Shown here piece after piece: positions 1 to 55,889 of a DNA stretch of 55,889 nt. A program made the position numbers and the translations under genes. Every line of letters begins with the position of its first letter. Position 1 is the first letter of the stretch. The notes below the pieces were generated by a model that worked only from the letters and a program-made list of their open reading frames with translations, was not told where the DNA came from and made no database searches. This DNA is from Candidatus Parcubacteria bacterium (lineage in GTDB: Bacteria > Patescibacteriota > Minisyncoccia > Phycocordibacterales > JAACPR01): positions 1-55,889 of the forward strand of contig JBDLUA010000020.1 of assembly GCA_039805545.1 (NCBI GenBank). Direction: 5' to 3'.

Positions 1-1
1 T

Positions 2-625
2 AACAGTAAAGAATGTGTTGTCGTTGGAGTCTGTGATGTTGAACAGGTTAGCAACCTGTCCTGCAGCACCTTTGATGGTGAGTACTGCTTTGTTCACTGC
101 AGTTGAAAGCATTGAGACAAGTGTGTTTGCAAAAGATGTAGTTGTTCCAAATGAAGAGTCTTGTGTACCTGATACTCTTGATGCGATTTGTGAAAAAGCA
201 GTTGAGGAGAGTTGTGAACGAGGTGCGAGTGTTTCGAATGTATTATTGTCTGATGATACTTCAACTTGCAGATATACAGGATTGTTTGAATTGAAGTCAT
301 AATCAAGTGTATCTGGATATCCATTACTTGTGTCTCCGATTAATACAGAGAAAGAACCCTGCTTCACGGTGAGTGTTGTGGGTTGTGGAGCTGCTGTGGG
401 CCATACTTTGTTTCCTTGTCCTGGTGTTGGATCATCCCAGAGTGAGAATTTGAAGTAGTATGGTGTTCCTCCTCCCCCAAGTGGGTTTCCTCCTGTGTCT
501 GTGAGGAGACCGGTGTATGAGAGATGGGAGGGTGTGCCGGCGGCAAAAGAAAAAACAGGTACACCTAAAAAAAGAAAGATAAGAAGAGTTGCGAGTATAT
601 ATTTCTTTATTATATTTTTAAACAT
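2..625 (-). CDS. Large secreted/surface protein, N-terminal part (runs off the window start)
   Basis: Not in the ORF track. Manual translation from the ATG at 625 gives MFKNIIKKYILATLLIFLFLGVPVFSFAAGTPSHLSYTGLLTDTGGNPLGGGGTPYYFKFSLWDD..., open to the window edge. Signal peptide followed by the 'SY(Q/T)G.LTD..GNP' N-terminal domain typical of large CPR surface proteins. Confidence 0.85.
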   Translation of the reverse strand, partial: MFKNIIKKYILATLLIFLFLGVPVFSFAAGTPSHLSYTGLLTDTGGNPLGGGGTPYYFKFSLWDDPTPGQGNKVWPTAAPQPTTLTVKQGSFSVLIGDTSNGYPDTLDYDFNSNNPVYLQVEVSSDNNTFETLAPRSQLSSTAFSQIASRVSGTQDSSFGTTTSFANTLVSMLSTAVNKAVLTIKGAAGQVANLFNITDSNDNTFFTV

Positions 626-628
626 ACT

Positions 629-1717
629 TTATTTTTCTAATTTTATTGCACGGATTTTTTCTTCTTTTTTTACAAGATTAAATTCAAAAAATGAACTCAG
701 TAAATTTGAAGCAGTGTCTGTTACAGAAGTTAAAGTAGATTGTACCGAAGCAGTGTTTGAACTTATGTTATAAGAAATCAAAGAGAAACCCTTTAAAATT
801 TTATTTTTAATTTCACCTAAAAGTCCACCTTGCGCATCTTCTTTTGCATATTCAAAACCTCCAACAACATTTGACATGTATACTTTTGGGTATACGAGAC
901 TGTCATCAACTTTTTCTTTTAAATTCAGATTAAAAATATCAGAATATCTATGTAAAATATCTACACTTCCAAATAAAAAACTTTCTCCAACAAGCTCATA
1001 CCCTCTCAAAACAGTTGCTCCCATTGTATGTAATTGAAGCATTGATTGATACCCTGCTTCACCTTGCAAAGAATAGAGAGTTAAATATCCTGACCCTATA
1101 TTGTGTAGTGATACATATACTGCTTCTGGCAATTGACCAATTATTGTAAACAATTCCCAATATCCATCTGCTAGATATTGAGCTGAAGCCAGTACATTCA
1201 TTGTAGGTTCAACTACTGTAGACTGAGCGTAAATAGTTTTTTGAATTCCCTCTTCAATAGAATTTGAAATATCTTTATATGATAAATCATAAGATAATGT
1301 AGAAAAATCTTTTGGACCAGAAAAAACATTTTGAGCAAAAACAAATAGTAAAAGAGCTCCAAGCGCAATAAGTTGTTTTGGCATTGAAAATGAGAGTTTT
1401 TCTTGAACAGGTATCTTATATACAGGTTCTTCTATTGTTGTTTTTTGGATTTCTCTCGCTTCTCGCTTTCGTGCCTCTGCTTCTTTTCGTATTTGTGAGA
1501 ATTTTTTTGATAGTTCTTTCTTTTTTTCTTGAAGAAAAACCTCATGACGAGCCTTAAATGCATCCAATTCTTCTTGAGTCACATACCATTCTCTTCCCTT
1601 TTGTACCCCAACCATTCGTCCTTGCCTACAAAGACGGGAAATATAATCATGAGTATATCCTAAAATAGCTCCAGCATCATGAGAAGAAAGTAGTTTGTTA
1701 TCAGTACGTGTATCCAT
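629..1717 (-). CDS. Helix-turn-helix (excisionase/HTH_17-like) domain membrane protein
   Basis: N-terminal LLSSHDAGAILGYTHDYISRLCRQGRMVGVQKGREWYV, then a charged coiled segment and a TM helix (LIALGALLLFVFA). Confidence 0.75.
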   Translation of the reverse strand: MDTRTDNKLLSSHDAGAILGYTHDYISRLCRQGRMVGVQKGREWYVTQEELDAFKARHEVFLQEKKKELSKKFSQIRKEAEARKREAREIQKTTIEEPVYKIPVQEKLSFSMPKQLIALGALLLFVFAQNVFSGPKDFSTLSYDLSYKDISNSIEEGIQKTIYAQSTVVEPTMNVLASAQYLADGYWELFTIIGQLPEAVYVSLHNIGSGYLTLYSLQGEAGYQSMLQLHTMGATVLRGYELVGESFLFGSVDILHRYSDIFNLNLKEKVDDSLVYPKVYMSNVVGGFEYAKEDAQGGLLGEIKNKILKGFSLISYNISSNTASVQSTLTSVTDTASNLLSSFFEFNLVKKEEKIRAIKLEK

Positions 1718-1787
1718 TACATATATTGTAACAAAATTTTGAAGAAAAAAGTGAAATAGCTTTTATTTTTGTGGATAGTTCGTTCAA

Positions 1788-1818
1788 AAAGTGGCGGCCC
1801 CTGCGGGGCCGCCACTTT
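1788..1818. terminator. GC-rich hairpin / intrinsic terminator
   Basis: AAAGTGGCGGCCCC-TGC-GGGGCCGCCACTTT immediately after the M50 protease stop. Confidence 0.8.
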
Positions 1819-1819
1819 C

Positions 1820-2443
1820 TTATAAAATTTTTATTCCTACCAATAACTCAACAACAGAAATCACTCCCATAAAAATAGGATCCCAAAGAAACAAAACAAA
1901 AAATAAAACAATCAAAAGACCAAATCGTTGTGAAAAGTATTCGAATCTATCTGCAAGATGTTGTGGGAGCAAAAGAGCAACGATTCGATACCCATCAAGT
2001 GGAGGCACAGGCATTAAATTGAAACATGCAAGAACTGTATTAATCAGTATAACCACTAGGGACAATTCAATAAATGTAGAGCTTAATCCTAAATTTCCAG
2101 ATAGACGAACTAATACAATAAAAATGCTCGCAATAAAAATATTTGAAAGAGGTCCAGCGAAAGCAGTTGCGAATTCACCTAATTTACGATTCTTAAAATT
2201 ATAAGGATTAATAGGGACAGGCTTTGCCCAACCAAGAATCAAGCCTCCTGGCAAAAGAGACATGATAAAAGGAAGAATAATAGAACCAATAGGGTCTATA
2301 TGTTTTAAAGGATTAAAAGTTAATCTTTCCTGATATTTGGCGGTCAAATCACCAAATCTATAGGCAATATAACCATGGGATACCTCATGTACGACTACCG
2401 AAAATACAAGAACAATGATTGAAAATATGGTTATTGCTGTCAT
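1820..2443 (-). CDS. Site-2 protease family (M50) membrane metalloprotease
   Basis: HEVSH zinc motif, NPLKHIDPIG, GWAKPVP, AGPLSN and FNLMPVPPLDG motifs. Confidence 0.93.
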   Translation of the reverse strand: MTAITIFSIIVLVFSVVVHEVSHGYIAYRFGDLTAKYQERLTFNPLKHIDPIGSIILPFIMSLLPGGLILGWAKPVPINPYNFKNRKLGEFATAFAGPLSNIFIASIFIVLVRLSGNLGLSSTFIELSLVVILINTVLACFNLMPVPPLDGYRIVALLLPQHLADRFEYFSQRFGLLIVLFFVLFLWDPIFMGVISVVELLVGIKIL

Positions 2444-2499
2444 AGTTATTGCATTATAAAAGAATTATGGTAACATAGCAAAACATAACTAAATCAAAT

Positions 2500-2742
2500 A
2501 TGAAAGTTTGTCCAATCACAAAAAGTAAATCTCAAGTAGGAGGTGGGTACTCAAACCGAACTCGAGCAACTCAGTTCAACCCATCAGGAAAGAGACGACG
2601 ACAAGTAAATCTTCAAGATAAGAAGGTTTTTGTTCCTGAACTCGGAAAGGCAGTTAAAGTAACTGTATCAACACGGGGTCTCAAAACTATAAAGAAGAAC
2701 GGAGCATACGCCACTTTGAAAAAAGCGGGCTTGATCAAATAA
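2500..2742 (+). CDS. rpmB: 50S ribosomal protein L28
   Basis: KVCPITK...SNRTRAT...KRRRQVNLQ...VKVTVSTRGLKTI, basic 80 aa protein. Confidence 0.92.
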   Translation: MKVCPITKSKSQVGGGYSNRTRATQFNPSGKRRRQVNLQDKKVFVPELGKAVKVTVSTRGLKTIKKNGAYATLKKAGLIK

Positions 2743-3588
2743 CTTTTTAACCTCAACAGAGGTTCCATCAGAGGCGGCCACGATAGTGGCCGCCTCTTTT
2801 GTTGACCAAACAGTTGATGAAGCGGCCTGAAGTCGAGTAATTACATCGGGTGCGGGATGTCCGTATTTATTCTCTCCTACAGATATTAGGGCGTATTTTG
2901 GTTTTATTTTTTGTAAAAAAGATTGATCACTCGAATATTTAGAACCATGATGTGCAACCTTTAATACATCGATTGACATAGAAATATACTTTGTAATTGT
3001 TGACTCAATTGCACTACTAATATCTCCTGTAAACAAAAATGTTGTATCACCATATGTAAGCAATCCTACTAACGAACAATCGTTTTCATTTTTATATGTT
3101 TCAAAACAATTTGAATCCGGATTGATAATTTTAAAACTATTTTGTATTTGAGTACCAAAAGTAAAAGTATCACCTAGTTTTAAAACCTCCACTATCGCAT
3201 GTTCTTCTTCTAATCTTTTTAAAATAGTTTGCTCGACTTCTATTTTTCCAAAAAATTCACTCACAAAAACTTTTTTAACCTTATATCTATCTAGAATATC
3301 CATCATTGCACCCACATGATCAAGATCTCCATGTGTAAGCAATACATAATCAATTGTTTTGTTGTACCACGGCAAAACTTTATCAAGCGATTGAAACACT
3401 TTTGAATCTTTACCTGTATCGATAAGTAAGTACTCTCCTGTTGGATATCGTATAAGTGCCGAATCCCCTTGTCCAACATCAAGAAAATACACTCTGAGTT
3501 TAGAATCTGAAGGAGAAAGTGTAAGAAATTGAAAAAAAGTAAGAATAAGCAAGCCAATTGCTGATGAGTAAATATAATGCTTTTTCAT
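2668..3588 (-). CDS. ComEC/Rec2-related metallo-beta-lactamase-fold protein
   Basis: FLDVGQGDS, LIDTG, LTHGDLDHVG, FLFTGD, LKVAHHGS and NKYGHP motifs; N-terminal TM helix. Confidence 0.92.
   Translation of the reverse strand: MKKHYIYSSAIGLLILTFFQFLTLSPSDSKLRVYFLDVGQGDSALIRYPTGEYLLIDTGKDSKVFQSLDKVLPWYNKTIDYVLLTHGDLDHVGAMMDILDRYKVKKVFVSEFFGKIEVEQTILKRLEEEHAIVEVLKLGDTFTFGTQIQNSFKIINPDSNCFETYKNENDCSLVGLLTYGDTTFLFTGDISSAIESTITKYISMSIDVLKVAHHGSKYSSDQSFLQKIKPKYALISVGENKYGHPAPDVITRLQAASSTVWSTKEAATIVAASDGTSVEVKKLFDQARFFQSGVCSVLLYSFETPC
2770..2800 (+). terminator. Probable rpmB terminator embedded in the convergent ComEC-MBL coding sequence
   Basis: AGAGGCGGCCAC-GATA-GTGGCCGCCTCT followed by TTTGTT, 28 nt after the rpmB stop. 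Confidence 0.7.
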
Positions 3589-3645
3589 ATATCTAGTATA
3601 GCTTACTTGGCTAAATTTTTGATAAATAAATGCTATACTCTACCC

Positions 3646-4239
3646 ATGACACAATTTACAGCAAAACAATTCAATATCAGACCATTACAAGGATTATCAG
3701 AGACTACTATTGTAGAACATATCAAACTCTATGAAGGGTATGTAAAGCATGCAAATCTTATTCTTTCAAAAATAGAATCACTCAAAGGAAATACTGATTC
3801 TGCATACGAGTTAGGCGAAACACGACGAAGATTCGGATTTGAATTTGATGGTATGCGAAATCATGAACTCTACTTTGGTGCGCTTGAAGGTGAAGTAACC
3901 CCTCTTGATTCTTCTTCAAAATTATCAATAAAAATTGCAGAACAATTTGGTTCAATAGAGGCATGGCTTACAGACTTTAAAACTCTTGCAAAAACACGAG
4001 GTATTGGCTGGGCAATTTTATATTATGATAAGAACACAGATTCCCTTCTCAATAGTTGGGTTGATGAACAGCACCTTGGACATCTTGTAGGTCTTACTCC
4101 TATTCTTGCACTTGATATGTGGGAACACTCATTTGTTGCGGATTATCAACCAAGTGGAAAACCACAATACATCGATGATTATCTCGCACAAGTTAATTGG
4201 ACTTTTGTGGAACAAATTTTTGATAGTGTTTCTCGATAA
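3646..4239 (+). CDS. Fe/Mn superoxide dismutase family protein
   Basis: EHIKLYEGYV, NHELYF, GIGWAIL and LALDMWEHSF motifs. Start moved to ATG 3646, which has TGC-TATACT 6 nt upstream. Confidence 0.9.
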   Translation: MTQFTAKQFNIRPLQGLSETTIVEHIKLYEGYVKHANLILSKIESLKGNTDSAYELGETRRRFGFEFDGMRNHELYFGALEGEVTPLDSSSKLSIKIAEQFGSIEAWLTDFKTLAKTRGIGWAILYYDKNTDSLLNSWVDEQHLGHLVGLTPILALDMWEHSFVADYQPSGKPQYIDDYLAQVNWTFVEQIFDSVSR

Positions 4240-5641
4240 ATTCTTTTGTTGTATATCTGTTTTGAAAAAATAAAACAAAACTTAATATAAATACATATAT
4301 CACCGCAACAATATGCGGTGATATTTTGTATTCAATAAAAGGCAAAATTTTTACAAAATCTACAACACCAAAAATATACCGACTGAGTATTTCTAAAATA
4401 AAATGATCTACAAGTACTTGTATTTTTGTTATTGAAAAGACAATCGAAACAGAAGTCAAAAGCATGAAAAATGGGATTATGAAAAGCATAAGCATGTTTG
4501 AAATAATTCCTGCAAAAGAAATTCTTTCTGATAGAAATGTTGTGTATAGGCTCATATATATAAATATCCATAAAATAGTTGAGACATATTCTGGAACTTT
4601 TTTGAAGTTTGGAATAGTAAGAATTGCAAAGGTTGCAAGAAAAGAAAGATGAAACCCAATATCAAATAATGAACTTGGTTTGATAAGTAACATAATAAGT
4701 CCGGCAAGAAAGAGCGTATGAACAGCAGAGGATTTTTGATGAAAGAGTTGTGCAAGAATGAGAATGCTTCCCATGCGAGCGGCGCGGACGACAGAGTCGT
4801 CCGCGCCAACCAACAACACAAATAAAACCACTGCTCCCATCGAGAGAATAACTCTCATATATCTAGGTGCATGTTTAAACAAAATAAAAAACAAAGAAAT
4901 CACAAGCGAAATATTATATCCAGAAACAACAAGAATATGACTTATTCCTGCCTGATTAAAGAGATCTTTTTCATCTTTAGAAAGTTCATCTCTTTCACCT
5001 AATAACATACCGAGAATAAGTGCGCTTGTATGAGAAGAAAACTTTTCTAACACAACACTTCGTATATACATTTTGAATATAAAAAGAGTTTGTTTTATTT
5101 TTCCTAAAAAAGTTTTTTGTAAAACTACTTCATGTTTTGAAATACTTGGATATAAAGAAACATATTGCACACCTATATCTTGATAATACCTTTGCCACTC
5201 CTCACCCTCCTCTCGCACTTCTTTTAAACTTCCTGAAAGTTCTATATGTTCACCATATAAAAATTTTTGATATGGTTGTGTATATATTAATACCTTTGTT
5301 TTTTGATTATCTAAAGAAATAACATATTGATTATTTGAAAATCTATATGAAGGAAACTCAGAGATTACTCCAGTAATTTTTCTTTCTTTCAATATAAAAC
5401 CTGATTCATATATATTTTTTTGATAATTTATTTTTTCTATAAGATATGAAGACAAGAATACTCCAAAAATTAATAGAATAAAAAATGTTGTAAAAGGCTT
5501 TTTTTCTAAAAAAACAATTCGATACAAAAACAAAATACTCGTACAAATTAAAACCAAAAACATATATCCATACATCTTATATGTATACAAAATAGTTATA
5601 CATGTACTAGCAAACAAAAATAATACATAGATATGAATCAT
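4193..5641 (-). CDS. comEC: ComEC/Rec2 competence membrane protein (OB-like + Competence domain)
   Basis: Polytopic; GMLLGER, AGISHILVVSGYNI, SVVRAA.MG and DIGFHLSFLAT motifs. Confidence 0.9.
   Translation of the reverse strand: MIHIYVLFLFASTCITILYTYKMYGYMFLVLICTSILFLYRIVFLEKKPFTTFFILLIFGVFLSSYLIEKINYQKNIYESGFILKERKITGVISEFPSYRFSNNQYVISLDNQKTKVLIYTQPYQKFLYGEHIELSGSLKEVREEGEEWQRYYQDIGVQYVSLYPSISKHEVVLQKTFLGKIKQTLFIFKMYIRSVVLEKFSSHTSALILGMLLGERDELSKDEKDLFNQAGISHILVVSGYNISLVISLFFILFKHAPRYMRVILSMGAVVLFVLLVGADDSVVRAARMGSILILAQLFHQKSSAVHTLFLAGLIMLLIKPSSLFDIGFHLSFLATFAILTIPNFKKVPEYVSTILWIFIYMSLYTTFLSERISFAGIISNMLMLFIIPFFMLLTSVSIVFSITKIQVLVDHFILEILSRYIFGVVDFVKILPFIEYKISPHIVAVIYVFILSFVLFFQNRYTTKEFIEKHYQKFVPQKSN
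4781..4807. repeat. Perfect 12-bp GC-rich inverted repeat inside comEC
   Basis: GGCGCGGACGAC-AGA-GTCGTCCGCGCC in an otherwise very AT-rich gene. Confidence 0.8.
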
Positions 5642-5746
5642 TGTTTCAAAATAACCTATTTTGATTACTTATCTACTTATTAATTTTATTTTTTATATAG
5701 GTATTCTTTGTATTTTAATGATATGCAAAATATACACTTTATAAGA

Positions 5747-5866
5747 ATGAATACGTACATTATAGACTTCGCTACAGAAATGGGTATTTTTGTTTGCTTT
5801 CTTGCGATTGGACTATGTGTGCCGATTGCACGATTAGTAACTGAAATACTTAAGGATAGATGGTAA
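5747..5866 (+). CDS. Putative small membrane protein (39 aa)
   Basis: MNTYIIDFATEMGIFVCFLAIGLCVPIARLVTEILKDRW*; one hydrophobic segment; stop directly followed by a terminator hairpin; alternative in-frame ATG at 5723. Confidence 0.45.
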   Translation: MNTYIIDFATEMGIFVCFLAIGLCVPIARLVTEILKDRW

Positions 5867-5868
5867 AT

Positions 5869-5897
5869 ATAAGCGACGGCCTTCGGCCGTCGCTTAT
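5869..5897. terminator. Bidirectional hairpin terminator (cUUCGg loop)
   Basis: ATAAGCGACGGCC-TTC-GGCCGTCGCTTAT between the small ORF and the convergent rnhA. Confidence 0.8.
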
Positions 5898-5902
5898 TCT
5901 TT

Positions 5903-6607
5903 TTACTTTACTCCCCAACTTCTCTTAATACCCTCCTCATCCTCCTTAGACAACGCTTTTTTATATTTAGCACCCTTTGCCCCCTCTACTCTTTTTTTAC
6001 ATTCATCCCATGTATAATGCACTTGAAAATCTTTTCCTACTAAACTTACATATGAAAACGCCTTGCCTTTTTTTCTATCTTTTTCTTTCTTGGTTCCCAC
6101 ATCAACTCTTGTATGAGAAATATCTACTTCATATCCTTCAATTGGACCATGGTATAGAAATACTTTATCTTCTTTTATAAATCCTGTTGCAATCTCATCT
6201 ACTCGTTCATTTCCTGGGATTCCAGAATGCCCGCTAATTTGAACGAACTTTACATTCACATCCTTGAGTACATCACCCATATCTTTCCATAAATCAACAT
6301 TGGCAATTTGATCACCTGTTTGATTCTTCCAATTTCTTTTTTGCCAACCCTTTATCCAAATAGTTGCACCATTTGCAACATAACTAGAGTCGGTATAAAG
6401 CGTGATAGGTAAATTATTTTTATGTTCTTCGACTACAAATTTAAGTGCTTCAAGAACTGCAGTGAGTTCCATTCTGTTATTTGTTGTTCGTGTTTCTTTG
6501 CCACCAAGTTCTGTCACAGTATCTCCAAAAGATATGATTGAACCCCATCCTCCAGGACCAGGATTCCCACTTGATGCTCCGTCAGTAAAGATTGTTATAT
6601 TTTGCAT
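5903..6607 (-). CDS. rnhA: Ribonuclease HI with C-terminal hybrid-binding (viroplasmin-like) domain
   Basis: FTDGASSGNPGPGGWG, TTNNRMELTA, TDSSYV and GHSGIPGNERVD motifs; C-terminal TWDECKKRVEGAKGAKYKK. Confidence 0.93.
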   Translation of the reverse strand: MQNITIFTDGASSGNPGPGGWGSIISFGDTVTELGGKETRTTNNRMELTAVLEALKFVVEEHKNNLPITLYTDSSYVANGATIWIKGWQKRNWKNQTGDQIANVDLWKDMGDVLKDVNVKFVQISGHSGIPGNERVDEIATGFIKEDKVFLYHGPIEGYEVDISHTRVDVGTKKEKDRKKGKAFSYVSLVGKDFQVHYTWDECKKRVEGAKGAKYKKALSKEDEEGIKRSWGVK

Positions 6608-6621
6608 GAGTATGAGTATAC

Positions 6622-6660
6622 CATAACGAAAGCGGCCGACCCTTCGGGCCGGCCGCTTTT
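6622..6660. terminator. cUUCGg palindrome/terminator; near-identical copy at 10788-10826
   Basis: CATAACGAAAGCGGCCGACCCTTCGGGCCGGCCGCTTTT, 1 mismatch to the copy at 10788. Confidence 0.8.
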
Positions 6661-6667
6661 GACTAAC

Positions 6668-8359
6668 TTATATAACATCCACCAACTTCACCTGTATCGT
6701 AAACCTTCCACCAAAAAAGTTTTTTTCTATATGGCCAACAATTGTCACTTTTTGACCTTCTTCAATTACTTTAAATGATTCATTTGTTTTATAAAATGCA
6801 ATTGCACGAATAATTTCTCCTGTCGATTTTTTAAATGCAATTTCAAAATGATTTTGTGCACTTCCAAAATTTTTAAATGAGTAAACTGTTCCAATAATTG
6901 CAAAAAGAGGTTTTGAATTCGCCATTCCATATGGTGCAAGTTTTTCTACCGAAGTAACAATATCAGAAGTAATTTCATCTATTGTAAGTTCAACATCACA
7001 TTCATATATATGCTCTTTGGGTTGATGTTCATTTAAATATTTTGCCAAAGCATCTTCAAGTTCCCCGACCTTCTCAGGACGAATTACAAATCCTCCTGCT
7101 GCTCCATGTCCTCCGTATTGAGTAAAAAATTCATTTCCAAGATTTTGCATCAATTCATACACACTAATTCCATCCCATGTTCGACACGAACCTTTGAGTT
7201 CTGTTCCGTCACCTCTTCCCCATAGAAAAACTGGTTTATGATGTTCTTCTGCAATCTTCGAACATACAAGTCCTGCGAGTGACGGTTGCCAGTTTGGGTT
7301 TCCATACGCAATTACAGGTAAATTATGTCCTTTATCTTTAATGTGTTTATTAATTTCTTTTACAATCTTAGTTACCTCAACTTTTCTCTTATCATTTATT
7401 CTAAGAAGTTCTCGGGCAGACACATCAGCCTCTTGTTCTGTCTTTGATGTAAGAAGATTATAGGCCAAAATAGGCTCACCCATTCTACTTGCAGCATTAA
7501 TCTTAGGCGTAATTAAGAAACTAATATCATCCTCTGTAATGGACTTTTGATTTACTCTGTTTAAAGAAAAAAGTTTAAGAAGTCCTGGTCGTTGTGTCTT
7601 TTTTAAAACCTCAATTCCATAATATGCAAAAATCCTATTCTCTCCTGTGAGTGGAACCATGTCAGAGATTGTTGCAATTCCAACCATATCAAGAAGCCAT
7701 TTCTCCCATCCTTCATGAATATCAAATCCTCCTTTTGAAATAAGATGTTGAATTACTTTATAGATAACTCCACTTCCACACAGCATCTTCTCAGGATAAT
7801 TACAGTCAACACGTTTTGGATTTACGAGTGCATATGCATTTGGCAAAGTATCCGGAACTTCATGATGATCAGTAATAATTACATCCATTCCAAGACCGTT
7901 TGCGTATTCAACTTCAGAGACGTTTGCGCTTGCGCAGTCAATTGTGATAATAAGTTTTGTCCCTTTGTCTTTGATTGTGTCCAATGCAAATGTATTTAAA
8001 CCAAATCCTTCACGGTTACGATGAGGTATATATACAAAAAAATTCTCATACCCAGCCTTAGTAAAAAATTCACTCATGATTACCGAACCAGGAATCCCAT
8101 CAGCGTCATAATCTCCATAAATACAAATTGTTTCTTCTTTTTGCATTGCTTCAAGTACCCGTGTAACTGCTCTATCAATATCAGCGAGTGATTCGGCAGG
8201 ATGTGAATGTAACTCATAATTTGGATTAAGAAATATATCAGCCTCTGCTGTTTCAGTTACTCCACGATGAAACAACAAATGCGCTACGAGGTCAGAATAT
8301 GAGGATAGCTTTTCCCTCTCAGAGTCAGTCAGTTGTCTTTTTACAGAAATATTGGACAT
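6668..8359 (-). CDS. recJ: Single-stranded-DNA exonuclease RecJ
   Basis: YGDYDADG, PHRNREGFG, ITDHH, GIATISDMVPL and GGHGAAGG (DHH/DHHA1). Confidence 0.96.
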   Translation of the reverse strand: MSNISVKRQLTDSEREKLSSYSDLVAHLLFHRGVTETAEADIFLNPNYELHSHPAESLADIDRAVTRVLEAMQKEETICIYGDYDADGIPGSVIMSEFFTKAGYENFFVYIPHRNREGFGLNTFALDTIKDKGTKLIITIDCASANVSEVEYANGLGMDVIITDHHEVPDTLPNAYALVNPKRVDCNYPEKMLCGSGVIYKVIQHLISKGGFDIHEGWEKWLLDMVGIATISDMVPLTGENRIFAYYGIEVLKKTQRPGLLKLFSLNRVNQKSITEDDISFLITPKINAASRMGEPILAYNLLTSKTEQEADVSARELLRINDKRKVEVTKIVKEINKHIKDKGHNLPVIAYGNPNWQPSLAGLVCSKIAEEHHKPVFLWGRGDGTELKGSCRTWDGISVYELMQNLGNEFFTQYGGHGAAGGFVIRPEKVGELEDALAKYLNEHQPKEHIYECDVELTIDEITSDIVTSVEKLAPYGMANSKPLFAIIGTVYSFKNFGSAQNHFEIAFKKSTGEIIRAIAFYKTNESFKVIEEGQKVTIVGHIEKNFFGGRFTIQVKLVDVI

Positions 8360-8421
8360 TGGGGTATTGTATCAGATTAAAAGGTCTTATGGACATTCCT
8401 AAATATGGTATAAATAAGCAT

Positions 8422-8829
8422 ATGCAACCCACAATTTTTGAACGAATAATTAACAAAGAAATACCTGCCTCAATAATATATGAAGACGATTTAACTATTG
8501 CAATTCTTGATATACACCCAAAATCACTTGGTCATACACTTGTAATCCCAAAGGTTGTTTCTAAAAATTTACTCGAAATGAATCCCTCATTACTCGGACA
8601 ATATTTCACAGTCGTGCAAAAAGTAGCCCAAGCAGTAAAGGAATCCTTGAATGCAAAAGGATGTGTATTCCTGCTCGACGGACGAGAGGTTGAACATACT
8701 CATACGCACATTATTCCACGATATACAGATACTGAAGTACACTTGGCGGATTCTCAGTCTGTAGCATATACATCATCAGAAGAGATGAATGAGTATGCAA
8801 AGAAGATTAAAGCATACTTAGCTAAATAA
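8422..8829 (+). CDS. HIT family nucleotide hydrolase
   Basis: TIFERIINKEIP, DIHPKSLGHTLVIPK and HTHTHII histidine triad; start moved to ATG 8422. Confidence 0.92.
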   Translation: MQPTIFERIINKEIPASIIYEDDLTIAILDIHPKSLGHTLVIPKVVSKNLLEMNPSLLGQYFTVVQKVAQAVKESLNAKGCVFLLDGREVEHTHTHIIPRYTDTEVHLADSQSVAYTSSEEMNEYAKKIKAYLAK

Positions 8830-8844
8830 AATATAAAGAAATAC

Positions 8845-8877
8845 TAAAGCGGGCGGGCCTTCGGCCCGCCCGCTTTA
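8845..8877. terminator. Bidirectional hairpin terminator (cUUCGg loop)
   Basis: TAAAGCGGGCGGGCC-TTC-GGCCCGCCCGCTTTA between convergent HIT and pgk. Confidence 0.85.
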
Positions 8878-8885
8878 ACATCTCT

Positions 8886-10010
8886 CTACCCCAGTACCTC
8901 AATTCCAGGCAATGTCTTCTTCGCAATAAATTCCAACATCGCACCTCCAGACAAAGACATGAAATCAAACACATTTTCTTTTCCAAGTTTTTTAACTTCT
9001 GCAACTGTATCACCACCACCTACGATAGAATATGCATTTGACTTTGAGATTGCTTCAATAACTTTTTTTGAAAGAAAACTGTCTCCCTGTTCAAAAGTCC
9101 CAAATGGACCATTCCATACAACAAGCTTTGCCTGTTTTATTTTTTCTGCAAGTATATTTGCTGTTTTTTCTCCCCCATCGATAATCTTATCTGTATTTTT
9201 TATATCTTTGAGTGATTTATTTTTATTAAAAAGAAAAGATTTTACACGCACATCATCTACAAGTATCACTTTTTCATTCTTAAAAATATTCTCCGCATAT
9301 CCCTTATCCATATCACTTACCTTTGATTGTCCAACCTCATACCCATTCGCCTTAAGAATATCATTTGCAAGTGCACCGCCTACAAACACACTATCTGCGA
9401 CATTAAGGAGAGATTCTATAACAGGAATCTTCGTCTCAAACTTTGCACCACCCATAAGCACAACAAATGGATGTTCTGGATTAAATACTTTTGAAAGAGT
9501 CTCAAGTTCCTTTTTAAATTGACATCCACAATATGATTTAAGAAGAGTTGGAAGTGTAACAATACTTGTGTGTTCTCTGTGTGATGCAGAAAAAGCGTCG
9601 TTCACATATATTTCTCCGAGCGATGCAAGAAACTGAGCAAAAGCATAGCTATTATCAGTTTCTCCGGATTGTTGTCTTAAATTTTCAAGCAACACCACAT
9701 CACCCTCTTTCATTTGTTCTACCTTTTGAGAGATAAAAACTTCATTCCATTCTGGTATAAAATCCAAATTTAACTTTGTTTTTAAATATTTAAAAACAGG
9801 TGCTAATGTTTCGTTTTTTTGTCTTCCAATATGACTTATCAAAATTACTCGAGCACCCGAATTTTTAAGATATGTAATAGTCTTTAGACAAAAGTCTATT
9901 CGCGCAGTCTCAGCAACTTTTCCAGAAGATATCGGTACATTAAAATCAGTTCTAACAAAAACCCTTTTTCCTTTCAAAAACTCTGGTGAGACTTCGTGAA
10001 TACATTTCAT
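8886..10010 (-). CDS. pgk: Phosphoglycerate kinase
   Basis: VRTDFNVP, SHIGR, LLENLR, YVNDAF, GGAK, WNGP.G, GGGDT and SGGAMLEF motifs. Confidence 0.96.
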   Translation of the reverse strand: MKCIHEVSPEFLKGKRVFVRTDFNVPISSGKVAETARIDFCLKTITYLKNSGARVILISHIGRQKNETLAPVFKYLKTKLNLDFIPEWNEVFISQKVEQMKEGDVVLLENLRQQSGETDNSYAFAQFLASLGEIYVNDAFSASHREHTSIVTLPTLLKSYCGCQFKKELETLSKVFNPEHPFVVLMGGAKFETKIPVIESLLNVADSVFVGGALANDILKANGYEVGQSKVSDMDKGYAENIFKNEKVILVDDVRVKSFLFNKNKSLKDIKNTDKIIDGGEKTANILAEKIKQAKLVVWNGPFGTFEQGDSFLSKKVIEAISKSNAYSIVGGGDTVAEVKKLGKENVFDFMSLSGGAMLEFIAKKTLPGIEVLG

Positions 10011-10774
10011 ATAACAGCATTAATAATTTTTGCAAATTCTTGTGGATTCAAACTTGCTCTTCCTATTAATAATCCATCAACCATTCCTTCTCGTACAATT
10101 GTCTGCGCATTATCACTATCTACTGATCCTCCATACAAAATTGGAATATGTGCACCAATATTTTTTCCAAACTTATGCATTAATTCTTTTTTGATAAATA
10201 GATTCATAAAATGAATATCGTGTGTATTCATCGCACTATTACCCTTTCCAACAGCCCATACTGGTTCGTATACAATATTTAATTTCTTCACAAGTGCAGG
10301 AGAAACATATCGAAGTGCGTTTCGAAGTTGATCTGCAACAACATTAAGATACGTTGCTTGTGCATCGTGCACCTTTTCACCAATACAAAGAAGGACATGC
10401 AAATCATCTTTAAGTGCTTTAAAAACTTTTTTTGAAATTGATTCATCATTCTCACCCTTCTCTCGTACTTCACTATGACCAATAATTACAAATCGAGCAC
10501 CAGCGTCTTTGATCATCGGAATAGAAATATCTCCCGTGAATTGACCATCTTCTTCAAAATGAGCATTTTGTGCACCAAAAAATATTTTTGAACCGCTATA
10601 CATAGATTTCATTTCTTTCAAAAAAATAGAGGGAGGACAAAATACAACAGTCTTGTTTGTATAATTTACCTTTTGTTTTTTAAAATCATTAAAAATCTTT
10701 TTTACTTCTTTCAAAGTTCGAGGGTTCATCTTCCAGTTTGCTACAATAAGTTTTTGATTTTTGTTAGTAGACAT
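10007..10774 (-). CDS. tpiA: Triosephosphate isomerase
   Basis: ANWKMN, IIGHSE, YEPVWAVG, LYGGSV and GLLIGRASL motifs; ATGA overlap with pgk. Confidence 0.96.
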   Translation of the reverse strand: MSTNKNQKLIVANWKMNPRTLKEVKKIFNDFKKQKVNYTNKTVVFCPPSIFLKEMKSMYSGSKIFFGAQNAHFEEDGQFTGDISIPMIKDAGARFVIIGHSEVREKGENDESISKKVFKALKDDLHVLLCIGEKVHDAQATYLNVVADQLRNALRYVSPALVKKLNIVYEPVWAVGKGNSAMNTHDIHFMNLFIKKELMHKFGKNIGAHIPILYGGSVDSDNAQTIVREGMVDGLLIGRASLNPQEFAKIINAVI

Positions 10775-10787
10775 ATGAATATTGTAA

Positions 10788-10826
10788 CATAACGAAAGCG
10801 GCCGACCCTTCGGGTCGGCCGCTTTT
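10788..10826. terminator. cUUCGg palindrome/terminator; near-identical copy at 6622-6660
   Basis: CATAACGAAAGCGGCCGACCCTTCGGGTCGGCCGCTTTT. Confidence 0.8.
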
Positions 10827-10833
10827 ATTCACA

Positions 10834-12615
10834 CTATTCAACCTCCTTCCAACTACTTACAGTCCACGCACCAGACGGACCAGTATTAAATACCGGATTA
10901 ACTAAACCAGATTCATATGTAACGGTTGTTCCGCCATCCATTTCTATTCTATGTGCTGTCGCTTGTTTTGCTTGTGCACCACCACTAAAAGATATCGTTC
11001 CATTTTGTGCGTTAATCACAACAGCTCCAGCACCCCCACTAATATCTACAGCATTTTCTCCGGAGCATCCAACACCATTTGGACAATTACTTGTAGTAAC
11101 AAGCATAATATAACTTCCACCTGACCCAGAACCTGCAAACTGACCACCTCCATTAGTCTTTATAGTTCCATCTGCAAGCAATACCACGCTTTTATTGCTC
11201 AAACTAGGATTTACTCGAACAATTCCTCCACCATTAACCAAAATATTACCAGTTACATATACAGTGCCATCTAAATTTAAAATACCACCGGACCCAACAT
11301 TCAAATCTCCTTCAATCTTTGTTGGACCAAGAGAATATGTTCCGCTCCCATATGATTTTGTACTTGTTGCACCTCCGGCAGTCGCCTCAGCTTTCCAATC
11401 TATAATATTCCCATCTGATATTGGATAGGCTTGCTGTACAGGTACTCCACGAGAAATATCACACGCCTTATTATTTGAAGTACCACTCTGACAATATGCA
11501 GTTCCTGCAATAGTAGAATTTTTTACTTCATAACTCCACGCGTCTCCTAATACTCCTGTTCCAACAGCAACCCCGTCAATCACTCCAGTACTTCCACCGA
11601 CATAAATATCAAAATATGCATCAAGAGTGTTTGGTACAGGATCAATCCATGTTCCTCCATTACTTTGTGACCAACCATTTTGAGCAAGCTTTAGAGCACC
11701 ACCACTAAAAGTATTGTCATTTGCACCCAAAGAATAATAAGGCCCCCAAAAATTAGTACTATCAAACACAAGCCAATAAGTAGTTCCTGGTGTAAGAGAA
11801 ATAGTACTTGAAAGTGGAATCGATAAATAATTAAAAGAAGAAGTTACAGTAGATGCGCTAATTGTTCCTTGTGCGATATCAGTTTTGCTAGGTTTGCCAG
11901 CATTATCCGTTGTAATTCGAAGAGTAACGTTTGACCATGGACTGTTTGTCTTTTTTATTAAAATACGAATTGAAGAAACAGGGGTTGTAGTACTTACAGT
12001 AAAGCTTTGTGCAACATCTTGTGGTGTAGAAGTTGAATTTCCTCCAAAATTAATTTGAATACCAGGATCTATTGTTCCAATATTATTTGAAGTAACCGAG
12101 ACTGGATCAGAAATATTAGCAGAGACAGCAGTACCTGTAATATATGCCCCATTACTTCCTACAATATCACCATTTGCATATACATTCCCAATGATTCCAG
12201 AACCGCCAGAAATATCAAAACCCCCTTGTCCAACTTGTAATCCATAATTAAAGCTTACTCCACTCCCCGCCTCAAGCGCTAATTCATAATTTCTTTTATA
12301 TGAATCAACATCAGAAGAAACAGAGACCATCTTACCCATACCCGTGTCTGCAACAGCAATTGTTGCACTACCTTGAGAGAGAGCAAGCGTTTCACTTGAA
12401 GCAATAGATTTATTTGTATTTAATTTATACATTGCTTCGTTTACCGCAGAGTTTGCAACAAGGAATGACTGTTTTGATTTTGAAAAAGATTTTGTGATAT
12501 TAAAACTTGAAACAACAGGAGAGGTTAATGCAAAAATAATTGCAACAGATAATGCAAAAAACATAAGTGTATTTATTATAATTACCTGTCCTTTTTGTGT
12601 ATTATTCTTATTCAT
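10834..12615 (-). CDS. PilX-like type IV pilus minor pilin / adhesin with Gly-rich beta-repeat body
   Basis: QKG-QVIIINTLMFF prepilin-like N-terminus lacking E5 (as in PilX), Gly-rich repeats, C-terminal SSWKEVE. Confidence 0.75.
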   Translation of the reverse strand: MNKNNTQKGQVIIINTLMFFALSVAIIFALTSPVVSSFNITKSFSKSKQSFLVANSAVNEAMYKLNTNKSIASSETLALSQGSATIAVADTGMGKMVSVSSDVDSYKRNYELALEAGSGVSFNYGLQVGQGGFDISGGSGIIGNVYANGDIVGSNGAYITGTAVSANISDPVSVTSNNIGTIDPGIQINFGGNSTSTPQDVAQSFTVSTTTPVSSIRILIKKTNSPWSNVTLRITTDNAGKPSKTDIAQGTISASTVTSSFNYLSIPLSSTISLTPGTTYWLVFDSTNFWGPYYSLGANDNTFSGGALKLAQNGWSQSNGGTWIDPVPNTLDAYFDIYVGGSTGVIDGVAVGTGVLGDAWSYEVKNSTIAGTAYCQSGTSNNKACDISRGVPVQQAYPISDGNIIDWKAEATAGGATSTKSYGSGTYSLGPTKIEGDLNVGSGGILNLDGTVYVTGNILVNGGGIVRVNPSLSNKSVVLLADGTIKTNGGGQFAGSGSGGSYIMLVTTSNCPNGVGCSGENAVDISGGAGAVVINAQNGTISFSGGAQAKQATAHRIEMDGGTTVTYESGLVNPVFNTGPSGAWTVSSWKEVE

Positions 12616-13129
12616 ATGATTCTCTTAAAATCGCAAAACCTGTATATGATTTTGTTTGTGTGGCATTTTCGATCATATATTCGAACTCAAGATTAAACCG
12701 CACAGACTCAGAAACAGGTGTGTCTAAATACTGAAAATTAAAATTTGAAACTGTAAAATCATCAAAACTCAAATTTGTTGCCGAATCATTATTCTCCTGA
12801 TATTTTGCAATTCCATCTTCAACATAAAACTTTTTTGATATTGTATTCCCATTTTCTACAGAATTAATTTCAAGTACTCCATTTGTTGTATTAAACTGAC
12901 TATTAATCATATTAATACTATTTGCGGATCTAATTTCTTTTGTAATTCGATCAACAATAAGCAGACCTGTTCTATCTGCTCGTGGTGATGCAACCATTTC
13001 TTTATAAATAGAATAAAACTGCACAAGTAATGTAATGATAATTGTACTCAGTATGATCAATCCTGAAACATACATAACAAGTTCAAGCATTGTAAACCCT
13101 CTTTGTTTTGAAAAGTTTCTAATTTTCAT
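12608..13129 (-). CDS. Type IV minor pilin (PilW-like)
   Basis: RGFTMLELVMYV prepilin cleavage/methylation motif. Confidence 0.85.
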   Translation of the reverse strand: MKIRNFSKQRGFTMLELVMYVSGLIILSTIIITLLVQFYSIYKEMVASPRADRTGLLIVDRITKEIRSANSINMINSQFNTTNGVLEINSVENGNTISKKFYVEDGIAKYQENNDSATNLSFDDFTVSNFNFQYLDTPVSESVRFNLEFEYMIENATQTKSYTGFAILRESYE

Positions 13130-13601
13130 ATGTATTATGAATTAACATTTCAGAAGAAATGGTTTTTGTTTGACCTTGATATGGCCACTTAATTGTAATT
13201 ACAGCCTTTCGAGTGCCAGGATCAACCACACCGCCACTTGAAACAATTTCGTCACTTCCATCTCTCCTTACTTCTTCAAATTGGATTGTTCGTGTCATCT
13301 CATATGAAAGTGTAATGGTACTTGTTCCTAATTCGTACCCACTTCCATTCCAAAATAATGAATACTCTGTGTGTAAAGAGTTTGGTTCAATATTTGAAGA
13401 ATAACCTTCATCACGCAAATACTGAAGCGCTTCTGCTGTTTCATCAAGAACCAAAACTGCTTGTGCCTCTCTGGCATTTTGATGAACAATTTTCAAATAG
13501 ATTTGTATTGCACCTACAATACCCGTTACTGATACTGCAATAATTCCCGCAGCAATAACTATCTCAACAATACTAATTCCTTTTATAAAAGAATTTTTCA
13601 T
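13119..13601 (-). CDS. Type IV minor pilin (PilV-like)
   Basis: KGISIVEIVIAAGII prepilin motif. Confidence 0.85.
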   Translation of the reverse strand: MKNSFIKGISIVEIVIAAGIIAVSVTGIVGAIQIYLKIVHQNAREAQAVLVLDETAEALQYLRDEGYSSNIEPNSLHTEYSLFWNGSGYELGTSTITLSYEMTRTIQFEEVRRDGSDEIVSSGGVVDPGTRKAVITIKWPYQGQTKTISSEMLIHNTYEN

Positions 13602-13605
13602 GTAT

Positions 13606-14058
13606 TTATTCTATCACAGAGATTGTTCCACTTTTTTCAATTATGATTTGTTTTGGAGAAATTCGATTCGTGATATGGGAAATCGTTATTGTTGCATTTT
13701 GATTTGCATCGCCAAGAATTTTTGAAAAATAAATTATATTATCTGAATTTGTAATCGTTTCGCTTATCTCAAATTGTGAATCAATGCCAATAACTTTATT
13801 TTGACTTGAGTTTGCAGAATATGTAGTCCCTGTAAAAAGCACAAAACTATCTGAATTAAACTTTACTCCAAAATTCTGTCCGTCCTTTCCTGCCTGTGTA
13901 TTAGCTCGTTGCTCATCAAGAGAAGCCTCTATTGCTTGCACAATTTGGTCCTGATTCTTTTTAACTTGAGCGACTTGATATGAATTTGTTGCAATAGTCA
14001 GAAGAATACCAGCAACCGCGATAGTAATTATTATTTCAAGAAGTGTGAAGCCTTTCAT
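13606..14058 (-). CDS. Type IV minor pilin (FimT/GspH-like)
   Basis: MKGFTLLEIIITIAV prepilin motif; start at ATG 14058 with TGC-TACAAT 6 nt upstream. Confidence 0.87.
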   Translation of the reverse strand: MKGFTLLEIIITIAVAGILLTIATNSYQVAQVKKNQDQIVQAIEASLDEQRANTQAGKDGQNFGVKFNSDSFVLFTGTTYSANSSQNKVIGIDSQFEISETITNSDNIIYFSKILGDANQNATITISHITNRISPKQIIIEKSGTISVIE

Positions 14059-14079
14059 GAGTAAATTGTAGCACAAAAA

Positions 14080-14676
14080 CTAACAACTACATGCTTTTAA
14101 CACTTCAAAATCCTTCTTCAATTCATCCAATTTAGAACGATTATAAACTGCAACAGCAGGATGATATAAGGGAACAATAATTACTTCACCCCAAGAAGCT
14201 TTTACTTTAAAAGATTTTCCATGGATATTTGAGATAGACTGAATGTTTTCTTCTAATCCAAACTGTTTCATAACAAAATCCATTGAAAATCTTCCAAGAG
14301 TAGCAATTATTTTTGGTTGAATAATTTCAAATTGTCGAATTAAAAAAGGTGCATATAGTTCTATTTCTTCTGCTTTAGGATCTCGATTATCTTGTGGTCT
14401 GTCTTTTACTATATTTGTTACATATACTTGTGCTCTATCAATTCCTACATGCAAAAGAAGTTGATCGAGAGTTTTACCAGAAGCACCACAAAAAGGTTTG
14501 CCTGTAAGGGCTTCATTTTTACCAGGAGCCTCACCAATAAAAACAATATGTGTATCAAGACTTCCTTCACCGATTACAGGAAGATAGTTATTAGAAATAC
14601 GGTATTCATACAAAGGAGACTGTTTTAAATCAAAAATAGCGTCTTGAACTTTTTTCATTTCATCATTTTTGGACAT
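14080..14676 (-). CDS. Uracil-DNA glycosylase, family 4-like
   Basis: VIGEG, FIGEAPGKNE, GKPFCGASG, TNIVKDRP..NRDP, LGRFS and YHPA motifs. Confidence 0.92.
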   Translation of the reverse strand: MSKNDEMKKVQDAIFDLKQSPLYEYRISNNYLPVIGEGSLDTHIVFIGEAPGKNEALTGKPFCGASGKTLDQLLLHVGIDRAQVYVTNIVKDRPQDNRDPKAEEIELYAPFLIRQFEIIQPKIIATLGRFSMDFVMKQFGLEENIQSISNIHGKSFKVKASWGEVIIVPLYHPAVAVYNRSKLDELKKDFEVLKACSC

Positions 14677-14691
14677 AGATATAGTATAGCA

Positions 14692-14733
14692 AAATAAAAG
14701 CGGCGGACCCTTCGGGTCCGCCGCTTTTATTTT
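14692..14733. terminator. cUUCGg palindrome/terminator; identical 42-bp copy at 49436-49477
   Basis: AAATAAAAGCGGCGGACCCTTCGGGTCCGCCGCTTTTATTTT. Confidence 0.85.
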
Positions 14734-15206
14734 ACCCCCCTAATCTTAGGTCTCTCCCTCTTAAATCTCGTTATTTTTGAATTTGGATTTCTACTTAGAA
14801 ACTTCCCCTCCAAACCAAGTCGATCCTCTACACGAGAATAGAGTATCGTTACAAAAACTCCAATTGTAAGTTCGGGCAAAATATCACTCACAAAAGGAAT
14901 AAGTGATACAAGCACGGTTACAATACTTGCAGTAATTTTTGCAACTCTTTTATTTCCTTTCCAAAATGGGATTTTAAATATCCAAAATAAAATAGGAAAA
15001 ACTATAATCTCGGCAAAATCTTTTATATAACTCCCAACGCCTGCGGTAAATAGACTTATAATAGCTTCTGCAATATCAAATATAAAAGCAAGGCCAACCA
15101 AAAAACCACCAATAAAAAAACCTACTCGATATTTTACTTTTGGTTGTGCGACAGATTGAGTCCGTGGCTCATCATAATATTCAAAATCATCATAGGAAGC
15201 CTCCAT
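14727..15206 (-). CDS. Hypothetical membrane protein
   Basis: 159 aa with 3-4 hydrophobic segments; downstream of the VirB4-like ATPase. Confidence 0.7.
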   Translation of the reverse strand: MEASYDDFEYYDEPRTQSVAQPKVKYRVGFFIGGFLVGLAFIFDIAEAIISLFTAGVGSYIKDFAEIIVFPILFWIFKIPFWKGNKRVAKITASIVTVLVSLIPFVSDILPELTIGVFVTILYSRVEDRLGLEGKFLSRNPNSKITRFKRERPKIRGVK

Positions 15207-15229
15207 ACCCTATATCATACAAGATTATT

Positions 15230-17053
15230 CTATTTTTGAGTATCTCCAAATTCTTCTTTTGCTTTTTTAATAGCCATTACTTGTGCAGGATCAGAAGAAA
15301 TAATTTGATCTTCTGTATATGAAGCAATAATTTTAATAGCCACGTGCTTTAATCCTGCAAAGAAGATACCTTCTCCCACATCAGATTCAAGAAGGAGATA
15401 TTTTTCTTCGTCTGTAAGATTAAATGTTTGTTGAACCATATCAATTGATGATGGTGATTGTTTCATCAAAAGTTGAATTGAAGAGTTTGTGATAATTGGC
15501 AAACCATATGGTGACCTAAGGAAGTCTTCCACATCTTGTGTAATAGTTGAGATTCCAAGGTAATACTTTCGCCCTCTCTTTGCGAGTCCATACAAGAATG
15601 ATGCTGTATCTTCTGACTTCATCATCCACCATGCCTCATCAATAATAAGGAGTCGTTTCTTAAGTTCTTTTCGAATTGCACTCCAAATAAAGTCTGTAAT
15701 AAGATACATCGCAACATGTTTAAGTTCATCTTCCATATCTCGAATTGAAAACACAATAAATTTTCGATTAATATCGATGTTTGTTGGTTTGTTTACAAAT
15801 CCTGCCCATGTTCCTTTTGTATACTTTGAAAGTTTTTGTACAAGAGATTCTGCACCCTCCATTCCTGCAAGCACTAATTCAAAGTCAGAAAGAAGTGGTG
15901 GTTGTGCCCCAGAAAAATCAGCATCAGGAGTAATGTCCTTCAATGCATATGTTTCGGTAAGAGCCCGATCAATAATTGCATCCTCTTCAGGAGTAAGTCC
16001 ACCAAGCATAATTCTAAAAAGACCTACAAGGTTTACAATCTTTGAGCGAAGAATATCGGAAGGAGATTCATCTTCTCGTGGCGGTGGCAAATCAAATGGA
16101 TTAATATGACTCTCTGAGTTAAGTGAGATATTAAAATATCGTCCCCCAGCAGACTCTGCAAGATACTCATACTCTCGTTCTGGGTCAATTACTATAACTT
16201 CAGCATCAAACATAAGCGATCGAAGAATCTCAAGCTTTGTTGCGTATGATTTTCCAGATCCAGCCTTTGCAAACACTACAGAGTTATAGTTTTCAAGTGA
16301 AAATCTATCAAACAAAATAAGCGATGAGTTGTGTCGATTAATTCCATACAAAATACCTTTATCTGTAGTAAGGTCAAATGACACAAAAGGAAAAATACTT
16401 GAAAGAGGTGATGTATTTAATTTTGAATATACACCAAGCAAATCCTGTGATACAGGAATCACACTATTAAATGCTTGTTCTTGTTGGAAGATTGCGGGTT
16501 TTGTATATACAAGCTGTGCTTCGAGAATTGATTTTACTTCTGATTCAAATTTATTTAATTCATCTACGGTATCAGCATAAATAGAAATGTATAACCCAAC
16601 ATCAAAGATTCTTTCTTGTGCTTGTTGTAAGTTATCTCGAAGATTTTCAAGGTCCTGATATGCAGTATCAAGCATTGGATCTCGCACAAGCCCCTTCTCT
16701 TCTCGTACAGAGATTTGGCTTTGCACTTCGGCAACTTTCTTTTTAAATGACCTCAAAACTTCTGCAGTATCAATAGGATGTACTACAATTGATACATCAA
16801 ATACTTTATCTAAATTAATAATTGGAGAAAACCATCCATCATTTAAATATCGAGGATATGAAAGTACAAATAATGTTCGGACAATCTTATCTCCTAGATG
16901 AATCTCTCTTGGCGTTACCTTAAGTGCAGGTGGAGCAATAATATCTTGCAATTCAAGAGTTCCTGCTTGATAAATTTCTTGCGGCAAAAATGAACTGATT
17001 TTTGGAATCTCTTTTTTATCTGTATTTCCTTTTAAAAAACTAAAAATTCCCAT
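15230..17053 (-). CDS. VirB4/TraC-like secretion ATPase
   Basis: Walker A AKAGSGKS, VIDPEREY, INPFD, IIDEAW and KRGRKY...ITQD motifs. Confidence 0.92.
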   Translation of the reverse strand: MGIFSFLKGNTDKKEIPKISSFLPQEIYQAGTLELQDIIAPPALKVTPREIHLGDKIVRTLFVLSYPRYLNDGWFSPIINLDKVFDVSIVVHPIDTAEVLRSFKKKVAEVQSQISVREEKGLVRDPMLDTAYQDLENLRDNLQQAQERIFDVGLYISIYADTVDELNKFESEVKSILEAQLVYTKPAIFQQEQAFNSVIPVSQDLLGVYSKLNTSPLSSIFPFVSFDLTTDKGILYGINRHNSSLILFDRFSLENYNSVVFAKAGSGKSYATKLEILRSLMFDAEVIVIDPEREYEYLAESAGGRYFNISLNSESHINPFDLPPPREDESPSDILRSKIVNLVGLFRIMLGGLTPEEDAIIDRALTETYALKDITPDADFSGAQPPLLSDFELVLAGMEGAESLVQKLSKYTKGTWAGFVNKPTNIDINRKFIVFSIRDMEDELKHVAMYLITDFIWSAIRKELKKRLLIIDEAWWMMKSEDTASFLYGLAKRGRKYYLGISTITQDVEDFLRSPYGLPIITNSSIQLLMKQSPSSIDMVQQTFNLTDEEKYLLLESDVGEGIFFAGLKHVAIKIIASYTEDQIISSDPAQVMAIKKAKEEFGDTQK

Positions 17054-17056
17054 ATA

Positions 17057-17692
17057 TTATTTCATTGTTAGTGGTTTCTCTGCTTCACCTGGATTAAATA
17101 ATTGATAAAACACCTCAATAACCTCTTCTGTTCCAAGTTGTACAGCTCGCACTCCTGTTCGTGCAACACCAGAGAGAATAACATCTATTCGTTGAGCGAT
17201 TTGTGTTCGACTCTCAGCAAACGCATCAGCATTTGCTTTAGTTTGTTCTGCTTGTTTTTTTGAACCAAAAAAACCACTTTTAACCCTGGTTACGTTTGCA
17301 TTCAAAGGAGTGTATGGGACAACAATAAAAAATCTTTTTGTCATAATGTTTGCTTGTTCTGTAAAACTTTTTACGAATTGGATGTATTCTCGAATTTGTA
17401 TCTTCATTAAATCATCTGTTTGAACTTTTAATCTATCTTGGAGAAGAGAAATATATGGTCGTATATCAAGGTTTCGTGATTGTACAAAGATTTGCATATC
17501 AAAATTAAGCGAGTTAAGGAAATTTTGGAATTGATAGATTATAGATTTTTGTTCATCTTCTGATTTAAGAGCAAAGTTCACAGAAGAAGTCATCAAAATA
17601 GCTCGCATAGAACCATCTTTCAAAATGATAATTCCATCTCGAACTTCTTGTATCGGTACAAATGATTGAGTTTGATTTTTTATATCTGTCAT
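17057..17692 (-). CDS. VirB4-associated protein (TraC/VirB4 N-terminal-like, CPR type)
   Basis: EVRDGIIILKDG...SSVNFALKSEDEQ..I...FQNFLNSL; lies between PrgI and VirB4. Confidence 0.75.
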   Translation of the reverse strand: MTDIKNQTQSFVPIQEVRDGIIILKDGSMRAILMTSSVNFALKSEDEQKSIIYQFQNFLNSLNFDMQIFVQSRNLDIRPYISLLQDRLKVQTDDLMKIQIREYIQFVKSFTEQANIMTKRFFIVVPYTPLNANVTRVKSGFFGSKKQAEQTKANADAFAESRTQIAQRIDVILSGVARTGVRAVQLGTEEVIEVFYQLFNPGEAEKPLTMK

Positions 17693-17713
17693 TTAGAAAA
17701 ATTATAACACGCA

Positions 17714-17915
17714 CTTGTCATTCCTGCGAAGGCAAGATCTTAGTATGAAAGAATAAGTTTTTTAGCACGTCATCCTCGCGAAGGCGAGGATCCAGGTACG
17801 AGATAAGATATATAAAGAAATGACTTAGGTGTTTTTTATTTATTAGCAAAAAGAAGGCCCTTCGGGCCCTCTTTTTGCAGTTCTAGATCCTCGCCTTCGC
17901 GAGGATGACGTGCTA
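17714..17915. repeat. Cluster of CGTC-type REP-like palindromes around a terminator
   Basis: TAGCACGTCATCCTCGCGAAGGCGAGGATC at 17763-17792, its exact reverse complement at 17886-17915, a degenerate copy at 17714-17750, and a cUUCGg terminator at 17846-17878. Confidence 0.85.
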
Positions 17916-17916
17916 A

Positions 17917-18324
17917 TTACCTCCCATCAAACCTATCCTGAACATCAAGACCCCAAGAAATTTCTTTTAATTTACTTTGTGAAAGTTTTGGTAATGCCAT
18001 TGGTGTTTGTTCTTTTATTTCTTCATGATTGTTTACTGACTTCTTTTCTGTCTTTTTCCAAATATATAATTTTGAAGAAAGAAAATATTTGATTGCGCCC
18101 TCAACAAATACAAGAAACGGTCTTCCATTCACCCGATAAAACGCTGCCGCCATAAAAAACGCAACAATAGGACCTCCAACAACAAATGCAATAATCTTTG
18201 GGGTCATCGTCCAAAATATAAATCCTATCGCTGCCCCACCACCTACATACAAAAACTGCTTAAATGTAAGTGGTCCAAAAATTTTGTCTTCGATTTCAAT
18301 AAATTGTGGGACTTGATATCGCAT
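17917..18324 (-). CDS. PrgI family (VirB3-like) membrane protein
   Basis: MRYQVPQFIEIEDKIFGPLTFKQF, two TM helices, NGRPF. Confidence 0.88.
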   Translation of the reverse strand: MRYQVPQFIEIEDKIFGPLTFKQFLYVGGGAAIGFIFWTMTPKIIAFVVGGPIVAFFMAAAFYRVNGRPFLVFVEGAIKYFLSSKLYIWKKTEKKSVNNHEEIKEQTPMALPKLSQSKLKEISWGLDVQDRFDGR

Positions 18325-18326
18325 AT

Positions 18327-19061
18327 TTATTCTATAGGTTCTCGGTATGGATCAACTGAATAGTTTTTAGGTGCACTTGCAACTGTTGGTTTTGTAAGCG
18401 CTGTTTCGACTGGTTTTACTTCTTCTGTTTTTACAGGTTCTACTACAGGTGCCTCAATTTGTTTTGCCTCAACTTGAACTGTTTTTTCAGGAGAAAGGGT
18501 AAATGACTTCACTACTCCCGGATTAGAAACTGATTCTACATTGGCAACTGGAGCAGGGTTAACTGGCGCAGCAGGAGATGAAGGAGAAACAACAGACTCT
18601 TCTTTTTTTGGAGAAAAATTAAGTTTGATTAATGGCTCTGGTTCTTTTTCAATTTCTGCAAGAATCTCATCTCTATGAGGAGCAGCAACAGAAGATGTAG
18701 GAATAGAAGGTGTTGAAACAGGATTACTTTCAGTTTTTTCATCAAGCTCCATTATCTTTTTATAGAGAGGGTTGAAGATCTGGTTTTCTGTTTCTTCTAA
18801 AATCTTCTGTGCTTTATCTTCTGCAATTTCATAACCATCTACTAATCTTTCATAAAAATCTTGTGCAGAAACAACACCCAACAAAACAAGATATATGGTC
18901 TGTTCAAGATCTCCCCCAATATCAATCATAAGTTGATTTTGGCTCACAATTACGCGAACCTCTTTTTTCCAATCAAAAGTTCTAATAATATCCATAATCT
19001 CAGCTGGCATATTTGCTTCGTATTCTCTTATTTTTTGTTCTAATGTTTTTGTATCTTGCAT
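18327..19061 (-). CDS. Hypothetical protein with Pro/Ser/Val-rich linker
   Basis: 244 aa; helical N-terminus, low-complexity middle, C-terminal DPYREPIE. Confidence 0.75.
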   Translation of the reverse strand: MQDTKTLEQKIREYEANMPAEIMDIIRTFDWKKEVRVIVSQNQLMIDIGGDLEQTIYLVLLGVVSAQDFYERLVDGYEIAEDKAQKILEETENQIFNPLYKKIMELDEKTESNPVSTPSIPTSSVAAPHRDEILAEIEKEPEPLIKLNFSPKKEESVVSPSSPAAPVNPAPVANVESVSNPGVVKSFTLSPEKTVQVEAKQIEAPVVEPVKTEEVKPVETALTKPTVASAPKNYSVDPYREPIE

Positions 19062-19078
19062 ATTATTTGATTTAATTT

Positions 19079-21235
19079 CTAACTTCTTGCAGATCTTCGG
19101 TCAGGACCGAGTATTGATGGTGTACTATTATTTTTCTCGGGTTCTTTATTTTCTGGTTTCTTTTCTTCCTTTTGTTTTTTAGGTTTATACTTTCCTTTTT
19201 CTTTCCAATCTTTTTCAATATCTTTCTGTATAGCTTTAAGAGCTGCTTTTGAAGTTACACTATATCGCTGAGAATTAAATAATCTCTTTTGACGATTCTC
19301 CATAATTTGAACATAGCCTTTTTGATTCTTTATCATTAATTCTCCAACATCTTTTTCTGATTTTTCTAGATCATCTTGAGCTTTAATAACCTTATTTGCA
19401 ATTTCCTTAACTTGTTCTTCGGTTGCATTTCCAGCTTTAAGTTTAGCTTGAGCCTCTTTAAGTTCTGTCTCTGCTTTTTGAAGAACGGCTCCCTTATTAT
19501 CTCTTTCTGCTTTTGCAATCTCAAGATTAACTTTGGCTGCTGCTTTTTCTTCTGGTGTTTGAATAGGTTTATCGAATCCAAATAGTTTTTCTTCTTTCTT
19601 TTGTTTCTCAAGCAAAGCTTCTTTCTTTTTCTTAACGGCAGTAGAATATCCATCTATCCCAGCACCAAGACCGAGATTTTTTCCAAGTGAAGTATTTCTA
19701 AAATCAAAGGATGCATCCTTAAGCCCCTCTGCTCGTCTAAGAGCAAATCGTGCAAGACTACCCTTGGTTCCAGCATTTGGATCTTGTGCAAGTTTTTTAA
19801 AACTCTCTTTATTTGAAACTTTATCTCCAACAAGACCACCCAAAGTTCGTCCTGTTTTTGCAACACCAGTAGCAGCAGTTCTGCCTGCAATCTGCGGCAT
19901 TGTCCTCACCTTGTTCATTGTCCAATTACCTGCACTTGTCATAATTCCCGCACCTGCAGCACCAATTTTTCCAGGGACAATAAGTGGAAGGATAAGAAAA
20001 CCAATAATAAGAAGGAAGTTGAAGAAAAATAAAGCAAAACTGTTTGCCGCTTGTTCAAGGTTGCCGCCACTAATTGAGCCTATTACAAAACCCGTAGAAC
20101 TATTTGCAAGCCCAGTTGAAAGGATGCTTACAAATAATACTGATATGTATAAAGTTAGAAGAAAAGCAGGTAATACTATTGCCTGTGTCTTTAATGCTTT
20201 CCACCATGAATCACCCATCCCCTTAAACCATGGTAAAAATTTTGCAACCAGACCAAAGGGAGACGCGATCATTAAAACAACAAAGATTAAAAATCTATAT
20301 ATTAATAGAAAACTTGCACCAAATAAGACTGCAGAAACAGTTAATATTGTTATATTTGTAAAAATCGCAACTTGAATTTTATCCCACAACTGTCCCCAAC
20401 CATCTTTTGAAGGATCAGAGATAAAACTCATATTTGATGCAGGCCTTATCATTTTTACTAAACCAGCAGAGATTGAAGTGATTCCGCTTTGTGTAGAAGT
20501 TTGCCCATTAAACTTTATTTGTTCTCCAATCTGAGCGCCAATGAAGTTTGATACATCAAATACTGCTCTCGTAAACACAAGGCTGAAGTTGATTAATATG
20601 GCAACGATAATTACACTAATTAATGTTTTTTTATCTGCAAATCCTTGTCCATCAATAATTGTTTTTATACCTAAATATAAAAGTGAAAAAACAATAATAA
20701 TATTTGATAAATCACGCACAATTTTCCAGGCAATAGTAATTGATCCATCAAGAGAGGTTATAAGTGTTGAACTTAAAACTGTATAATTAATAATTATATC
20801 AAATATCGCTCCCGATAAATATAAAATGAGAGATGTTAGCTGCACAGAAAACCAGGCCCCCGAACTGATGATACAAGTAAGAGGATTAAGAGTACAACTT
20901 AGAGCACTTGGAGAACCTTTGGCCAATTCAGCAGCTGATTTACCGGTAAGAGCACCCGTAACTCCGTTTAAAAGACCTACACCGGGTATTAGACTTGTAG
21001 GACTGGTTACTACTGTTTTACCCGCATTCCAAATACTATCCCAAACGCTTCCTGGATTTGTTTGAGTTGCAGTATTATTTTTTGAAGTAGAAGTTTCAAC
21101 AGATAATGCAGTAGGCTCAATAATCTTAATAGGTTGATATTCCTCAGTATTTTGAGCGAAAATATTTTTAGCATTAAAAAGAAACACCACCAAAAACCCC
21201 AACACTATAAAAGTTTTTAAGAAACCTCTTTTCAT
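19079..21235 (-). CDS. VirB6/TrbL-like polytopic membrane protein
   Basis: Signal peptide, AWKIVRDLSN..., AILINFS and multiple TM helices, Lys/Glu coiled-coil tail; in the PrgI/VirB4 cluster. Confidence 0.7.
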   Translation of the reverse strand: MKRGFLKTFIVLGFLVVFLFNAKNIFAQNTEEYQPIKIIEPTALSVETSTSKNNTATQTNPGSVWDSIWNAGKTVVTSPTSLIPGVGLLNGVTGALTGKSAAELAKGSPSALSCTLNPLTCIISSGAWFSVQLTSLILYLSGAIFDIIINYTVLSSTLITSLDGSITIAWKIVRDLSNIIIVFSLLYLGIKTIIDGQGFADKKTLISVIIVAILINFSLVFTRAVFDVSNFIGAQIGEQIKFNGQTSTQSGITSISAGLVKMIRPASNMSFISDPSKDGWGQLWDKIQVAIFTNITILTVSAVLFGASFLLIYRFLIFVVLMIASPFGLVAKFLPWFKGMGDSWWKALKTQAIVLPAFLLTLYISVLFVSILSTGLANSSTGFVIGSISGGNLEQAANSFALFFFNFLLIIGFLILPLIVPGKIGAAGAGIMTSAGNWTMNKVRTMPQIAGRTAATGVAKTGRTLGGLVGDKVSNKESFKKLAQDPNAGTKGSLARFALRRAEGLKDASFDFRNTSLGKNLGLGAGIDGYSTAVKKKKEALLEKQKKEEKLFGFDKPIQTPEEKAAAKVNLEIAKAERDNKGAVLQKAETELKEAQAKLKAGNATEEQVKEIANKVIKAQDDLEKSEKDVGELMIKNQKGYVQIMENRQKRLFNSQRYSVTSKAALKAIQKDIEKDWKEKGKYKPKKQKEEKKPENKEPEKNNSTPSILGPDRRSARS

Positions 21236-21305
21236 TACTCAAATTATATCAAACAAAACGAAATAATAAGCAAATACAAATATAAAATGTGTGTATTACT
21301 TTTTA

Positions 21306-22439
21306 TTATTGAGCCGATTGAGTCATTTCTGTAATAGCAACCATTACAAGTTGGTTCACGAGTGCATTTACAACTTCATCAAATTCATCTGCAATTTCGA
21401 GTCTTCTTTGACCACTAAAGAGTCGATTGTTAACTTGTTCTTGTATCACCGAGCCCGGACTTGTAACTTTTCCTGTTTCTTTATCAACCTTTGACAAGAA
21501 TCCAACATTCCATTGAAGTTGAGTCTTTTGTAAATCAAGAGCAGCAGAAATTCTTTGATCAAGTTGAATTTGACCATAAATTGTTGCGCCGTAAGGGTTA
21601 TTGTATGGATTTTGAGTATATGACAACCAATCTGTCCAATTAAATGTTTCTCCTGACATGAATTGTTCAAGATTTCCTGAAATTGCACTAAATGAACAAA
21701 TAGGAGCATAATTAATACTACCATTATAGTTATTAGCGATATTTATTCTCACTAAGTCTTGGATTGGAGTACACAAAAGTCCATTTGTTACATCATTAAG
21801 AAATGTTCCAGCTTGAATATCTGCAACATCTGCAAAGAATTGCCCAGGATCATCAACGAACACAGGATTACCCTGAAATCCAGTATTAATCCAAGCAACT
21901 GTTGCATCACCAATAGTCTCAATTAGTCCATTTACAAGACACCACCCCATTTGATCCCAACTTACTCCTCCTGTAATCACTGATCCAGTATCCTTTCCTT
22001 CTTGAACCGCATTCCCAGTAGGAACTCGTGTAAAATCAACAAGTCCAGCAGTAAGACTTGAAATAGCATTTTTTACAACACCAGTAAGTCCAGATGCTGC
22101 CATACAAGTAGAAAAAGCACTTGAAGCAGTTGAACCAGAAAGTCCATATGTTCCCTGACCAGTATATCCATACGCTTGTGAAGTTCCAGGAACACTCGCC
22201 GGCTGATATTGTCCTGTAGCAGGATCAAAGATAAGAGCACGAGGTACTCCCGTTGTATCAACTGACGCATTCCCAGTATAAGAACCGTTAAAATCTTTAT
22301 TTAAACTTCCAGTTACTGCAGAAGTATTTTTATCAACGGTAGGGTCTGTTTTTTTAGTTTCTTCAGCAAATATAGTGAGAGGAAAAACAAAACTTATAAT
22401 GAGAGCGATCGTGCTTATTTGTTTAATTAAAAGTTTCAT
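21306..22439 (-). CDS. Secreted hypothetical protein of the secretion cluster
   Basis: Signal peptide; WINTGFQGNPVFV, NPYNNPYG and TSPGSVI segments. Confidence 0.75.
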   Translation of the reverse strand: MKLLIKQISTIALIISFVFPLTIFAEETKKTDPTVDKNTSAVTGSLNKDFNGSYTGNASVDTTGVPRALIFDPATGQYQPASVPGTSQAYGYTGQGTYGLSGSTASSAFSTCMAASGLTGVVKNAISSLTAGLVDFTRVPTGNAVQEGKDTGSVITGGVSWDQMGWCLVNGLIETIGDATVAWINTGFQGNPVFVDDPGQFFADVADIQAGTFLNDVTNGLLCTPIQDLVRINIANNYNGSINYAPICSFSAISGNLEQFMSGETFNWTDWLSYTQNPYNNPYGATIYGQIQLDQRISAALDLQKTQLQWNVGFLSKVDKETGKVTSPGSVIQEQVNNRLFSGQRRLEIADEFDEVVNALVNQLVMVAITEMTQSAQ

Positions 22440-22442
22440 ATA

Positions 22443-23417
22443 TTAATTTTCAAATCTTTTCCAAAAATTTTTGGTACTATCTGTATCAAAAATTATAGCA
22501 TTGTTTTTAAAATAATTTGCAAGTGTTGTGTATAGTTGTCCTTCACTTACACTTGTAGAACGATATTGTGTTGCCACAACGATTGAAGAAAGAGGGTCTT
22601 TTTCTGCTGAAGCAGTTTTTTCAAAGAATACTCCTGTTCGATACAATTGATTAAGAAGTGCAAGGTGGACATCCTTAAATACGTCTGGCACAGAGATTGT
22701 AGATATATCGACAGCATATTGTGTATACGCTTCTCCTATTTTTTGAAGATAAGCTAGATCTTCTAAATTTTTATATGAATCCATCTTAATAAATACATCG
22801 ACCGCAATTTGTGCGTATCTATCACCATATGCAGTAATACTTTCTTTTGTAGAAGGTACAACTCGCACATCATTCATTGTATATTTATCAGTCAACGAAG
22901 ATTCTTTAACTGCATTTTGACTAATATTTTCAAGCATTTTTTCTTGATCTTCCAATTTCAATGTACCCTGTTTTTTAAGAAGGAGATATTGTTTAAATAA
23001 ATCAACAGAAACTTTGTCAGTAAGAGTTCCGGGAGTAAAATTGCTCAAATCAGCCTCTGTTTGCAACACATCTTTTCGTGTAAGAAGTGGGTCATTAGGT
23101 CCTTTTATAGTAGGGTCTCTGTCTACAGCGACTTCATCACCGTCATTTGTTCCATCGCCATCAGTATCGGGGTTTTTTGAGTCAGTTTTATAAAATTCTT
23201 CAAGCCAATCTGAAAGACCATCTTTATCTTCATCTCCTGATTTAAAATCTTTTTGTGTTTTTCTTTCAAGAACGAGCTCAACATTTTTTAATTCAGAACC
23301 TTTTGAGGGATTAAAGTGAAATTTTACACCAAAAATTGTAAGAGAAACGATAAGTACCACAAGCACCAAAACAATTCCTACTTTATTACTTGGAGTTTTT
23401 TGTTGTAGATGTTGCAT
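22443..23417 (-). CDS. Membrane-anchored protein with thrombospondin type-3-like Ca-binding repeat
   Basis: N-terminal TM; DEDKDGLSDWLE..YKTD..NPDTDGDGTNDGDEV. Confidence 0.8.
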   Translation of the reverse strand: MQHLQQKTPSNKVGIVLVLVVLIVSLTIFGVKFHFNPSKGSELKNVELVLERKTQKDFKSGDEDKDGLSDWLEEFYKTDSKNPDTDGDGTNDGDEVAVDRDPTIKGPNDPLLTRKDVLQTEADLSNFTPGTLTDKVSVDLFKQYLLLKKQGTLKLEDQEKMLENISQNAVKESSLTDKYTMNDVRVVPSTKESITAYGDRYAQIAVDVFIKMDSYKNLEDLAYLQKIGEAYTQYAVDISTISVPDVFKDVHLALLNQLYRTGVFFEKTASAEKDPLSSIVVATQYRSTSVSEGQLYTTLANYFKNNAIIFDTDSTKNFWKRFEN

Positions 23418-23459
23418 AACATTAAAAGTATAGCATAAAAATTATGTTACAATATTTTT

Positions 23460-24386
23460 ATGAAAAAAATTCTGTATATAACATTACTTTTTTTAACACC
23501 AATTAGTTTTGTTCATGCATATGTCTTTACAACACCTTTTGGTCTTGGCTCATCAGGAGAAGATATATACCAATTACAAAAAATTCTCAATTCAAATTCT
23601 CAAACATTAATTTCAAATGAAGGAATTGGCTCAAAAGGCAACGAATCATACTATTTTGGAGAAAAAACAAAAGATGCAGTTATTCGATTTCAAAATCTAT
23701 ATAGAGAATCAATATTAACTCCCAATGGAATGACACAAGGTACCGGATTTGTTGGAAAATCTACACTTTCTTTCTTAAATAAAAATTTCAACACAGACCA
23801 GACAACAACCAATGTAGATAAAATTATAGACAACATAGTAACAAATCAAATACTCCCAATTACAAACAGTACCACAAATGCAACAAGTGTACCTGAGTTT
23901 TTGGTTTCAAAAACAAAGTTAAAAGCATATTCGGCAATTTATGTTGGAAGTCAGCACAAGTTAGATAAAGCAAAGTTTTATCTTGGAGACAGAGAATTAC
24001 GAAAAGAATGCCAGACGGAATATACTTGTAAGTTATATATTGATGAATATGTAAAACAAGGAACATATAAACTAAAAACAGATACGGAAAAATGGGGTTC
24101 ATACACAATTACAATTCTTGATCCTTCAGAAAAAAAACCTAATCTAGATATCAAAAGAGTAAATATAAATAAAGAAAACTTAATAAAGGGAAGTAATTTT
24201 AGTTCAAAAATGAAAGTGTACACAATGTTTGGTGTATTTGAAACCGAAACAAAAAATAATTCTTTTATTCTCGAATTTCCAAAAGACCGGACGATAAACG
24301 CAACAACAACATTTACTGGATTATTCTACGTAGAAAATTCAAACGGCTTAACAAGTGATGCTAAAAAAATACAATATGAAATTTAA
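23460..24386 (+). CDS. Peptidoglycan-binding domain secreted protein
   Basis: Signal peptide; GLGSSGEDIYQLQKILN...YFGEKTKDAVIRFQ...GTGFVGKST (PG_binding_1-like). Confidence 0.8.
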   Translation: MKKILYITLLFLTPISFVHAYVFTTPFGLGSSGEDIYQLQKILNSNSQTLISNEGIGSKGNESYYFGEKTKDAVIRFQNLYRESILTPNGMTQGTGFVGKSTLSFLNKNFNTDQTTTNVDKIIDNIVTNQILPITNSTTNATSVPEFLVSKTKLKAYSAIYVGSQHKLDKAKFYLGDRELRKECQTEYTCKLYIDEYVKQGTYKLKTDTEKWGSYTITILDPSEKKPNLDIKRVNINKENLIKGSNFSSKMKVYTMFGVFETETKNNSFILEFPKDRTINATTTFTGLFYVENSNGLTSDAKKIQYEI

Positions 24387-24744
24387 AATCTTTACATTAA
24401 TAATTGTACTCGCAAGTATCGTACCCTTAAAAACACAAGCGGTTGTCCCTACTGCTGTTCCTTTTGGTGGTCCTATACTTATGACATACGAATGTTCATG
24501 TAGTGGTGGATGGTTTATTCTTGCATATGACTACAATACTCTTTTACCTCTTCCGATGACATTTCAATTTGGGCAATCAATGCTTCGGGCTAATTACAAT
24601 ATCTTTACACCAAGTGTACAAACTCTCGGTTCATATACTCCAGGAGGTGTTTGTTTGATGGCATCTGCTGATTGTGGAGGATTTTCAACACAAGGAACAG
24701 TTTCTCCTATTGGGTTCCCAGGGATTGGAACGAGTTCGATATAG
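24376..24744 (+). CDS. Small secreted Cys-containing protein
   Basis: MKFKIFTLIIVLASIVPLKTQA signal peptide; PFGG.I...CSCSGG and GVC...C; overlaps the upstream stop. Confidence 0.75.
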   Translation: MKFKIFTLIIVLASIVPLKTQAVVPTAVPFGGPILMTYECSCSGGWFILAYDYNTLLPLPMTFQFGQSMLRANYNIFTPSVQTLGSYTPGGVCLMASADCGGFSTQGTVSPIGFPGIGTSSI

Positions 24745-24753
24745 AAAACAAAT

Positions 24754-24786
24754 AAAAAGGCCGGCCCCTTCGGGGCCGGCCTTTTT
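24754..24786. terminator. Bidirectional hairpin terminator (cUUCGg loop)
   Basis: AAAAAGGCCGGCCCC-TTC-GGGGCCGGCCTTTTT between convergent genes. Confidence 0.85.
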
Positions 24787-25544
24787 TATATCCCAACAAT
24801 CTCTTTCCACTCTTCCACTCCAATCTCTTCAGGTCTTTTATCTTTTACAACTTCCCAACCCTTAATTTCTTCTTTGTATTCTTTCAAAGTTGTGTTGAGT
24901 TTTTTTCTTTTTTGTCCAAATGCTTTTTTTATTAGTTCAAAAAATCTTAATTCTTCTTTTTTATTTTTAAATGGATTTTGTATATTTGAAATTTTTATAA
25001 TTGCAGAATCAACTTTTGGTTCAGGAGAAAAATACTCTTTTTTTACAATCATTACTTTTTTTGGAGTACCAAATACTTTTACACTCAAAGATAAAATACT
25101 TTCTTTTATATCCACAATTCGATCTGCAACTTCTTTTTGAACAAGGAGAATCATACATGTTGGTTTATATTCCGAAGTCAAAAATCTTCGAGTAATTTCG
25201 CCTGTTATATAGTATGGAATATTTGCAATGAGTTTGTATTCTCCTTTTACAAAATCTTTTATACCAACATCAAGAACATCTTTTTCGTATAAGAAAAACT
25301 TTTTACTCTTTATGTATTCTGCAAATTCTTCTTGCAATAATTCAATAAGTCGATGATCTTTTTCAAATGCAATTACTGTTGCGCCAGTTTCAAGTAATAC
25401 TTTTGTAAGAGCACCCTTACCAGGCCCAATCTCAACAACAGTATCTCCAACAGCAACTTCCCCTGCTTCAGTCATAGCAAATAACGCTTTTTGAGACTTC
25501 AAAAAGTTTTGCCCGAGTGATTTTTTGGCTGGTATATATTTCAT
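24786..25544 (-). CDS. rsmA: 16S rRNA m6,2A dimethyltransferase RsmA/KsgA
   Basis: KKSLGQNFL, VEIGPGKGALT, ANIPYYIT, VQKEVA, F.P.PKVDSA and FGQKRK motifs. Confidence 0.96.
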   Translation of the reverse strand: MKYIPAKKSLGQNFLKSQKALFAMTEAGEVAVGDTVVEIGPGKGALTKVLLETGATVIAFEKDHRLIELLQEEFAEYIKSKKFFLYEKDVLDVGIKDFVKGEYKLIANIPYYITGEITRRFLTSEYKPTCMILLVQKEVADRIVDIKESILSLSVKVFGTPKKVMIVKKEYFSPEPKVDSAIIKISNIQNPFKNKKEELRFFELIKKAFGQKRKKLNTTLKEYKEEIKGWEVVKDKRPEEIGVEEWKEIVGI

Positions 25545-25575
25545 TGAGTGTAGAGTAGCATATTTTTATAAATAA

Positions 25576-25639
25576 AGAACTAAAACACTTTTTGAAATGG
25601 TTGGGCTTGGGTCTGGGTTTCAAAAAGTGTTTTAGTTCT
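25576..25639. repeat. Perfect 22-bp inverted repeat with 20-nt G/T-rich spacer
   Basis: AGAACTAAAACACTTTTTGAAA-(TGGTTGGGCTTGGGTCTGGG)-TTTCAAAAAGTGTTTTAGTTCT between pcrA and rsmA. Confidence 0.85.
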
Positions 25640-25646
25640 ACTATTG

Positions 25647-27605
25647 TTAAAAATCAATAAATATACTCTTCGCCAAGCTACTTGTATCTGGCTCATCACT
25701 TCCTCCATATCGCGGTTCGTCACCATACAATTCTACGTATGCTTCTGGAATATCCAATAGAAATTCTGAAGGTGTATTTACCATGAGACTTCCATACATC
25801 TTCCTCATACCCGCATATGTAAGATATACCTTCTTGCACGCTCGAGTGAGCGCAACATAAAAGAGCCTTCGTTCCTCTTCTTCATCCTTGTTTGTATCAA
25901 ATCCTTCTGATGGAAACAATCCTTGTTCAAGTCCAACAATGAATACATAATCAAACTCAAGACCCTTTGAAGCATGGATGGTCATAAATCTCACAGCATC
26001 AACTTCTTCGGAAATTTCATCCTGATCAGAATACAAAGAAACATCTTCGATAAATTTAAAGAGTGATTCTTCAGAGACAATTTCATCATACTTTGTTGCA
26101 AGAGATACAAGTTCTTTTACGTTTTGAACTCTATCCATCCCCTCTTCTCTATCTTTCATATATTCAACTTCAAGACCTGAGTGTTCAAAAATAAATTTTA
26201 ATACTTCACTCACCGAAACTTTCCCAATTTGCATTCGAATTCGTGCAATCAAACTTTCAAAATTCATGTATGCATCACGAGCCTTTCCACTTAACTCGTG
26301 AGATTTTTTCTCTATGATTTTGATTTCACTTACCTTTCCAATTCCTCGCACAGGAAGATTTATAATTCGAGAAAGACTTGTAAAATCATCAGGATTTAAG
26401 GTGTATTTGAGATATGCAAGAACATCTTTAATTTCTTTTCTATCAAAGAATCGTGTTCCGATAATTTGATATGGAACTGATTTTCGAATTGCAGTTTCTT
26501 CAAATACTCGTGATTGATAGTTAGCTCGATAGAGTACTGTCATATCTTTATATGCAACACCTTCTTCGTGAAGTCTTCGCATTTCATCAAGTACAAATCG
26601 TGCTTCATCATTTTCATCATACCCATTAAACATGGTAAGTTTTTCTCCATCATCATTTTCTGTAAAAAGATTTTTATCTTTTCTTCTTTTATTTTTTCGA
26701 ATCACTTCATTTGCAGATGCAATAATAGTTTTTGTTGAACGATAGTTTTGTTCAAGAAGAACTTCTGTTGCACTTGGATAATCTTGTTCAAAATTAAGAA
26801 TGTTTTTAATAGTTGCGCCTCGCCATGAATAAATATTTTGATCTGCATCTCCAACAACACAGAGGTTTTTATGTTTTTCTACAAGCATCTTCGACAATTG
26901 ATACTGCACCTCATTTGTATCTTGATACTCATCAATATGCACATATTCAAACATGTTTTGATACTTTTCTCGTATTGTTTGATTCTTTTTCAAAAGAAGA
27001 ACTGCTTCATAGAGAAGATCATCGAAGTCCATTGCGTTCTCGGCTCGCATTTGCTTTGCGTAATCTCGCCACACCTCAGCAACCTTTTCTTTTACATAAT
27101 CCCCCATTGCATCCGCTTCGTATTGTGCAAGTTCAATCATGTCAGACTTTGCCCGACCAATAAGTGAAATAAAAGATTTAGGATCAAATTGCTTTGCATC
27201 AATTCCTTTATTCTTCATTATCTTTTTTATCAAAGAAATAGAATCGCTTCTATCATAAATAGAAAAAAACTTTTTTATTCCAATTGTTTGATATTCGTTC
27301 TTTATAATAAAAACTCCAAGTGAGTGAAATGTAGAAAGAAAAGGTGACGATAAAGCCCAATCATCATTTGGAAAATATTGTGAAAGTAGTTGATGAACCC
27401 GTTCTTTCATTTCCTTAGCCGCCTTATTAGTGAAGGTAATTGCAAGAATCTTTCGTGGTTCTACACCTTGTTGTATAAGATGAAGAATTCTATATGTAAG
27501 TGTCTTTGTCTTACCTGCCCCTGCTCCTGCAATGATTAAAAGTGGTCCTTTTGTGCATAATACTGCATCTTTTTGTTTCTGATTAAGTGAGTCTAGGTAC
27601 TGCAT
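25647..27605 (-). CDS. pcrA: ATP-dependent DNA helicase UvrD/PcrA
   Basis: AGAGAGKT, TFTNKAA, TFHS, IDEYQDTN, VGDADQNIYSWRGA, LEQNYRST, TIHASKGLEF and EERRLFYVALTRA motifs. Confidence 0.96.
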   Translation of the reverse strand: MQYLDSLNQKQKDAVLCTKGPLLIIAGAGAGKTKTLTYRILHLIQQGVEPRKILAITFTNKAAKEMKERVHQLLSQYFPNDDWALSSPFLSTFHSLGVFIIKNEYQTIGIKKFFSIYDRSDSISLIKKIMKNKGIDAKQFDPKSFISLIGRAKSDMIELAQYEADAMGDYVKEKVAEVWRDYAKQMRAENAMDFDDLLYEAVLLLKKNQTIREKYQNMFEYVHIDEYQDTNEVQYQLSKMLVEKHKNLCVVGDADQNIYSWRGATIKNILNFEQDYPSATEVLLEQNYRSTKTIIASANEVIRKNKRRKDKNLFTENDDGEKLTMFNGYDENDEARFVLDEMRRLHEEGVAYKDMTVLYRANYQSRVFEETAIRKSVPYQIIGTRFFDRKEIKDVLAYLKYTLNPDDFTSLSRIINLPVRGIGKVSEIKIIEKKSHELSGKARDAYMNFESLIARIRMQIGKVSVSEVLKFIFEHSGLEVEYMKDREEGMDRVQNVKELVSLATKYDEIVSEESLFKFIEDVSLYSDQDEISEEVDAVRFMTIHASKGLEFDYVFIVGLEQGLFPSEGFDTNKDEEEERRLFYVALTRACKKVYLTYAGMRKMYGSLMVNTPSEFLLDIPEAYVELYGDEPRYGGSDEPDTSSLAKSIFIDF

Positions 27606-27684
27606 GTCCAGACATTGTATCGCATGATGAAAAAGTGGCCAAAATTCTTATTTTTTACACCTCACATCTCACCTTCTGACAAGT

Positions 27685-27713
27685 TTGACCGGCCCATATT
27701 ACCCTGCTAGACT
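27685..27713 (+). promoter_or_regulatory. Sigma70-type promoter for the LysM-M23 gene
   Basis: TTGACC-17 nt-TAGACT. Confidence 0.65.
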
Positions 27714-27844
27714 TTATGGAAGGCAGAAATTCAGACCGATCAGACCATGGACGACCTTAAGATTTCAGCACTAAGAATTGGCTTATTATAGAAAATTCAA
27801 ACAATACTGAACCGATTCCCTTATCCAACACGGTACAGAAACAT

Positions 27845-28873
27845 ATAAAAAACAAAAGAAATATAGCAATTAGTGCTGTTTCTCTTTTTCTTATTGCTTT
27901 TCCTCTTCTTACGAATGCAAATATCCTTCAATCAAAACCTCTCAAGGTTCTTTTTGCATCCAAAGAAACCCTTACAGATATTGATTCACGAGAACATAAT
28001 TCACAAACAGCCCCACTTCTACAAGCAGCAACTAACATTGATCCCAACCCTGCTTCAGGAGGGGCTGATTTAAATATTATTGATGATAAAGCACTTGTTG
28101 CCGAATCTGGTGTTGGTGGAAGTTTTGTTGAAATTGAAAGTCGAAAAAATGATCAAATTAGTATTTATCAAGTAAAAGAAGGTGATACCATCTCTCAAAT
28201 CGCAAATATGTTTGAGGTTTCTGTTAACACGATTAAATGGGCAAACGGTCTTGACCGACCAATTGCACCTGGGGATCAACTTATTATTTTGCCAATTTCT
28301 GGAATCAAACACACAGTTAAATCTGGTGGAACAATTGCAGACATTGCCAAGAAATATAATGCTGATGCAAAAGAAATTGCTCTATTCAATGGTCTTTCTG
28401 TAGATTCTACACTTACACAAGGACAAGTAATTATCGTTCCTAACGTAGACCTTCAAGTAGAAGAAAAGAAACCAAGCAAATCTATTGCAAAAACTCCTTC
28501 AAAATCTTCTGGAGCTTCATCAGGCTCATCATGGCTCGCAAAACCAGTTCGAGCAGGATACAAATCACAAGGTATTCATGGACATAATGGTATCGACTTT
28601 GCTGCACCAGCAGGAACACCTATCTATGCTTCAGCAGGAGGAACAGTTATTATTTCAAAAGCAGATGATGGATGGAATGGAGGATATGGTAACTATGTTG
28701 TAATCAAACATGCAAATGGTGTTCAAACTCTCTATGCTCATATGACCGATGTTCTTGTGTCTGCAGGTGAATCTGTATCACAAGGAACACAAATTGGTAC
28801 TGTAGGAAATACAGGAAAATCTACAGGTAACCACCTTCACTTTGAAGTCCGAGGTGCGAAGAATCCGTTTTAA
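27845..28873 (+). CDS. LysM + M23 peptidase domain protein (start uncertain, probably non-canonical)
   Basis: Frame open from 27761. The extension upstream of ATG 28208 encodes a signal peptide (KNKRNIAISAVSLFLIAFPLLTNA) and the first half of LysM1 (IYQVKEGDTISQIANMF). Second LysM follows, then M23 motifs HNGIDF, YGNYV, YAHM and STGNHLHFEV. Confidence 0.85.
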   Translation: MKNKRNIAISAVSLFLIAFPLLTNANILQSKPLKVLFASKETLTDIDSREHNSQTAPLLQAATNIDPNPASGGADLNIIDDKALVAESGVGGSFVEIESRKNDQISIYQVKEGDTISQIANMFEVSVNTIKWANGLDRPIAPGDQLIILPISGIKHTVKSGGTIADIAKKYNADAKEIALFNGLSVDSTLTQGQVIIVPNVDLQVEEKKPSKSIAKTPSKSSGASSGSSWLAKPVRAGYKSQGIHGHNGIDFAAPAGTPIYASAGGTVIISKADDGWNGGYGNYVVIKHANGVQTLYAHMTDVLVSAGESVSQGTQIGTVGNTGKSTGNHLHFEVRGAKNPF

Positions 28874-28885
28874 GTTCCTCAACTA

Positions 28886-28932
28886 ATCTATACAAACAGC
28901 CGGCCCCTTCGGGGCCGGCTGTTTGTATAGAT
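28886..28932. terminator. Long bidirectional hairpin marking the left edge of the Liv/TrmB region
   Basis: ATCTATACAAACAGCCGGCCCC-TTC-GGGGCCGGCTGTTTGTATAGAT. Confidence 0.85.
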
Positions 28933-28942
28933 AATCAACTCA

Positions 28943-29665
28943 CTACATTTTTCCAAGAAAAACTTTTTCTAAAATTCCAGAATTAATTATCTTTTCAGGA
29001 GTATTCTCAACAACAACTTTTCCCTTATCAAGAACATACGCTCTATCGACTATTTGCAACACCGAATGTAAATTATGTTCTACAATAATAATCGTTGTTT
29101 TTCTTTTTTGATTAATTTCTTTTATTTTTGCAAAAACTTCTTTCACAACCTTTGGAGAAAGACCTAGTGATGGTTCATCAAGCAATAAAACCTTAGGATC
29201 AGTAATAAGTCCTCGCGCAATCGCAACCATTTGTTGTTGCCCTCCTGACAAATGTTTTACTTTTTCTTTTAATTTCTTTTTTAAATCAGGAAATAGTTCA
29301 AGTGTTTCTTCGATTTGTTTTTTTAATAACCCTCTGTTTGAGATGGCATATCCACCCATTTCTAAATTCTCATACACACTTAAGCTTGTGAACAATTGTC
29401 TTCCTTGAGGAACAAACGTAATTCCCCTCTCCACAATTTCATATGGAATTGGTTTAATTTCTTTTTCATGCCACAAAATTTTTCCACCCGAGATAGGAGC
29501 AAGTCCAAACAAGGCCTTCAATATAGTAGACTTCCCGGCACCATTTGGACCCATAAGAGCAACAATTTCTCCTTCATCAAATACAACAGTCGCACCATCA
29601 AGTGCCTTTACACCACCATAGTGAACCTGTATATCTTCAAGTTTGAGGAGTAACTCTTTTTGCAT
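28943..29665 (-). CDS. livF: Liv-type (HAAT) ABC transporter ATP-binding protein LivF-like
   Basis: GPNGAGKST, VPQGRQLF.SLSVYENLEMG, LSGGQQQMVAIARGL and LLDEPSLGLSP motifs. Confidence 0.92.
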   Translation of the reverse strand: MQKELLLKLEDIQVHYGGVKALDGATVVFDEGEIVALMGPNGAGKSTILKALFGLAPISGGKILWHEKEIKPIPYEIVERGITFVPQGRQLFTSLSVYENLEMGGYAISNRGLLKKQIEETLELFPDLKKKLKEKVKHLSGGQQQMVAIARGLITDPKVLLLDEPSLGLSPKVVKEVFAKIKEINQKRKTTIIIVEHNLHSVLQIVDRAYVLDKGKVVVENTPEKIINSGILEKVFLGKM

Positions 29666-29692
29666 GAGTATATGATAACATTATTTATTTTT

Positions 29693-29730
29693 TATAAAAC
29701 AAACCCCGCTTTCGCGGGGTTTGTTTTATA
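29693..29730. terminator. Hairpin terminator after SBP1
   Basis: TATAAAACAAACCCCGC-TTTC-GCGGGGTTTGTTTTATA. Confidence 0.85.
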
Positions 29731-29749
29731 TTTTAATCTTGTCTCTACT

Positions 29750-30835
29750 TTACTTTTGTTCTAAAATTTCTCCGTTTTCAATTTTAGTAATAGCAACATT
29801 AGGAAGTCTTATTCCAACACTATCAAACTTATACAACCCATTTGCACCTTTATATTCAAGTTTTTTCATATTTTCATTCCATTTTTTATTATCTGAATCA
29901 TATGTATTAACTATAATATTAAAGGCATCGTAACCTATATCAGCCAAATATCCTGGATCTTTACTGTATTTTTCTTTATAGAGTCTTTTAAATTCTTCAG
30001 AAGTTGAACTCTTAAGCGTTGCAATTATTGCTCCGTCTAAAACTTTAGTATTACCTAATATTCTTTTATAGTCAGCAAAACCTGTTTGACCACTCGCATC
30101 AAATGCTAATTGTGGTATTTTTAATCCTTGTTTTTTATATTCAGCTATAAATTGTGCTCCCGGTTGTGGAAATGACAACATAACAACAACATCATAATTT
30201 CCTTCTGATGCCTTTAAGGCGTATGTTCTGAAATCTTTTTCATCTGCTCTAATACCCATTTCTGTTACTTCACTACCATAGGCTTTAACTAAAGCATTTT
30301 TGAAACGAATCATGGTGTCATGAACAGTATATACAATCAATGGCTTTTTATAACCTTGTTCTCTCAAATAATTTCCTAGGTTAATTTCAGCTTGAATACT
30401 TCCTGGGAAAAGCCCGTATACAACATCATCAGTAGCATCTTTTGATTGTTCACCCATTTGCAAGATAGGTCTACCGTCTGCTTGAGCTAAATCATAAATA
30501 GCTTCAATACTTGGAGTAGATACATTAAACAATGCATCTACTCGATCAATATCCATCAATTTTTTATAAGCACTCAATGCTTTTTTTGAATCAAAGCCAT
30601 CATCTTCAGCAATAACTTCAATTTGTTTATCTGGATTTTGTTTATTGTAAACCTCTTGTGCAAGAAGAAAACCATTTAACATTTCTTGACCTACAGAGGC
30701 GTATTCACCACTTAAGATAGAGATTGCCCCGATTTTCTTTAGTTCACCTTGGTCATTTGAGTTACTTTGTATGGCAACAAAAATGCCAGCAATCACCAAT
30801 ATAATAATTGATATTCCTATAATTTTCTTTTTCAT
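29750..30835 (-). CDS. LivJ/LivK-like ABC substrate-binding protein SBP1
   Basis: N-terminal TM anchor; KIG.I..LSGEYA, EDDGFD..KALSAYKKL, GYDA and GANG..KFD (periplasmic binding protein type 1). Confidence 0.9.
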   Translation of the reverse strand: MKKKIIGISIIILVIAGIFVAIQSNSNDQGELKKIGAISILSGEYASVGQEMLNGFLLAQEVYNKQNPDKQIEVIAEDDGFDSKKALSAYKKLMDIDRVDALFNVSTPSIEAIYDLAQADGRPILQMGEQSKDATDDVVYGLFPGSIQAEINLGNYLREQGYKKPLIVYTVHDTMIRFKNALVKAYGSEVTEMGIRADEKDFRTYALKASEGNYDVVVMLSFPQPGAQFIAEYKKQGLKIPQLAFDASGQTGFADYKRILGNTKVLDGAIIATLKSSTSEEFKRLYKEKYSKDPGYLADIGYDAFNIIVNTYDSDNKKWNENMKKLEYKGANGLYKFDSVGIRLPNVAITKIENGEILEQK

Positions 30836-30952
30836 TATTTTCACTTTTTACATTATTAATTACCTCACATTAGTATAATGTAAAGATATAAAATAAAGTA
30901 ATTCTTTACTAAATAAGTCAAATTTTATTGATAATAAAGGTTTTTAGAGTAC

Positions 30953-30979
30953 ATTTATGTCAACATTATTGACATAAAT
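30953..30979. promoter_or_regulatory. Putative TrmB1 operator overlapping a -35 box
   Basis: ATTTATGTCAA-CATTA-TTGACATAAAT, perfect 11-bp inverted repeat; TTGACA-16-TATAGT-6-ATG. Confidence 0.65.
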
Positions 30980-31002
30980 ATATAAAATACTATAGTAAAA
31001 GC

Positions 31003-31731
31003 ATGTCGAGATATAAAATAGACCCTTTTTTATTTGATGAAACTGAGAAAATTGTTCTAAAATCACTCAGAATTAATAAAACACCCCTAGAAATTTCAAA
31101 AGATACTAACACTCCCCGTTCAACGGTTTACTTTATTTTAGAAAAACTGAAAAAGCGCGGACTGGTAAAAAAAGAAAAAATAGGTAAAAAAACGTTTTGG
31201 ATTCTAAAAAAATCAAACGAGATAGAGCTGGCAGAGAATCAACCAAGAGAACATTCCAATATAAAAATATACGACTCTTCAGAGCAGATAGTTGATTTTT
31301 TATATCGATTTGTGTCGCAAAATTCCTCTAGATTTCAATTTTTTAATGGCGATCACAATCCACAACACTGGGGAAAATATGTTGAAACAAGAGATGGAGT
31401 AAAATTAAATAATCTAATACGAGATAATGGTTTAATTTCAGATATTATTTCTTCAGCTTCATTTATTAAAAATAATGAAAATGTTCTTGGTAGAGATTGG
31501 ACAAATGCTTTTGTTGATAAACCAACAGAATATCATGTATTAAATTCAAAATATACTAATTTTAATTCTCAAATTATTTTACAAACAAACAAAGTGTTCA
31601 TTATGAATATGGAAAAACCTGTGCTGTATGAAATTTCTGATCCAGACATTTACAATTGTTTTACCTCAATCTTTCAATTTATAAAAGATAATTCTAAAAA
31701 AGTGAATGCTTCTGATTTTTTAAATAATTAA
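31003..31731 (+). CDS. TrmB-family transcriptional regulator TrmB1
   Basis: N-terminal wHTH (EISKDTNTPRSTVYFILEKLKKRGLV) plus C-terminal effector-binding domain; divergent from SBP1. Confidence 0.85.
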   Translation: MSRYKIDPFLFDETEKIVLKSLRINKTPLEISKDTNTPRSTVYFILEKLKKRGLVKKEKIGKKTFWILKKSNEIELAENQPREHSNIKIYDSSEQIVDFLYRFVSQNSSRFQFFNGDHNPQHWGKYVETRDGVKLNNLIRDNGLISDIISSASFIKNNENVLGRDWTNAFVDKPTEYHVLNSKYTNFNSQIILQTNKVFIMNMEKPVLYEISDPDIYNCFTSIFQFIKDNSKKVNASDFLNN

Positions 31732-31759
31732 AAACCACCCTCTCGGGTGGTTTTTAATT
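31726..31759. terminator. Bidirectional terminator; same core as 39348-39377
   Basis: AATTAAAAACCACCC-TCTC-GGGTGGTTTTTAATT. Confidence 0.85.
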
Positions 31760-31779
31760 TTAACAAGAAACTATTCTTA

Positions 31780-32868
31780 TTAATTCTCACTCTTCACAAA
31801 CTTTCCGTCTTTAAATACTTTTGCTTCACTTTCAAGAATTCTTGATCCTGTTTTGTCGAAAAGTATTTTTCCTGACATTCCAGAATATGAGAAGTCTTTG
31901 TTTTCAAGAATCTTTTTCCAATCTTTTTTGTCTTTACCAGCAAGATTTTTTGAGATAATTTGAATCGAATCATATCCATATACTGCAAGGAAGTTTGGCT
32001 CTGCTTTATATAATTCCTTATATTTTGCATTGTATGCATCGCTTGTAGTATTCGCAATCATAGTTGAGATACAGTTATTAAACACGGTATCATCTTGCAC
32101 CTTATCGAGATAATCTCCGATTGTAAGTTCAATGTTTCCATCACAAATCAATTGAATGTTTTTATTTCCTTTTTGCTTTGCAACTTCATTCAAGAATTTT
32201 GAACCTTGTTCAAGTGGAAGAAATAATGTGTATGAATCAAAGTTTCCAGCTAACATCTTTGCGACTTCCGTTCGTACATCAGAATTTGATGCAACAGGAA
32301 TTTCACTATAAGCACCACCAGCAATGCCTTCGATAAATTGTTCCTTATTAGTTTGAGCGATTGACCAATCAGATGAATATACGAGAGCTGTATTTTCATA
32401 TTTTTTATCAACTTGCTCACCTAATGTTTTAAACAACGCTGCTGCCCAAGGAATAATTTCAAACACATTATCGTTTTCAATTGAGGCTTCATTACCCACT
32501 GTAAGCAATAATTCATTTGATTGATTCACAACAGGTTTAAGTGCTTCAAGAGAAGGACTTGAGAGACCTACTACGATATCTACATTATCAACTGTTTGAA
32601 GTTTATTGTATGCAGACAAAGCTTTTTTAGAATCAAATCCATCATCTTCAAACACAAGTTCAATATTTTTATGCTCTAAATCTTGAACACTCATCTCCAT
32701 TGCTTTTTTAACACTTTCCCCAAATGCCGCACCATATTCTCCAGACAAAGGAAGAATAACCCCTACTTTTACCACATCTGATGAAGTATCTTTTTTAGAA
32801 TTTGAAACTCCCCAAACGACAGCAAGCACGATCACAATACCTATCACAATTTTTATACCTTTATTCAT
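31780..32868 (-). CDS. LivJ/LivK-like substrate-binding protein SBP2
   Basis: KVGVILPLSGEY, FEDDGFDSKKALSAYNKL, YGYDS and GMSGKILFD motifs. Confidence 0.9.
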   Translation of the reverse strand: MNKGIKIVIGIVIVLAVVWGVSNSKKDTSSDVVKVGVILPLSGEYGAAFGESVKKAMEMSVQDLEHKNIELVFEDDGFDSKKALSAYNKLQTVDNVDIVVGLSSPSLEALKPVVNQSNELLLTVGNEASIENDNVFEIIPWAAALFKTLGEQVDKKYENTALVYSSDWSIAQTNKEQFIEGIAGGAYSEIPVASNSDVRTEVAKMLAGNFDSYTLFLPLEQGSKFLNEVAKQKGNKNIQLICDGNIELTIGDYLDKVQDDTVFNNCISTMIANTTSDAYNAKYKELYKAEPNFLAVYGYDSIQIISKNLAGKDKKDWKKILENKDFSYSGMSGKILFDKTGSRILESEAKVFKDGKFVKSEN

Positions 32869-33038
32869 ATTTTAATTAATTATTACTATTATCAATTAGT
32901 AACAGACAATATTATATTATTAATGTCAAATAATATAAAAATAAGCCTATTTGCAATAATATATCTTTAATACCTTTATATATAAAGATATTTTATGTAT
33001 TATTTGACTAAATTTTCGACATATATCATACTTATACC

Positions 33039-33863
33039 ATGAAAATTAAGCCAGAAACCCTCAAAATACTCGGAATATCTCGTGTTGAGCTTCAAATCCT
33101 CAATTCCCTCGATTCCAAAGATTTAACTATTCTTGATATTTCAAAACAGACATCAATACCAAGAACTTCCCTCTATTACACCCTTTCCCTATTACAAGAA
33201 AGAGGTTTTATTTCTAAATATAAATTACACAAGAAGATTTTGTGGAAAAAAACTGAAGATTCCAAAATAAAAGAACTACTTCAAGAAGCGACAGTAAACT
33301 TTACACAAAGTCAGGTCAACACAACAACTCAAACAGTTGATACAACTACAAGTATTACTTTTTATCGTGGTGTTTCTGATATGATTTCTTTCTTTAATGA
33401 ACTTGTACAAACACCGAAAGAATCTCGTTGGTATGGAATACAACCTGGACCTTCTGTAATAGATTTACTTTCAAAAGCAAATGTTCAAAATATTATTGAT
33501 TTTAATCATCAAGTTAAAAATAAAAAACATATTGTTGAAGGAGTTGTACACGAGGGGTATATCGAGATTATGGCAAATATTCTCGCACCTAAAGAGTATA
33601 AGGATCTTCTCAAAAGTTTTGGCGGTCGTTCTGCTGATTATGCAAAGCTTCCCGAAAATTATATGAAAGATATTTCTTCAGAAATTTACCTATTTGATAA
33701 CACAAAAATTGCGCTTTTAAACTGGAATAAAGAATTTGCAATCATTATTCGAAATAAAGACATGTATGATCTGCTTTTTGAAATGTTCAAATCAACCAAA
33801 TACATGCTCAACAAATATGATCAGAACGAAAAGATCGCGAAAAAGTTAGTGGAGCTAGGATAA
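33039..33863 (+). CDS. TrmB-family transcriptional regulator TrmB2
   Basis: LKILGIS..E, DISKQTSIPRTSLYYTL..L.ERGFI; FYRG; SEIYLF...KIALLNW. Confidence 0.87.
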   Translation: MKIKPETLKILGISRVELQILNSLDSKDLTILDISKQTSIPRTSLYYTLSLLQERGFISKYKLHKKILWKKTEDSKIKELLQEATVNFTQSQVNTTTQTVDTTTSITFYRGVSDMISFFNELVQTPKESRWYGIQPGPSVIDLLSKANVQNIIDFNHQVKNKKHIVEGVVHEGYIEIMANILAPKEYKDLLKSFGGRSADYAKLPENYMKDISSEIYLFDNTKIALLNWNKEFAIIIRNKDMYDLLFEMFKSTKYMLNKYDQNEKIAKKLVELG

Positions 33864-33867
33864 TAAA

Positions 33868-34602
33868 CTACTCCCCCAAATACGCCTCGACAACATCTCT
33901 TCTCGACAACACATCTTCTGGTTTTCCTTCTGCAAGAAGCTCTCCCGCATCAAGCACCACAACATAATCACAGAGATCTCGAATGATTTCCATGTTGTGC
34001 TCAACCAATACAATTGCTTTTCCCTCTTCTTTTAATTGTTTAATGATATGTGATACTTTTTTGATCATCTCAGGAAAGAGTCCTGCATATGGTTCATCAA
34101 ACAAAATAACATCAACATCCATCGCAATAGCACGACCAATTTCAAGAAGCTTTCTTTGTCCATATGATAAGTTGAGTGCGAGCTCATTCTTCTTTGTTTC
34201 AAGTCCAACTATCTTTAGAATTTCTTCTGCTCGTACTTCATATATAACTTTATTTCTTTCAAAAAGAGATCCCCATACCCCACGATGTGTAAGTGTGAGA
34301 AGGATATTTTCAAATACACTCATTTGTTCAAACACTCTTACATTTTGAAATGTTCGAGTAATACCAAAGGTTCGAATATCAAAAGGTTTTATTTTATCTA
34401 TCTTTACCTTGTCGTCAATAATCAAAACACCTTTATCTTTAGGAACAATTCCAGTTACCAAATTAATAAGCGTAGATTTTCCAGAACCATTAGGACCAAT
34501 GAGTCCTGTTATCTTGTGTTTTTCAATAGAAAACCCTGCTCCATTAACGGCTTTTATTCCTGTGAATTTTTTATGAAAATCTTTTATGGTCAAAAGTGAC
34601 AT
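33868..34602 (-). CDS. livG: Liv-type ABC transporter ATP-binding protein LivG-like
   Basis: GLIGPNGSGKST, GITRTFQ, LSYGQRKLLEIGRA, DEPYAG, VEHNM and V.EAYLG motifs. Confidence 0.92.
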   Translation of the reverse strand: MSLLTIKDFHKKFTGIKAVNGAGFSIEKHKITGLIGPNGSGKSTLINLVTGIVPKDKGVLIIDDKVKIDKIKPFDIRTFGITRTFQNVRVFEQMSVFENILLTLTHRGVWGSLFERNKVIYEVRAEEILKIVGLETKKNELALNLSYGQRKLLEIGRAIAMDVDVILFDEPYAGLFPEMIKKVSHIIKQLKEEGKAIVLVEHNMEIIRDLCDYVVVLDAGELLAEGKPEDVLSRRDVVEAYLGE

Positions 34603-34625
34603 GGATATAGTATATCAAATATATA

Positions 34626-35447
34626 TTAGGGCATAAGAACATTCTCAATAACCCTATTGTGATCAATTTTCTTTCCGCCCATTTTTACAAACTCAAACAT
34701 GTCTGTTAAGAATTTTGTAATGTTTTGATTAGTTATTTCAATCGCAACATCTTCTTTCCAATTAATAATAAGAGCAGTATTTTGAAAAATCCATATTTCA
34801 CTATCACAATTAAAAAATGTGTCTGCAAATACAGTGTAGTCAGCCATTCGTCCCCTTAAACTCTCAACTGTTTGTTTATGTTTTTGAGGATTTTGTAAAA
34901 TCTCTTTTTTATAAGACTCATAGGCGCTCTCGTTAAGCATACCATCGAGAATAATTTTATTTTTTATAATTGCTCTGTTAAATTCAACTAATTGTTCTGG
35001 TGTTATTTTTTCATTAAGTTCTAGCCAAGACCGATGGTGTTGTATAGCTCTAATACGAGTATTTCTATTTTTTGATGCAATTCTTTGATATGCGGGAAGT
35101 ATTTCTTTTGGACCAACATGGATGATAAATTCATTCTCATATGAAGTCTTAACTCGTGCACCTTTAATATGAGAATCTTTTAATTTAAACTCATCAACCG
35201 CCCGCTGTATTAGTGTTGAAAATTCGTCCTCAGTAACTGCAATATATACATATCGCTTTCCGTTTTTAATTCTTTTAACAAAGCCTTTCTTTTGAAGTTT
35301 ATTGAGTTCATATAAGACACCTGTTCGAGAAATACCCGTATACCCAACAATCTCAGGAACTGTTTTTGCTTCAAAAAGAGCCTCGAGAATCTTTCTTTCA
35401 GTAGTTCTTAATCCGAGTATTCTTAGTAATTCTTCACTTAATTTCAT
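34626..35447 (-). CDS. TrmB-family transcriptional regulator TrmB3
   Basis: LRILGL..TE, TGISRTGVLYELNKLQKKGFV; resembles TrmB2 (GR.ADY, SEI..F, INW); divergent from SBP3. Confidence 0.87.
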   Translation of the reverse strand: MKLSEELLRILGLRTTERKILEALFEAKTVPEIVGYTGISRTGVLYELNKLQKKGFVKRIKNGKRYVYIAVTEDEFSTLIQRAVDEFKLKDSHIKGARVKTSYENEFIIHVGPKEILPAYQRIASKNRNTRIRAIQHHRSWLELNEKITPEQLVEFNRAIIKNKIILDGMLNESAYESYKKEILQNPQKHKQTVESLRGRMADYTVFADTFFNCDSEIWIFQNTALIINWKEDVAIEITNQNITKFLTDMFEFVKMGGKKIDHNRVIENVLMP

Positions 35448-35616
35448 AGGTAAATTGTATTAAATAACTATTTTTTAGTCAAATATTAGTATCATTATAT
35501 GCTTATTTATCAATGTATTTTTAATATATTTATTTTTATAAAACTAAAATTTTATATTGTCAAACCAATTACATATACTTATATCGTTATTATTAGCAAT
35601 AACAAAATATTAAGGT

Positions 35617-36720
35617 ATGAATAATAAGTTCAAAATTATCAGTGGTATCGCAATACTTGTATTAGTTATTGCACTACTCATTGGAAACAATACACACAAA
35701 AACAATGAAGTTATACGGATTGGAGTTATTGCTCCCCTCTCAGGTGACTTCGGTGCAGTTGGAGAAAACTTTGTAAACGGAATCAAAACAGCAGAAGCTG
35801 TCTATGAAGAAGAAACCGGAAAACAAGTTGAAATCATTATTGAAAATGATGGTGGAGAAGCAACAAAAGGTCTTAGTGCCTTCAAAAAACTTACAGAAGT
35901 AGATAAGGTAGATGGTTTGATAAATACATTCACAAGCACAATGGATGCAATCTACGAACCTTCAAAAAATCTTCCTTATCCTGTTATGATGGGATTCCTT
36001 CAAGCAAATAATGTTGCAGATGATCATGTGTTTCAAATTACTCTTGGAAACGAGAATGTATGGGACAGATACGCAGAATACCTTATGAAAGCAAACTTTG
36101 ATAAGAGTAACCTCGTAATCGTACATTCAAAAGATGCGGCACAAGATTCTTTTGCAAAAGAATTTGCAAAACACTATCAAGGAAAAACAGAAGTGATTGT
36201 AGCATCATCAGAAAAAGGAATACTTAAAGCAGATGCAGCAAAGATTGCAGAGCTTAAGCCAAGTGCAGTTATATTCTTTATGACACCAGAGAACGGAGCG
36301 ATTCTTACAAAAGAATTACTTCCTCTTATCGAAAAAGATACACAACTTATCTATGATATTCAAATCCACACAGGAATGACATATTACAAAGATATACTTG
36401 GAGATCTAAATAAGATTAATGGAGCAATCAGTATTATTCCAGAAGGAGAACCAAATCAAGACTTTATCAAAAACTACAAAGAAGTTATTGGAAAAGACCC
36501 AGGATTTACTTCAGACTTTGGATACGATGCAATGATGACATATCTTGAATCAAAAGACACTTCAAAGGATGGCTGGATTAAAAATCTCAAGAAGACTGAC
36601 TTTGCAGGTGCAAGTGGCCAAATCAAATTTGATCACAATGGAATCGTCTTCCCCAACCTCACAATTAAAGTTGTAGAGAATGGTGAGATGAAAGTTGCAG
36701 AGCGACTTCCGCTTAAATAA
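35617..36720 (+). CDS. LivJ/LivK-like substrate-binding protein SBP3
   Basis: RIGVIAPLSGDF, IENDGGE..KGLSAFKKL, FGYDA and GASGQIKFD motifs. Confidence 0.9.
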   Translation: MNNKFKIISGIAILVLVIALLIGNNTHKNNEVIRIGVIAPLSGDFGAVGENFVNGIKTAEAVYEEETGKQVEIIIENDGGEATKGLSAFKKLTEVDKVDGLINTFTSTMDAIYEPSKNLPYPVMMGFLQANNVADDHVFQITLGNENVWDRYAEYLMKANFDKSNLVIVHSKDAAQDSFAKEFAKHYQGKTEVIVASSEKGILKADAAKIAELKPSAVIFFMTPENGAILTKELLPLIEKDTQLIYDIQIHTGMTYYKDILGDLNKINGAISIIPEGEPNQDFIKNYKEVIGKDPGFTSDFGYDAMMTYLESKDTSKDGWIKNLKKTDFAGASGQIKFDHNGIVFPNLTIKVVENGEMKVAERLPLK

Positions 36721-36734
36721 AGTTTAAAAAAACT

Positions 36735-36772
36735 AAATCAAAAAACCGCCCTTTCTGGCGGTTTTTTGATTT
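36735..36772. terminator. Bidirectional terminator (array family)
   Basis: AAATCAAAAAACCGCC-CTTTCT-GGCGGTTTTTTGATTT. Confidence 0.85.
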
Positions 36773-36789
36773 GTTATATTAGATTTTAT

Positions 36790-37917
36790 TTAGTTAACTT
36801 TAACAGGAGCTCCATTTACTAACTTAAATATTGACTCTTTGATTCGGGCACCTCCATCTTTTTCAAAAGAGATTGTACCTGTTGTACCTTCAAGGTTTTT
36901 AATATCAAGTAATCCTTTTGCAATTTTATTACTTGTTACATCACCGTTGATTCCTTCAAAAACTTTGAATAGAACTTGCATTGTGTCATAGGCAGGATGT
37001 GTTGTAAGTGGAAGAATTGCAGGTCGTCCCACCTTTTTAACAAACTTTGTATTGAATTCTGTTGCCAACTTATTGTCGGAACCAGCATCCCAATACGCAA
37101 AGTATGTTCCTTCTGCATAACCAGCAGCAGATTTTTGTGCAACAGGACTAGTAATTGTTCCTGTTGTGTAAAAAGGTGATTTAATACCAATTTCTCTTGC
37201 TTGCTTCATAATAAGTCCCTGTTCATCATGCCCAAGAATAACTAGTCCAGCAGGATTTGTTTCTTTAACTTTAAGTAAATGAGTTCTAAAATCATTATCT
37301 TCAAAGTTGAAGGCTTCTGTTGCAACAATTTTTCCTCCTTCAGCAACAAACTTATCTTCAAATGCTTTTGAAACAAGATTCATAAAGCTATCTTTTGTTG
37401 AATACATTACAGCAGCATTTGTTTGTCCGTTTTTAATCATATATTCAGCAATTGATGTCCCAATTGATTCTGTTTCGGTTGCAAGACAAAATATGTTTTC
37501 ACTTGAAGCGGCAAGCTCATCATTACAATCAAGTGGGTCAATTACAATGATGTCGTCTTTCTCTGCCTGATCCTTAATAGAGAATACTCCGCCATATGTT
37601 GCAACCAGTAAAGCGTCTACTTTATCAATATTAACTAATTTGTTATATGCATTAATAGTATTCTTAGTTAAATATTGATCATCTTCAACAATCAATTCAA
37701 CCGGTTTCCCATTAATACCTCCTTTTTTATTTACTTCCTCAACAGCGATTTGGATAGCAGGAATTGCATCCATTCCAAGCACTGCGGATGGACCTGTTTC
37801 TGGACCAATATATCCAATTTTAAAGATTCCATCGTCTTCGGTCTTTTTGCCTACAGATAGAGCTAAAACAATAATGACAATCAAAACGATAACTGACGCT
37901 AAAATTTTTTTATTCAT
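36790..37917 (-). CDS. LivJ/LivK-like substrate-binding protein SBP4
   Basis: KIGYIGPETG, EVNKKGGINGKPVELIVEDD, DFRTHLLK, AYD and GTTGTISF motifs. Confidence 0.92.
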   Translation of the reverse strand: MNKKILASVIVLIVIIVLALSVGKKTEDDGIFKIGYIGPETGPSAVLGMDAIPAIQIAVEEVNKKGGINGKPVELIVEDDQYLTKNTINAYNKLVNIDKVDALLVATYGGVFSIKDQAEKDDIIVIDPLDCNDELAASSENIFCLATETESIGTSIAEYMIKNGQTNAAVMYSTKDSFMNLVSKAFEDKFVAEGGKIVATEAFNFEDNDFRTHLLKVKETNPAGLVILGHDEQGLIMKQAREIGIKSPFYTTGTITSPVAQKSAAGYAEGTYFAYWDAGSDNKLATEFNTKFVKKVGRPAILPLTTHPAYDTMQVLFKVFEGINGDVTSNKIAKGLLDIKNLEGTTGTISFEKDGGARIKESIFKLVNGAPVKVN

Positions 37918-38016
37918 ATTTTTATAATTTTTAATAAAGCTTATGGATTATTATATAACAAATATAATTTTCATCTGTATTTTAATACCCCTATAGTATA
38001 ACAAGTATATTTAGAT

Positions 38017-38038
38017 TGTCAACCATTTTGGATGATAA
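38017..38038. promoter_or_regulatory. Putative TrmB4 operator copy 1 over the SBP4 promoter -35
   Basis: TGTCAACCATTTTGGATGATAA; minus-strand TTGACA-16-TATACT; 21/22 match to 38559-38580. Confidence 0.7.
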
Positions 38039-38043
38039 TAAAA

Positions 38044-38080
38044 AACCGTCTAACCCAAGCATTGCTTGAATTAGACGGTT
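38044..38080 (-). terminator. Terminator of the small membrane protein gene
   Basis: AACCGTCTAA-CC-CAAGCA-T-TGCTTG-AA-TTAGACGGTT with a U-tract on the minus strand. Confidence 0.75.
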
Positions 38081-38098
38081 GAAATTTCTGGCAGGTTT

Positions 38099-38392
38099 TC
38101 AGAAAAATGGCTCAGCATCTCTTTCACTGGCAGTGAGAGATATCATAAGAACAAACAACCCTGAAATCATAAGGAGCAAGGAAACAACCACAAATGCAGC
38201 ACCTAGGAAGCCGATAACAACTCCCGAATTAATGTGCCACAAATACAGTGCTGAGGAAAATAATCCCCAGGAAACGGCTATCATTACAAAAGCAAGAGCA
38301 AATGTCTTGAGTCGTCCATACCCTTTATCAAAGATAAGGCACCTTGCAAGAATGATTATCACAACAGCGATCGGAAAAATCAGAATGTTCAT
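38099..38392 (-). CDS. Small hydrophobic membrane protein (3 TM)
   Basis: 97 aa, almost entirely hydrophobic; has its own promoter and terminator. Confidence 0.7.
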   Translation of the reverse strand: MNILIFPIAVVIIILARCLIFDKGYGRLKTFALAFVMIAVSWGLFSSALYLWHINSGVVIGFLGAAFVVVSLLLMISGLFVLMISLTASERDAEPFF

Positions 38393-38558
38393 TTTGGTAA
38401 TTTTTTGGATTTGTGCTGACGAAAGCGGATTGTTTTCGTTACAGCAGGAAATTTATATACTAAATGGTATAATGAACTTTCCGCTATAACGAAACTTTTA
38501 GAGCTGATTTTTAAAGAACTTGCTTTTATTCTTAAATTGTAGCATAATATATTAAAAA

Positions 38559-38580
38559 TGTCAACCATTTTGGGTGATAA
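38559..38580. promoter_or_regulatory. Putative TrmB4 operator copy 2
   Basis: TGTCAACCATTTTGGGTGATAA, 9 nt before the TrmB4 ATG; minus-strand TTGACA-17-TACAAT. Confidence 0.7.
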
Positions 38581-38589
38581 ATCAAAAAA

Positions 38590-39345
38590 ATGATAAAAAA
38601 TATACAAAAAGACTTGAAAATACTCGGTTTTTCGGAGAATGAGTCCTCCCTATATTCCTTATTAATTGATAAGAAAGAGGCTCCCGCAGGAGATTTAATC
38701 AAGGAAACTGGTTTTCATAGAAATGTTGTTTATACAGCACTCAATCATCTGATTAATAAAAAGCTTGTCTCAGAAAAAATAAAAAACAGTAAGAAATTCT
38801 ACGTTCCAGAAGCTCCAAAAATCCTTCTTGAACAAATTAGAGAGCAGTCTCAAACATGTGAATCATTGATTAACAAAATAGACGAATCATTAACTGAGGA
38901 TTCTCAGGGAATAACAGTCCATGAAGGAAATGATGAATTCCTTAAACTATTGCTTTCCTTATTAAATGAAATGAGGCCTAATGATGAAAAATTTATTCTG
39001 GGTGCGGGAGGTGAAGATTTTATGGAATATACAATGAGACCTATTTGGAAAAAATATCATCAAAAAGCTATCGAACAAAAAATTAAGATTTCTATGATTG
39101 CCTATGAAAATCAAAAAGATTCACTCGTAAAAGACATCGAACCTTATAAAAAAATATACTCAATGAAATTTTTGAAAGGTAAAGACGAAAATCCTGCAGG
39201 TATCCATGTATATCCACACTTGAATACTGTATTGAATATAATTTATTCAGATAAAAATCAACCGGTTACTGCAATCAAGATAAAAAATAAAAGATTAACA
39301 CAGGGATATATAAATTTGTTTAAAAATCTTTATTCAAAAAATTAA
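38590..39345 (+). CDS. TrmB-family transcriptional regulator TrmB4
   Basis: LKILGFSENESSLY..L, ETGFHRNVVYTALNHLINKKLV, VHEG motifs. Confidence 0.88.
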   Translation: MIKNIQKDLKILGFSENESSLYSLLIDKKEAPAGDLIKETGFHRNVVYTALNHLINKKLVSEKIKNSKKFYVPEAPKILLEQIREQSQTCESLINKIDESLTEDSQGITVHEGNDEFLKLLLSLLNEMRPNDEKFILGAGGEDFMEYTMRPIWKKYHQKAIEQKIKISMIAYENQKDSLVKDIEPYKKIYSMKFLKGKDENPAGIHVYPHLNTVLNIIYSDKNQPVTAIKIKNKRLTQGYINLFKNLYSKN

Positions 39346-39347
39346 AC

Positions 39348-39377
39348 TCAAAAACCACCCTCTCGGGTGGTTTTTGA
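39348..39377. terminator. Bidirectional terminator (array family)
   Basis: TCAAAAACCACCC-TCTC-GGGTGGTTTTTGA. Confidence 0.85.
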
Positions 39378-39389
39378 TTGTCTTACTTA

Positions 39390-40526
39390 TTATTGAACAT
39401 CAATAATATTTCCAGAACTCGAAGTCTTCATAATGAAAGTGTCTTCAGGAGTTTTTACAAAACCTTTTTCATTGAAAGAAATGTCTTCTAGTGAAACACC
39501 TTTTATTTTTGTTTCTGCAATTGCATTTCTCAATGCTTCATTTCCAGTACCTTTTGTCTTCTTTAGTCCTTCAGCGATTACCATAACAGAATCATATGCA
39601 TTAGCGGCAGAAGGAAACTTTGGTTTTTCTCCAAATCGTTTTTCAAAACGACTCTGGAAATCTTTATATTCATTTGATTCTTTTGGTGCACTCCAAAGTC
39701 TTTCAGACATTAAGTCGGGACAATTTTTGAGTGAAACACCATCTCCTGATGATTCTGTTCCAAATGTTTGTATATTAATCCCGAGTTCTTTCTTCTGTTT
39801 AAGAAATACACACTGATTATAGTCACTTGTAACAATAAATATTGCATCTGGTTTTGATTGACTTGCCTTTAATAATACAGTTCTAAAATCAAGTTCAAGT
39901 GGATTACCAAGATCAATAACATCGGCAATTTGAACATTATACTTTGAAGCATCTTGTATCATTGACTGTGCGGTAAATTCCCAAAACCCCGCTGACAATA
40001 ACTTTATTATTGTAATTTTTCTTATATTATTCTTGTCGGCATATCTTAATATTTCTCTCACACCTACACGATTGTCATACCATGTAGAAAAGAAATACTC
40101 ATAATTAGTGTCTTTTTCTAATTGATCTGAGTTATCTGCTCCAACCATAGGGACTTTTGCAGCTTCTATAATCGGCAAAATAGGACCAGCAGGTTCATCC
40201 CACTGAGGGCCAACGATTGCAACTACTTTATCAGTATTGATAAGTTTTTGAGTAACTGTTACTGCTTGCTTTATCTTATCAAGAGACAAGTCCTCACTTA
40301 CCAATTCAATCTTTTGACCACGAATACCTCCTTTTGCATTGATTTCTTCAACCGCAAGAAGCATGCCCTTTCTTTCTTCTTCTCCGATTGCAGCACCAAC
40401 TCCAGTAAGAGCAGAGAGACCACCAATTTTAATGGTTTCTTTGTTCTTTGGAGTTTGAAATACAAAAAGAAGAGCGATAACCACCAAAACCAAGACACCA
40501 AATCCAATAATCTTATTCTTTTGCAT
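39390..40526 (-). CDS. LivJ/LivK-like substrate-binding protein SBP5
   Basis: KIGGLSALTG, AVEEINAKGGIRGQKIELVSED, DFRTVLLK and NAYDSV motifs. Confidence 0.92.
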   Translation of the reverse strand: MQKNKIIGFGVLVLVVIALLFVFQTPKNKETIKIGGLSALTGVGAAIGEEERKGMLLAVEEINAKGGIRGQKIELVSEDLSLDKIKQAVTVTQKLINTDKVVAIVGPQWDEPAGPILPIIEAAKVPMVGADNSDQLEKDTNYEYFFSTWYDNRVGVREILRYADKNNIRKITIIKLLSAGFWEFTAQSMIQDASKYNVQIADVIDLGNPLELDFRTVLLKASQSKPDAIFIVTSDYNQCVFLKQKKELGINIQTFGTESSGDGVSLKNCPDLMSERLWSAPKESNEYKDFQSRFEKRFGEKPKFPSAANAYDSVMVIAEGLKKTKGTGNEALRNAIAETKIKGVSLEDISFNEKGFVKTPEDTFIMKTSSSGNIIDVQ

Positions 40527-40586
40527 ATTTTAATTACTTGACTAATAAGGAATTACATTATAATCTTTTACTATAATTAAAATCAA

Positions 40587-40606
40587 ACTCTCCTATTTAG
40601 GAGAGT
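40587..40606. promoter_or_regulatory. Putative TrmB5 operator
   Basis: ACTCTCCTA-TT-TAGGAGAGT, perfect 9-bp inverted repeat 5 nt before the TrmB5 ATG. Confidence 0.6.
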
Positions 40607-40611
40607 AATAT

Positions 40612-41361
40612 ATGAATACAGAAATATTAAAACAATTTGGACTCACAAAAAACGATATAAAAGTATATGATTCCCTTTTTAAGTTAGGGCGATCTAAAAC
40701 AGGTACGATTATTAATGAAAGTAAAGTTGTAAGCTCTATGGTTTATTCATCTCTAAAAAACTTAACAGAAAAAGGTTTGGTTACTTTCATTGTTAAAAAC
40801 AATATAAAATACTATCAAGCAGAAATACCAAATAAGTTAATAGAAGATTATAAAAATAATGTAGATGAACTAGAAAAACTTTCAAAAGAGTTAAAATCAC
40901 TACCAATAGAAAAAACTCCTAGAAATTCAACAAATATCTACGAAGGGATTCACGGTTTCAAACTAGCCTTTGAACAACACATAGGAAATATGGGGAAAGG
41001 AGAAAAAGTAGGAGTAATTGGTTTTAATGAACAATCAATTAAAAAGGGTTTATTAAAAAGATACAAAGATTTCTTTGCAAAAGTAGATATTGATACAATC
41101 AAAAAAACTGAGAATGTTCGAATGATTATGGATAAAGATTTATTAAAAATATTACAAGACAAAATAAAGTATTATGAGAAATATGATTTAAGGTTTTTGA
41201 GTAAAGAATACTTTGGACCGATTGCAACAAATTTAAGCGAAAAAGAAGTTATGCTTTCTGTGTGGGGAGAGAAACCGACCGTGTTTACAATGAACAATCC
41301 AGCGATAGTAGAAAGTTTTTGGAAAAACTTTGAGATTTTGTGGGAGAAATCAAAGAAATAA
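40612..41361 (+). CDS. TrmB-family transcriptional regulator TrmB5
   Basis: LKQFGLTKNDIKVY..L, VYSSLKNLTEKGLV, IYEG..G and FEILWEKS motifs. Confidence 0.88.
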   Translation: MNTEILKQFGLTKNDIKVYDSLFKLGRSKTGTIINESKVVSSMVYSSLKNLTEKGLVTFIVKNNIKYYQAEIPNKLIEDYKNNVDELEKLSKELKSLPIEKTPRNSTNIYEGIHGFKLAFEQHIGNMGKGEKVGVIGFNEQSIKKGLLKRYKDFFAKVDIDTIKKTENVRMIMDKDLLKILQDKIKYYEKYDLRFLSKEYFGPIATNLSEKEVMLSVWGEKPTVFTMNNPAIVESFWKNFEILWEKSKK

Positions 41362-41377
41362 ACCGGATAAGATAAAC

Positions 41378-41413
41378 TAATCAAAAAACCGCCCCCGGGC
41401 GGTTTTTTGATTA
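41378..41413. terminator. Bidirectional terminator (array family)
   Basis: TAATCAAAAAACCGCC-CCCG-GGCGGTTTTTTGATTA. Confidence 0.85.
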
Positions 41414-42292
41414 TTTATTTTTCCATCTCAAGAAATGATCCGGAGCATATCCAATCACATAATCTACCTTGCATCTTGCAAACCCAGAGTGAATCTCGTC
41501 AAACGCTTCATTCTCATCTATAATGCCAACCTTTCCCGCTTCTTTAATCATGGAGTATTCTCCACTCACATGATATACAGACAAAGGAAGTTTTGTGATT
41601 TGTCGTGCCCTATACACAATATCAAGATACATCATTGCTGGCTTAACCATTACGATTGAAGCTCCTTGAGATTCATCTGCCACGATTTGGTCCAAGGCTT
41701 CACTTGGATTAGAGTAATCCGTCTGATATGTTTTCTTATCTTTTCCTTCAAGTGGTGACTGAATCGTTTCTCTATATGGACCATAAAGAGAGGACGAGAA
41801 CTTTGAACTATAAGCATGAATTTTAGTCGTTGTATACCCGGAGGTATCTAATGCACCCCGGAGAACTTGCACCTGTTCATATAATGACAGACAAGGTGCG
41901 ACATAATCCGCACCCGCCCCAGCAAAAGCAACTGCTAATTTTGAAGCTAGGGCATAACTTTTTTCAAAATTAATATGACCATTTTCAATAACAGTACTAT
42001 GACCATCAACTGAATAAGGTGACAACCCTACATCTGCATGAATTACAACTTCTGTTTTAAATTTTTCTTTCGCTGCCTTAATAAACTTAATAATCAAACC
42101 CTTTTCACAAGCAAAATCTACTGACTTATTATCTGTTGAACCAAACACAAGAAAATCTTTTATTCCTTGGTCTAAATATTTTTCAATAAAATCTAAACCT
42201 GATTCTAGCGTGTGATAATCAACATCAACCATTGGTGAATCTTGTCTTTCGGTTATTCCTTCTTTTAAGAAAAGGCATGCTATATATTTCAT
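41411..42292 (-). CDS. HemB (porphobilinogen synthase)-like protein, divergent paralog A
   Basis: AGADYVAP, YSSKFSSSLYGPYRE, KKTYQ, IVMVKPA and YHVSGEYSMIK motifs. Metal-site motif altered to DVGLSPYSVDGHS. Start at ATG 42292 matches paralog B (MKYIAC). Confidence 0.85.
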   Translation of the reverse strand: MKYIACLFLKEGITERQDSPMVDVDYHTLESGLDFIEKYLDQGIKDFLVFGSTDNKSVDFACEKGLIIKFIKAAKEKFKTEVVIHADVGLSPYSVDGHSTVIENGHINFEKSYALASKLAVAFAGAGADYVAPCLSLYEQVQVLRGALDTSGYTTTKIHAYSSKFSSSLYGPYRETIQSPLEGKDKKTYQTDYSNPSEALDQIVADESQGASIVMVKPAMMYLDIVYRARQITKLPLSVYHVSGEYSMIKEAGKVGIIDENEAFDEIHSGFARCKVDYVIGYAPDHFLRWKNK

Positions 42293-42299
42293 ATTGTTT

Positions 42300-43187
42300 T
42301 TATTTCCAAACTCTAATAGTTTTATTTTCAGCCGATAATTCATTTAACCCTTTTACAATCTCCCTACTACCATCTTTGATATTAACAGTTAATTTAAAAT
42401 TACCTATTACAAAATCCATCTCTGGCTTACTTAGTATATAGTCAACATTCACAATCTCAAGATTAAGAAGTTTTTTCCAAAAAATATTCTCTTGCTCAAA
42501 ATTTCTTAAATTATTTTTATATACAGAACTACCAGAGACACCTGAGATTTTATTCATTCCCTCTTTTATTATCTCATTATCTTGAAATTCTGGATGATTT
42601 CTAAGTGTATCATCTAACATAAAAATACTTCCCTCTACATACATCAGTGGTTTAATAAAGTTTGATATCTTTGTTTTTGATACATCATCAAAATATTGAG
42701 AAACTACTCCTTCGCTAAATATTAAGACTGGGTCACTTGGGTTCAATTCATCTTTTATCTTTTGCCAAGTCTCTTCTTCTAACAAATCACCTGAAATAAA
42801 TTTAAGATTTTCAAATTCCCCTTTAATTTCATTAATAATTTCTTTTTTTAATTCAGAATTTTCTTTAAATTCAACTTCAATATATTTTCCAATTTTAAAA
42901 TCTAAATTTAAAAAATGAGGTGTAAAACCAGCTCCTAATTCAACTATTTGCAATCTGCCTCCAAATTTTTTAGCCATAAAATTCAGTACCGATTGATTGG
43001 TGTAAAATCTGGCAACAGGAAAAGCGGAAAAATAATCGCTAGATATTTTAGGCCAAATTTTTGGCCACATCTCGCCAATCCTATTTTTGAGTGTATTAAT
43101 TATTTCACCACTATATTTAACATCCGAGTGATCATTTAAATCAAGGATTGTGCTTGAAGTTTTTTGAATTTTTTCTTTGTCTATCAT
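42300..43187 (-). CDS. SAM-dependent methyltransferase (leucine carboxyl methyltransferase-like)
   Basis: VARF, QIVELGAGF, YIEVE, ISGDLL and LIFSEGV.S.YF motifs resembling the LCM/TcmP family. Confidence 0.8.
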   Translation of the reverse strand: MIDKEKIQKTSSTILDLNDHSDVKYSGEIINTLKNRIGEMWPKIWPKISSDYFSAFPVARFYTNQSVLNFMAKKFGGRLQIVELGAGFTPHFLNLDFKIGKYIEVEFKENSELKKEIINEIKGEFENLKFISGDLLEEETWQKIKDELNPSDPVLIFSEGVVSQYFDDVSKTKISNFIKPLMYVEGSIFMLDDTLRNHPEFQDNEIIKEGMNKISGVSGSSVYKNNLRNFEQENIFWKKLLNLEIVNVDYILSKPEMDFVIGNFKLTVNIKDGSREIVKGLNELSAENKTIRVWK

Positions 43188-43195
43188 CTTAATGC

Positions 43196-44083
43196 CTAAT
43201 TATTTTTATTTGACCATCTTAAGAAATGATCTGGCGCATAACCTATAACATAATCAACACCGCAACGTTTAAAAGCAGAGTGGATTTCATCAAAAGCCTC
43301 ATTTTCATCGACAATGTCAATTCTGCCACCTTCCTTTAACATAGAATACTCTCCACTTACATGATATACAGAAATAGGTAGACCGGTCTGCTGTCTTGCT
43401 CTATATATTATGTCTAAATACATCATAGCAGGTTTAATCATAACAATATCCGCGCCTTGTTTTTCATCTTCAAAAATATGGTTCAGTGCCTCTTCAGCAT
43501 TCAATGGAGCAATATGGAATTCATAAGGTATTTTTCCATCTTTTGGAGATTGTATTGTTTTAAAATATGGACCATACAAGGATGAAGAGAACTTTGCACT
43601 ATAACCCATTATTTTCACTGAACTCATACCAGACTCACTCAAACTTTTTTTAACTTCACAGACTTGATTTTCTAATGGTAAACATGGGCAAACATAATCA
43701 GCTCCCGCACCAGCAAACACTACAGCAAGTTTCCCTGCGATTTCATAACTCTTTTGATAATCAACTTTTTCATCAACCATAATCAAACTATGTCCATCCG
43801 TAGAATATGGAGACAGTCCAACATCAGCATAAATTACAATACTTGTTCCAAACTTTTCTTTAGCCGTTTTAATAAAGTTTTTAATTAGCCCATCAGCACA
43901 AGCAAATTCAATTGACTTGTTATCAGTAGAACCGAACACAAGAAAATCTCTGATTCCTTGGTCTAGATAGTTTTTGATGAATTCTAATCCTGATTTAAGG
44001 GTGTGATAATCAACACCAACCATTGGAGAAGGTTGTTTTTCATCAATACCCTCTTTCAGAAATACACATGCAATGTATTTCAT
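43196..44083 (-). CDS. HemB (porphobilinogen synthase)-like protein, divergent paralog B
   Basis: MGYSAKFSSSLYGPY, GADIVMIKPA and YHVSGEYSML motifs; clearly paralogous to 41411-42292. Confidence 0.85.
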   Translation of the reverse strand: MKYIACVFLKEGIDEKQPSPMVGVDYHTLKSGLEFIKNYLDQGIRDFLVFGSTDNKSIEFACADGLIKNFIKTAKEKFGTSIVIYADVGLSPYSTDGHSLIMVDEKVDYQKSYEIAGKLAVVFAGAGADYVCPCLPLENQVCEVKKSLSESGMSSVKIMGYSAKFSSSLYGPYFKTIQSPKDGKIPYEFHIAPLNAEEALNHIFEDEKQGADIVMIKPAMMYLDIIYRARQQTGLPISVYHVSGEYSMLKEGGRIDIVDENEAFDEIHSAFKRCGVDYVIGYAPDHFLRWSNKNN

Positions 44084-44085
44084 GT

Positions 44086-45192
44086 TTAGATGTTCTCAAA
44101 ATTTCCATCGGTCTTTACCTTTCTCCAAACTAGTTTCTTGTTTACATTTTGGCACGAATCATCAAAATCAATATCTCCTGTTATTCCCTTAAACTCAGGC
44201 ATATCAACAAAATATTTTGCGAGTTTTTTTGGATCTCCACCAACTTCATCTACTGCTTGAACAAGAATATTATATGAATCATATGTAAGTGCACCTAGAA
44301 GAATTGGTGAATTCTTAAATTCTTCTTGATATCGTTTTGAATAATTTACAGCTCCTTCATTCACGTTTAGATCTGCTTGAGGAGTATATACATAATCAAC
44401 AAAAGATACATCAGCAGCAACTGTTCTATCTTTCATATTAGGACTTGTAACTGTCCAAATATCTGAAACAATTGGTTTTGTCCAGCCTAATTCTTTCAAT
44501 TGTTTAAACATGGGCTCTGGTGTGATGTTATTTGTTATTACAAGTACATCTACTTCATTTTGTTTTTTTACAAGCTTCAAAATATTTGATCGCAAGTCGC
44601 CAGAAGCCTGATCGTATGTTTCACTTACAACAACAGTTCCTCCAAGAGTAGTGAAAGATTTTGTAATTTCATTATTCATTGTTACACCATATTCATTATT
44701 TGCAGTAAGAAGAGCGATGTTATTATATTTCAAATTATTTTTTGTATAGTCAGAAACAGAAGGACCGAGTATGTCAGCAGTTAATCCTATTCTACATGTA
44801 AGAGGGCTTTCATCTGTGAAAGCAGGTGTTGTAGCAGATTGAGCAAATACGAGAATACCGTCTTGAACAGCCTTCTCTCGAATAGCCGCAACAACAGGAC
44901 TGCCATCCGCGATAATAACTTTTATACCCTTTAATTTGAGTGCCTCATATCCAGACAGCGATGTCTTTGGATCATACTTTGAATCTTCATAGATAAATTC
45001 TACTTTAGCACTAGGGTTATCTCGTTGGGCCAAAGCAAGAGCATTCTTTTGCACTTCACCTGCAATAGCAAGAGGTCCAGAAAGTGGCGTAAGGACACCG
45101 ATCTTAACTGTTTGGCCATCAAGCTTATTATTTTTTAAACTTAGTCCCACAATTACCAAAATAATTATTCCTGCTATAATTTTCTTTTTCAT
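44086..45192 (-). CDS. LivJ/LivK-like substrate-binding protein SBP6 (first gene of the HemB-like operon)
   Basis: KIGVLTPLSGPLA, YEDSKYDPK, NEYG, TYDS and GITGDIDFD motifs; stop 2 nt before the HemB-like B start. Confidence 0.9.
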   Translation of the reverse strand: MKKKIIAGIIILVIVGLSLKNNKLDGQTVKIGVLTPLSGPLAIAGEVQKNALALAQRDNPSAKVEFIYEDSKYDPKTSLSGYEALKLKGIKVIIADGSPVVAAIREKAVQDGILVFAQSATTPAFTDESPLTCRIGLTADILGPSVSDYTKNNLKYNNIALLTANNEYGVTMNNEITKSFTTLGGTVVVSETYDQASGDLRSNILKLVKKQNEVDVLVITNNITPEPMFKQLKELGWTKPIVSDIWTVTSPNMKDRTVAADVSFVDYVYTPQADLNVNEGAVNYSKRYQEEFKNSPILLGALTYDSYNILVQAVDEVGGDPKKLAKYFVDMPEFKGITGDIDFDDSCQNVNKKLVWRKVKTDGNFENI

Positions 45193-45227
45193 ATCTTTTT
45201 ATAGTAATACCTGTAGTTTTAAAAGCA

Positions 45228-45269
45228 AGACAATCAAAAAACCGCCAGAAGGCGGTCTTTTGATTGTCT
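45228..45269. terminator. Terminator after SBP7 (array family)
   Basis: AGACAATCAAAAAACCGCC-AGAA-GGCGGTCTTTTGATTGTCT. Confidence 0.85.
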
Positions 45270-45287
45270 CACAACTTATTACAATGA

Positions 45288-46382
45288 TTAATCAATATCT
45301 ATAGCAACTTTCTCTCCATTTTTTACCATAAAGTAATTATTCTTTAGATCAAATACTCGATCCCCCCCATAATTACTTCCTTCAATTACACTTTTATTTT
45401 GAGTGTTATTTGAAACATGTTTAATTTGACATGAAACATCGTTACCACAAGCTACCACGGCTTGCACCATATATGTAAGAAGATCATATGAAAGTGCTGC
45501 AGGCCTTACATTAATATTGTTTCCATATTTAGATTTTATCCTGTCTTTAAATTCTGTAGGTACATTAAAGTCAAATAATATGCTTCCTTCTAGAGAACTT
45601 AAAGGATATTTTTCTTTAATTTTCTCGCTGTAACAATCACTTTCCACGCAAACAAGAGACACGCCTGAATTAGTTTCAATATTTTGTTTGATAATGGCCT
45701 CATAATTTGCTTCGTATCCGTATGAAATTACCATATCAACACCATTTTGTTTTAATTTTAATAGAGATGCCCGGAAATCAGTTTCAGCAGGACTTGCAGC
45801 CGCTTCAACAAACACATTCTCTTTTCCAAAAACCTCAGTCATTTGAGCGACACATGCATCCGTAAATGACAATTTAACTCCAAGATACGCAATCTTTGTA
45901 AGTCCTAGTTTATTTTTTGCATATTCTGATGCAACCTTACATTCATATGTAGAATCAAAAAATGTTTTGATCGAATAAGGGTTTGCTTCAACAATTGCAG
46001 AATCAAAAGATGAATAACCGTATAGAATTTTTGCATCTTTTGCCACAGGAGAAACAGCACTTGATGGTCCTGAGAAGTCAGTAAACAATGCATCTACTTT
46101 ATTAATATTTATTAATTTTTGTGCAGCACTTACCGCTTTATCTGGCTTCCCTTCAGAATCCTCAAATAAAACCTCGACATCAATTCCTTGTTCTTTAAGA
46201 TCAGCAACAGCAAGTTCCATTCCTGCCTTTGAAGGTTCACCCCAAAAAACTGCGAATCCTGAAAGTGCCTCTATCGATCCAATTTTTATATGATCAGTTT
46301 TCTTTACTTCAGTAAAATAAACAGAGACACCAATAATAATTAAAACAAGAAGAACAATCCAAATTTTTAAACTTTTTTTCAT
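45288..46382 (-). CDS. LivJ/LivK-like substrate-binding protein SBP7
   Basis: KIGSIEALSG, FEDSEGKPDKAVSAAQKLI, DFRASLLKLK and SYD motifs. Confidence 0.9.
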   Translation of the reverse strand: MKKSLKIWIVLLVLIIIGVSVYFTEVKKTDHIKIGSIEALSGFAVFWGEPSKAGMELAVADLKEQGIDVEVLFEDSEGKPDKAVSAAQKLININKVDALFTDFSGPSSAVSPVAKDAKILYGYSSFDSAIVEANPYSIKTFFDSTYECKVASEYAKNKLGLTKIAYLGVKLSFTDACVAQMTEVFGKENVFVEAAASPAETDFRASLLKLKQNGVDMVISYGYEANYEAIIKQNIETNSGVSLVCVESDCYSEKIKEKYPLSSLEGSILFDFNVPTEFKDRIKSKYGNNINVRPAALSYDLLTYMVQAVVACGNDVSCQIKHVSNNTQNKSVIEGSNYGGDRVFDLKNNYFMVKNGEKVAIDID

Positions 46383-46536
46383 AATAATGAATTATTTTTA
46401 TAACTCATATATTATATAATCTATTTCTTATTTGTCACAAAAATAGCCCTTGTTTATGAATAAATACTTTATGACCTTATGTAGTAAAGGTTTTTTATAT
46501 ATTTACTGTTGTCCATTTTTATGACAGTATATAAAT

Positions 46537-47283
46537 ATGTCAAAATTAGAAGCAAATCTAAAACTATTTGGTCTAAAAGAAGGCGAAATAACAACATATC
46601 TCTTTCTCCTATCAAACCGAGATCTTCCCGCATACAAAATAGCAACAGGAACAAACATTCCAAGAACTACAGTATACAAACATCTGGAATCCTTAGAAAA
46701 ACAAGGCCTTGTGTCCAAATGGTCAAAAAATTCTGTTAAACATTTTTCTGCAGAAAATCCAAAACGCCTTGAACAGCTTTTGAATTTTAAAAAAGAAGCC
46801 TTAAACAACATACTTCCGGAATTAACGAGTAAATTTAATAACGAATCTATTTACCCTACAGCAAAACTCTATACAGGTAAAGAAGGAGTGAAGTACGCGT
46901 TTGAGCATATCTTAGAAACAATTATAAAAGAAAAACTTAAACTAGTTTATGCAATATCAGAAAAAAAGCTGACCGAAACACTTCCAAAGTTTTTTTTGGA
47001 TTGGAGAGAAAGAAAGAATAAAAAAACAGGAGCATTTACATACATGATAGTTTCAGAAGGAACTGCATCACATCAGCACTATAAAAGTGATCCCTTTAGA
47101 GAAACACGAGAAATGCCACAGAAAAATTTGCTCGAAGGTTCTTTAAACATAATTGGAAACAACGTTTATTTTTTCTCCTTTAAAGAAGAGGGGAATGAAA
47201 TATACTCGCTTGTAATAGAATCACCCATCGTGGCATCCATGATGACAAAATTATTTTTATACATTTGGAAAACATTAGAATAA
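46537..47283 (+). CDS. TrmB-family transcriptional regulator TrmB6
   Basis: LKLFGLKEGEITTYL.LL, TNIPRTTVYKHLESLEKQGLV, AENP and YTGKEGV motifs. Confidence 0.9.
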   Translation: MSKLEANLKLFGLKEGEITTYLFLLSNRDLPAYKIATGTNIPRTTVYKHLESLEKQGLVSKWSKNSVKHFSAENPKRLEQLLNFKKEALNNILPELTSKFNNESIYPTAKLYTGKEGVKYAFEHILETIIKEKLKLVYAISEKKLTETLPKFFLDWRERKNKKTGAFTYMIVSEGTASHQHYKSDPFRETREMPQKNLLEGSLNIIGNNVYFFSFKEEGNEIYSLVIESPIVASMMTKLFLYIWKTLE

Positions 47284-47314
47284 TCAAAAAACCACCTTCT
47301 GGCGGTTTTTTGAT
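47282..47314. terminator. Bidirectional terminator (array family)
   Basis: AATCAAAAAACCACC-TTCT-GGCGGTTTTTTGAT. Confidence 0.8.
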
Positions 47315-47335
47315 TTAGAGTACTTAGTCTAGCAA

Positions 47336-48442
47336 CTATTTAATAGTTACTGGTTTCCCATCTTTTATTTCTCTCACCACAGCACCAGATACTAATTGTC
47401 CGTCAGAATCGAATTTTAGATTTTTCCCAACTGCACCATCAAAACTTTTTATGTTTTTAATAGCATCTTTGATTTGATCATGTGTAGGAACAGTTTTTCC
47501 GTCCCCTATACTTTCAATAGCTTTAACAACAAGGTTTACACCATCATATGCATGTGCAGAACCAAATTTTGGAGATTCATTATATTTTTTAGTATACGCG
47601 TCGACATACCACTCTTGTGGATCTGCAGCATTTATATACCAAGATCCTTCAAACAAACCGATTTCATTTGCAAATTCGAATGTTTCAATACTTGTTACGG
47701 GAGTTGTAATACCTGCTTCTCTAATTTGCTTATATAGAGTTTCAAGTTCAGGACTTGAAGATTGTAGAACAAGTATATCTGCTGGTTTGTCTTTAACTTC
47801 ACTAATCAAAGTTCTAAAGTCTCGAGTTCCAGACTTAAATTTTTGAGTTGCAAGAACATTTACTTCTGGATTATTAGGTAGTTCTTTTTCAAATGCCTGA
47901 GCAATTGCTGCTGCACCAGGATTATCTGAAATCTCAAAAAATACTAAGTTCTTAATATTTCTCTTTTTTAATTCCTTCATAAACAATTGAACATCCATAT
48001 ATGGAGGAGTATAGTGGAGAAAGTTATATTCACCATTAGCAACCTTTGTATCAGATGCAAAAAAGTTTAAATGAGGAACTTTTTGAGCTTCTGCAATTGG
48101 ATTTACGACATTTCCTACAGGAGAACCAAATGAGAAAAGCATGTCAACTTTATCTACATTAATGAGTTTATTTGCTACAGTTGCACCCACTTGAGTTTTA
48201 AATTGGTCATCTTCAAATACAACTTGGTAATTGTATTTTGTATCCCCAAGATTCTCCAGAGCGAGTTCTATTGCCTTTTTACTACTTTGTCCGAGCAGTG
48301 CGACATCTCCGGTGAGGGGTAATGTTACACCGATTTTAACTGTAGGTTTTTCGGTATTATTTGTTTTTGTAGAATTAAAAACAAAGAAGACCGCCACTGC
48401 AAGTAAGATAATCACCAGGATACTTACTATTTTCTTATTCAT
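47336..48442 (-). CDS. LivJ/LivK-like substrate-binding protein SBP8
   Basis: KIGVTLPLTGDVA, FEDDQF, DFRTLI and HAYDGV motifs. Confidence 0.92.
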   Translation of the reverse strand: MNKKIVSILVIILLAVAVFFVFNSTKTNNTEKPTVKIGVTLPLTGDVALLGQSSKKAIELALENLGDTKYNYQVVFEDDQFKTQVGATVANKLINVDKVDMLFSFGSPVGNVVNPIAEAQKVPHLNFFASDTKVANGEYNFLHYTPPYMDVQLFMKELKKRNIKNLVFFEISDNPGAAAIAQAFEKELPNNPEVNVLATQKFKSGTRDFRTLISEVKDKPADILVLQSSSPELETLYKQIREAGITTPVTSIETFEFANEIGLFEGSWYINAADPQEWYVDAYTKKYNESPKFGSAHAYDGVNLVVKAIESIGDGKTVPTHDQIKDAIKNIKSFDGAVGKNLKFDSDGQLVSGAVVREIKDGKPVTIK

Positions 48443-48637
48443 AACTTATTTTATTGCTTGTTACTTTAAATAATATATGCATTCACAGAATAACTATACC
48501 ACACATTTTATATTTGTATTTTATTGATAACAGATATTTTGTTAATTATTTATATTTTACAATGCAATTTTGCTATATATAAAATTTTGTTCGTAAAAAT
48601 TGACAAGTTTATACATAAGAATTATGCTAAATTAAGC

Positions 48638-49441
48638 ATGCAAACCAACCAAATACAGAAGCAATTGAATAAATCTGGTCTAAACGAAAAAGAGGCTCTT
48701 ATTTATACAACCCTTATCGAACTTGGAGGAGCCTTCCCTTCAAAAATTGCGGAGATAACCAAAATAAACCGAAGTACCGTATATAAGATACTCCTAGATC
48801 TTTCTATAAAAGGACTTGTAAACGAAGTAGAAAAATCAAAGAAGTTATTCTATCAAATAGAAAATCCAAAAAAATTAACACGCTATCTAAAAGATAAAGT
48901 AACAACGGCACAAGACAATCTAGAAAATGCCCAAAGAATTATTCCTGAGATAGAAGGACTACTTGCAATGTTTGCAGACAAGCCTAAAGTATCTTTTTTT
49001 GAAGGCCACGAACAGGTAATGAGCATCTACGAGGACCATCTTAATGTTACAAAACCATATGAGATGGTTGCATGGGCTAACACAACATATTTACAAGACC
49101 TCCTTAAATTAGACTTTTTTCTTTATTATAGAAAAACAAAAGAAAAAATTGGAATAACAACAAGAGGAATTGTTCCTGACACAGAATTTGATCAAGAATT
49201 TGTAAACATTGCATATAAGAATATCAGTATAAAAGAAAAATTTTGGCCCATAATGAAATACATTCCTTATACTGAATTTTCTTTCAAAGGCGAGATTACA
49301 ATTTATGGAGAAGATAAAGTTTCAATCGTAAACTTAAATAAAAACCATTTCACCGGAACAATTATTCAAGACAAAACTATTCACGATATGATGAAAATGA
49401 TTTTTGAATTGAGTTGGAAGGGTGCGGATTTTTATAAATAA
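48638..49441 (+). CDS. TrmB-family transcriptional regulator TrmB7
   Basis: GLNEKEALIYTTLIELG, KINRSTVYKIL..L..KGLV, KPKVSFFEG, EITIYGEDKVSI and MKMIFELSW motifs; start moved to ATG 48638. Confidence 0.9.
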   Translation: MQTNQIQKQLNKSGLNEKEALIYTTLIELGGAFPSKIAEITKINRSTVYKILLDLSIKGLVNEVEKSKKLFYQIENPKKLTRYLKDKVTTAQDNLENAQRIIPEIEGLLAMFADKPKVSFFEGHEQVMSIYEDHLNVTKPYEMVAWANTTYLQDLLKLDFFLYYRKTKEKIGITTRGIVPDTEFDQEFVNIAYKNISIKEKFWPIMKYIPYTEFSFKGEITIYGEDKVSIVNLNKNHFTGTIIQDKTIHDMMKMIFELSWKGADFYK

Positions 49442-49477
49442 AAGCGGCGGACCCTTCGGGTCCGCCGCTTTTATTTT
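49436..49477. terminator. cUUCGg palindrome/terminator identical to 14692-14733
   Basis: AAATAAAAGCGGCGGACCCTTCGGGTCCGCCGCTTTTATTTT. Confidence 0.85.
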
Positions 49478-49487
49478 CATCTTATGT

Positions 49488-50612
49488 TTACTTCACACTC
49501 TTAATCAACTCCATCACCCCATTATGTATCTGATAGATATTAATTGGAGTATCTTTTGCTGCGTGTTTATCTGTAAATGATGTTGTACCGTTTACTGTTT
49601 TAAAGCTTTTGTTTCCAATGTATTTTGGAATATCTTCAGGAGTTTTTGAATGAGCAATTGCTTCTGCAAGAATATAAACAGCATCGTAACTTTTATTTGC
49701 ACCTCGTCGTGGTTTTTCTCCATACTTATTTTCAAATCTCTTTGAAAATTCATCAGATGGAACTTCCCAATCAATCATGATTGTTCCTTCTAATTTACTT
49801 TTATCAACTTCAGGATTATTAAACACGTCTCGCATTGTAGTATACGCAATAAATTGTGGTTTGAATTTTAATTCTTCTGCAACAGTTAGATATTTAACAA
49901 TGTCAAAATCTAACATATCAAGAAACACTGCCTCTGGTTTTTTATCTGCAAGCTTTAGAATGTTTGTTCGAAAATCACTCGAACCAATCGCTGCGTATGT
50001 TTCAACTGTAAATTGTCCTTTGTCTTTCATAATTTGTGAAAGAGTATGTTCAATTGATTCACCAAATCCAGATTGAAAACGAATCATTGCAAGATTTTTT
50101 ATACTTTTATCTTGAATAACAGAATCAAATTCAGAAATTACTTGTTCAAATCGAGGATACATTACAAAAGTATACTCATTCATTTCAAAAGTATTATCTA
50201 TTTGGAAATTAACCGGAGAGATAAATACTTTTTTGTCTTTTTGTGCAAGAGAAAACAATGGTTGTGCAGTAAAATCAAAGATTCCACCAATAACACCATC
50301 AACATCATTAATTCCTACAAGCTTTTGATATGCAGATACAGACCCTTGTGGAGTTGTTTGATCATCTTCAATATACAGTTCAACTTTTCTTCCTTCTATT
50401 CCACCATTTGCGTTAATCTCCTCAACCGCAAGTTCCATGGCTTTTTTGGACATATCACCAAAGTCTGCAGCAACTCCTGTAAGTGAGATATCTACACCTA
50501 TTTTTATAGGATTAGTATTTTCTTGTGTATTTTTTGAAAACAAAGCAAAAATAACCCCTAAAACAATGATAATTACTAAAACTGAATATATTTTCTTTTT
50601 CATAATGGACAT
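49488..50612 (-). CDS. LivJ/LivK-like substrate-binding protein SBP9
   Basis: KIGVDISLTG, AVEEINANGGIEGRKVELYIEDD, DFRTNILK and SYDAV motifs; start may be 50603. Confidence 0.92.
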   Translation of the reverse strand: MSIMKKKIYSVLVIIIVLGVIFALFSKNTQENTNPIKIGVDISLTGVAADFGDMSKKAMELAVEEINANGGIEGRKVELYIEDDQTTPQGSVSAYQKLVGINDVDGVIGGIFDFTAQPLFSLAQKDKKVFISPVNFQIDNTFEMNEYTFVMYPRFEQVISEFDSVIQDKSIKNLAMIRFQSGFGESIEHTLSQIMKDKGQFTVETYAAIGSSDFRTNILKLADKKPEAVFLDMLDFDIVKYLTVAEELKFKPQFIAYTTMRDVFNNPEVDKSKLEGTIMIDWEVPSDEFSKRFENKYGEKPRRGANKSYDAVYILAEAIAHSKTPEDIPKYIGNKSFKTVNGTTSFTDKHAAKDTPINIYQIHNGVMELIKSVK

Positions 50613-50644
50613 ATTTTATATTGTATTGTATTATTAATATATAG

Positions 50645-50660
50645 TTCGGCGAATTCCGAA
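50645..50660. promoter_or_regulatory. Putative TrmB8 operator
   Basis: TTCGG-CGAATT-CCGAA, the only GC-rich palindrome in the short AT-rich divergent spacer. Confidence 0.45.
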
Positions 50661-50674
50661 TAATATTGAAAAAT

Positions 50675-51439
50675 ATGGACAAAACAGCAAATATATTTAA
50701 ATCGCTTCAAATAAAACCCAATGCCCAGAAGGTTTTAGACTATTTAATTAGTCACGGGACTTCCCCCGTAAAAGATATTGCTTTTGCATTAAAACTCCCA
50801 AAATCAACAATTTATGACGCTCTAGATGAACTTATTTCTCAAAGTCTTATTGTTGAATATACAGAAGACAGAGGAAGAGTATTTGGAATTGCAGATAAAG
50901 AACAACTCATTAGGATTAGTGAACAAAAAATTGCAGAATTAAAAGAAAATCAAAAAAAGCTTCTTGAATATATTAATGATTCAAAAAAAGAAGATTCTAT
51001 CTCTAAACCAAAGATAAAATTTTATTTTGGCAATGAAGGAATCAAACAAGCATTCAGAGACACAATGTGGAACGAGCGCTGCAAAGAAACATATCTTATG
51101 TGGTCAACAAAAGAAATGCTTGAGATACTTGGTCCAGAATTTAGTGAATGGCACAGCTCAATGCGATTACGTTATCAGATTACTCTTAATGTAATACGGA
51201 AAATTCAAGACAAACAACTTGATTCAACTGAAGGATTAAAAGAAGGCTGGAATAGTTATCGAGAAATTAGGCATGCACCAAAAAATTTAGATTGGAGCAT
51301 GAGTTACTGGATATATGATAATAAAGTTTTATTTTCAAGTGGAGGAAAGGACAGATTTGCTTTTATTGTGCACAGTAAAGAATTTGTAGACCTAATGATT
51401 TTACTTTGGAAACAGGTTTGGGAAATTAGTGAAGAATAA
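50675..51439 (+). CDS. TrmB-family transcriptional regulator TrmB8
   Basis: DIAFALKLPKSTIYDALDEL, KPKIKFYFGNEGI, WIYDNKV and LWKQVW motifs. Confidence 0.88.
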   Translation: MDKTANIFKSLQIKPNAQKVLDYLISHGTSPVKDIAFALKLPKSTIYDALDELISQSLIVEYTEDRGRVFGIADKEQLIRISEQKIAELKENQKKLLEYINDSKKEDSISKPKIKFYFGNEGIKQAFRDTMWNERCKETYLMWSTKEMLEILGPEFSEWHSSMRLRYQITLNVIRKIQDKQLDSTEGLKEGWNSYREIRHAPKNLDWSMSYWIYDNKVLFSSGGKDRFAFIVHSKEFVDLMILLWKQVWEISEE

Positions 51440-51474
51440 AAAAGGCGCGGCCGAAGGCCACACCTTTTTTATTC
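51434..51474. terminator. Bidirectional terminator between TrmB8 and livM
   Basis: GAATAAAAAAGGCGCGGCC-GAA-GGCCACACCTTTTTTATTC (G-U pairs on the minus strand). Confidence 0.8.
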
Positions 51475-52353
51475 CTATAACTTATACTCCCCCATAAACC
51501 CCTGAGGCCGATACATCATGAGCCCAACAAGAATAAGTCCGTATACAACTTGTCTCATTTGAGCGGCGATATCTGTTGGGAATCCAACAAATCTAAGAAC
51601 TTCAGGCAATAAGATTAGAAATACAGTTCCCCATACCACCCCCTTATTACTTGCGAGTCCTCCAAGAATAATAATTGCCAAAATAAATATTGATTCTCCT
51701 AATGCAAAAGAAGAAGGATCAATAAATGTGATGTAACTTGCAAATAGTGCTCCTGCAAACGAAGCCATTCCTGCGCTTATTGAAAAAATAAGTGTTTTAT
51801 ATTTTTTAGTATCATATCCAAAAACCTGAATTACCTGTTCGTTTTCTCGAATTGCTTTAATAACTCTTCCGAATGAAGATGAAACTATGTATTGAGAAAT
51901 TTGATAGATAATAAATGAAAAAACTAAACATAAAATAAGGAAAGAGGTGTTTGATCTAAAAATATAATCAAATGAGCCCAGGTGTATTGCAGGCCTATCT
52001 ATTCCAGAGATTCCAAGTGGTCCTCTTGTAAGTTCTTGCCAATTAAGAAAAATACTGAAAACAATTATATTTAAACCAAATGATGCAAGTGCATAATAAT
52101 CACCTTTAAATCTCCCCATAATAAGCCCAAAAACAAGAGAATTTATTACCGTAATGATGCACCCTACAATCATGGCAAAAAAGAAATTTACATCATACCG
52201 TGTAATTAAAATTGCATTTGTGTATGCACCAATTCCAAAAAAAGCAGCATGTGTAATTGAGAGAAGCCCCGTATACCCAACAGCAAGATTCAAACTAATA
52301 CTTAATATAGACCAAATCGAGATAAGTATTGCAAGGTGTATGAGATATTCCAT
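51475..52353 (-). CDS. livM: Liv-type ABC transporter permease LivM-like
   Basis: LNLAVGYTGLLSITHAAFFGIGAY, GDYYALAS, LTRGPLG, SSFGRVIKAIREN and LPEVLR motifs. Confidence 0.92.
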   Translation of the reverse strand: MEYLIHLAILISIWSILSISLNLAVGYTGLLSITHAAFFGIGAYTNAILITRYDVNFFFAMIVGCIITVINSLVFGLIMGRFKGDYYALASFGLNIIVFSIFLNWQELTRGPLGISGIDRPAIHLGSFDYIFRSNTSFLILCLVFSFIIYQISQYIVSSSFGRVIKAIRENEQVIQVFGYDTKKYKTLIFSISAGMASFAGALFASYITFIDPSSFALGESIFILAIIILGGLASNKGVVWGTVFLILLPEVLRFVGFPTDIAAQMRQVVYGLILVGLMMYRPQGFMGEYKL

Positions 52354-52357
52354 ATAT

Positions 52358-53230
52358 TTATTTTACCTTTAAAATTCCACCTGGTCTAAATATTAAAAAG
52401 AGGATTAATACTCCAAACGCAATCGCATCTTTCCATTCTCCTGATATTTTCCAGATTCCAAAATTCTCAATAAATGCAAGAAAGAATGCTCCGAGAACAC
52501 CACCATATACATTACCAATTCCGCCTATTATTGAAGCAATTGTACCTTTAAGAAGAAGTCCCATACCCATAGTTGGTTCAATGCCTGTATCAAACCCAAT
52601 TGCAATACCAGCAACCCCTGCAATTATAGAACCAATAAAAAATACTCGTGCAATTATCTTTTTTGTATTAATACCAACAATCTCCGCAACTTGTTCATCA
52701 TCAGAAATTGCCTTTATTGCTTTACCGAATTTTGTAAATTTCATTAGATATGCAAGAACAAGCATTATCCCTATTGCGACAATGAGTATGTATACTTGAA
52801 CTTGTGTCATTACTCCTCCAAAAACTTCGTATACTTTAGTTGTTGAACTACTTGATGTAAGTGTCTGAAACTGACTGGTAAATATGATTGCAACAATTGC
52901 TTGTAATGCAGTAAGTAGTCCGAGCGAAGCAATTAAGAGTATCATTCCTGAAGAACCGTTTTTTCGTATTGGTGCATATACAAATTTTTCACAAAGCCAA
53001 CCAACAAACCCTGAGAATACAAGAGCAATTAAAATCGAAAGAAAAATATTTACATCATGTTCTTTTGCAAGAAAAAAAACTACGTATCCGCCAATAGTCG
53101 CAATAACCCCGTGAGATAAGTTAAAAAACTTAGTTACACCAAATATAAGATTAAAACCAAGGGCAATTAGTGAATAAAGTGAACCAGCAATAATACTATT
53201 TATAACAATCTGAGGAATTATTGAATCCAT
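52358..53230 (-). CDS. livH: Liv-type ABC transporter permease LivH-like
   Basis: GSLYSLIALGFNLIFG...FNLSHG, TKFGKAIKA, IIGGIG and FRPGG motifs. Confidence 0.92.
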   Translation of the reverse strand: MDSIIPQIVINSIIAGSLYSLIALGFNLIFGVTKFFNLSHGVIATIGGYVVFFLAKEHDVNIFLSILIALVFSGFVGWLCEKFVYAPIRKNGSSGMILLIASLGLLTALQAIVAIIFTSQFQTLTSSSSTTKVYEVFGGVMTQVQVYILIVAIGIMLVLAYLMKFTKFGKAIKAISDDEQVAEIVGINTKKIIARVFFIGSIIAGVAGIAIGFDTGIEPTMGMGLLLKGTIASIIGGIGNVYGGVLGAFFLAFIENFGIWKISGEWKDAIAFGVLILFLIFRPGGILKVK

Positions 53231-53270
53231 GCTTCTAATAGTATCAAAAATAATTTCTTTATAAAGAAAT

Positions 53271-53291
53271 TGACAGGGTTAAACCCCGTCA
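53271..53291 (-). terminator. Probable terminator of the comM-mazF transcript
   Basis: Minus strand TGACGGGG-TTTAA-CCCTGTCA followed by ATTTCTTT. Confidence 0.55.
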
Positions 53292-53295
53292 TAAA

Positions 53296-53370
53296 TTGAC
53301 AAAGAATTCTAATTTATTAGTATATACATACAAGTGCCTTCGGGCCCCGCCCTCTTACGGGGGAGAAAAT
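53296..53370 (+). ncRNA. Candidate small RNA convergent with the MazF-like toxin (promoter plus two hairpins)
   Basis: TTGACA(53296)-16-TAGTAT with no plus-strand gene downstream, then GCC-TTCG-GGC and CCCCG...CGGGG hairpins next to the toxin stop. Confidence 0.35.
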
Positions 53371-53377
53371 CAAAAAG

Positions 53378-53752
53378 CTATTCAAGTAGGCCTTGAATAG
53401 CTTTTTTGATTTCTTTTAATTCTTCGACACTTATTTTGCTCATTAATTTAGAAAGTCTTTTAGTATCAACCACTTTAATCTGTGAAAGTAAGGCCTTCGA
53501 TTTATCATTTATTTTAATTCTAAATCTATGCTCTGCCGCTGAAGTTGTAAGTGGAACAATAAGACATATTTCTTTACTGAATATTTTAAGGATTAACACA
53601 GGTCGATCAAAATCTTTTCCTGTTCCACATTCTTCAAAACCAATATTTTGTCCAAGCTGACACCAACGAATCTCTCCTTCCTTGATAAACATTCTTTTAT
53701 TTTTAAAATGGATATACTTTTTTCTTTTATTCCAATTATCAAATTCATTCAT
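53378..53752 (-). CDS. PemK/MazF-family toxin (no adjacent protein antitoxin)
   Basis: GEIRWCQLGQNIGFEECG....FDRPVLIL, VPLTT and LSQIKVVDTKRL motifs; ATG 1 nt after the comM stop. Confidence 0.88.
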   Translation of the reverse strand: MNEFDNWNKRKKYIHFKNKRMFIKEGEIRWCQLGQNIGFEECGTGKDFDRPVLILKIFSKEICLIVPLTTSAAEHRFRIKINDKSKALLSQIKVVDTKRLSKLMSKISVEELKEIKKAIQGLLE

Positions 53753-53753
53753 A

Positions 53754-55280
53754 CTATACACTCATAAACTTCTCCTGTGGTCGATACGATAATGCCTCAA
53801 GAATATGCTCTTTCAGAATTTGAGTTTGATTATCAAGGAGTGAAATAGTAAGTGCAACTTTTAAGATATTTGTATAACTTCGAGCAGAGATTTGAAACCG
53901 AGCAGCAAGCAAATCATAAAATTCTTTTACATCCTTTGAAATAGATATTGTTTGAGCGAGCTTTTTTGTACTCATTCTTCCTGTTAACATATCGAAATTT
54001 TTAAGTTGGAATGTTCGCATACTCGATACAATGTTTTTCATTTGAGCGTGTTGTATGTTTTGAATTTCCTCTGATTCGACTAATTTATCGTATGCAATTT
54101 TTGAAACCTCAACCCACATCTCGACTCTATCTATAATTGGACCAGAGATTTTTTTATTATATTTTTGAATTTGTCCAACAGAACATACACATTCTTTTAT
54201 TCCGGTATTCAAATATCCACACGGACAGGGATTCATAGAACAAATTAATTGAAAATCACATGGAAATTCTATCTTTTGTCCAGCTCGTGCAATACGAACC
54301 TTTCGTTCTTCGAGTGGTTGTCTGAGCGAGTCAATTACTCGTCTATCAAACTCTGGGAATTCATCAAGAAACAATATACCCCGATGAGATAATGTTATTT
54401 CTCCTGGTTGTATTTCTTTTCCTCCTCCTACTATAGAAGCGTATGATGCACTGTGATGTGGTGCCCGAAATGGAGGATGTGTATGAAGTGAAAACTCATA
54501 TTCAGAAGAAAGAGAATATATCGAAGTTAATTCAACTTGTTGTTCAAAAGATAATTCTGGTAGAACATTTGAAGATGCTCGTGCAAGCATAGTCTTTCCT
54601 GTTCCTGGTGGACCATACAAACAAATATTATGTCCTCCTGCGAGCGCGATAAGAAGAGCTCTCTTGGCAGAATCATTTCCTTTAATATGATCAAAAATAA
54701 TAGTATCTTTATTCTTAGTATGTGTATGAATTATTTTTGAAATTGGTTCGATATCTTGAATACCACAAATATAATCAATAACTTCACGCAAAGTTTTGCA
54801 AGGAATAATATTTATATGTTTACACAATACCGAAGCCTCTTCTTTGTTTGAATACGGAATAATAACTTCTGTAAATCCAGAATGTTTTGCTTTTTGAATC
54901 ATCGGAATTATTCCTTTTACTCTTTTTACTTCCCCATCGAGCGATAATTCTCCAAGAAAAACAAATCTCGATATATCTGATTTTATCTGCTCACTTGCTC
55001 GAAGGTATGCAATAGAGATAGCAACATCAAACACAGTTCCAGTTTTTTTAATGTGTGCAGGAGAGAGTGATAATAAAATCTTTTCATTTGATGCTCGAGG
55101 AGAACGCATTCCTGTATGCTTAAGCGCGAGACTACAACGCTCTTTGGATTCTTCTACTGTCTTATCTGCAAGTCCAACAATTGAAAAATGATGAAGACCT
55201 TTTGAAACATCCGCTTCAACTGTTATAAGTTCTGATTGTAAATGAGTTTGAGTAATTGTATATGCTTTTGAAAATGCCAT
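53754..55280 (-). CDS. comM: YifB/ComM family Mg-chelatase-like AAA+ ATPase
   Basis: IVGLADK.V.ES.ER, GELSLDG, GPPGTGKTMLA, PFRAPHHSAS, PGEITLSHRGILFLDEFPEF and MNPCPCG motifs; start at ATG 55280. Confidence 0.94.
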   Translation of the reverse strand: MAFSKAYTITQTHLQSELITVEADVSKGLHHFSIVGLADKTVEESKERCSLALKHTGMRSPRASNEKILLSLSPAHIKKTGTVFDVAISIAYLRASEQIKSDISRFVFLGELSLDGEVKRVKGIIPMIQKAKHSGFTEVIIPYSNKEEASVLCKHINIIPCKTLREVIDYICGIQDIEPISKIIHTHTKNKDTIIFDHIKGNDSAKRALLIALAGGHNICLYGPPGTGKTMLARASSNVLPELSFEQQVELTSIYSLSSEYEFSLHTHPPFRAPHHSASYASIVGGGKEIQPGEITLSHRGILFLDEFPEFDRRVIDSLRQPLEERKVRIARAGQKIEFPCDFQLICSMNPCPCGYLNTGIKECVCSVGQIQKYNKKISGPIIDRVEMWVEVSKIAYDKLVESEEIQNIQHAQMKNIVSSMRTFQLKNFDMLTGRMSTKKLAQTISISKDVKEFYDLLAARFQISARSYTNILKVALTISLLDNQTQILKEHILEALSYRPQEKFMSV

Positions 55281-55320
55281 GTACATACTATACGGACATG
55301 AGTTCAAATTTTTATGAAGA

Positions 55321-55365
55321 AAAAATAAAAGCGGCGAAGGCAAGGCCTTCGCCGCTTTTATTTTT
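55321..55365. terminator. Hairpin terminator after the dksA-like gene
   Basis: AAAAATAAAAGCGGCGAAGGC-AAG-GCCTTCGCCGCTTTTATTTTT. Confidence 0.85.
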
Positions 55366-55372
55366 ATCCACT

Positions 55373-55729
55373 CTACTTATTCATATGTTCCATACATGTT
55401 CGTGCTGCAGGATTCGCATTCAATCTACCCTCTTCGATAGGATGCCCTGAAACTTCACACATACCGTATGTTCCGTTTTCAATTTTTTCTAATGCATCAC
55501 TAACATCTTCAAGTTGAATTTCAAGTTGCTTCAAAATAGCAGTGTTTGTTTCATAATCTTCAATCATATCTGCCTTATTATTAGGGTCAGACTCTCGAGT
55601 ACCCGGATCGACAGGAACAGCCTCCCAATCACTTGGATTATCTGGGTTCACTCGTCCAACACTAGAAAGTTCTTTTTCTAATCGAGCTTTTTCTTCTAAT
55701 AATTTTTGTTTGAAAAATTGTGTATCCAT
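55373..55729 (-). CDS. DksA/TraR family protein
   Basis: Coiled coil then ALEKIENGTYGMCEVSGHPIEEGRLNANPAARTC. Confidence 0.88.
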   Translation of the reverse strand: MDTQFFKQKLLEEKARLEKELSSVGRVNPDNPSDWEAVPVDPGTRESDPNNKADMIEDYETNTAILKQLEIQLEDVSDALEKIENGTYGMCEVSGHPIEEGRLNANPAARTCMEHMNK

Positions 55730-55755
55730 AACTGCATTATAGCATCAGCAACGGG

Positions 55756-55862
55756 CTTGTCATCCCGGATTTAGTCCGGGATCCAGGTATGAAATAAGAA
55801 ATTATTAGCACGCCATCCTCGCGGAGGCGAGGATCCAGGATCACGATAGGTAGTAGCACGTC
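55756..55862. repeat. Second cluster of CGTC-type REP-like palindromes
   Basis: CTTGTCATCCCGGATTTAGTCCGGGATCCAGGTATGAAA and TAGCACGCCATCCTCGCGGAGGCGAGGATCCAGG, homologous to 17714-17798; a further TAGCACGTC at 55854. Confidence 0.8.
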
Positions 55863-55889
55863 TAAACCATTTCTTTGCATACCTTATTT

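Follow-up and report, generated by a model that had tools for sequence, protein, structure and literature searches.

In E. coli, LivJ and LivK serve the one LivHMGF transporter under global Lrp-type control, and there are further HAAT systems in which several binding proteins (SBPs) go with one permease. In Borrelia burgdorferi, OppA1-5 work on one OppBCDF permease, with a promoter for each oppA. Ultra-small CPR bacteria are thought to be poor in both transporters and regulators. On the regulatory side, TrmB is described as a repressor of trehalose/maltose (TM) ABC transporter genes, whose inducers are the transported sugars and which binds sugar through a subdomain of its effector domain, and TrmBL2 as an abundant, single and highly conserved chromatin protein with mostly unspecific DNA binding (PMC4877046).

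The window analysed here, a stretch of 55,889 nucleotides from an ultra-small freshwater bacterium with a genome of 682,907 bp (99.7% complete, roughly 700 genes), contains one HAAT ABC importer with nine SBPs and eight TrmB-like regulators, which together take up 3.6% of the 683-kb genome. The E. coli Liv-type systems are alike in transporter family and in having more than one SBP per permease, but here nine SBPs of 16-31% identity go with one permease pair (20 in G018, a relative of the same family), the core genes lie dispersed between modules, and there is a regulator per SBP instead of global Lrp-type control. With OppA1-5 the locus has in common a reduced genome in which uptake is widened by separately regulated SBPs for a single permease, whereas the Borrelia proteins belong to the peptide/Opp ABC family and have neither adjacent dedicated regulators nor an island organisation. 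As in the TM operon of Thermococcus litoralis and Pyrococcus furiosus, a TrmB-family wHTH protein stands beside a binding-protein-dependent ABC importer, with homology in the wHTH and in the dimerisation helix. The regulators described here are, however, bacterial and short (242-274 aa), without the sugar-binding subdomain; their partners are HAAT (Peripla_BP_6) SBPs and not sugar SBPs; and there are eight paralogues, each of which would control one SBP gene and not a whole operon. TrmBL2 of the Thermococcales (PDB 5bpi, 5box, 5bpd) agrees in domain order and length and is the best structural match, but where TrmBL2 is described as a single, mostly unspecific binder, we find many divergent paralogues with gene partners and candidate specific operators. 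The parts are known, and their combination appears to be without earlier description, and the first-pass annotation likewise knew of none; other genomes have it as well, as it recurs in G018 and in G021 of the same family.

Gene content and arrangement

Pfam searches of the array (28943-53230) identified nine PF13458 (Peripla_BP_6) SBPs (E 2e-22 to 2e-52), eight PF01978 TrmB wHTH proteins (seven of the eight above cut-off in the window scan, all eight in the genome scan), two PF02653 permeases and two ABC ATPases. Whole-genome scans found no further SBP, HAAT permease or above-cut-off TrmB-like protein outside the array. The features are:

about 28897-53317, no strand: whole array, a 24.4-kb island, insertion relative to congeners (blastn)
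28943-29665, minus: ABC ATPase, LivF/UrtE-like (PF00005 E 7e-34; NCBIfam UrtE and LivF models below cut-off)
29750-30844, minus: SBP1 (PF13458 E 1.7e-30; N-terminal hydrophobic anchor without Cys)
31003-31731, plus: TrmB-like 1 (PF01978 E 1.4e-8)
31780-32868, minus: SBP2 (PF13458 E 4.5e-27)
33039-33863, plus: TrmB-like 2 (PF01978 E 6.8e-6)
33868-34602, minus: ABC ATPase, LivG/UrtD-like, 23 bp 3' of same-strand TrmB3 (PF00005 and PF12399 BCA_ABC_TP_C)
34626-35447, minus: TrmB-like 3 (PF01978 E 1e-6)
35617-36720, plus: SBP3 (PF13458 E 2.4e-22)
36790-37917, minus: SBP4 (PF13458 E 2.2e-52)
38099-38392, minus: hydrophobic ORF, 97 aa
38590-39345, plus: TrmB-like 4 (PF01978 E 4.7e-10)
39390-40526, minus: SBP5 (PF13458 E 1.2e-47)
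40612-41361, plus: TrmB-like 5 (PF01978 E 2.9e-13)
41411-42343, minus: ALAD-like a (PF00490 E 1.3e-75; under the HemB equivalog cut-off)
42300-43187, minus: LCM-family methyltransferase (PF04072 E 7.9e-6)
43196-44083, minus: ALAD-like b (PF00490 E 2.9e-70)
44086-45192, minus: SBP6, without a regulator of its own (PF13458 E 5.4e-41)
45288-46382, minus: SBP7 (PF13458 E 7e-33)
46537-47283, plus: TrmB-like 6 (PF01978 E 6e-14)
47336-48442, minus: SBP8 (PF13458 E 1.1e-47)
48524-49441, plus: TrmB-like 7 (PF01978 E 9.7e-14, domain from residue 48)
49488-50612, minus: SBP9 (PF13458 E 1.3e-44; closest solved structures LivJ-type)
50666-51439, plus: TrmB-like 8 (PF01978 24.4 bits in the window scan, 27 bits in the genome scan)
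51475-52353, minus: HAAT permease, LivM/UrtC-like (PF02653 E 4e-44)
52358-53230, minus: HAAT permease, LivH/UrtB-like (PF02653 E 5.5e-43)

The two genes of each of the eight SBP/TrmB pairs point away from each other across a spacer of 53-170 bp or, in one pair, 672 bp, and SBP6 is the sole SBP of the array that has no regulator. Bidirectional terminator hairpins of the A-run/GC-stem/T-run type (-18.6 to -34.2 kcal/mol) close seven of the eight convergent junctions; the eighth is only 4 bp long. The transporter core genes are dispersed, with ATPase_F at the left end, ATPase_G behind TrmB3 in an operon and the two permease genes at the opposite end. The annotated inventory of nine LivJ/K-like SBPs, eight TrmB-family regulators and one each of LivH, LivM, LivG and LivF thus agrees with ours, as do the head-to-head pairing, the terminators at most modules and the high divergence of the paralogues (12-28% identity among the TrmBs). 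The 97-aa hydrophobic ORF, which had no match in Pfam or NCBIfam, has a promoter-like site and a terminator of its own, and a 22-nt repeat is common to it and the SBP4 promoter. A hairpin lies between SBP7 and SBP6 (45241-45256), and a promoter-like site is found at TrmB-like 7 (48600-48628), the true start of which is likely 48635.

Assignment of the importer to the HAAT family follows from its two BPD_transp_2 (PF02653) subunits, from two PF00005 ATPases, with the LivG-type C-terminal motif PF12399 in 33868-34602, and from nine Peripla_BP_6 type I binding proteins that each score above the PF13458 cut-off. The SBPs do not qualify as equivalents of LivJ/K (branched-chain amino acids) or UrtA (urea) in specificity, as they score far under the NCBIfam cut-offs: 42-84 bits with the LivJ/K subfamily model (cut-off 477) and at most 54 bits with the urea models (cut-off about 493), SBP3 matching none of these and no SBP reaching the cut-off of any NCBIfam equivalog. 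Each of the nine carries a hydrophobic anchor at its N-terminus, in no case with a lipobox Cys. They presumably differ in specificity and all supply the sole permease; the PF02653 pair is the only one in the genome, and likewise in G018 and G021, in keeping with the earlier claim of one transporter for all SBPs, and we infer that the nine have it in common.

An accessory island of largely co-inherited modules

The array forms an accessory genomic island in a bacterium of the Paceibacteria type (Patescibacteria/CPR). By blastn, window position 28896 is joined to 53318 in the congener G002, with 41 bp between, and 28876 to 53760 in G007, with 4 bp between; the UvrD-ComM distance is 1.3-2.5 kb in six congeners without the island as against 26 kb here. 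The array is absent from all seven congeners searched, and the island has a GC content of 32.3% compared with 35.3% for the genome. The whole gene set acts as a gain-or-loss island, and it has probably been exchanged horizontally between bacteria.

G018 has 20 SBPs, 14 TrmB-like genes (13 paired) and two permease genes, and G021 has 10 SBPs, 8 TrmB-like genes (6 paired) and two permease genes. In G115 all five SBPs have a divergent TrmB-like neighbour, SBP/TrmB pairs also occur in distant Patescibacteria, and a divergent SBP partner is present at 10 of 11 bacterial loci with a TrmB6 orthologue. The best match of SBP6 in G018 sits between the two ATPase genes of that genome. Module number and order, a comparison proposed with the first-pass annotation, differ among relatives, so that module content is not fixed.

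The SBP and TrmB trees, likewise proposed for comparison, have 7 of 24 bipartitions in common, more than any of 2000 within-genome partner shuffles (mean 0.29, maximum 4); the Mantel rho of 0.33 was equalled by 6 of 5000 shuffles, and careful trees recover the same clades. TrmB6 and SBP7 have other partners in G018 (AU p 1.3e-5), and the TrmB6 orthogroup, itself 48-59% identical, pairs with SBPs of three clades at about 25-35% identity. The tree comparisons thus support a congruence that is significant but not perfect, with at least one partner swap, and modules that are old units, their parts for the most part passed on jointly. Physical linkage alone can yield such co-phylogeny. For the SBP and the cognate TrmB of a module, partial co-inheritance is borne out and strict pairing is not, given the TrmB6/SBP7 swap.

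Regulators, spacers and an enzyme cassette

Against PDB profiles the regulators match TrmBL2 over their own full length (residues 10-247) and TrmB only over residues 4-139, and PF11495 gave no match in them at E <= 0.01. Because the TrmB match is confined to residues 4-139, the sugar-binding subdomain of TrmB is missing; judged by these profiles, their architecture is the short one of TrmBL2, without the part that binds the effector in TrmB. All eight have the N-terminal PF01978 wHTH of the family. TrmB6, the one regulator examined structurally, also has the long dimerisation helix and an alpha/beta domain that corresponds by homology to the first subdomain of TrmB's effector domain: its AF2 model (pLDDT 91.3) shows a helix at 76-103 followed by an alpha/beta domain. 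Foldseek ranked TrmBL2 first (E 1.7e-13, 255-272 columns, full length; 15-17% sequence identity) and TrmB next, with matches to TrmB 3qph and, over 150 columns, 2f5t. Of 23 positions at which orthologues are invariant and paralogues differ, 18 lie in the C-domain. Of the homologues of this remaining domain that were encountered, none is known as a ligand binder. With the sugar-binding subdomain missing, the earlier proposal that each TrmB senses the ligand of its SBP reduces to analogy.

The motif TGTC-N9-GACA occurs only twice in the 55.9 kb, both times directly 5' of a TrmB gene: at 30958-30974 (TrmB-like 1), overlapping a promoter-like -35 hexamer, and as an inverted repeat at 46510-46526 (TrmB-like 6). 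It is retained in 10 of 11 spacers of the TrmB6 orthogroup, and 5 of its 18 occurrences across 218 kb sit in 5.4 kb of spacers, while just 5 of 27 spacers have it. The TrmB-like 8 spacer contains a different palindrome, TTCGGCGAATTCCGAA, kept in three genomes. Such orthogroup-specific inverted repeats, conserved in some spacers, are candidate operators, those other than the TGTC/GACA repeat being based on two or three sequences. No enrichment of promoter-like sites over shuffles was seen (72 vs 57 +/- 8 and 50 vs 54 +/- 7).

Two ALAD-like genes and a methyltransferase gene, absent from the first-pass annotation, lie within the SBP7-SBP6 operon, and the cassette was found again at two further loci (L038, L039). 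The proteins have the ALAD fold (PF00490) with two Schiff-base lysines, both of which align with those of E. coli HemB and recur in 120 of 120 top homologues; where the E. coli protein has its three Cys, G, S and S are found instead, a motif that is the same in all 120. We take the aligned E. coli residues to be the two Schiff-base Lys and the three metal-site Cys. Identity with HemB (porphobilinogen synthase) is not supported: active-site metal ligands, of the Cys-rich Zn kind or the Asp-rich Mg kind, are missing, the scores of 253 and 233 bits are under the NCBIfam HemB equivalog cut-off of 297, and the tetrapyrrole pathway context is lacking, a genome search for HemC (PF01379) having given no match. 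As one operon includes enzymes, it suggests uptake for metabolism.

Proposed working and alternatives

We consider it likely that this is a modular uptake island with one importer and many specificities, in which each SBP gene is under its own autoregulated repressor. One HAAT importer (LivH/M-like permeases, LivG/F-like ATPases) would be fed by nine membrane-anchored, divergent SBPs. The regulator of each pair, transcribed away from the SBP gene, is a short one-component protein with a wHTH, a dimerisation helix and a single alpha/beta C-domain; as a dimer it would bind to an inverted repeat within the spacer of its pair and repress both its own gene and the neighbouring SBP gene, with bidirectional terminators insulating the modules from each other. 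The signal would most likely be a small molecule on the C-domain, either the imported substrate or its product, so that each SBP would be expressed only with its substrate present, saving cost in a cell of roughly 700 genes. Repression, effector binding and the identity of the ligand are inferred here, with the repression of the TM transporter genes by TrmB as a precedent.

The first-pass annotation had gone further, reading each module as an autonomous import-and-sense channel whose TrmB-like protein binds the ligand of its SBP, as part of a set of receptors for signals from host, nutrients or kin. What PMC4877046 relates of TrmB, with transported sugars as inducers, speaks for this, together with the mostly co-inherited partners, a C-domain conserved in the orthogroup and divergent among paralogues, and the varying module content of relatives. 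We nevertheless regard it as doubtful: the effector-binding subdomain is absent, one closely related TrmB6 orthogroup serves SBPs from three clades, a partner swap is supported, the enzyme cassette in an operon points to metabolism and not to signalling, the seven congeners searched lack the island, and no result favours signals over nutrients. That the TrmB-like proteins do not sense ligands but act as architectural proteins or as silencers, constitutive or under global control, damping an acquired AT-rich island, with the pairing a by-product of duplication, would fit TrmBL2 as nearest structure and domain architecture, its portrayal as a chromatin protein and not as a ligand-controlled repressor (PMC4877046), the low GC of the island and a co-phylogeny that linkage alone predicts. 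It seems unlikely, as eight deeply diverged paralogues, each beside an SBP, are all maintained, which contradicts a single conserved chromatin protein of the TrmBL2 type; their recognition helices and wings differ, distinct inverted repeats are conserved by orthogroup, and congeners without the island carry the same regulator family unpaired with SBPs.

We see very little room for the reading that some or all SBPs serve outside transport, as surface receptors, adhesins or partners of signalling proteins. SBPs that supply signalling proteins are on record (PMC8050422), the hydrophobic anchor without a lipobox Cys is common to all nine, and the ratio of SBPs to permease pair is 9:1 here and 20:1 in G018; but no gene for a sensor kinase, a chemoreceptor or a cyclase is among the scanned ORFs of the array, and in G018 and G021 the SBP sets always come with HAAT core genes. 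That foreign DNA was fused into the contig by an error of assembly or binning can be dismissed almost entirely. The slightly lower GC and the congeners without the array would agree with it, but both flanks are on the one contig in the order and orientation that six congeners show, the clean junctions lie where the congeners compared vary, and 99-100% of sampled words are present in two runs of one sample, although these runs may be the assembly's own source and so are not independent support.

Beyond the modular uptake island itself, we tentatively put forward a wider reading, which as a whole we regard as possible but less likely than not. Short TrmB-like proteins of Patescibacteria and DPANN may be a large class of one-component sensors with a C-domain that binds small molecules; SBP/TrmB pairs may be exchangeable cassettes that add substrate-switched specificities to a resident HAAT permease; islands with 8 to 14 of these cassettes, or more, may pass from one ultra-small bacterium to another and determine which metabolites from the environment or a host each lineage can use; and one cassette may feed the ALAD-like/methyltransferase pair without the metal site, making or degrading a pyrrole-type or aminoketone compound outside the tetrapyrrole pathway. 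Like the ALAD-like/methyltransferase cassette, the short TrmB-like proteins are an uncharacterised family. If the regulators answer to the transported compounds, each module would offer an SBP together with a repressor/operator pair for ligand discovery in vitro, and would supply orthogonal sensor/operator parts and open the nutritional ecology of Patescibacteria that are not in culture directly to experiment.

Gene content and layout of the array

The window, contig C20, belongs to a genome of 682,907 bp (27 contigs, 99.7% complete) that occurs in a freshwater habitat, and homologues of its proteins carry the source labels Paceibacterota, Pacebacteria or Patescibacteria. From 28.9 to 53.3 kb, all ORFs of 80 aa or more were scanned against Pfam, with the following order as the result, in which the binding-protein (SBP) and TrmB-like genes are numbered from left to right and a slash marks a divergent pair, here called a module:

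ATPase_F (LivF-like), minus strand; SBP1 (minus)/TrmB1 (plus); SBP2 (minus)/TrmB2 (plus)
ATPase_G (LivG-like), minus strand, with TrmB3 (minus)/SBP3 (plus); SBP4 (minus)/TrmB4 (plus); SBP5 (minus)/TrmB5 (plus)
41411–42343, ALAD_a; 42300–43187, LCM-type methyltransferase; 43196–44083, ALAD_b; SBP6 and SBP7, all on the minus strand/TrmB6 (plus)
SBP8 (minus)/TrmB7 (plus); SBP9 (minus)/TrmB8 (plus); PermM (LivM-like) and PermH (LivH-like), both minus strand

The first-pass annotation had claimed nine SBP genes, eight TrmB genes and single copies of LivH, LivM, LivG and LivF, with eight of the SBPs head-to-head with a TrmB gene, and the Pfam assignments bear out both the counts and the arrangement. 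Genome-wide scans returned no additional SBP, TrmB or HAAT permease family member above threshold. The paralogues are as diverged as had been proposed, with identities of 16–31% among the SBPs and 12–28% among the TrmBs, and strong hairpins with A- and T-run flanks are indeed found at seven of the eight convergent gene junctions, the remaining junction being 4 bp long. At the N terminus each of the nine SBPs has a basic stretch followed by a hydrophobic segment without cysteine, a putative signal-anchor. No tRNA gene was found in the window, and no Rfam family reached its gathering score there. A search for sequencing runs listed no RNA run with this sequence.

TrmB3 is followed after 23 bp by ATPase_G, encoded on the same strand (33868–35447, minus strand), and part of the transporter core is therefore probably co-transcribed with this regulator. 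ATPase_F comes after SBP1, with a hairpin in between (28943–30844, minus strand). As the ATPase genes of the core are thus embedded in modules, expression of the transporter core may depend on particular modules.

Besides this position of ATPase_G, two features had been overlooked. One is a group of enzyme genes, a pair of ALAD-like genes with one for an LCM-type methyltransferase, within the SBP7–SBP6 transcription unit. The other is a small hydrophobic ORF between SBP4 and TrmB4 (38099–38392, minus strand, 97 aa, three hydrophobic stretches), which has a promoter-like site at 38564–38536 and a terminator at 38080–38044. A 22-nt direct repeat is common to the promoter regions of SBP4 and this ORF, and no homologue of the ORF was found in any fetched locus. 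On account of its promoter-like site and terminator we prefer it to a 136-aa ORF on the opposite strand (38079–38489, plus), which is without a Pfam match.

Insertion site and recurrence in related genomes

The genes for UvrD and ComM, on either side of the array, are 26 kb apart in the window, against 1.3–2.5 kb in six genomes of the same genus, and they lie on different contigs in the seventh congener. When the flanks were searched by blastn, window position 28876 was found joined to 53760 in the congener G007, with 4 bp between them, and 28896 to 53318 in the congener G002, with 41 bp between them. Given these clean joins, the array with its outer untranslated regions (approximately 28897–53317; 24.4 kb, 3.6% of the genome) is a discrete insertion, placed between an M23-peptidase gene and a mazF-like gene. 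Its GC content is 32.3%, compared with 35.3% for the genome, and a search of seven congeners found no Peripla_BP_6 gene in any of them. Between the two junctions no att-like repeat, direct or inverted, exceeds 6 nt, and no integrase was seen among the scanned island ORFs. The core transporter proteins are 64–74% identical to those of the lineage of G018 and G021, two genomes of the same family but other genera, and UvrD is 51–52% identical. Since protein classes differ in evolutionary rate, this gap does not tell a recent transfer from that lineage apart from vertical descent followed by loss.

The site between the M23-peptidase gene and comM (53231–53761; loci L017–L022) varies among the congeners: it is empty in G007 and G006, holds the mazF-like gene in G002 as in the window, and in G003, G004 and G005 is occupied by differing short ORFs. 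Upstream of mazF, at approximately 53325–53365, a GC-rich element is kept in G002 and G004. Farther upstream of the array, window positions 4193–17053 encode a ComEC-like competence protein, RecJ, phosphoglycerate kinase and a TraG/VirB4-like P-loop ATPase; the large ORFs at 10834–12615, 19079–21235 and 21306–24386 had no Pfam match at E ≤ 1e-5.

Across 41 related genomes, five have a PF13458 match, the window's genome included. SBP copies number 20 in G018 and 10 in G021, each of which has exactly two PF02653 permease genes and many TrmB genes. With fetched loci classified by HMMs made from the window's own proteins, the three genomes together hold 27 divergent TrmB/SBP pairs, which account for 27 of 30 TrmB-like genes and 27 of 39 SBPs. 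The pairs of G018 are scattered on three contigs, far from the permease genes. This genome of about 0.7 Mb (L001–L010) is more extreme than the window, with 20 Peripla_BP_6 SBPs and 14 TrmB-like genes for only one permease pair. A cluster on its contig 3 shares the orthologous modules SBP5/TrmB5, SBP8/TrmB7 and SBP9/TrmB8 with the window, together with orthologues of TrmB6, TrmB3, SBP6, both permeases and both ATPases, and a comparison of module order, as the first-pass annotation had suggested, finds an order that differs from the window's.

An array-type SBP is present in 23 of 401 sampled genomes of the phylum, and a divergent TrmB-like neighbour accompanies 5/5, 2/5 and 2/7 SBPs in the genomes G115, G332 and G335, respectively. 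At bacterial loci with TrmB6 orthologues a divergent SBP is found in 10 of 11 cases, and two or more modules at no fewer than seven loci; one of the 11, L027, is apparently the G018 contig and not independent. Congeners without SBPs still hold TrmB-like genes (0–6 each), which shows that the regulator family is general, with SBP genes as one class of partner. In G021 (L015:1874–4287), a TrmB-like gene without an SBP stands head-to-head with a 200-aa ORF, followed by a class IV aminotransferase gene.

Pairing, candidate operators and nature of the regulators

The first-pass annotation had suggested a test for co-phylogeny of the partners, and this showed significant congruence, with at least one partner exchange. 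Maximum-likelihood trees (quick and careful) were built for both members of the 27 pairs, SBPs and regulators separately. The two have 7 of 24 bipartitions in common, compared with at most 4 (mean 0.29) in 2000 within-genome partner shuffles. Patristic distances correlate with a Spearman rho of 0.33 (equalled by 6 of 5000 shuffles), and for the window's eight pairs only with a rho of 0.54 (equalled by 788 of 40,320 permutations). The seven-member clade formed by the SBP1/2/3 group in one tree is matched by that of the TrmB1/2/3 group in the other. Exchange is seen in the SBP7/TrmB6 module: the sister of TrmB6 is the regulator of G018 module 10, and that of SBP7 is the SBP of G018 module 2 (support 100/99 in both cases). 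A grouping of TrmB6 with the module-2 regulator was rejected by the AU test (p 1.3e-5), this group having been named after the tree was seen. The TrmB6 orthologues are 48–59% identical over the 11 loci, and their SBP partners fall into three clades (six loci with SBP7, four in a separate deep clade and one in the SBP8 clade) and are only about 25–35% identical to SBP7. By this congruent but incomplete co-phylogeny, the modules are long-lived and yet able to be re-assorted, and linkage alone could explain the congruence.

The motif TGTC-N9-GACA occurs twice in the 55.9-kb window, against 0.46 expected. One copy, at 30958–30974, lies 29–45 nt upstream of TrmB1, where it overlaps a promoter-like −35 hexamer, and the other, at 46510–46526, lies 11–27 nt upstream of TrmB6; 10 of the 11 orthologous spacers retain the TrmB6 copy. 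With the spacing relaxed to N7–11, there are 18 occurrences in 218 kb, five of them inside 5.4 kb of spacers and all five adjoining a regulator start. These five lie in only 5 of 27 spacers, and no operator shared by all modules was found. The SBP9/TrmB8 spacer has a different, GC-rich palindrome, TTCGG...CCGAA, that is kept in three genomes. We regard the TGTC/GACA repeats, the TrmB8 palindrome and the 22-nt repeat at SBP4 as candidate operators. Overall totals of promoter-like sites were not above those of shuffles.

TrmB6 was modelled with AlphaFold2 from 43 sequences (mean pLDDT 91.3), and the model has a wHTH at residues 1–75, a long helix at 76–103 and a single alpha/beta domain. Its top Foldseek matches are TrmBL2 chains (255–272 columns, E 1.7e-13), followed by TrmB (3qph) and the TrmB effector domain 2f5t over 150 columns. 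A sequence profile matches TrmBL2 over residues 10–247 and TrmB only over residues 4–139. According to PMC4877046, TrmB represses trehalose/maltose ABC-transporter genes, TrmB and TrmBL1 bind effector sugars through an additional C-terminal domain, and TrmBL2 is without this sugar-binding subdomain. On these matches the array regulators are TrmB-family proteins by their DNA-binding half, and the one family part whose ligand binding is documented there is absent from them. Of the 23 orthogroup-specific positions of TrmB6 (conserved in at least 94% of 35 orthologues and common to at most one of seven paralogues), 18 lie in the C-domain, and other CPR and DPANN lineages commonly have proteins of this two-domain architecture, which we treat as a lead only. 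Position conservation and the wide architecture favour a specific function of the C-domain.

Ligands and overall reading

Against NCBIfam, the SBPs approached no equivalog cut-off, and their LivJ/K and urea-SBP matches were sub-threshold. The nearest solved structures differ among the paralogues and are distant, weak matches (E 1e-12 to 1e-16). ALAD_a and ALAD_b are 68% identical to each other and score below the HemB cut-off. Both keep two lysines and have G, S and S at the positions of three E. coli HemB cysteines; we take the lysines to be the Schiff-base residues and the cysteines to be metal-binding in the E. coli enzyme. The lysine and G/S/S motif is present in 120 of the 120 best homologues. 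The subfamily is short (about 295 aa), and its gene is found in only 2 of 401 genomes of the phylum; homologue labels include Patescibacteria and Pacearchaeota, among others. No HemC match was found in the genome. A methyltransferase gene is paired with an ALAD gene in two metagenome contigs (L038:943–3513 and L039:837–2610), with a TrmB-like gene directly after in L038. We conclude that at least one module feeds the metabolism of some compound, and we speculate that the cassette is linked to 5-aminolevulinate-like substrates.

Taken as a whole, the first-pass observation is confirmed and extended, and its suggested role in host or kin signalling finds no support. That the effector of each regulator would be the transported substrate is plausible by analogy, and we hold it tentatively, as it is weakened both by the absence of the sugar-binding subdomain and by the exchanges of partners.

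The component parts, and the sharing of one permease by several SBPs, are already known. Literature searches, with subscription journals and supplements outside their coverage, found nothing linking TrmB with Patescibacteria or porphobilinogen synthase with CPR or DPANN, and only unrelated matches for TrmB in combination with branched-chain amino acids, substrate-binding proteins and ABC transporters; the passages of PMC12455944 hold no relevant description. As far as we have searched, it is apparently new that short bacterial TrmB-like regulators pair one-to-one with HAAT SBPs, that they do so on this scale in 0.7-Mb genomes, and that the pairing behaves as an island. We consider it likely that the array is a mobile uptake island, in which nine receptors would serve one HAAT importer, each of eight receptor genes would have its own autoregulated TrmB-like repressor, and terminators would insulate the modules from one another.

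Follow-up and report, generated by a model that had tools for sequence, protein, structure and literature searches.

PBGS (HemB/ALAD, EC 4.2.1.24) is described in Zn-type and Mg/K-type forms. Excerpts of two reports relate that the N-terminal arm builds the octamer or hexamer (PMC535902; PMC7729013), and in those of the second the lid binds a carboxylate and zinc acts on the Km-determining substrate (PMC7729013). According to the portion of PMC535902 available to us, the Rhodobacter capsulatus enzyme, 56% identical to that of P. aeruginosa, is a metal-ion-independent hexamer rather than an octamer and lacks the determinants for both catalytic Zn and allosteric Mg. Another variation is the Zur-regulated HemB2 of Pseudomonas and others, an additional HemB that lacks the zinc cysteines and accompanies a canonical copy; the available part of that source interprets it as a Mg/K-type enzyme that backs up heme synthesis when zinc is scarce (PMC2770081).

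We analysed a stretch of 55,889 nt from Candidatus Parcubacteria bacterium (GCA_039805545.1 JBDLUA010000020.1:1-55889; hereafter the window), in which two HemB-like genes and a methyltransferase gene (MT) follow a binding-protein gene (SBP6). The reading that we favour, at a probability of about 0.4, is that the bacterium imports an ALA-like C5 acid and turns it, by condensation and methylation, into a non-heme product, as conserved residues and gene neighbours suggest. Four open frames were read on the minus strand in the order SBP6, HemB-like A, MT, HemB-like B, with a hairpin at either end:

44086-45192, minus strand: SBP6, first gene of the unit, LivJ-type Peripla_BP_6 (PF13458, 5.4e-41) with an N-terminal membrane anchor
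43196-44083, minus strand: HemB-like A, 295 aa (Pfam ALAD, 2.9e-70)
42300-43187, minus strand: MT, an LCM-fold class I SAM methyltransferase, 295 aa (Pfam LCM, 7.9e-06)
41411-42292, minus strand: HemB-like B, 293 aa (Pfam ALAD, 1.3e-75)
45232-45265, no strand assigned: palindromic hairpin with T-runs between SBP7 and SBP6, likely the SBP7 terminator
41378-41413, no strand assigned: bidirectional hairpin terminator with a 16-bp stem at the end of the unit, common to the convergent TrmB gene at 40612-41361

The tight operon described in the first-pass annotation was borne out by direct reading of the junctions, which are TAA-ac-ATG between SBP6 and HemB-like A (2 nt gap), TAG-gcattaag-ATG between HemB-like A and MT (8 nt) and TAA-aaacaat-ATG between MT and HemB-like B (7 nt). 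The longest possible HemB-like B frame begins at 42343, which would give a 44-nt overlap with MT; since homologues begin with MKYIAC, the likely start is 42292. The hairpins at the two ends of the unit are two copies of one terminator. The copy at 45232-45265 was read by eye and by pattern match, the terminator scan listing it on the plus strand only; since it lies between SBP7 and SBP6, SBP6 plausibly heads a separate four-gene unit. The arrangement is best explained by a single transcription unit of SBP6, HemB-like A, MT and HemB-like B that couples uptake to conversion.

HemB-like A and B are 68% identical and keep, as first claimed, both Schiff-base lysines (YSAKF/YSSKF and IKPA/VKPA). These residues, K164 and K217, are invariant in an alignment of 25 diverse clade members and align with the two lysines of the E. 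coli PBGS chains 1i8j/5mhb; residue roles were assigned through E. coli and P. aeruginosa PBGS numbering, which we take to apply here. The SGE serine and the IGY tyrosine are likewise conserved in the alignments. The AF2 model of HemB-like B (pLDDT 88.7) matches PBGS structures in Foldseek at a TMq of 0.89-0.90, the solved PBGS sharing 30-37% identity with the clade. Clade proteins are about 295 residues long and have no N-terminal arm: the Pfam PF00490 ALAD match begins at profile position 25-27 in the HemB-like proteins, and the median count of residues ahead of the barrel is 0 for 116 clade members, compared with 33 for 74 canonical PBGS.

The metal site, said at first pass to be neither Cys-rich nor Asp-rich, indeed reads DVGLSPYS(T/V)DGHS in the pair, and the APSxxMDG position, where the replacement of APSDMMDG had also been noticed, holds CPCLPLENQ or APCLSLYEQ. 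Both features run through the clade, with D.GLSPY in 116 and PC(L/I)(S/P)(L/I) in 117 of the 120 best matches. The metal triad is G89/S91/S99 in at least 99% of 116 clade members, whereas the same sites are Cys, Asp or Ala in all 74 canonical PBGS. Sites fixed in 74/74 canonical PBGS are altered (P->C, S->C, MM->SL, F->Y), and the further changes E->Q and T->G fall at sites fixed or nearly fixed across those 74. In a quick tree the clade splits from 40 canonical PBGS at an SH-aLRT of 99-100. Judged by their sequences, the HemB-like proteins are a clade apart from canonical PBGS, with invariant residues of their own. Our search for publications on this clade found none.

HemB-like B is the mainstream type of the clade: like other B-type proteins it keeps GPYR and (R/K)KxYQ, its own motif being KKxYQ. 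The lid residues of HemB-like A are remodelled (GPYF, IPYEFH); with F, P, Y and H in place of basic residues, this enzyme probably accepts an uncharged partner, such as a methyl ester. The A-type subclade accounts for 10 of the 120 best matches, with a clade support of 99 in the quick tree, and HemB-like A is 87% identical to one clade protein (P0002); it is best explained as an older duplicate.

The match of MT to Pfam LCM (PF04072) is weak by sequence, at 26.3 bits with a gathering cut-off of 22.3, and no NCBIfam match was found. Its homologues in two related loci (L087 and L089) score 27.3 and 26.9 bits to LCM, and this profile also matched 9 of the 10 distant relatives that were sampled. 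The MT model (pLDDT 87.5) has ML2640c, PPM1 and LCMT1 as its Foldseek top ten (E 1e-8, TM 0.47-0.67), the best fold matches being 2uyq, 1rjd/1rjf, 3iei and 6id6 (TM 0.60-0.65, identity 13-20%), and the protein carries a VELGAGF glycine-rich SAM motif. The remaining Foldseek matches include C-, N- and O-methyltransferases; fold likeness does not fix the acceptor, and the carboxyl group that we infer as the target of MT comes from the family name only.

That MT acts with the HemB-like enzymes, as had been proposed, agrees with its place beside a HemB-like gene in 11 of the 16 related loci with enough flank, with an in-frame MT and HemB-like fusion (P0058) and with the small size of its family, only 48 clusters among 5.8 billion proteins. 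For 14 of the 46 other MT clusters, the longest contig has exactly the same size as that of a HemB-like cluster. MT is absent from five informative loci (L005, L006, L097, L098 and L099), where the neighbours are unrelated or NRPS-type, as in L097. These gene associations mark MT as a dedicated functional partner of the HemB-like clade and as a small LCM subfamily of its own, tied to that clade.

Some relatives carry another partner: in L094/L095 and L100 a truncated GluTR comes immediately after the HemB-like gene, and L088 has a GluTR remnant in that place; the GluTR-like partner is thus found only in two independent lineages plus one remnant. The truncated proteins (PF05201, 6.7e-25 and 3.8e-19) have the catalytic N-domain with the active-site cysteine motif TC(Q/E)R(V/I)E(L/I)Y (TCQRVELY and TCERIEIY), and they were aligned to 1gpj and 4n7r. 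At 223-234 aa, they end shortly after a glycine-rich stretch, lack the dimerisation domain and retain no more than a stub of the NADPH domain; against NCBIfam hemA they score 70 and 45 bits (cut-off 209.55). No HemL was seen in the related loci.

The replacement of universal PBGS residues means that the reaction is possibly not a PBGS-type condensation at all. An imported oxo-acid could instead undergo some other Schiff-base reaction on the pair (aldolase, retro-aldol, isomerase or ring opening), in which case the unit would break down or salvage what SBP6 binds and no pyrrole would arise. Several observations agree with this: universal A-site residues are replaced (the metal triad, S->C, MM->SL and F->Y), a place behind an uptake SBP suits catabolism, and the neighbours of non-CPR members, which have no MT, look degradative (an FAD monooxygenase and an MmgE/PrpD protein, also a bicupin and an MFS transporter). 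The first two of these neighbours suggest that the chemistry of the clade may serve several pathways, catabolic ones included. Two lysines with two carboxylate sites are, however, the layout for joining two like molecules, the GluTR-like and NRPS neighbours point to synthesis, and a dedicated MT would be unusual for degradation; we consider this alternative unlikely for the pair in the window.

Could the pair nevertheless be a true, Rhodobacter-like metal-independent PBGS, with imported ALA and with porphobilinogen finished by a host or partner, or by unrecognised genes? The predicted PBGS fold, the lysines and the carboxylate-binding residues of both sites kept in HemB-like B would allow it, a metal-independent, non-octameric PBGS has a precedent in the excerpted PMC535902, and in relatives a GluTR-like neighbour suggests precursors of the ALA type. 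The genome (G000; 683 kb, rated 99.71% complete) argues against it. GluTR, HemL-type, HemC, HemD and HemE (PF05201, PF00202, PF01379, PF02602 and PF01208) gave 0 matches there, while 10-14 of 14 control genomes were matched in these profile searches, and no other tetrapyrrole gene was found in the window, as had been remarked at first pass. The gene with the 'Mg_chelatase' Pfam match, at 53754-55343, carries the domain set ChlI/Mg_chelatase/Mg_chelatase_C and presumably encodes a ComM/YifB-type protein rather than a tetrapyrrole enzyme. HemB-like B (253.1 bits) and A (232.9 bits) both fall below the cut-off of 297 of the NCBIfam PBGS equivalog NF006762. Further points against a true PBGS are the alteration of sites fixed in canonical enzymes, the exclusive MT partner, which would be left without a role, and one heme-making Synechococcus genome that retains a canonical hemB, a full-length ALAD (442 bits) adjoining the short form (203 bits). 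In addition, a search of 800 other Patescibacteria genomes for the module gave a single weak match and nothing else. We regard a true PBGS as distinctly improbable. The missing pathway, the sub-cut-off scores and the separate clade support the conclusion that the pair are not housekeeping heme enzymes, in line with the initial view of them as repurposed.

SBP6 lies in an array of nine SBP genes, eight of which stand head to head with a TrmB-type gene; SBP6 is the exception, as first observed. A 136-aa ORF separates SBP4 from its TrmB-type gene. The window also encodes the other parts of a LIV-type importer:

51475-53230, minus strand: two LivH/LivM-type permease genes (Pfam BPD_transp_2, 4e-44 and 5.5e-43)
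33868-34602, minus strand: LivG-type ABC ATPase (Pfam ABC_tran and BCA_ABC_TP_C)
28943-29665, minus strand: LivF-type ABC ATPase (Pfam ABC_tran, 6.9e-34)

The permeases are the membrane core common to the nine array SBPs, and SBP6, with its PF13458 match and with permeases and ATPases in the array, is a LIV-type importer SBP; its N-terminus is hydrophobic in the ORF translation. The ORF translations of the HemB-like enzymes and MT show no signal peptide, and no exporter gene is present in the four-gene unit.

These features bear on the first-pass proposal that the enzymes and MT make a diffusible signal sensed by the SBP/TrmB array, as in a quorum-sensing synthase/receptor pair. A synthase-type module does lie within the array, among binding proteins and regulators, and the expected recurrence of the clade beside SBP/TrmB genes was found in part: in L089 and L090 the module is followed by a TrmB gene, and in L092 and L093 LIV-type ABC ATPases stand ahead of it, L093 having an SBP as well. 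This SBP is closer to SBP7, and no SBP6-specific orthologue was found beside the module in the other loci. Besides the missing exporter and signal peptides, the array SBPs feed an importer encoded alongside, SBP6 is the sole SBP without its own regulator, and the module is missing from nearly all searched relatives. In relatives without transport genes, a truncated, precursor-making GluTR-like gene stands in for them, so that precursor supply fits better than product sensing. We find the signalling proposal unsupported and its truth very improbable.

The sporadic distribution, the recombinases or transposases near the module in L003, L088, L090 and L093 and the GluTR remnant in L088 might also suggest that the four-gene block is recent, decaying cargo with no role in its host bacterium. 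We give this hardly any credence: the four frames are intact and tightly coupled, the A-type proteins form a conserved subclade, and near-identical pieces spanning the gene junctions are present in contigs from three other studies. The pattern is best explained if the MT and HemB-like module is an accessory set that is rare and moves horizontally in CPR bacteria and DPANN archaea.

In the favoured reading, condensation and methylation of an imported acid, SBP6 would pass an ALA-like C5 amino-oxo acid or close analogue to the shared LivHMGF-type importer. In the cytoplasm, the two PBGS-derived TIM-barrel enzymes, whose lysines and fold are those described above, would use lysine Schiff-base chemistry, HemB-like B holding both substrate carboxylates with the residues that it keeps and HemB-like A taking an uncharged, for example methyl-esterified, partner. 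MT would methylate the substrate or product, presumably at a carboxyl group, and the output would be a small molecule other than a tetrapyrrole, and not heme; a methylated monopyrrole resembling porphobilinogen is the most likely candidate. This very small, symbiont-type bacterium, which lacks heme synthesis, probably uses an altered heme-enzyme pair and an MT, placed behind an uptake gene, for small-molecule synthesis. A bolder version, which we hold to be doubtful, is that DVGLSPY/PCLSL marks a new PBGS-derived family and that this family defines a C5 pathway independent of heme in ultra-small symbionts (CPR, DPANN): the precursor would come from Glu-tRNA via the mini-GluTR or from LIV-type import, the carboxyl MT would esterify one partner, A would take the ester and B the free acid, and the product would be a monopyrrole with asymmetric methylation or some new heterocycle related to it. 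If true, such a compound could be a cofactor, an antimicrobial or a host-directed metabolite.

Compared with known systems, the HemB-like enzymes resemble PBGS in the TIM barrel, both lysines, the P-site serine and tyrosine and, for B, the basic lid; they differ in lacking the Cys/Asp metal ligands (G/S/S instead) and the N-terminal arm, and in having no pathway partners in the genome and a dedicated MT neighbour. The metal determinants missing from R. capsulatus PBGS are missing here too, but that enzyme is, in the excerpts of its description (PMC535902), a full-length housekeeping protein of about 36 kDa in a tetrapyrrole maker, unlike the armless clade. From HemB2, as presented in the part of PMC2770081 at hand, the clade is set apart by the lack of a heme pathway, by having neither Cys nor Asp ligands and by MT; this separation is by description, and overlap of HemB2 with the gammaproteobacterial branch of the clade is possible. 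MT shares a Pfam match above the cut-off, the fold and the SAM motif with the LCM/PPM1/ML2640c family (PF04072), yet is only 13-20% identical to its solved members and sits in its own small subfamily. Finally, the GluTR catalytic domain directly after the HemB-like gene in relatives recalls the entry to the C5 pathway (HemA GluTR -> HemL -> HemB), but there GluTR is shortened and the loci have no HemL, and the genome of the window has neither.

Our study showed that the two HemB-like proteins encoded in the window, A and B, belong to a distinct clade derived from porphobilinogen synthase (PBGS, HemB/ALAD), with intact Schiff-base lysines and with the metal site and N-terminal arm gone. It also showed that an LCM-fold SAM methyltransferase (MT) is the exclusive partner of this clade. 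In the window the genes follow SBP6, one of the LIV-type substrate-binding proteins (SBPs) of the array:

44086-45192, minus strand: SBP6 (Pfam Peripla_BP_6)
43196-44083, minus strand: HemB-like A (Pfam ALAD, 2.9e-70)
42300-43187, minus strand: MT (Pfam LCM, 26.3 bits, cut-off 22.3)
41411-42292, minus strand: HemB-like B (Pfam ALAD, 1.3e-75)

The stop-to-start spacings SBP6/A, A/MT and MT/B, read directly from the junction sequence, are 2, 8 and 7 nt, the very values from which the first-pass annotation had proposed a tight operon. The longest frame of B opens at 42343 and would overlap MT by 44 nt; its start is more likely at 42292, because MKYIAC, with its methionine, opens all homologues. 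Between SBP7 and SBP6 (45232-45265) lies a GC-rich hairpin with T-runs after it, and 3' of B (41378-41413) a stronger one with a 16-bp stem; with hairpins on both sides the four genes therefore look like a single unit with its own start. Complex prediction for MT with B gave a score of 0.00 and no call either way. One palindromic hairpin (AATCAAAAAACCGCC, loop, GGCGGTTTTTTGATT) recurs at four unit borders of the array (36736-36771, 41379-41412, 45232-45265 and 47282-47315); its half-sites give 9 matches against 0.3 expected, and the loops are unlike and the flanks show no resemblance. As possible cassette borders these hairpins offer no evidence of an insertion scar: the pair flanking the block has only the hairpin in common, and the palindrome is also found at 36736-36771 and 47282-47315. 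Composition shows no clear sign of foreign origin, GC being 0.31 at 42-44 kb and 0.30-0.37 elsewhere.

Besides nine Peripla_BP_6 and eight TrmB-type genes, the window encodes a pair of LivH/M-type permeases and a pair of LivG/F-type ATPases. Eight of the nine SBP genes stand head-to-head with a TrmB gene, and SBP6 is the sole exception, as had been noticed from the sequence at the outset. We thus read the array as a single importer of the LIV type whose nine interchangeable SBPs each have their own regulator, except SBP6. The unit of SBP4 is the only one with an extra gene in its divergent spacer, a 136-aa ORF (38079-38489) without a Pfam match between SBP4 and its TrmB.

Identity between A and B is 68%, and they score 233 and 253 bits against the NCBIfam PBGS equivalog, both under its cut-off of 297; the best sequence match among solved structures is 5lzl (1.3e-46). 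The AF2 model of B (pLDDT 88.7, low confidence confined to the lid, residues 171-182) superposes on PBGS structures with a TMq of 0.89-0.90. Aligned with E. coli PBGS, the clade proteins of the window have G, S and S in place of the three zinc cysteines and retain both lysines (K164 and K217), which bears out the earlier statement that both paralogues keep them. Among the best 120 of 4717 relatives in a database search (172-478 aa), D.GLSPY is present in 116 and PC(L/I)(S/P)(L/I) in 117. By the names in the records, their sources are Patescibacteria and Pacearchaeota; Mycobacterium, Shewanella surugensis and further bacteria also appear, at about 40% identity. In a quick maximum-likelihood tree (38 members, 40 canonical PBGS) a branch with SH-aLRT of 99-100 separated the two groups; midpoint rooting placed the long-branched cluster P0070 with the canonical sequences. 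One Synechococcus genome encodes both a full-length ALAD (442 bits) and the short form (203 bits), so the latter is an additional paralogue and no replacement. The groups also differ column by column:

Residues distinguishing the clade from canonical PBGS, by position in B (116 clade members against 74 canonical sequences; P0058, P0070 and members shorter than 271 aa excluded)
Position 6: C in the clade; P in canonical PBGS (74/74)
Positions 89/91/99, metal triad: G/S/S in the clade; Cys, Asp or Ala in canonical PBGS
Position 134: C in the clade; S in canonical PBGS (74/74)
Positions 136-137: S, L in the clade; M, M in canonical PBGS (74/74)
Position 173: Y in the clade; F in canonical PBGS (74/74)
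Position 202: Q in the clade; E in canonical PBGS (73/74)
Position 281: G in the clade; T in canonical PBGS (72/74)

We take position 134 to be the serine near the substrate amino group in PBGS, and position 202 is presumably the allosteric-magnesium glutamate site of P. aeruginosa PBGS. The triad agrees with the first-pass description of a metal site of neither the Cys nor the Asp type. In the same sequences the median number of residues ahead of the barrel is 0 in the clade and 33 in canonical PBGS.

The genome (682,907 bases in 27 contigs, completeness rated 99.71%) has two ALAD matches, both inside the four-gene unit. Profile searches for GlutR_N, Aminotran_3, Porphobil_deam, HEM4 and URO-D gave zero matches in it, and the same searches match in 10-14 of 14 control genomes; the search for hemA/L/C/D that the first-pass annotation had proposed thus found none of them. 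A single TP_methylase match was discarded as a tetrapyrrole enzyme and is read as an rRNA methyltransferase type, because all 14 controls match too, including genomes without tetrapyrroles. The 529-aa protein encoded at 53754-55343 combines the domains ChlI, Mg_chelatase and Mg_chelatase_C and is presumably an ATPase of the ComM/YifB type, not a tetrapyrrole enzyme, the name 'Mg_chelatase' being, we assume, misleading. In such a genome we consider it quite improbable that A and B are true metal-independent PBGS, an enzyme type that does exist in Rhodobacter (PMC535902); this is one of the main rivals to the reading given below.

The partnership with MT emerges from 24 related loci carrying the clade motif or a close match (L003-L006 and L086-L105), 16 of which have sufficient flank. 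An MT homologue adjoins the HemB-like gene in 11 of these 16: directly upstream, at 45-57% identity, in L086, L088, L089, L090, L092, L093, L094, L095 and L100, and as a more distant homologue upstream in L003 and downstream in L087. Allowing for the near-duplicates L092/L093 and L094/L095, this amounts to about nine independent cases; MT is absent beside the HemB-like gene in the other five (L005, L006, L097, L098 and L099). The family is small: at E <= 0.001, a set of 5.8 billion proteins yields only 48 clusters, and for 14 of the 46 other clusters the longest contig is exactly as long as that of some HemB-like cluster, an indirect sign that each of these 14 pairs lies on one contig. In P0058, from a single 1,520-bp metagenome contig whose frame is cut at both ends, the C-terminal part of MT is fused in frame to a full HemB-like protein (...RVWE, QDE, INYIAC...). 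Of 861 more distant MT representatives retrieved by a profile search, 31 matched at 1e-30 or better, and nine of ten sampled distant relatives match LCM. The MT model (pLDDT 87.5) is closest in fold to ML2640c, PPM1 and human LCMT1 (TM 0.60-0.65, 13-20% identity). The MT homologue of L089 (2743-4110, 455 aa) has an N-terminal NUDIX domain, a possible sign that some lineages work with a nucleotide-linked compound.

Further genes accompany the module elsewhere. In L094/L095 and in L100, a Pacearchaeota archaeon in which the two genes have consecutive locus tags, the HemB-like gene is directly followed 3' by one for a 223-234-aa protein with the catalytic domain of glutamyl-tRNA reductase (GluTR; PF05201, 6.7e-25 and 3.8e-19), in which the cysteine motif is present and the NADPH domain is a glycine-rich stub. 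L088 has a degenerate GluTR remnant, and a word-based search with the short GluTR of L100 gave no match beyond the query protein. Two LivG/F-type ATPases lie ahead of MT in L092 and L093. The expectation that the clade would recur beside SBP/TrmB genes was borne out in part, by a same-strand TrmB gene 3' of the module in L089 and in L090 and by an SBP, along with a transposase, in L093. In L097 (1395-8558), which has no MT, the setting is that of secondary metabolism: an adenylation-carrier gene overlaps the HemB-like gene, next to which lie a sulfotransferase and an NRPS module with condensation, adenylation and carrier domains, its weak Acyl_transf_3 match staying under the Pfam threshold. 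Recombinase genes occur near the module in L003, L088 and L090. NYN-domain genes adjoin it in two unrelated loci (L087:6333-6899 and L100:5236-5841), the second also having a class I aminoacyl-tRNA synthetase gene beside it; this may be chance or a tRNA link. Two non-CPR loci, L007 (2919-8805, Synechococcus) and L008 (8001-12091, an actinomycete), share a conserved cluster in which a FAD_binding_3 monooxygenase gene overlaps the HemB-like stop by 4 nt and an MmgE/PrpD protein is encoded nearby, L007 also having a bicupin and an MFS transporter. Ahead of the HemB-like gene these loci also have ORFs of 498 and 611 aa, which match no family, are mutually unlike and were dropped because their low-complexity translations resemble shadow frames of GC-rich DNA. 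Another main rival, conceivable if rather unlikely, is that A and B use Schiff-base chemistry for some other reaction, as part of catabolism.

The lid sets A apart from B. GPYR and (R/K)KxYQ are kept in B and most of the clade, the aligned E. coli stretch being GPFR...DRKSYQ. In PBGS, as described in PMC7729013, basic lid residues hold the carboxyl of the Km-determining substrate, the binding of which requires the catalytic zinc. A has GPYF and IPYEFH at these places, as do 10 of the best 120 relatives. A-type sequences form a clade (support 99) nested among CPR B-type sequences in the quick tree, and the closest relative of A is P0002 (87% identity), not B, which suggests that A is an old, conserved duplicate with an altered second substrate site. 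None of the 24 related loci has a clearly A-type gene. The longest contig measures 2,151 bp for both of two different HemB-like clusters, P0013 and P0022; should it be one and the same, they would be a second side-by-side pair, with no space for an intervening MT.

Taken together, we tentatively favour, with a probability of roughly 0.4, a reading in which an imported ALA-like C5 acid would be converted and MT-capped to a non-tetrapyrrole molecule. The substrate may be an ALA-like C5 amino-oxo acid because the carboxylate sites are kept and relatives have a GluTR-like neighbour, and it would be imported in this organism because SBP6 leads the unit, the array has an importer and the genome has no GluTR or HemL. 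MT would esterify or otherwise cap substrate or product. The first-pass annotation had suggested a product that the array imports or senses, in an arrangement like quorum sensing; since some relatives have a GluTR-like gene where others, and the window, have transport genes, precursor supply is likelier than the sensing of a signal.

The spread of the MT-HemB-like module is sporadic. Of 400 further genomes drawn from the phylum, a single one, 2.1 Mb in size, matched B as query, at 35% identity and only from residue 37 onwards; A as query was matched in none of 400 others from the class, the two samples overlapping in some genomes. A tblastn search of a plasmid collection with P0071 returned canonical hemB only, all below 40% identity, and among 60 relatives of an actinomycete genome 22 had matches, only of the canonical kind (34-40% identity), with no short-clade context. 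Contig pieces from three other freshwater studies are near-identical across the SBP6/A, A/MT and MT/B junctions. In another freshwater run, one contig of low depth passes from the start of A straight to the corresponding place in B (window 42225 to 44017) and lacks the 1791 nt in between, with the bulk of A, the whole of MT and the beginning of B. This could reflect a genuine single-copy variant that lacks MT, or the assembly may have linked the paralogous starts.

CPR and DPANN cells are thought to depend mostly on imported building blocks, and PBGS is, to our knowledge, regarded as universally conserved and as having tetrapyrrole synthesis for its only purpose. If our reading is correct, a PBGS offshoot without metal site or arm and with a private methyltransferase, in heme-less organisms, would be a new use of this chemistry and among the few biosynthetic capacities assigned to such cells. 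It would also provide an entry point to what a single member of such genomes' large SBP/TrmB arrays may carry. The module is small (two or three genes, soluble proteins of about 295 residues) and should express and assay easily, so that the question is directly testable. We found no published description of the clade in the literature searched, although supplements and the wider literature may contain one. The known relatives are canonical PBGS, the metal-free hexamer of Rhodobacter (PMC535902) and the Zur-regulated non-zinc HemB2 (PMC2770081). In canonical PBGS the arm is present and there is neither a G/S/S triad nor an MT, and, going by their descriptions, the same holds for the Rhodobacter enzyme and for HemB2; the HemB-like clade, in contrast, has lost the arm, carries G/S/S and is accompanied by MT.
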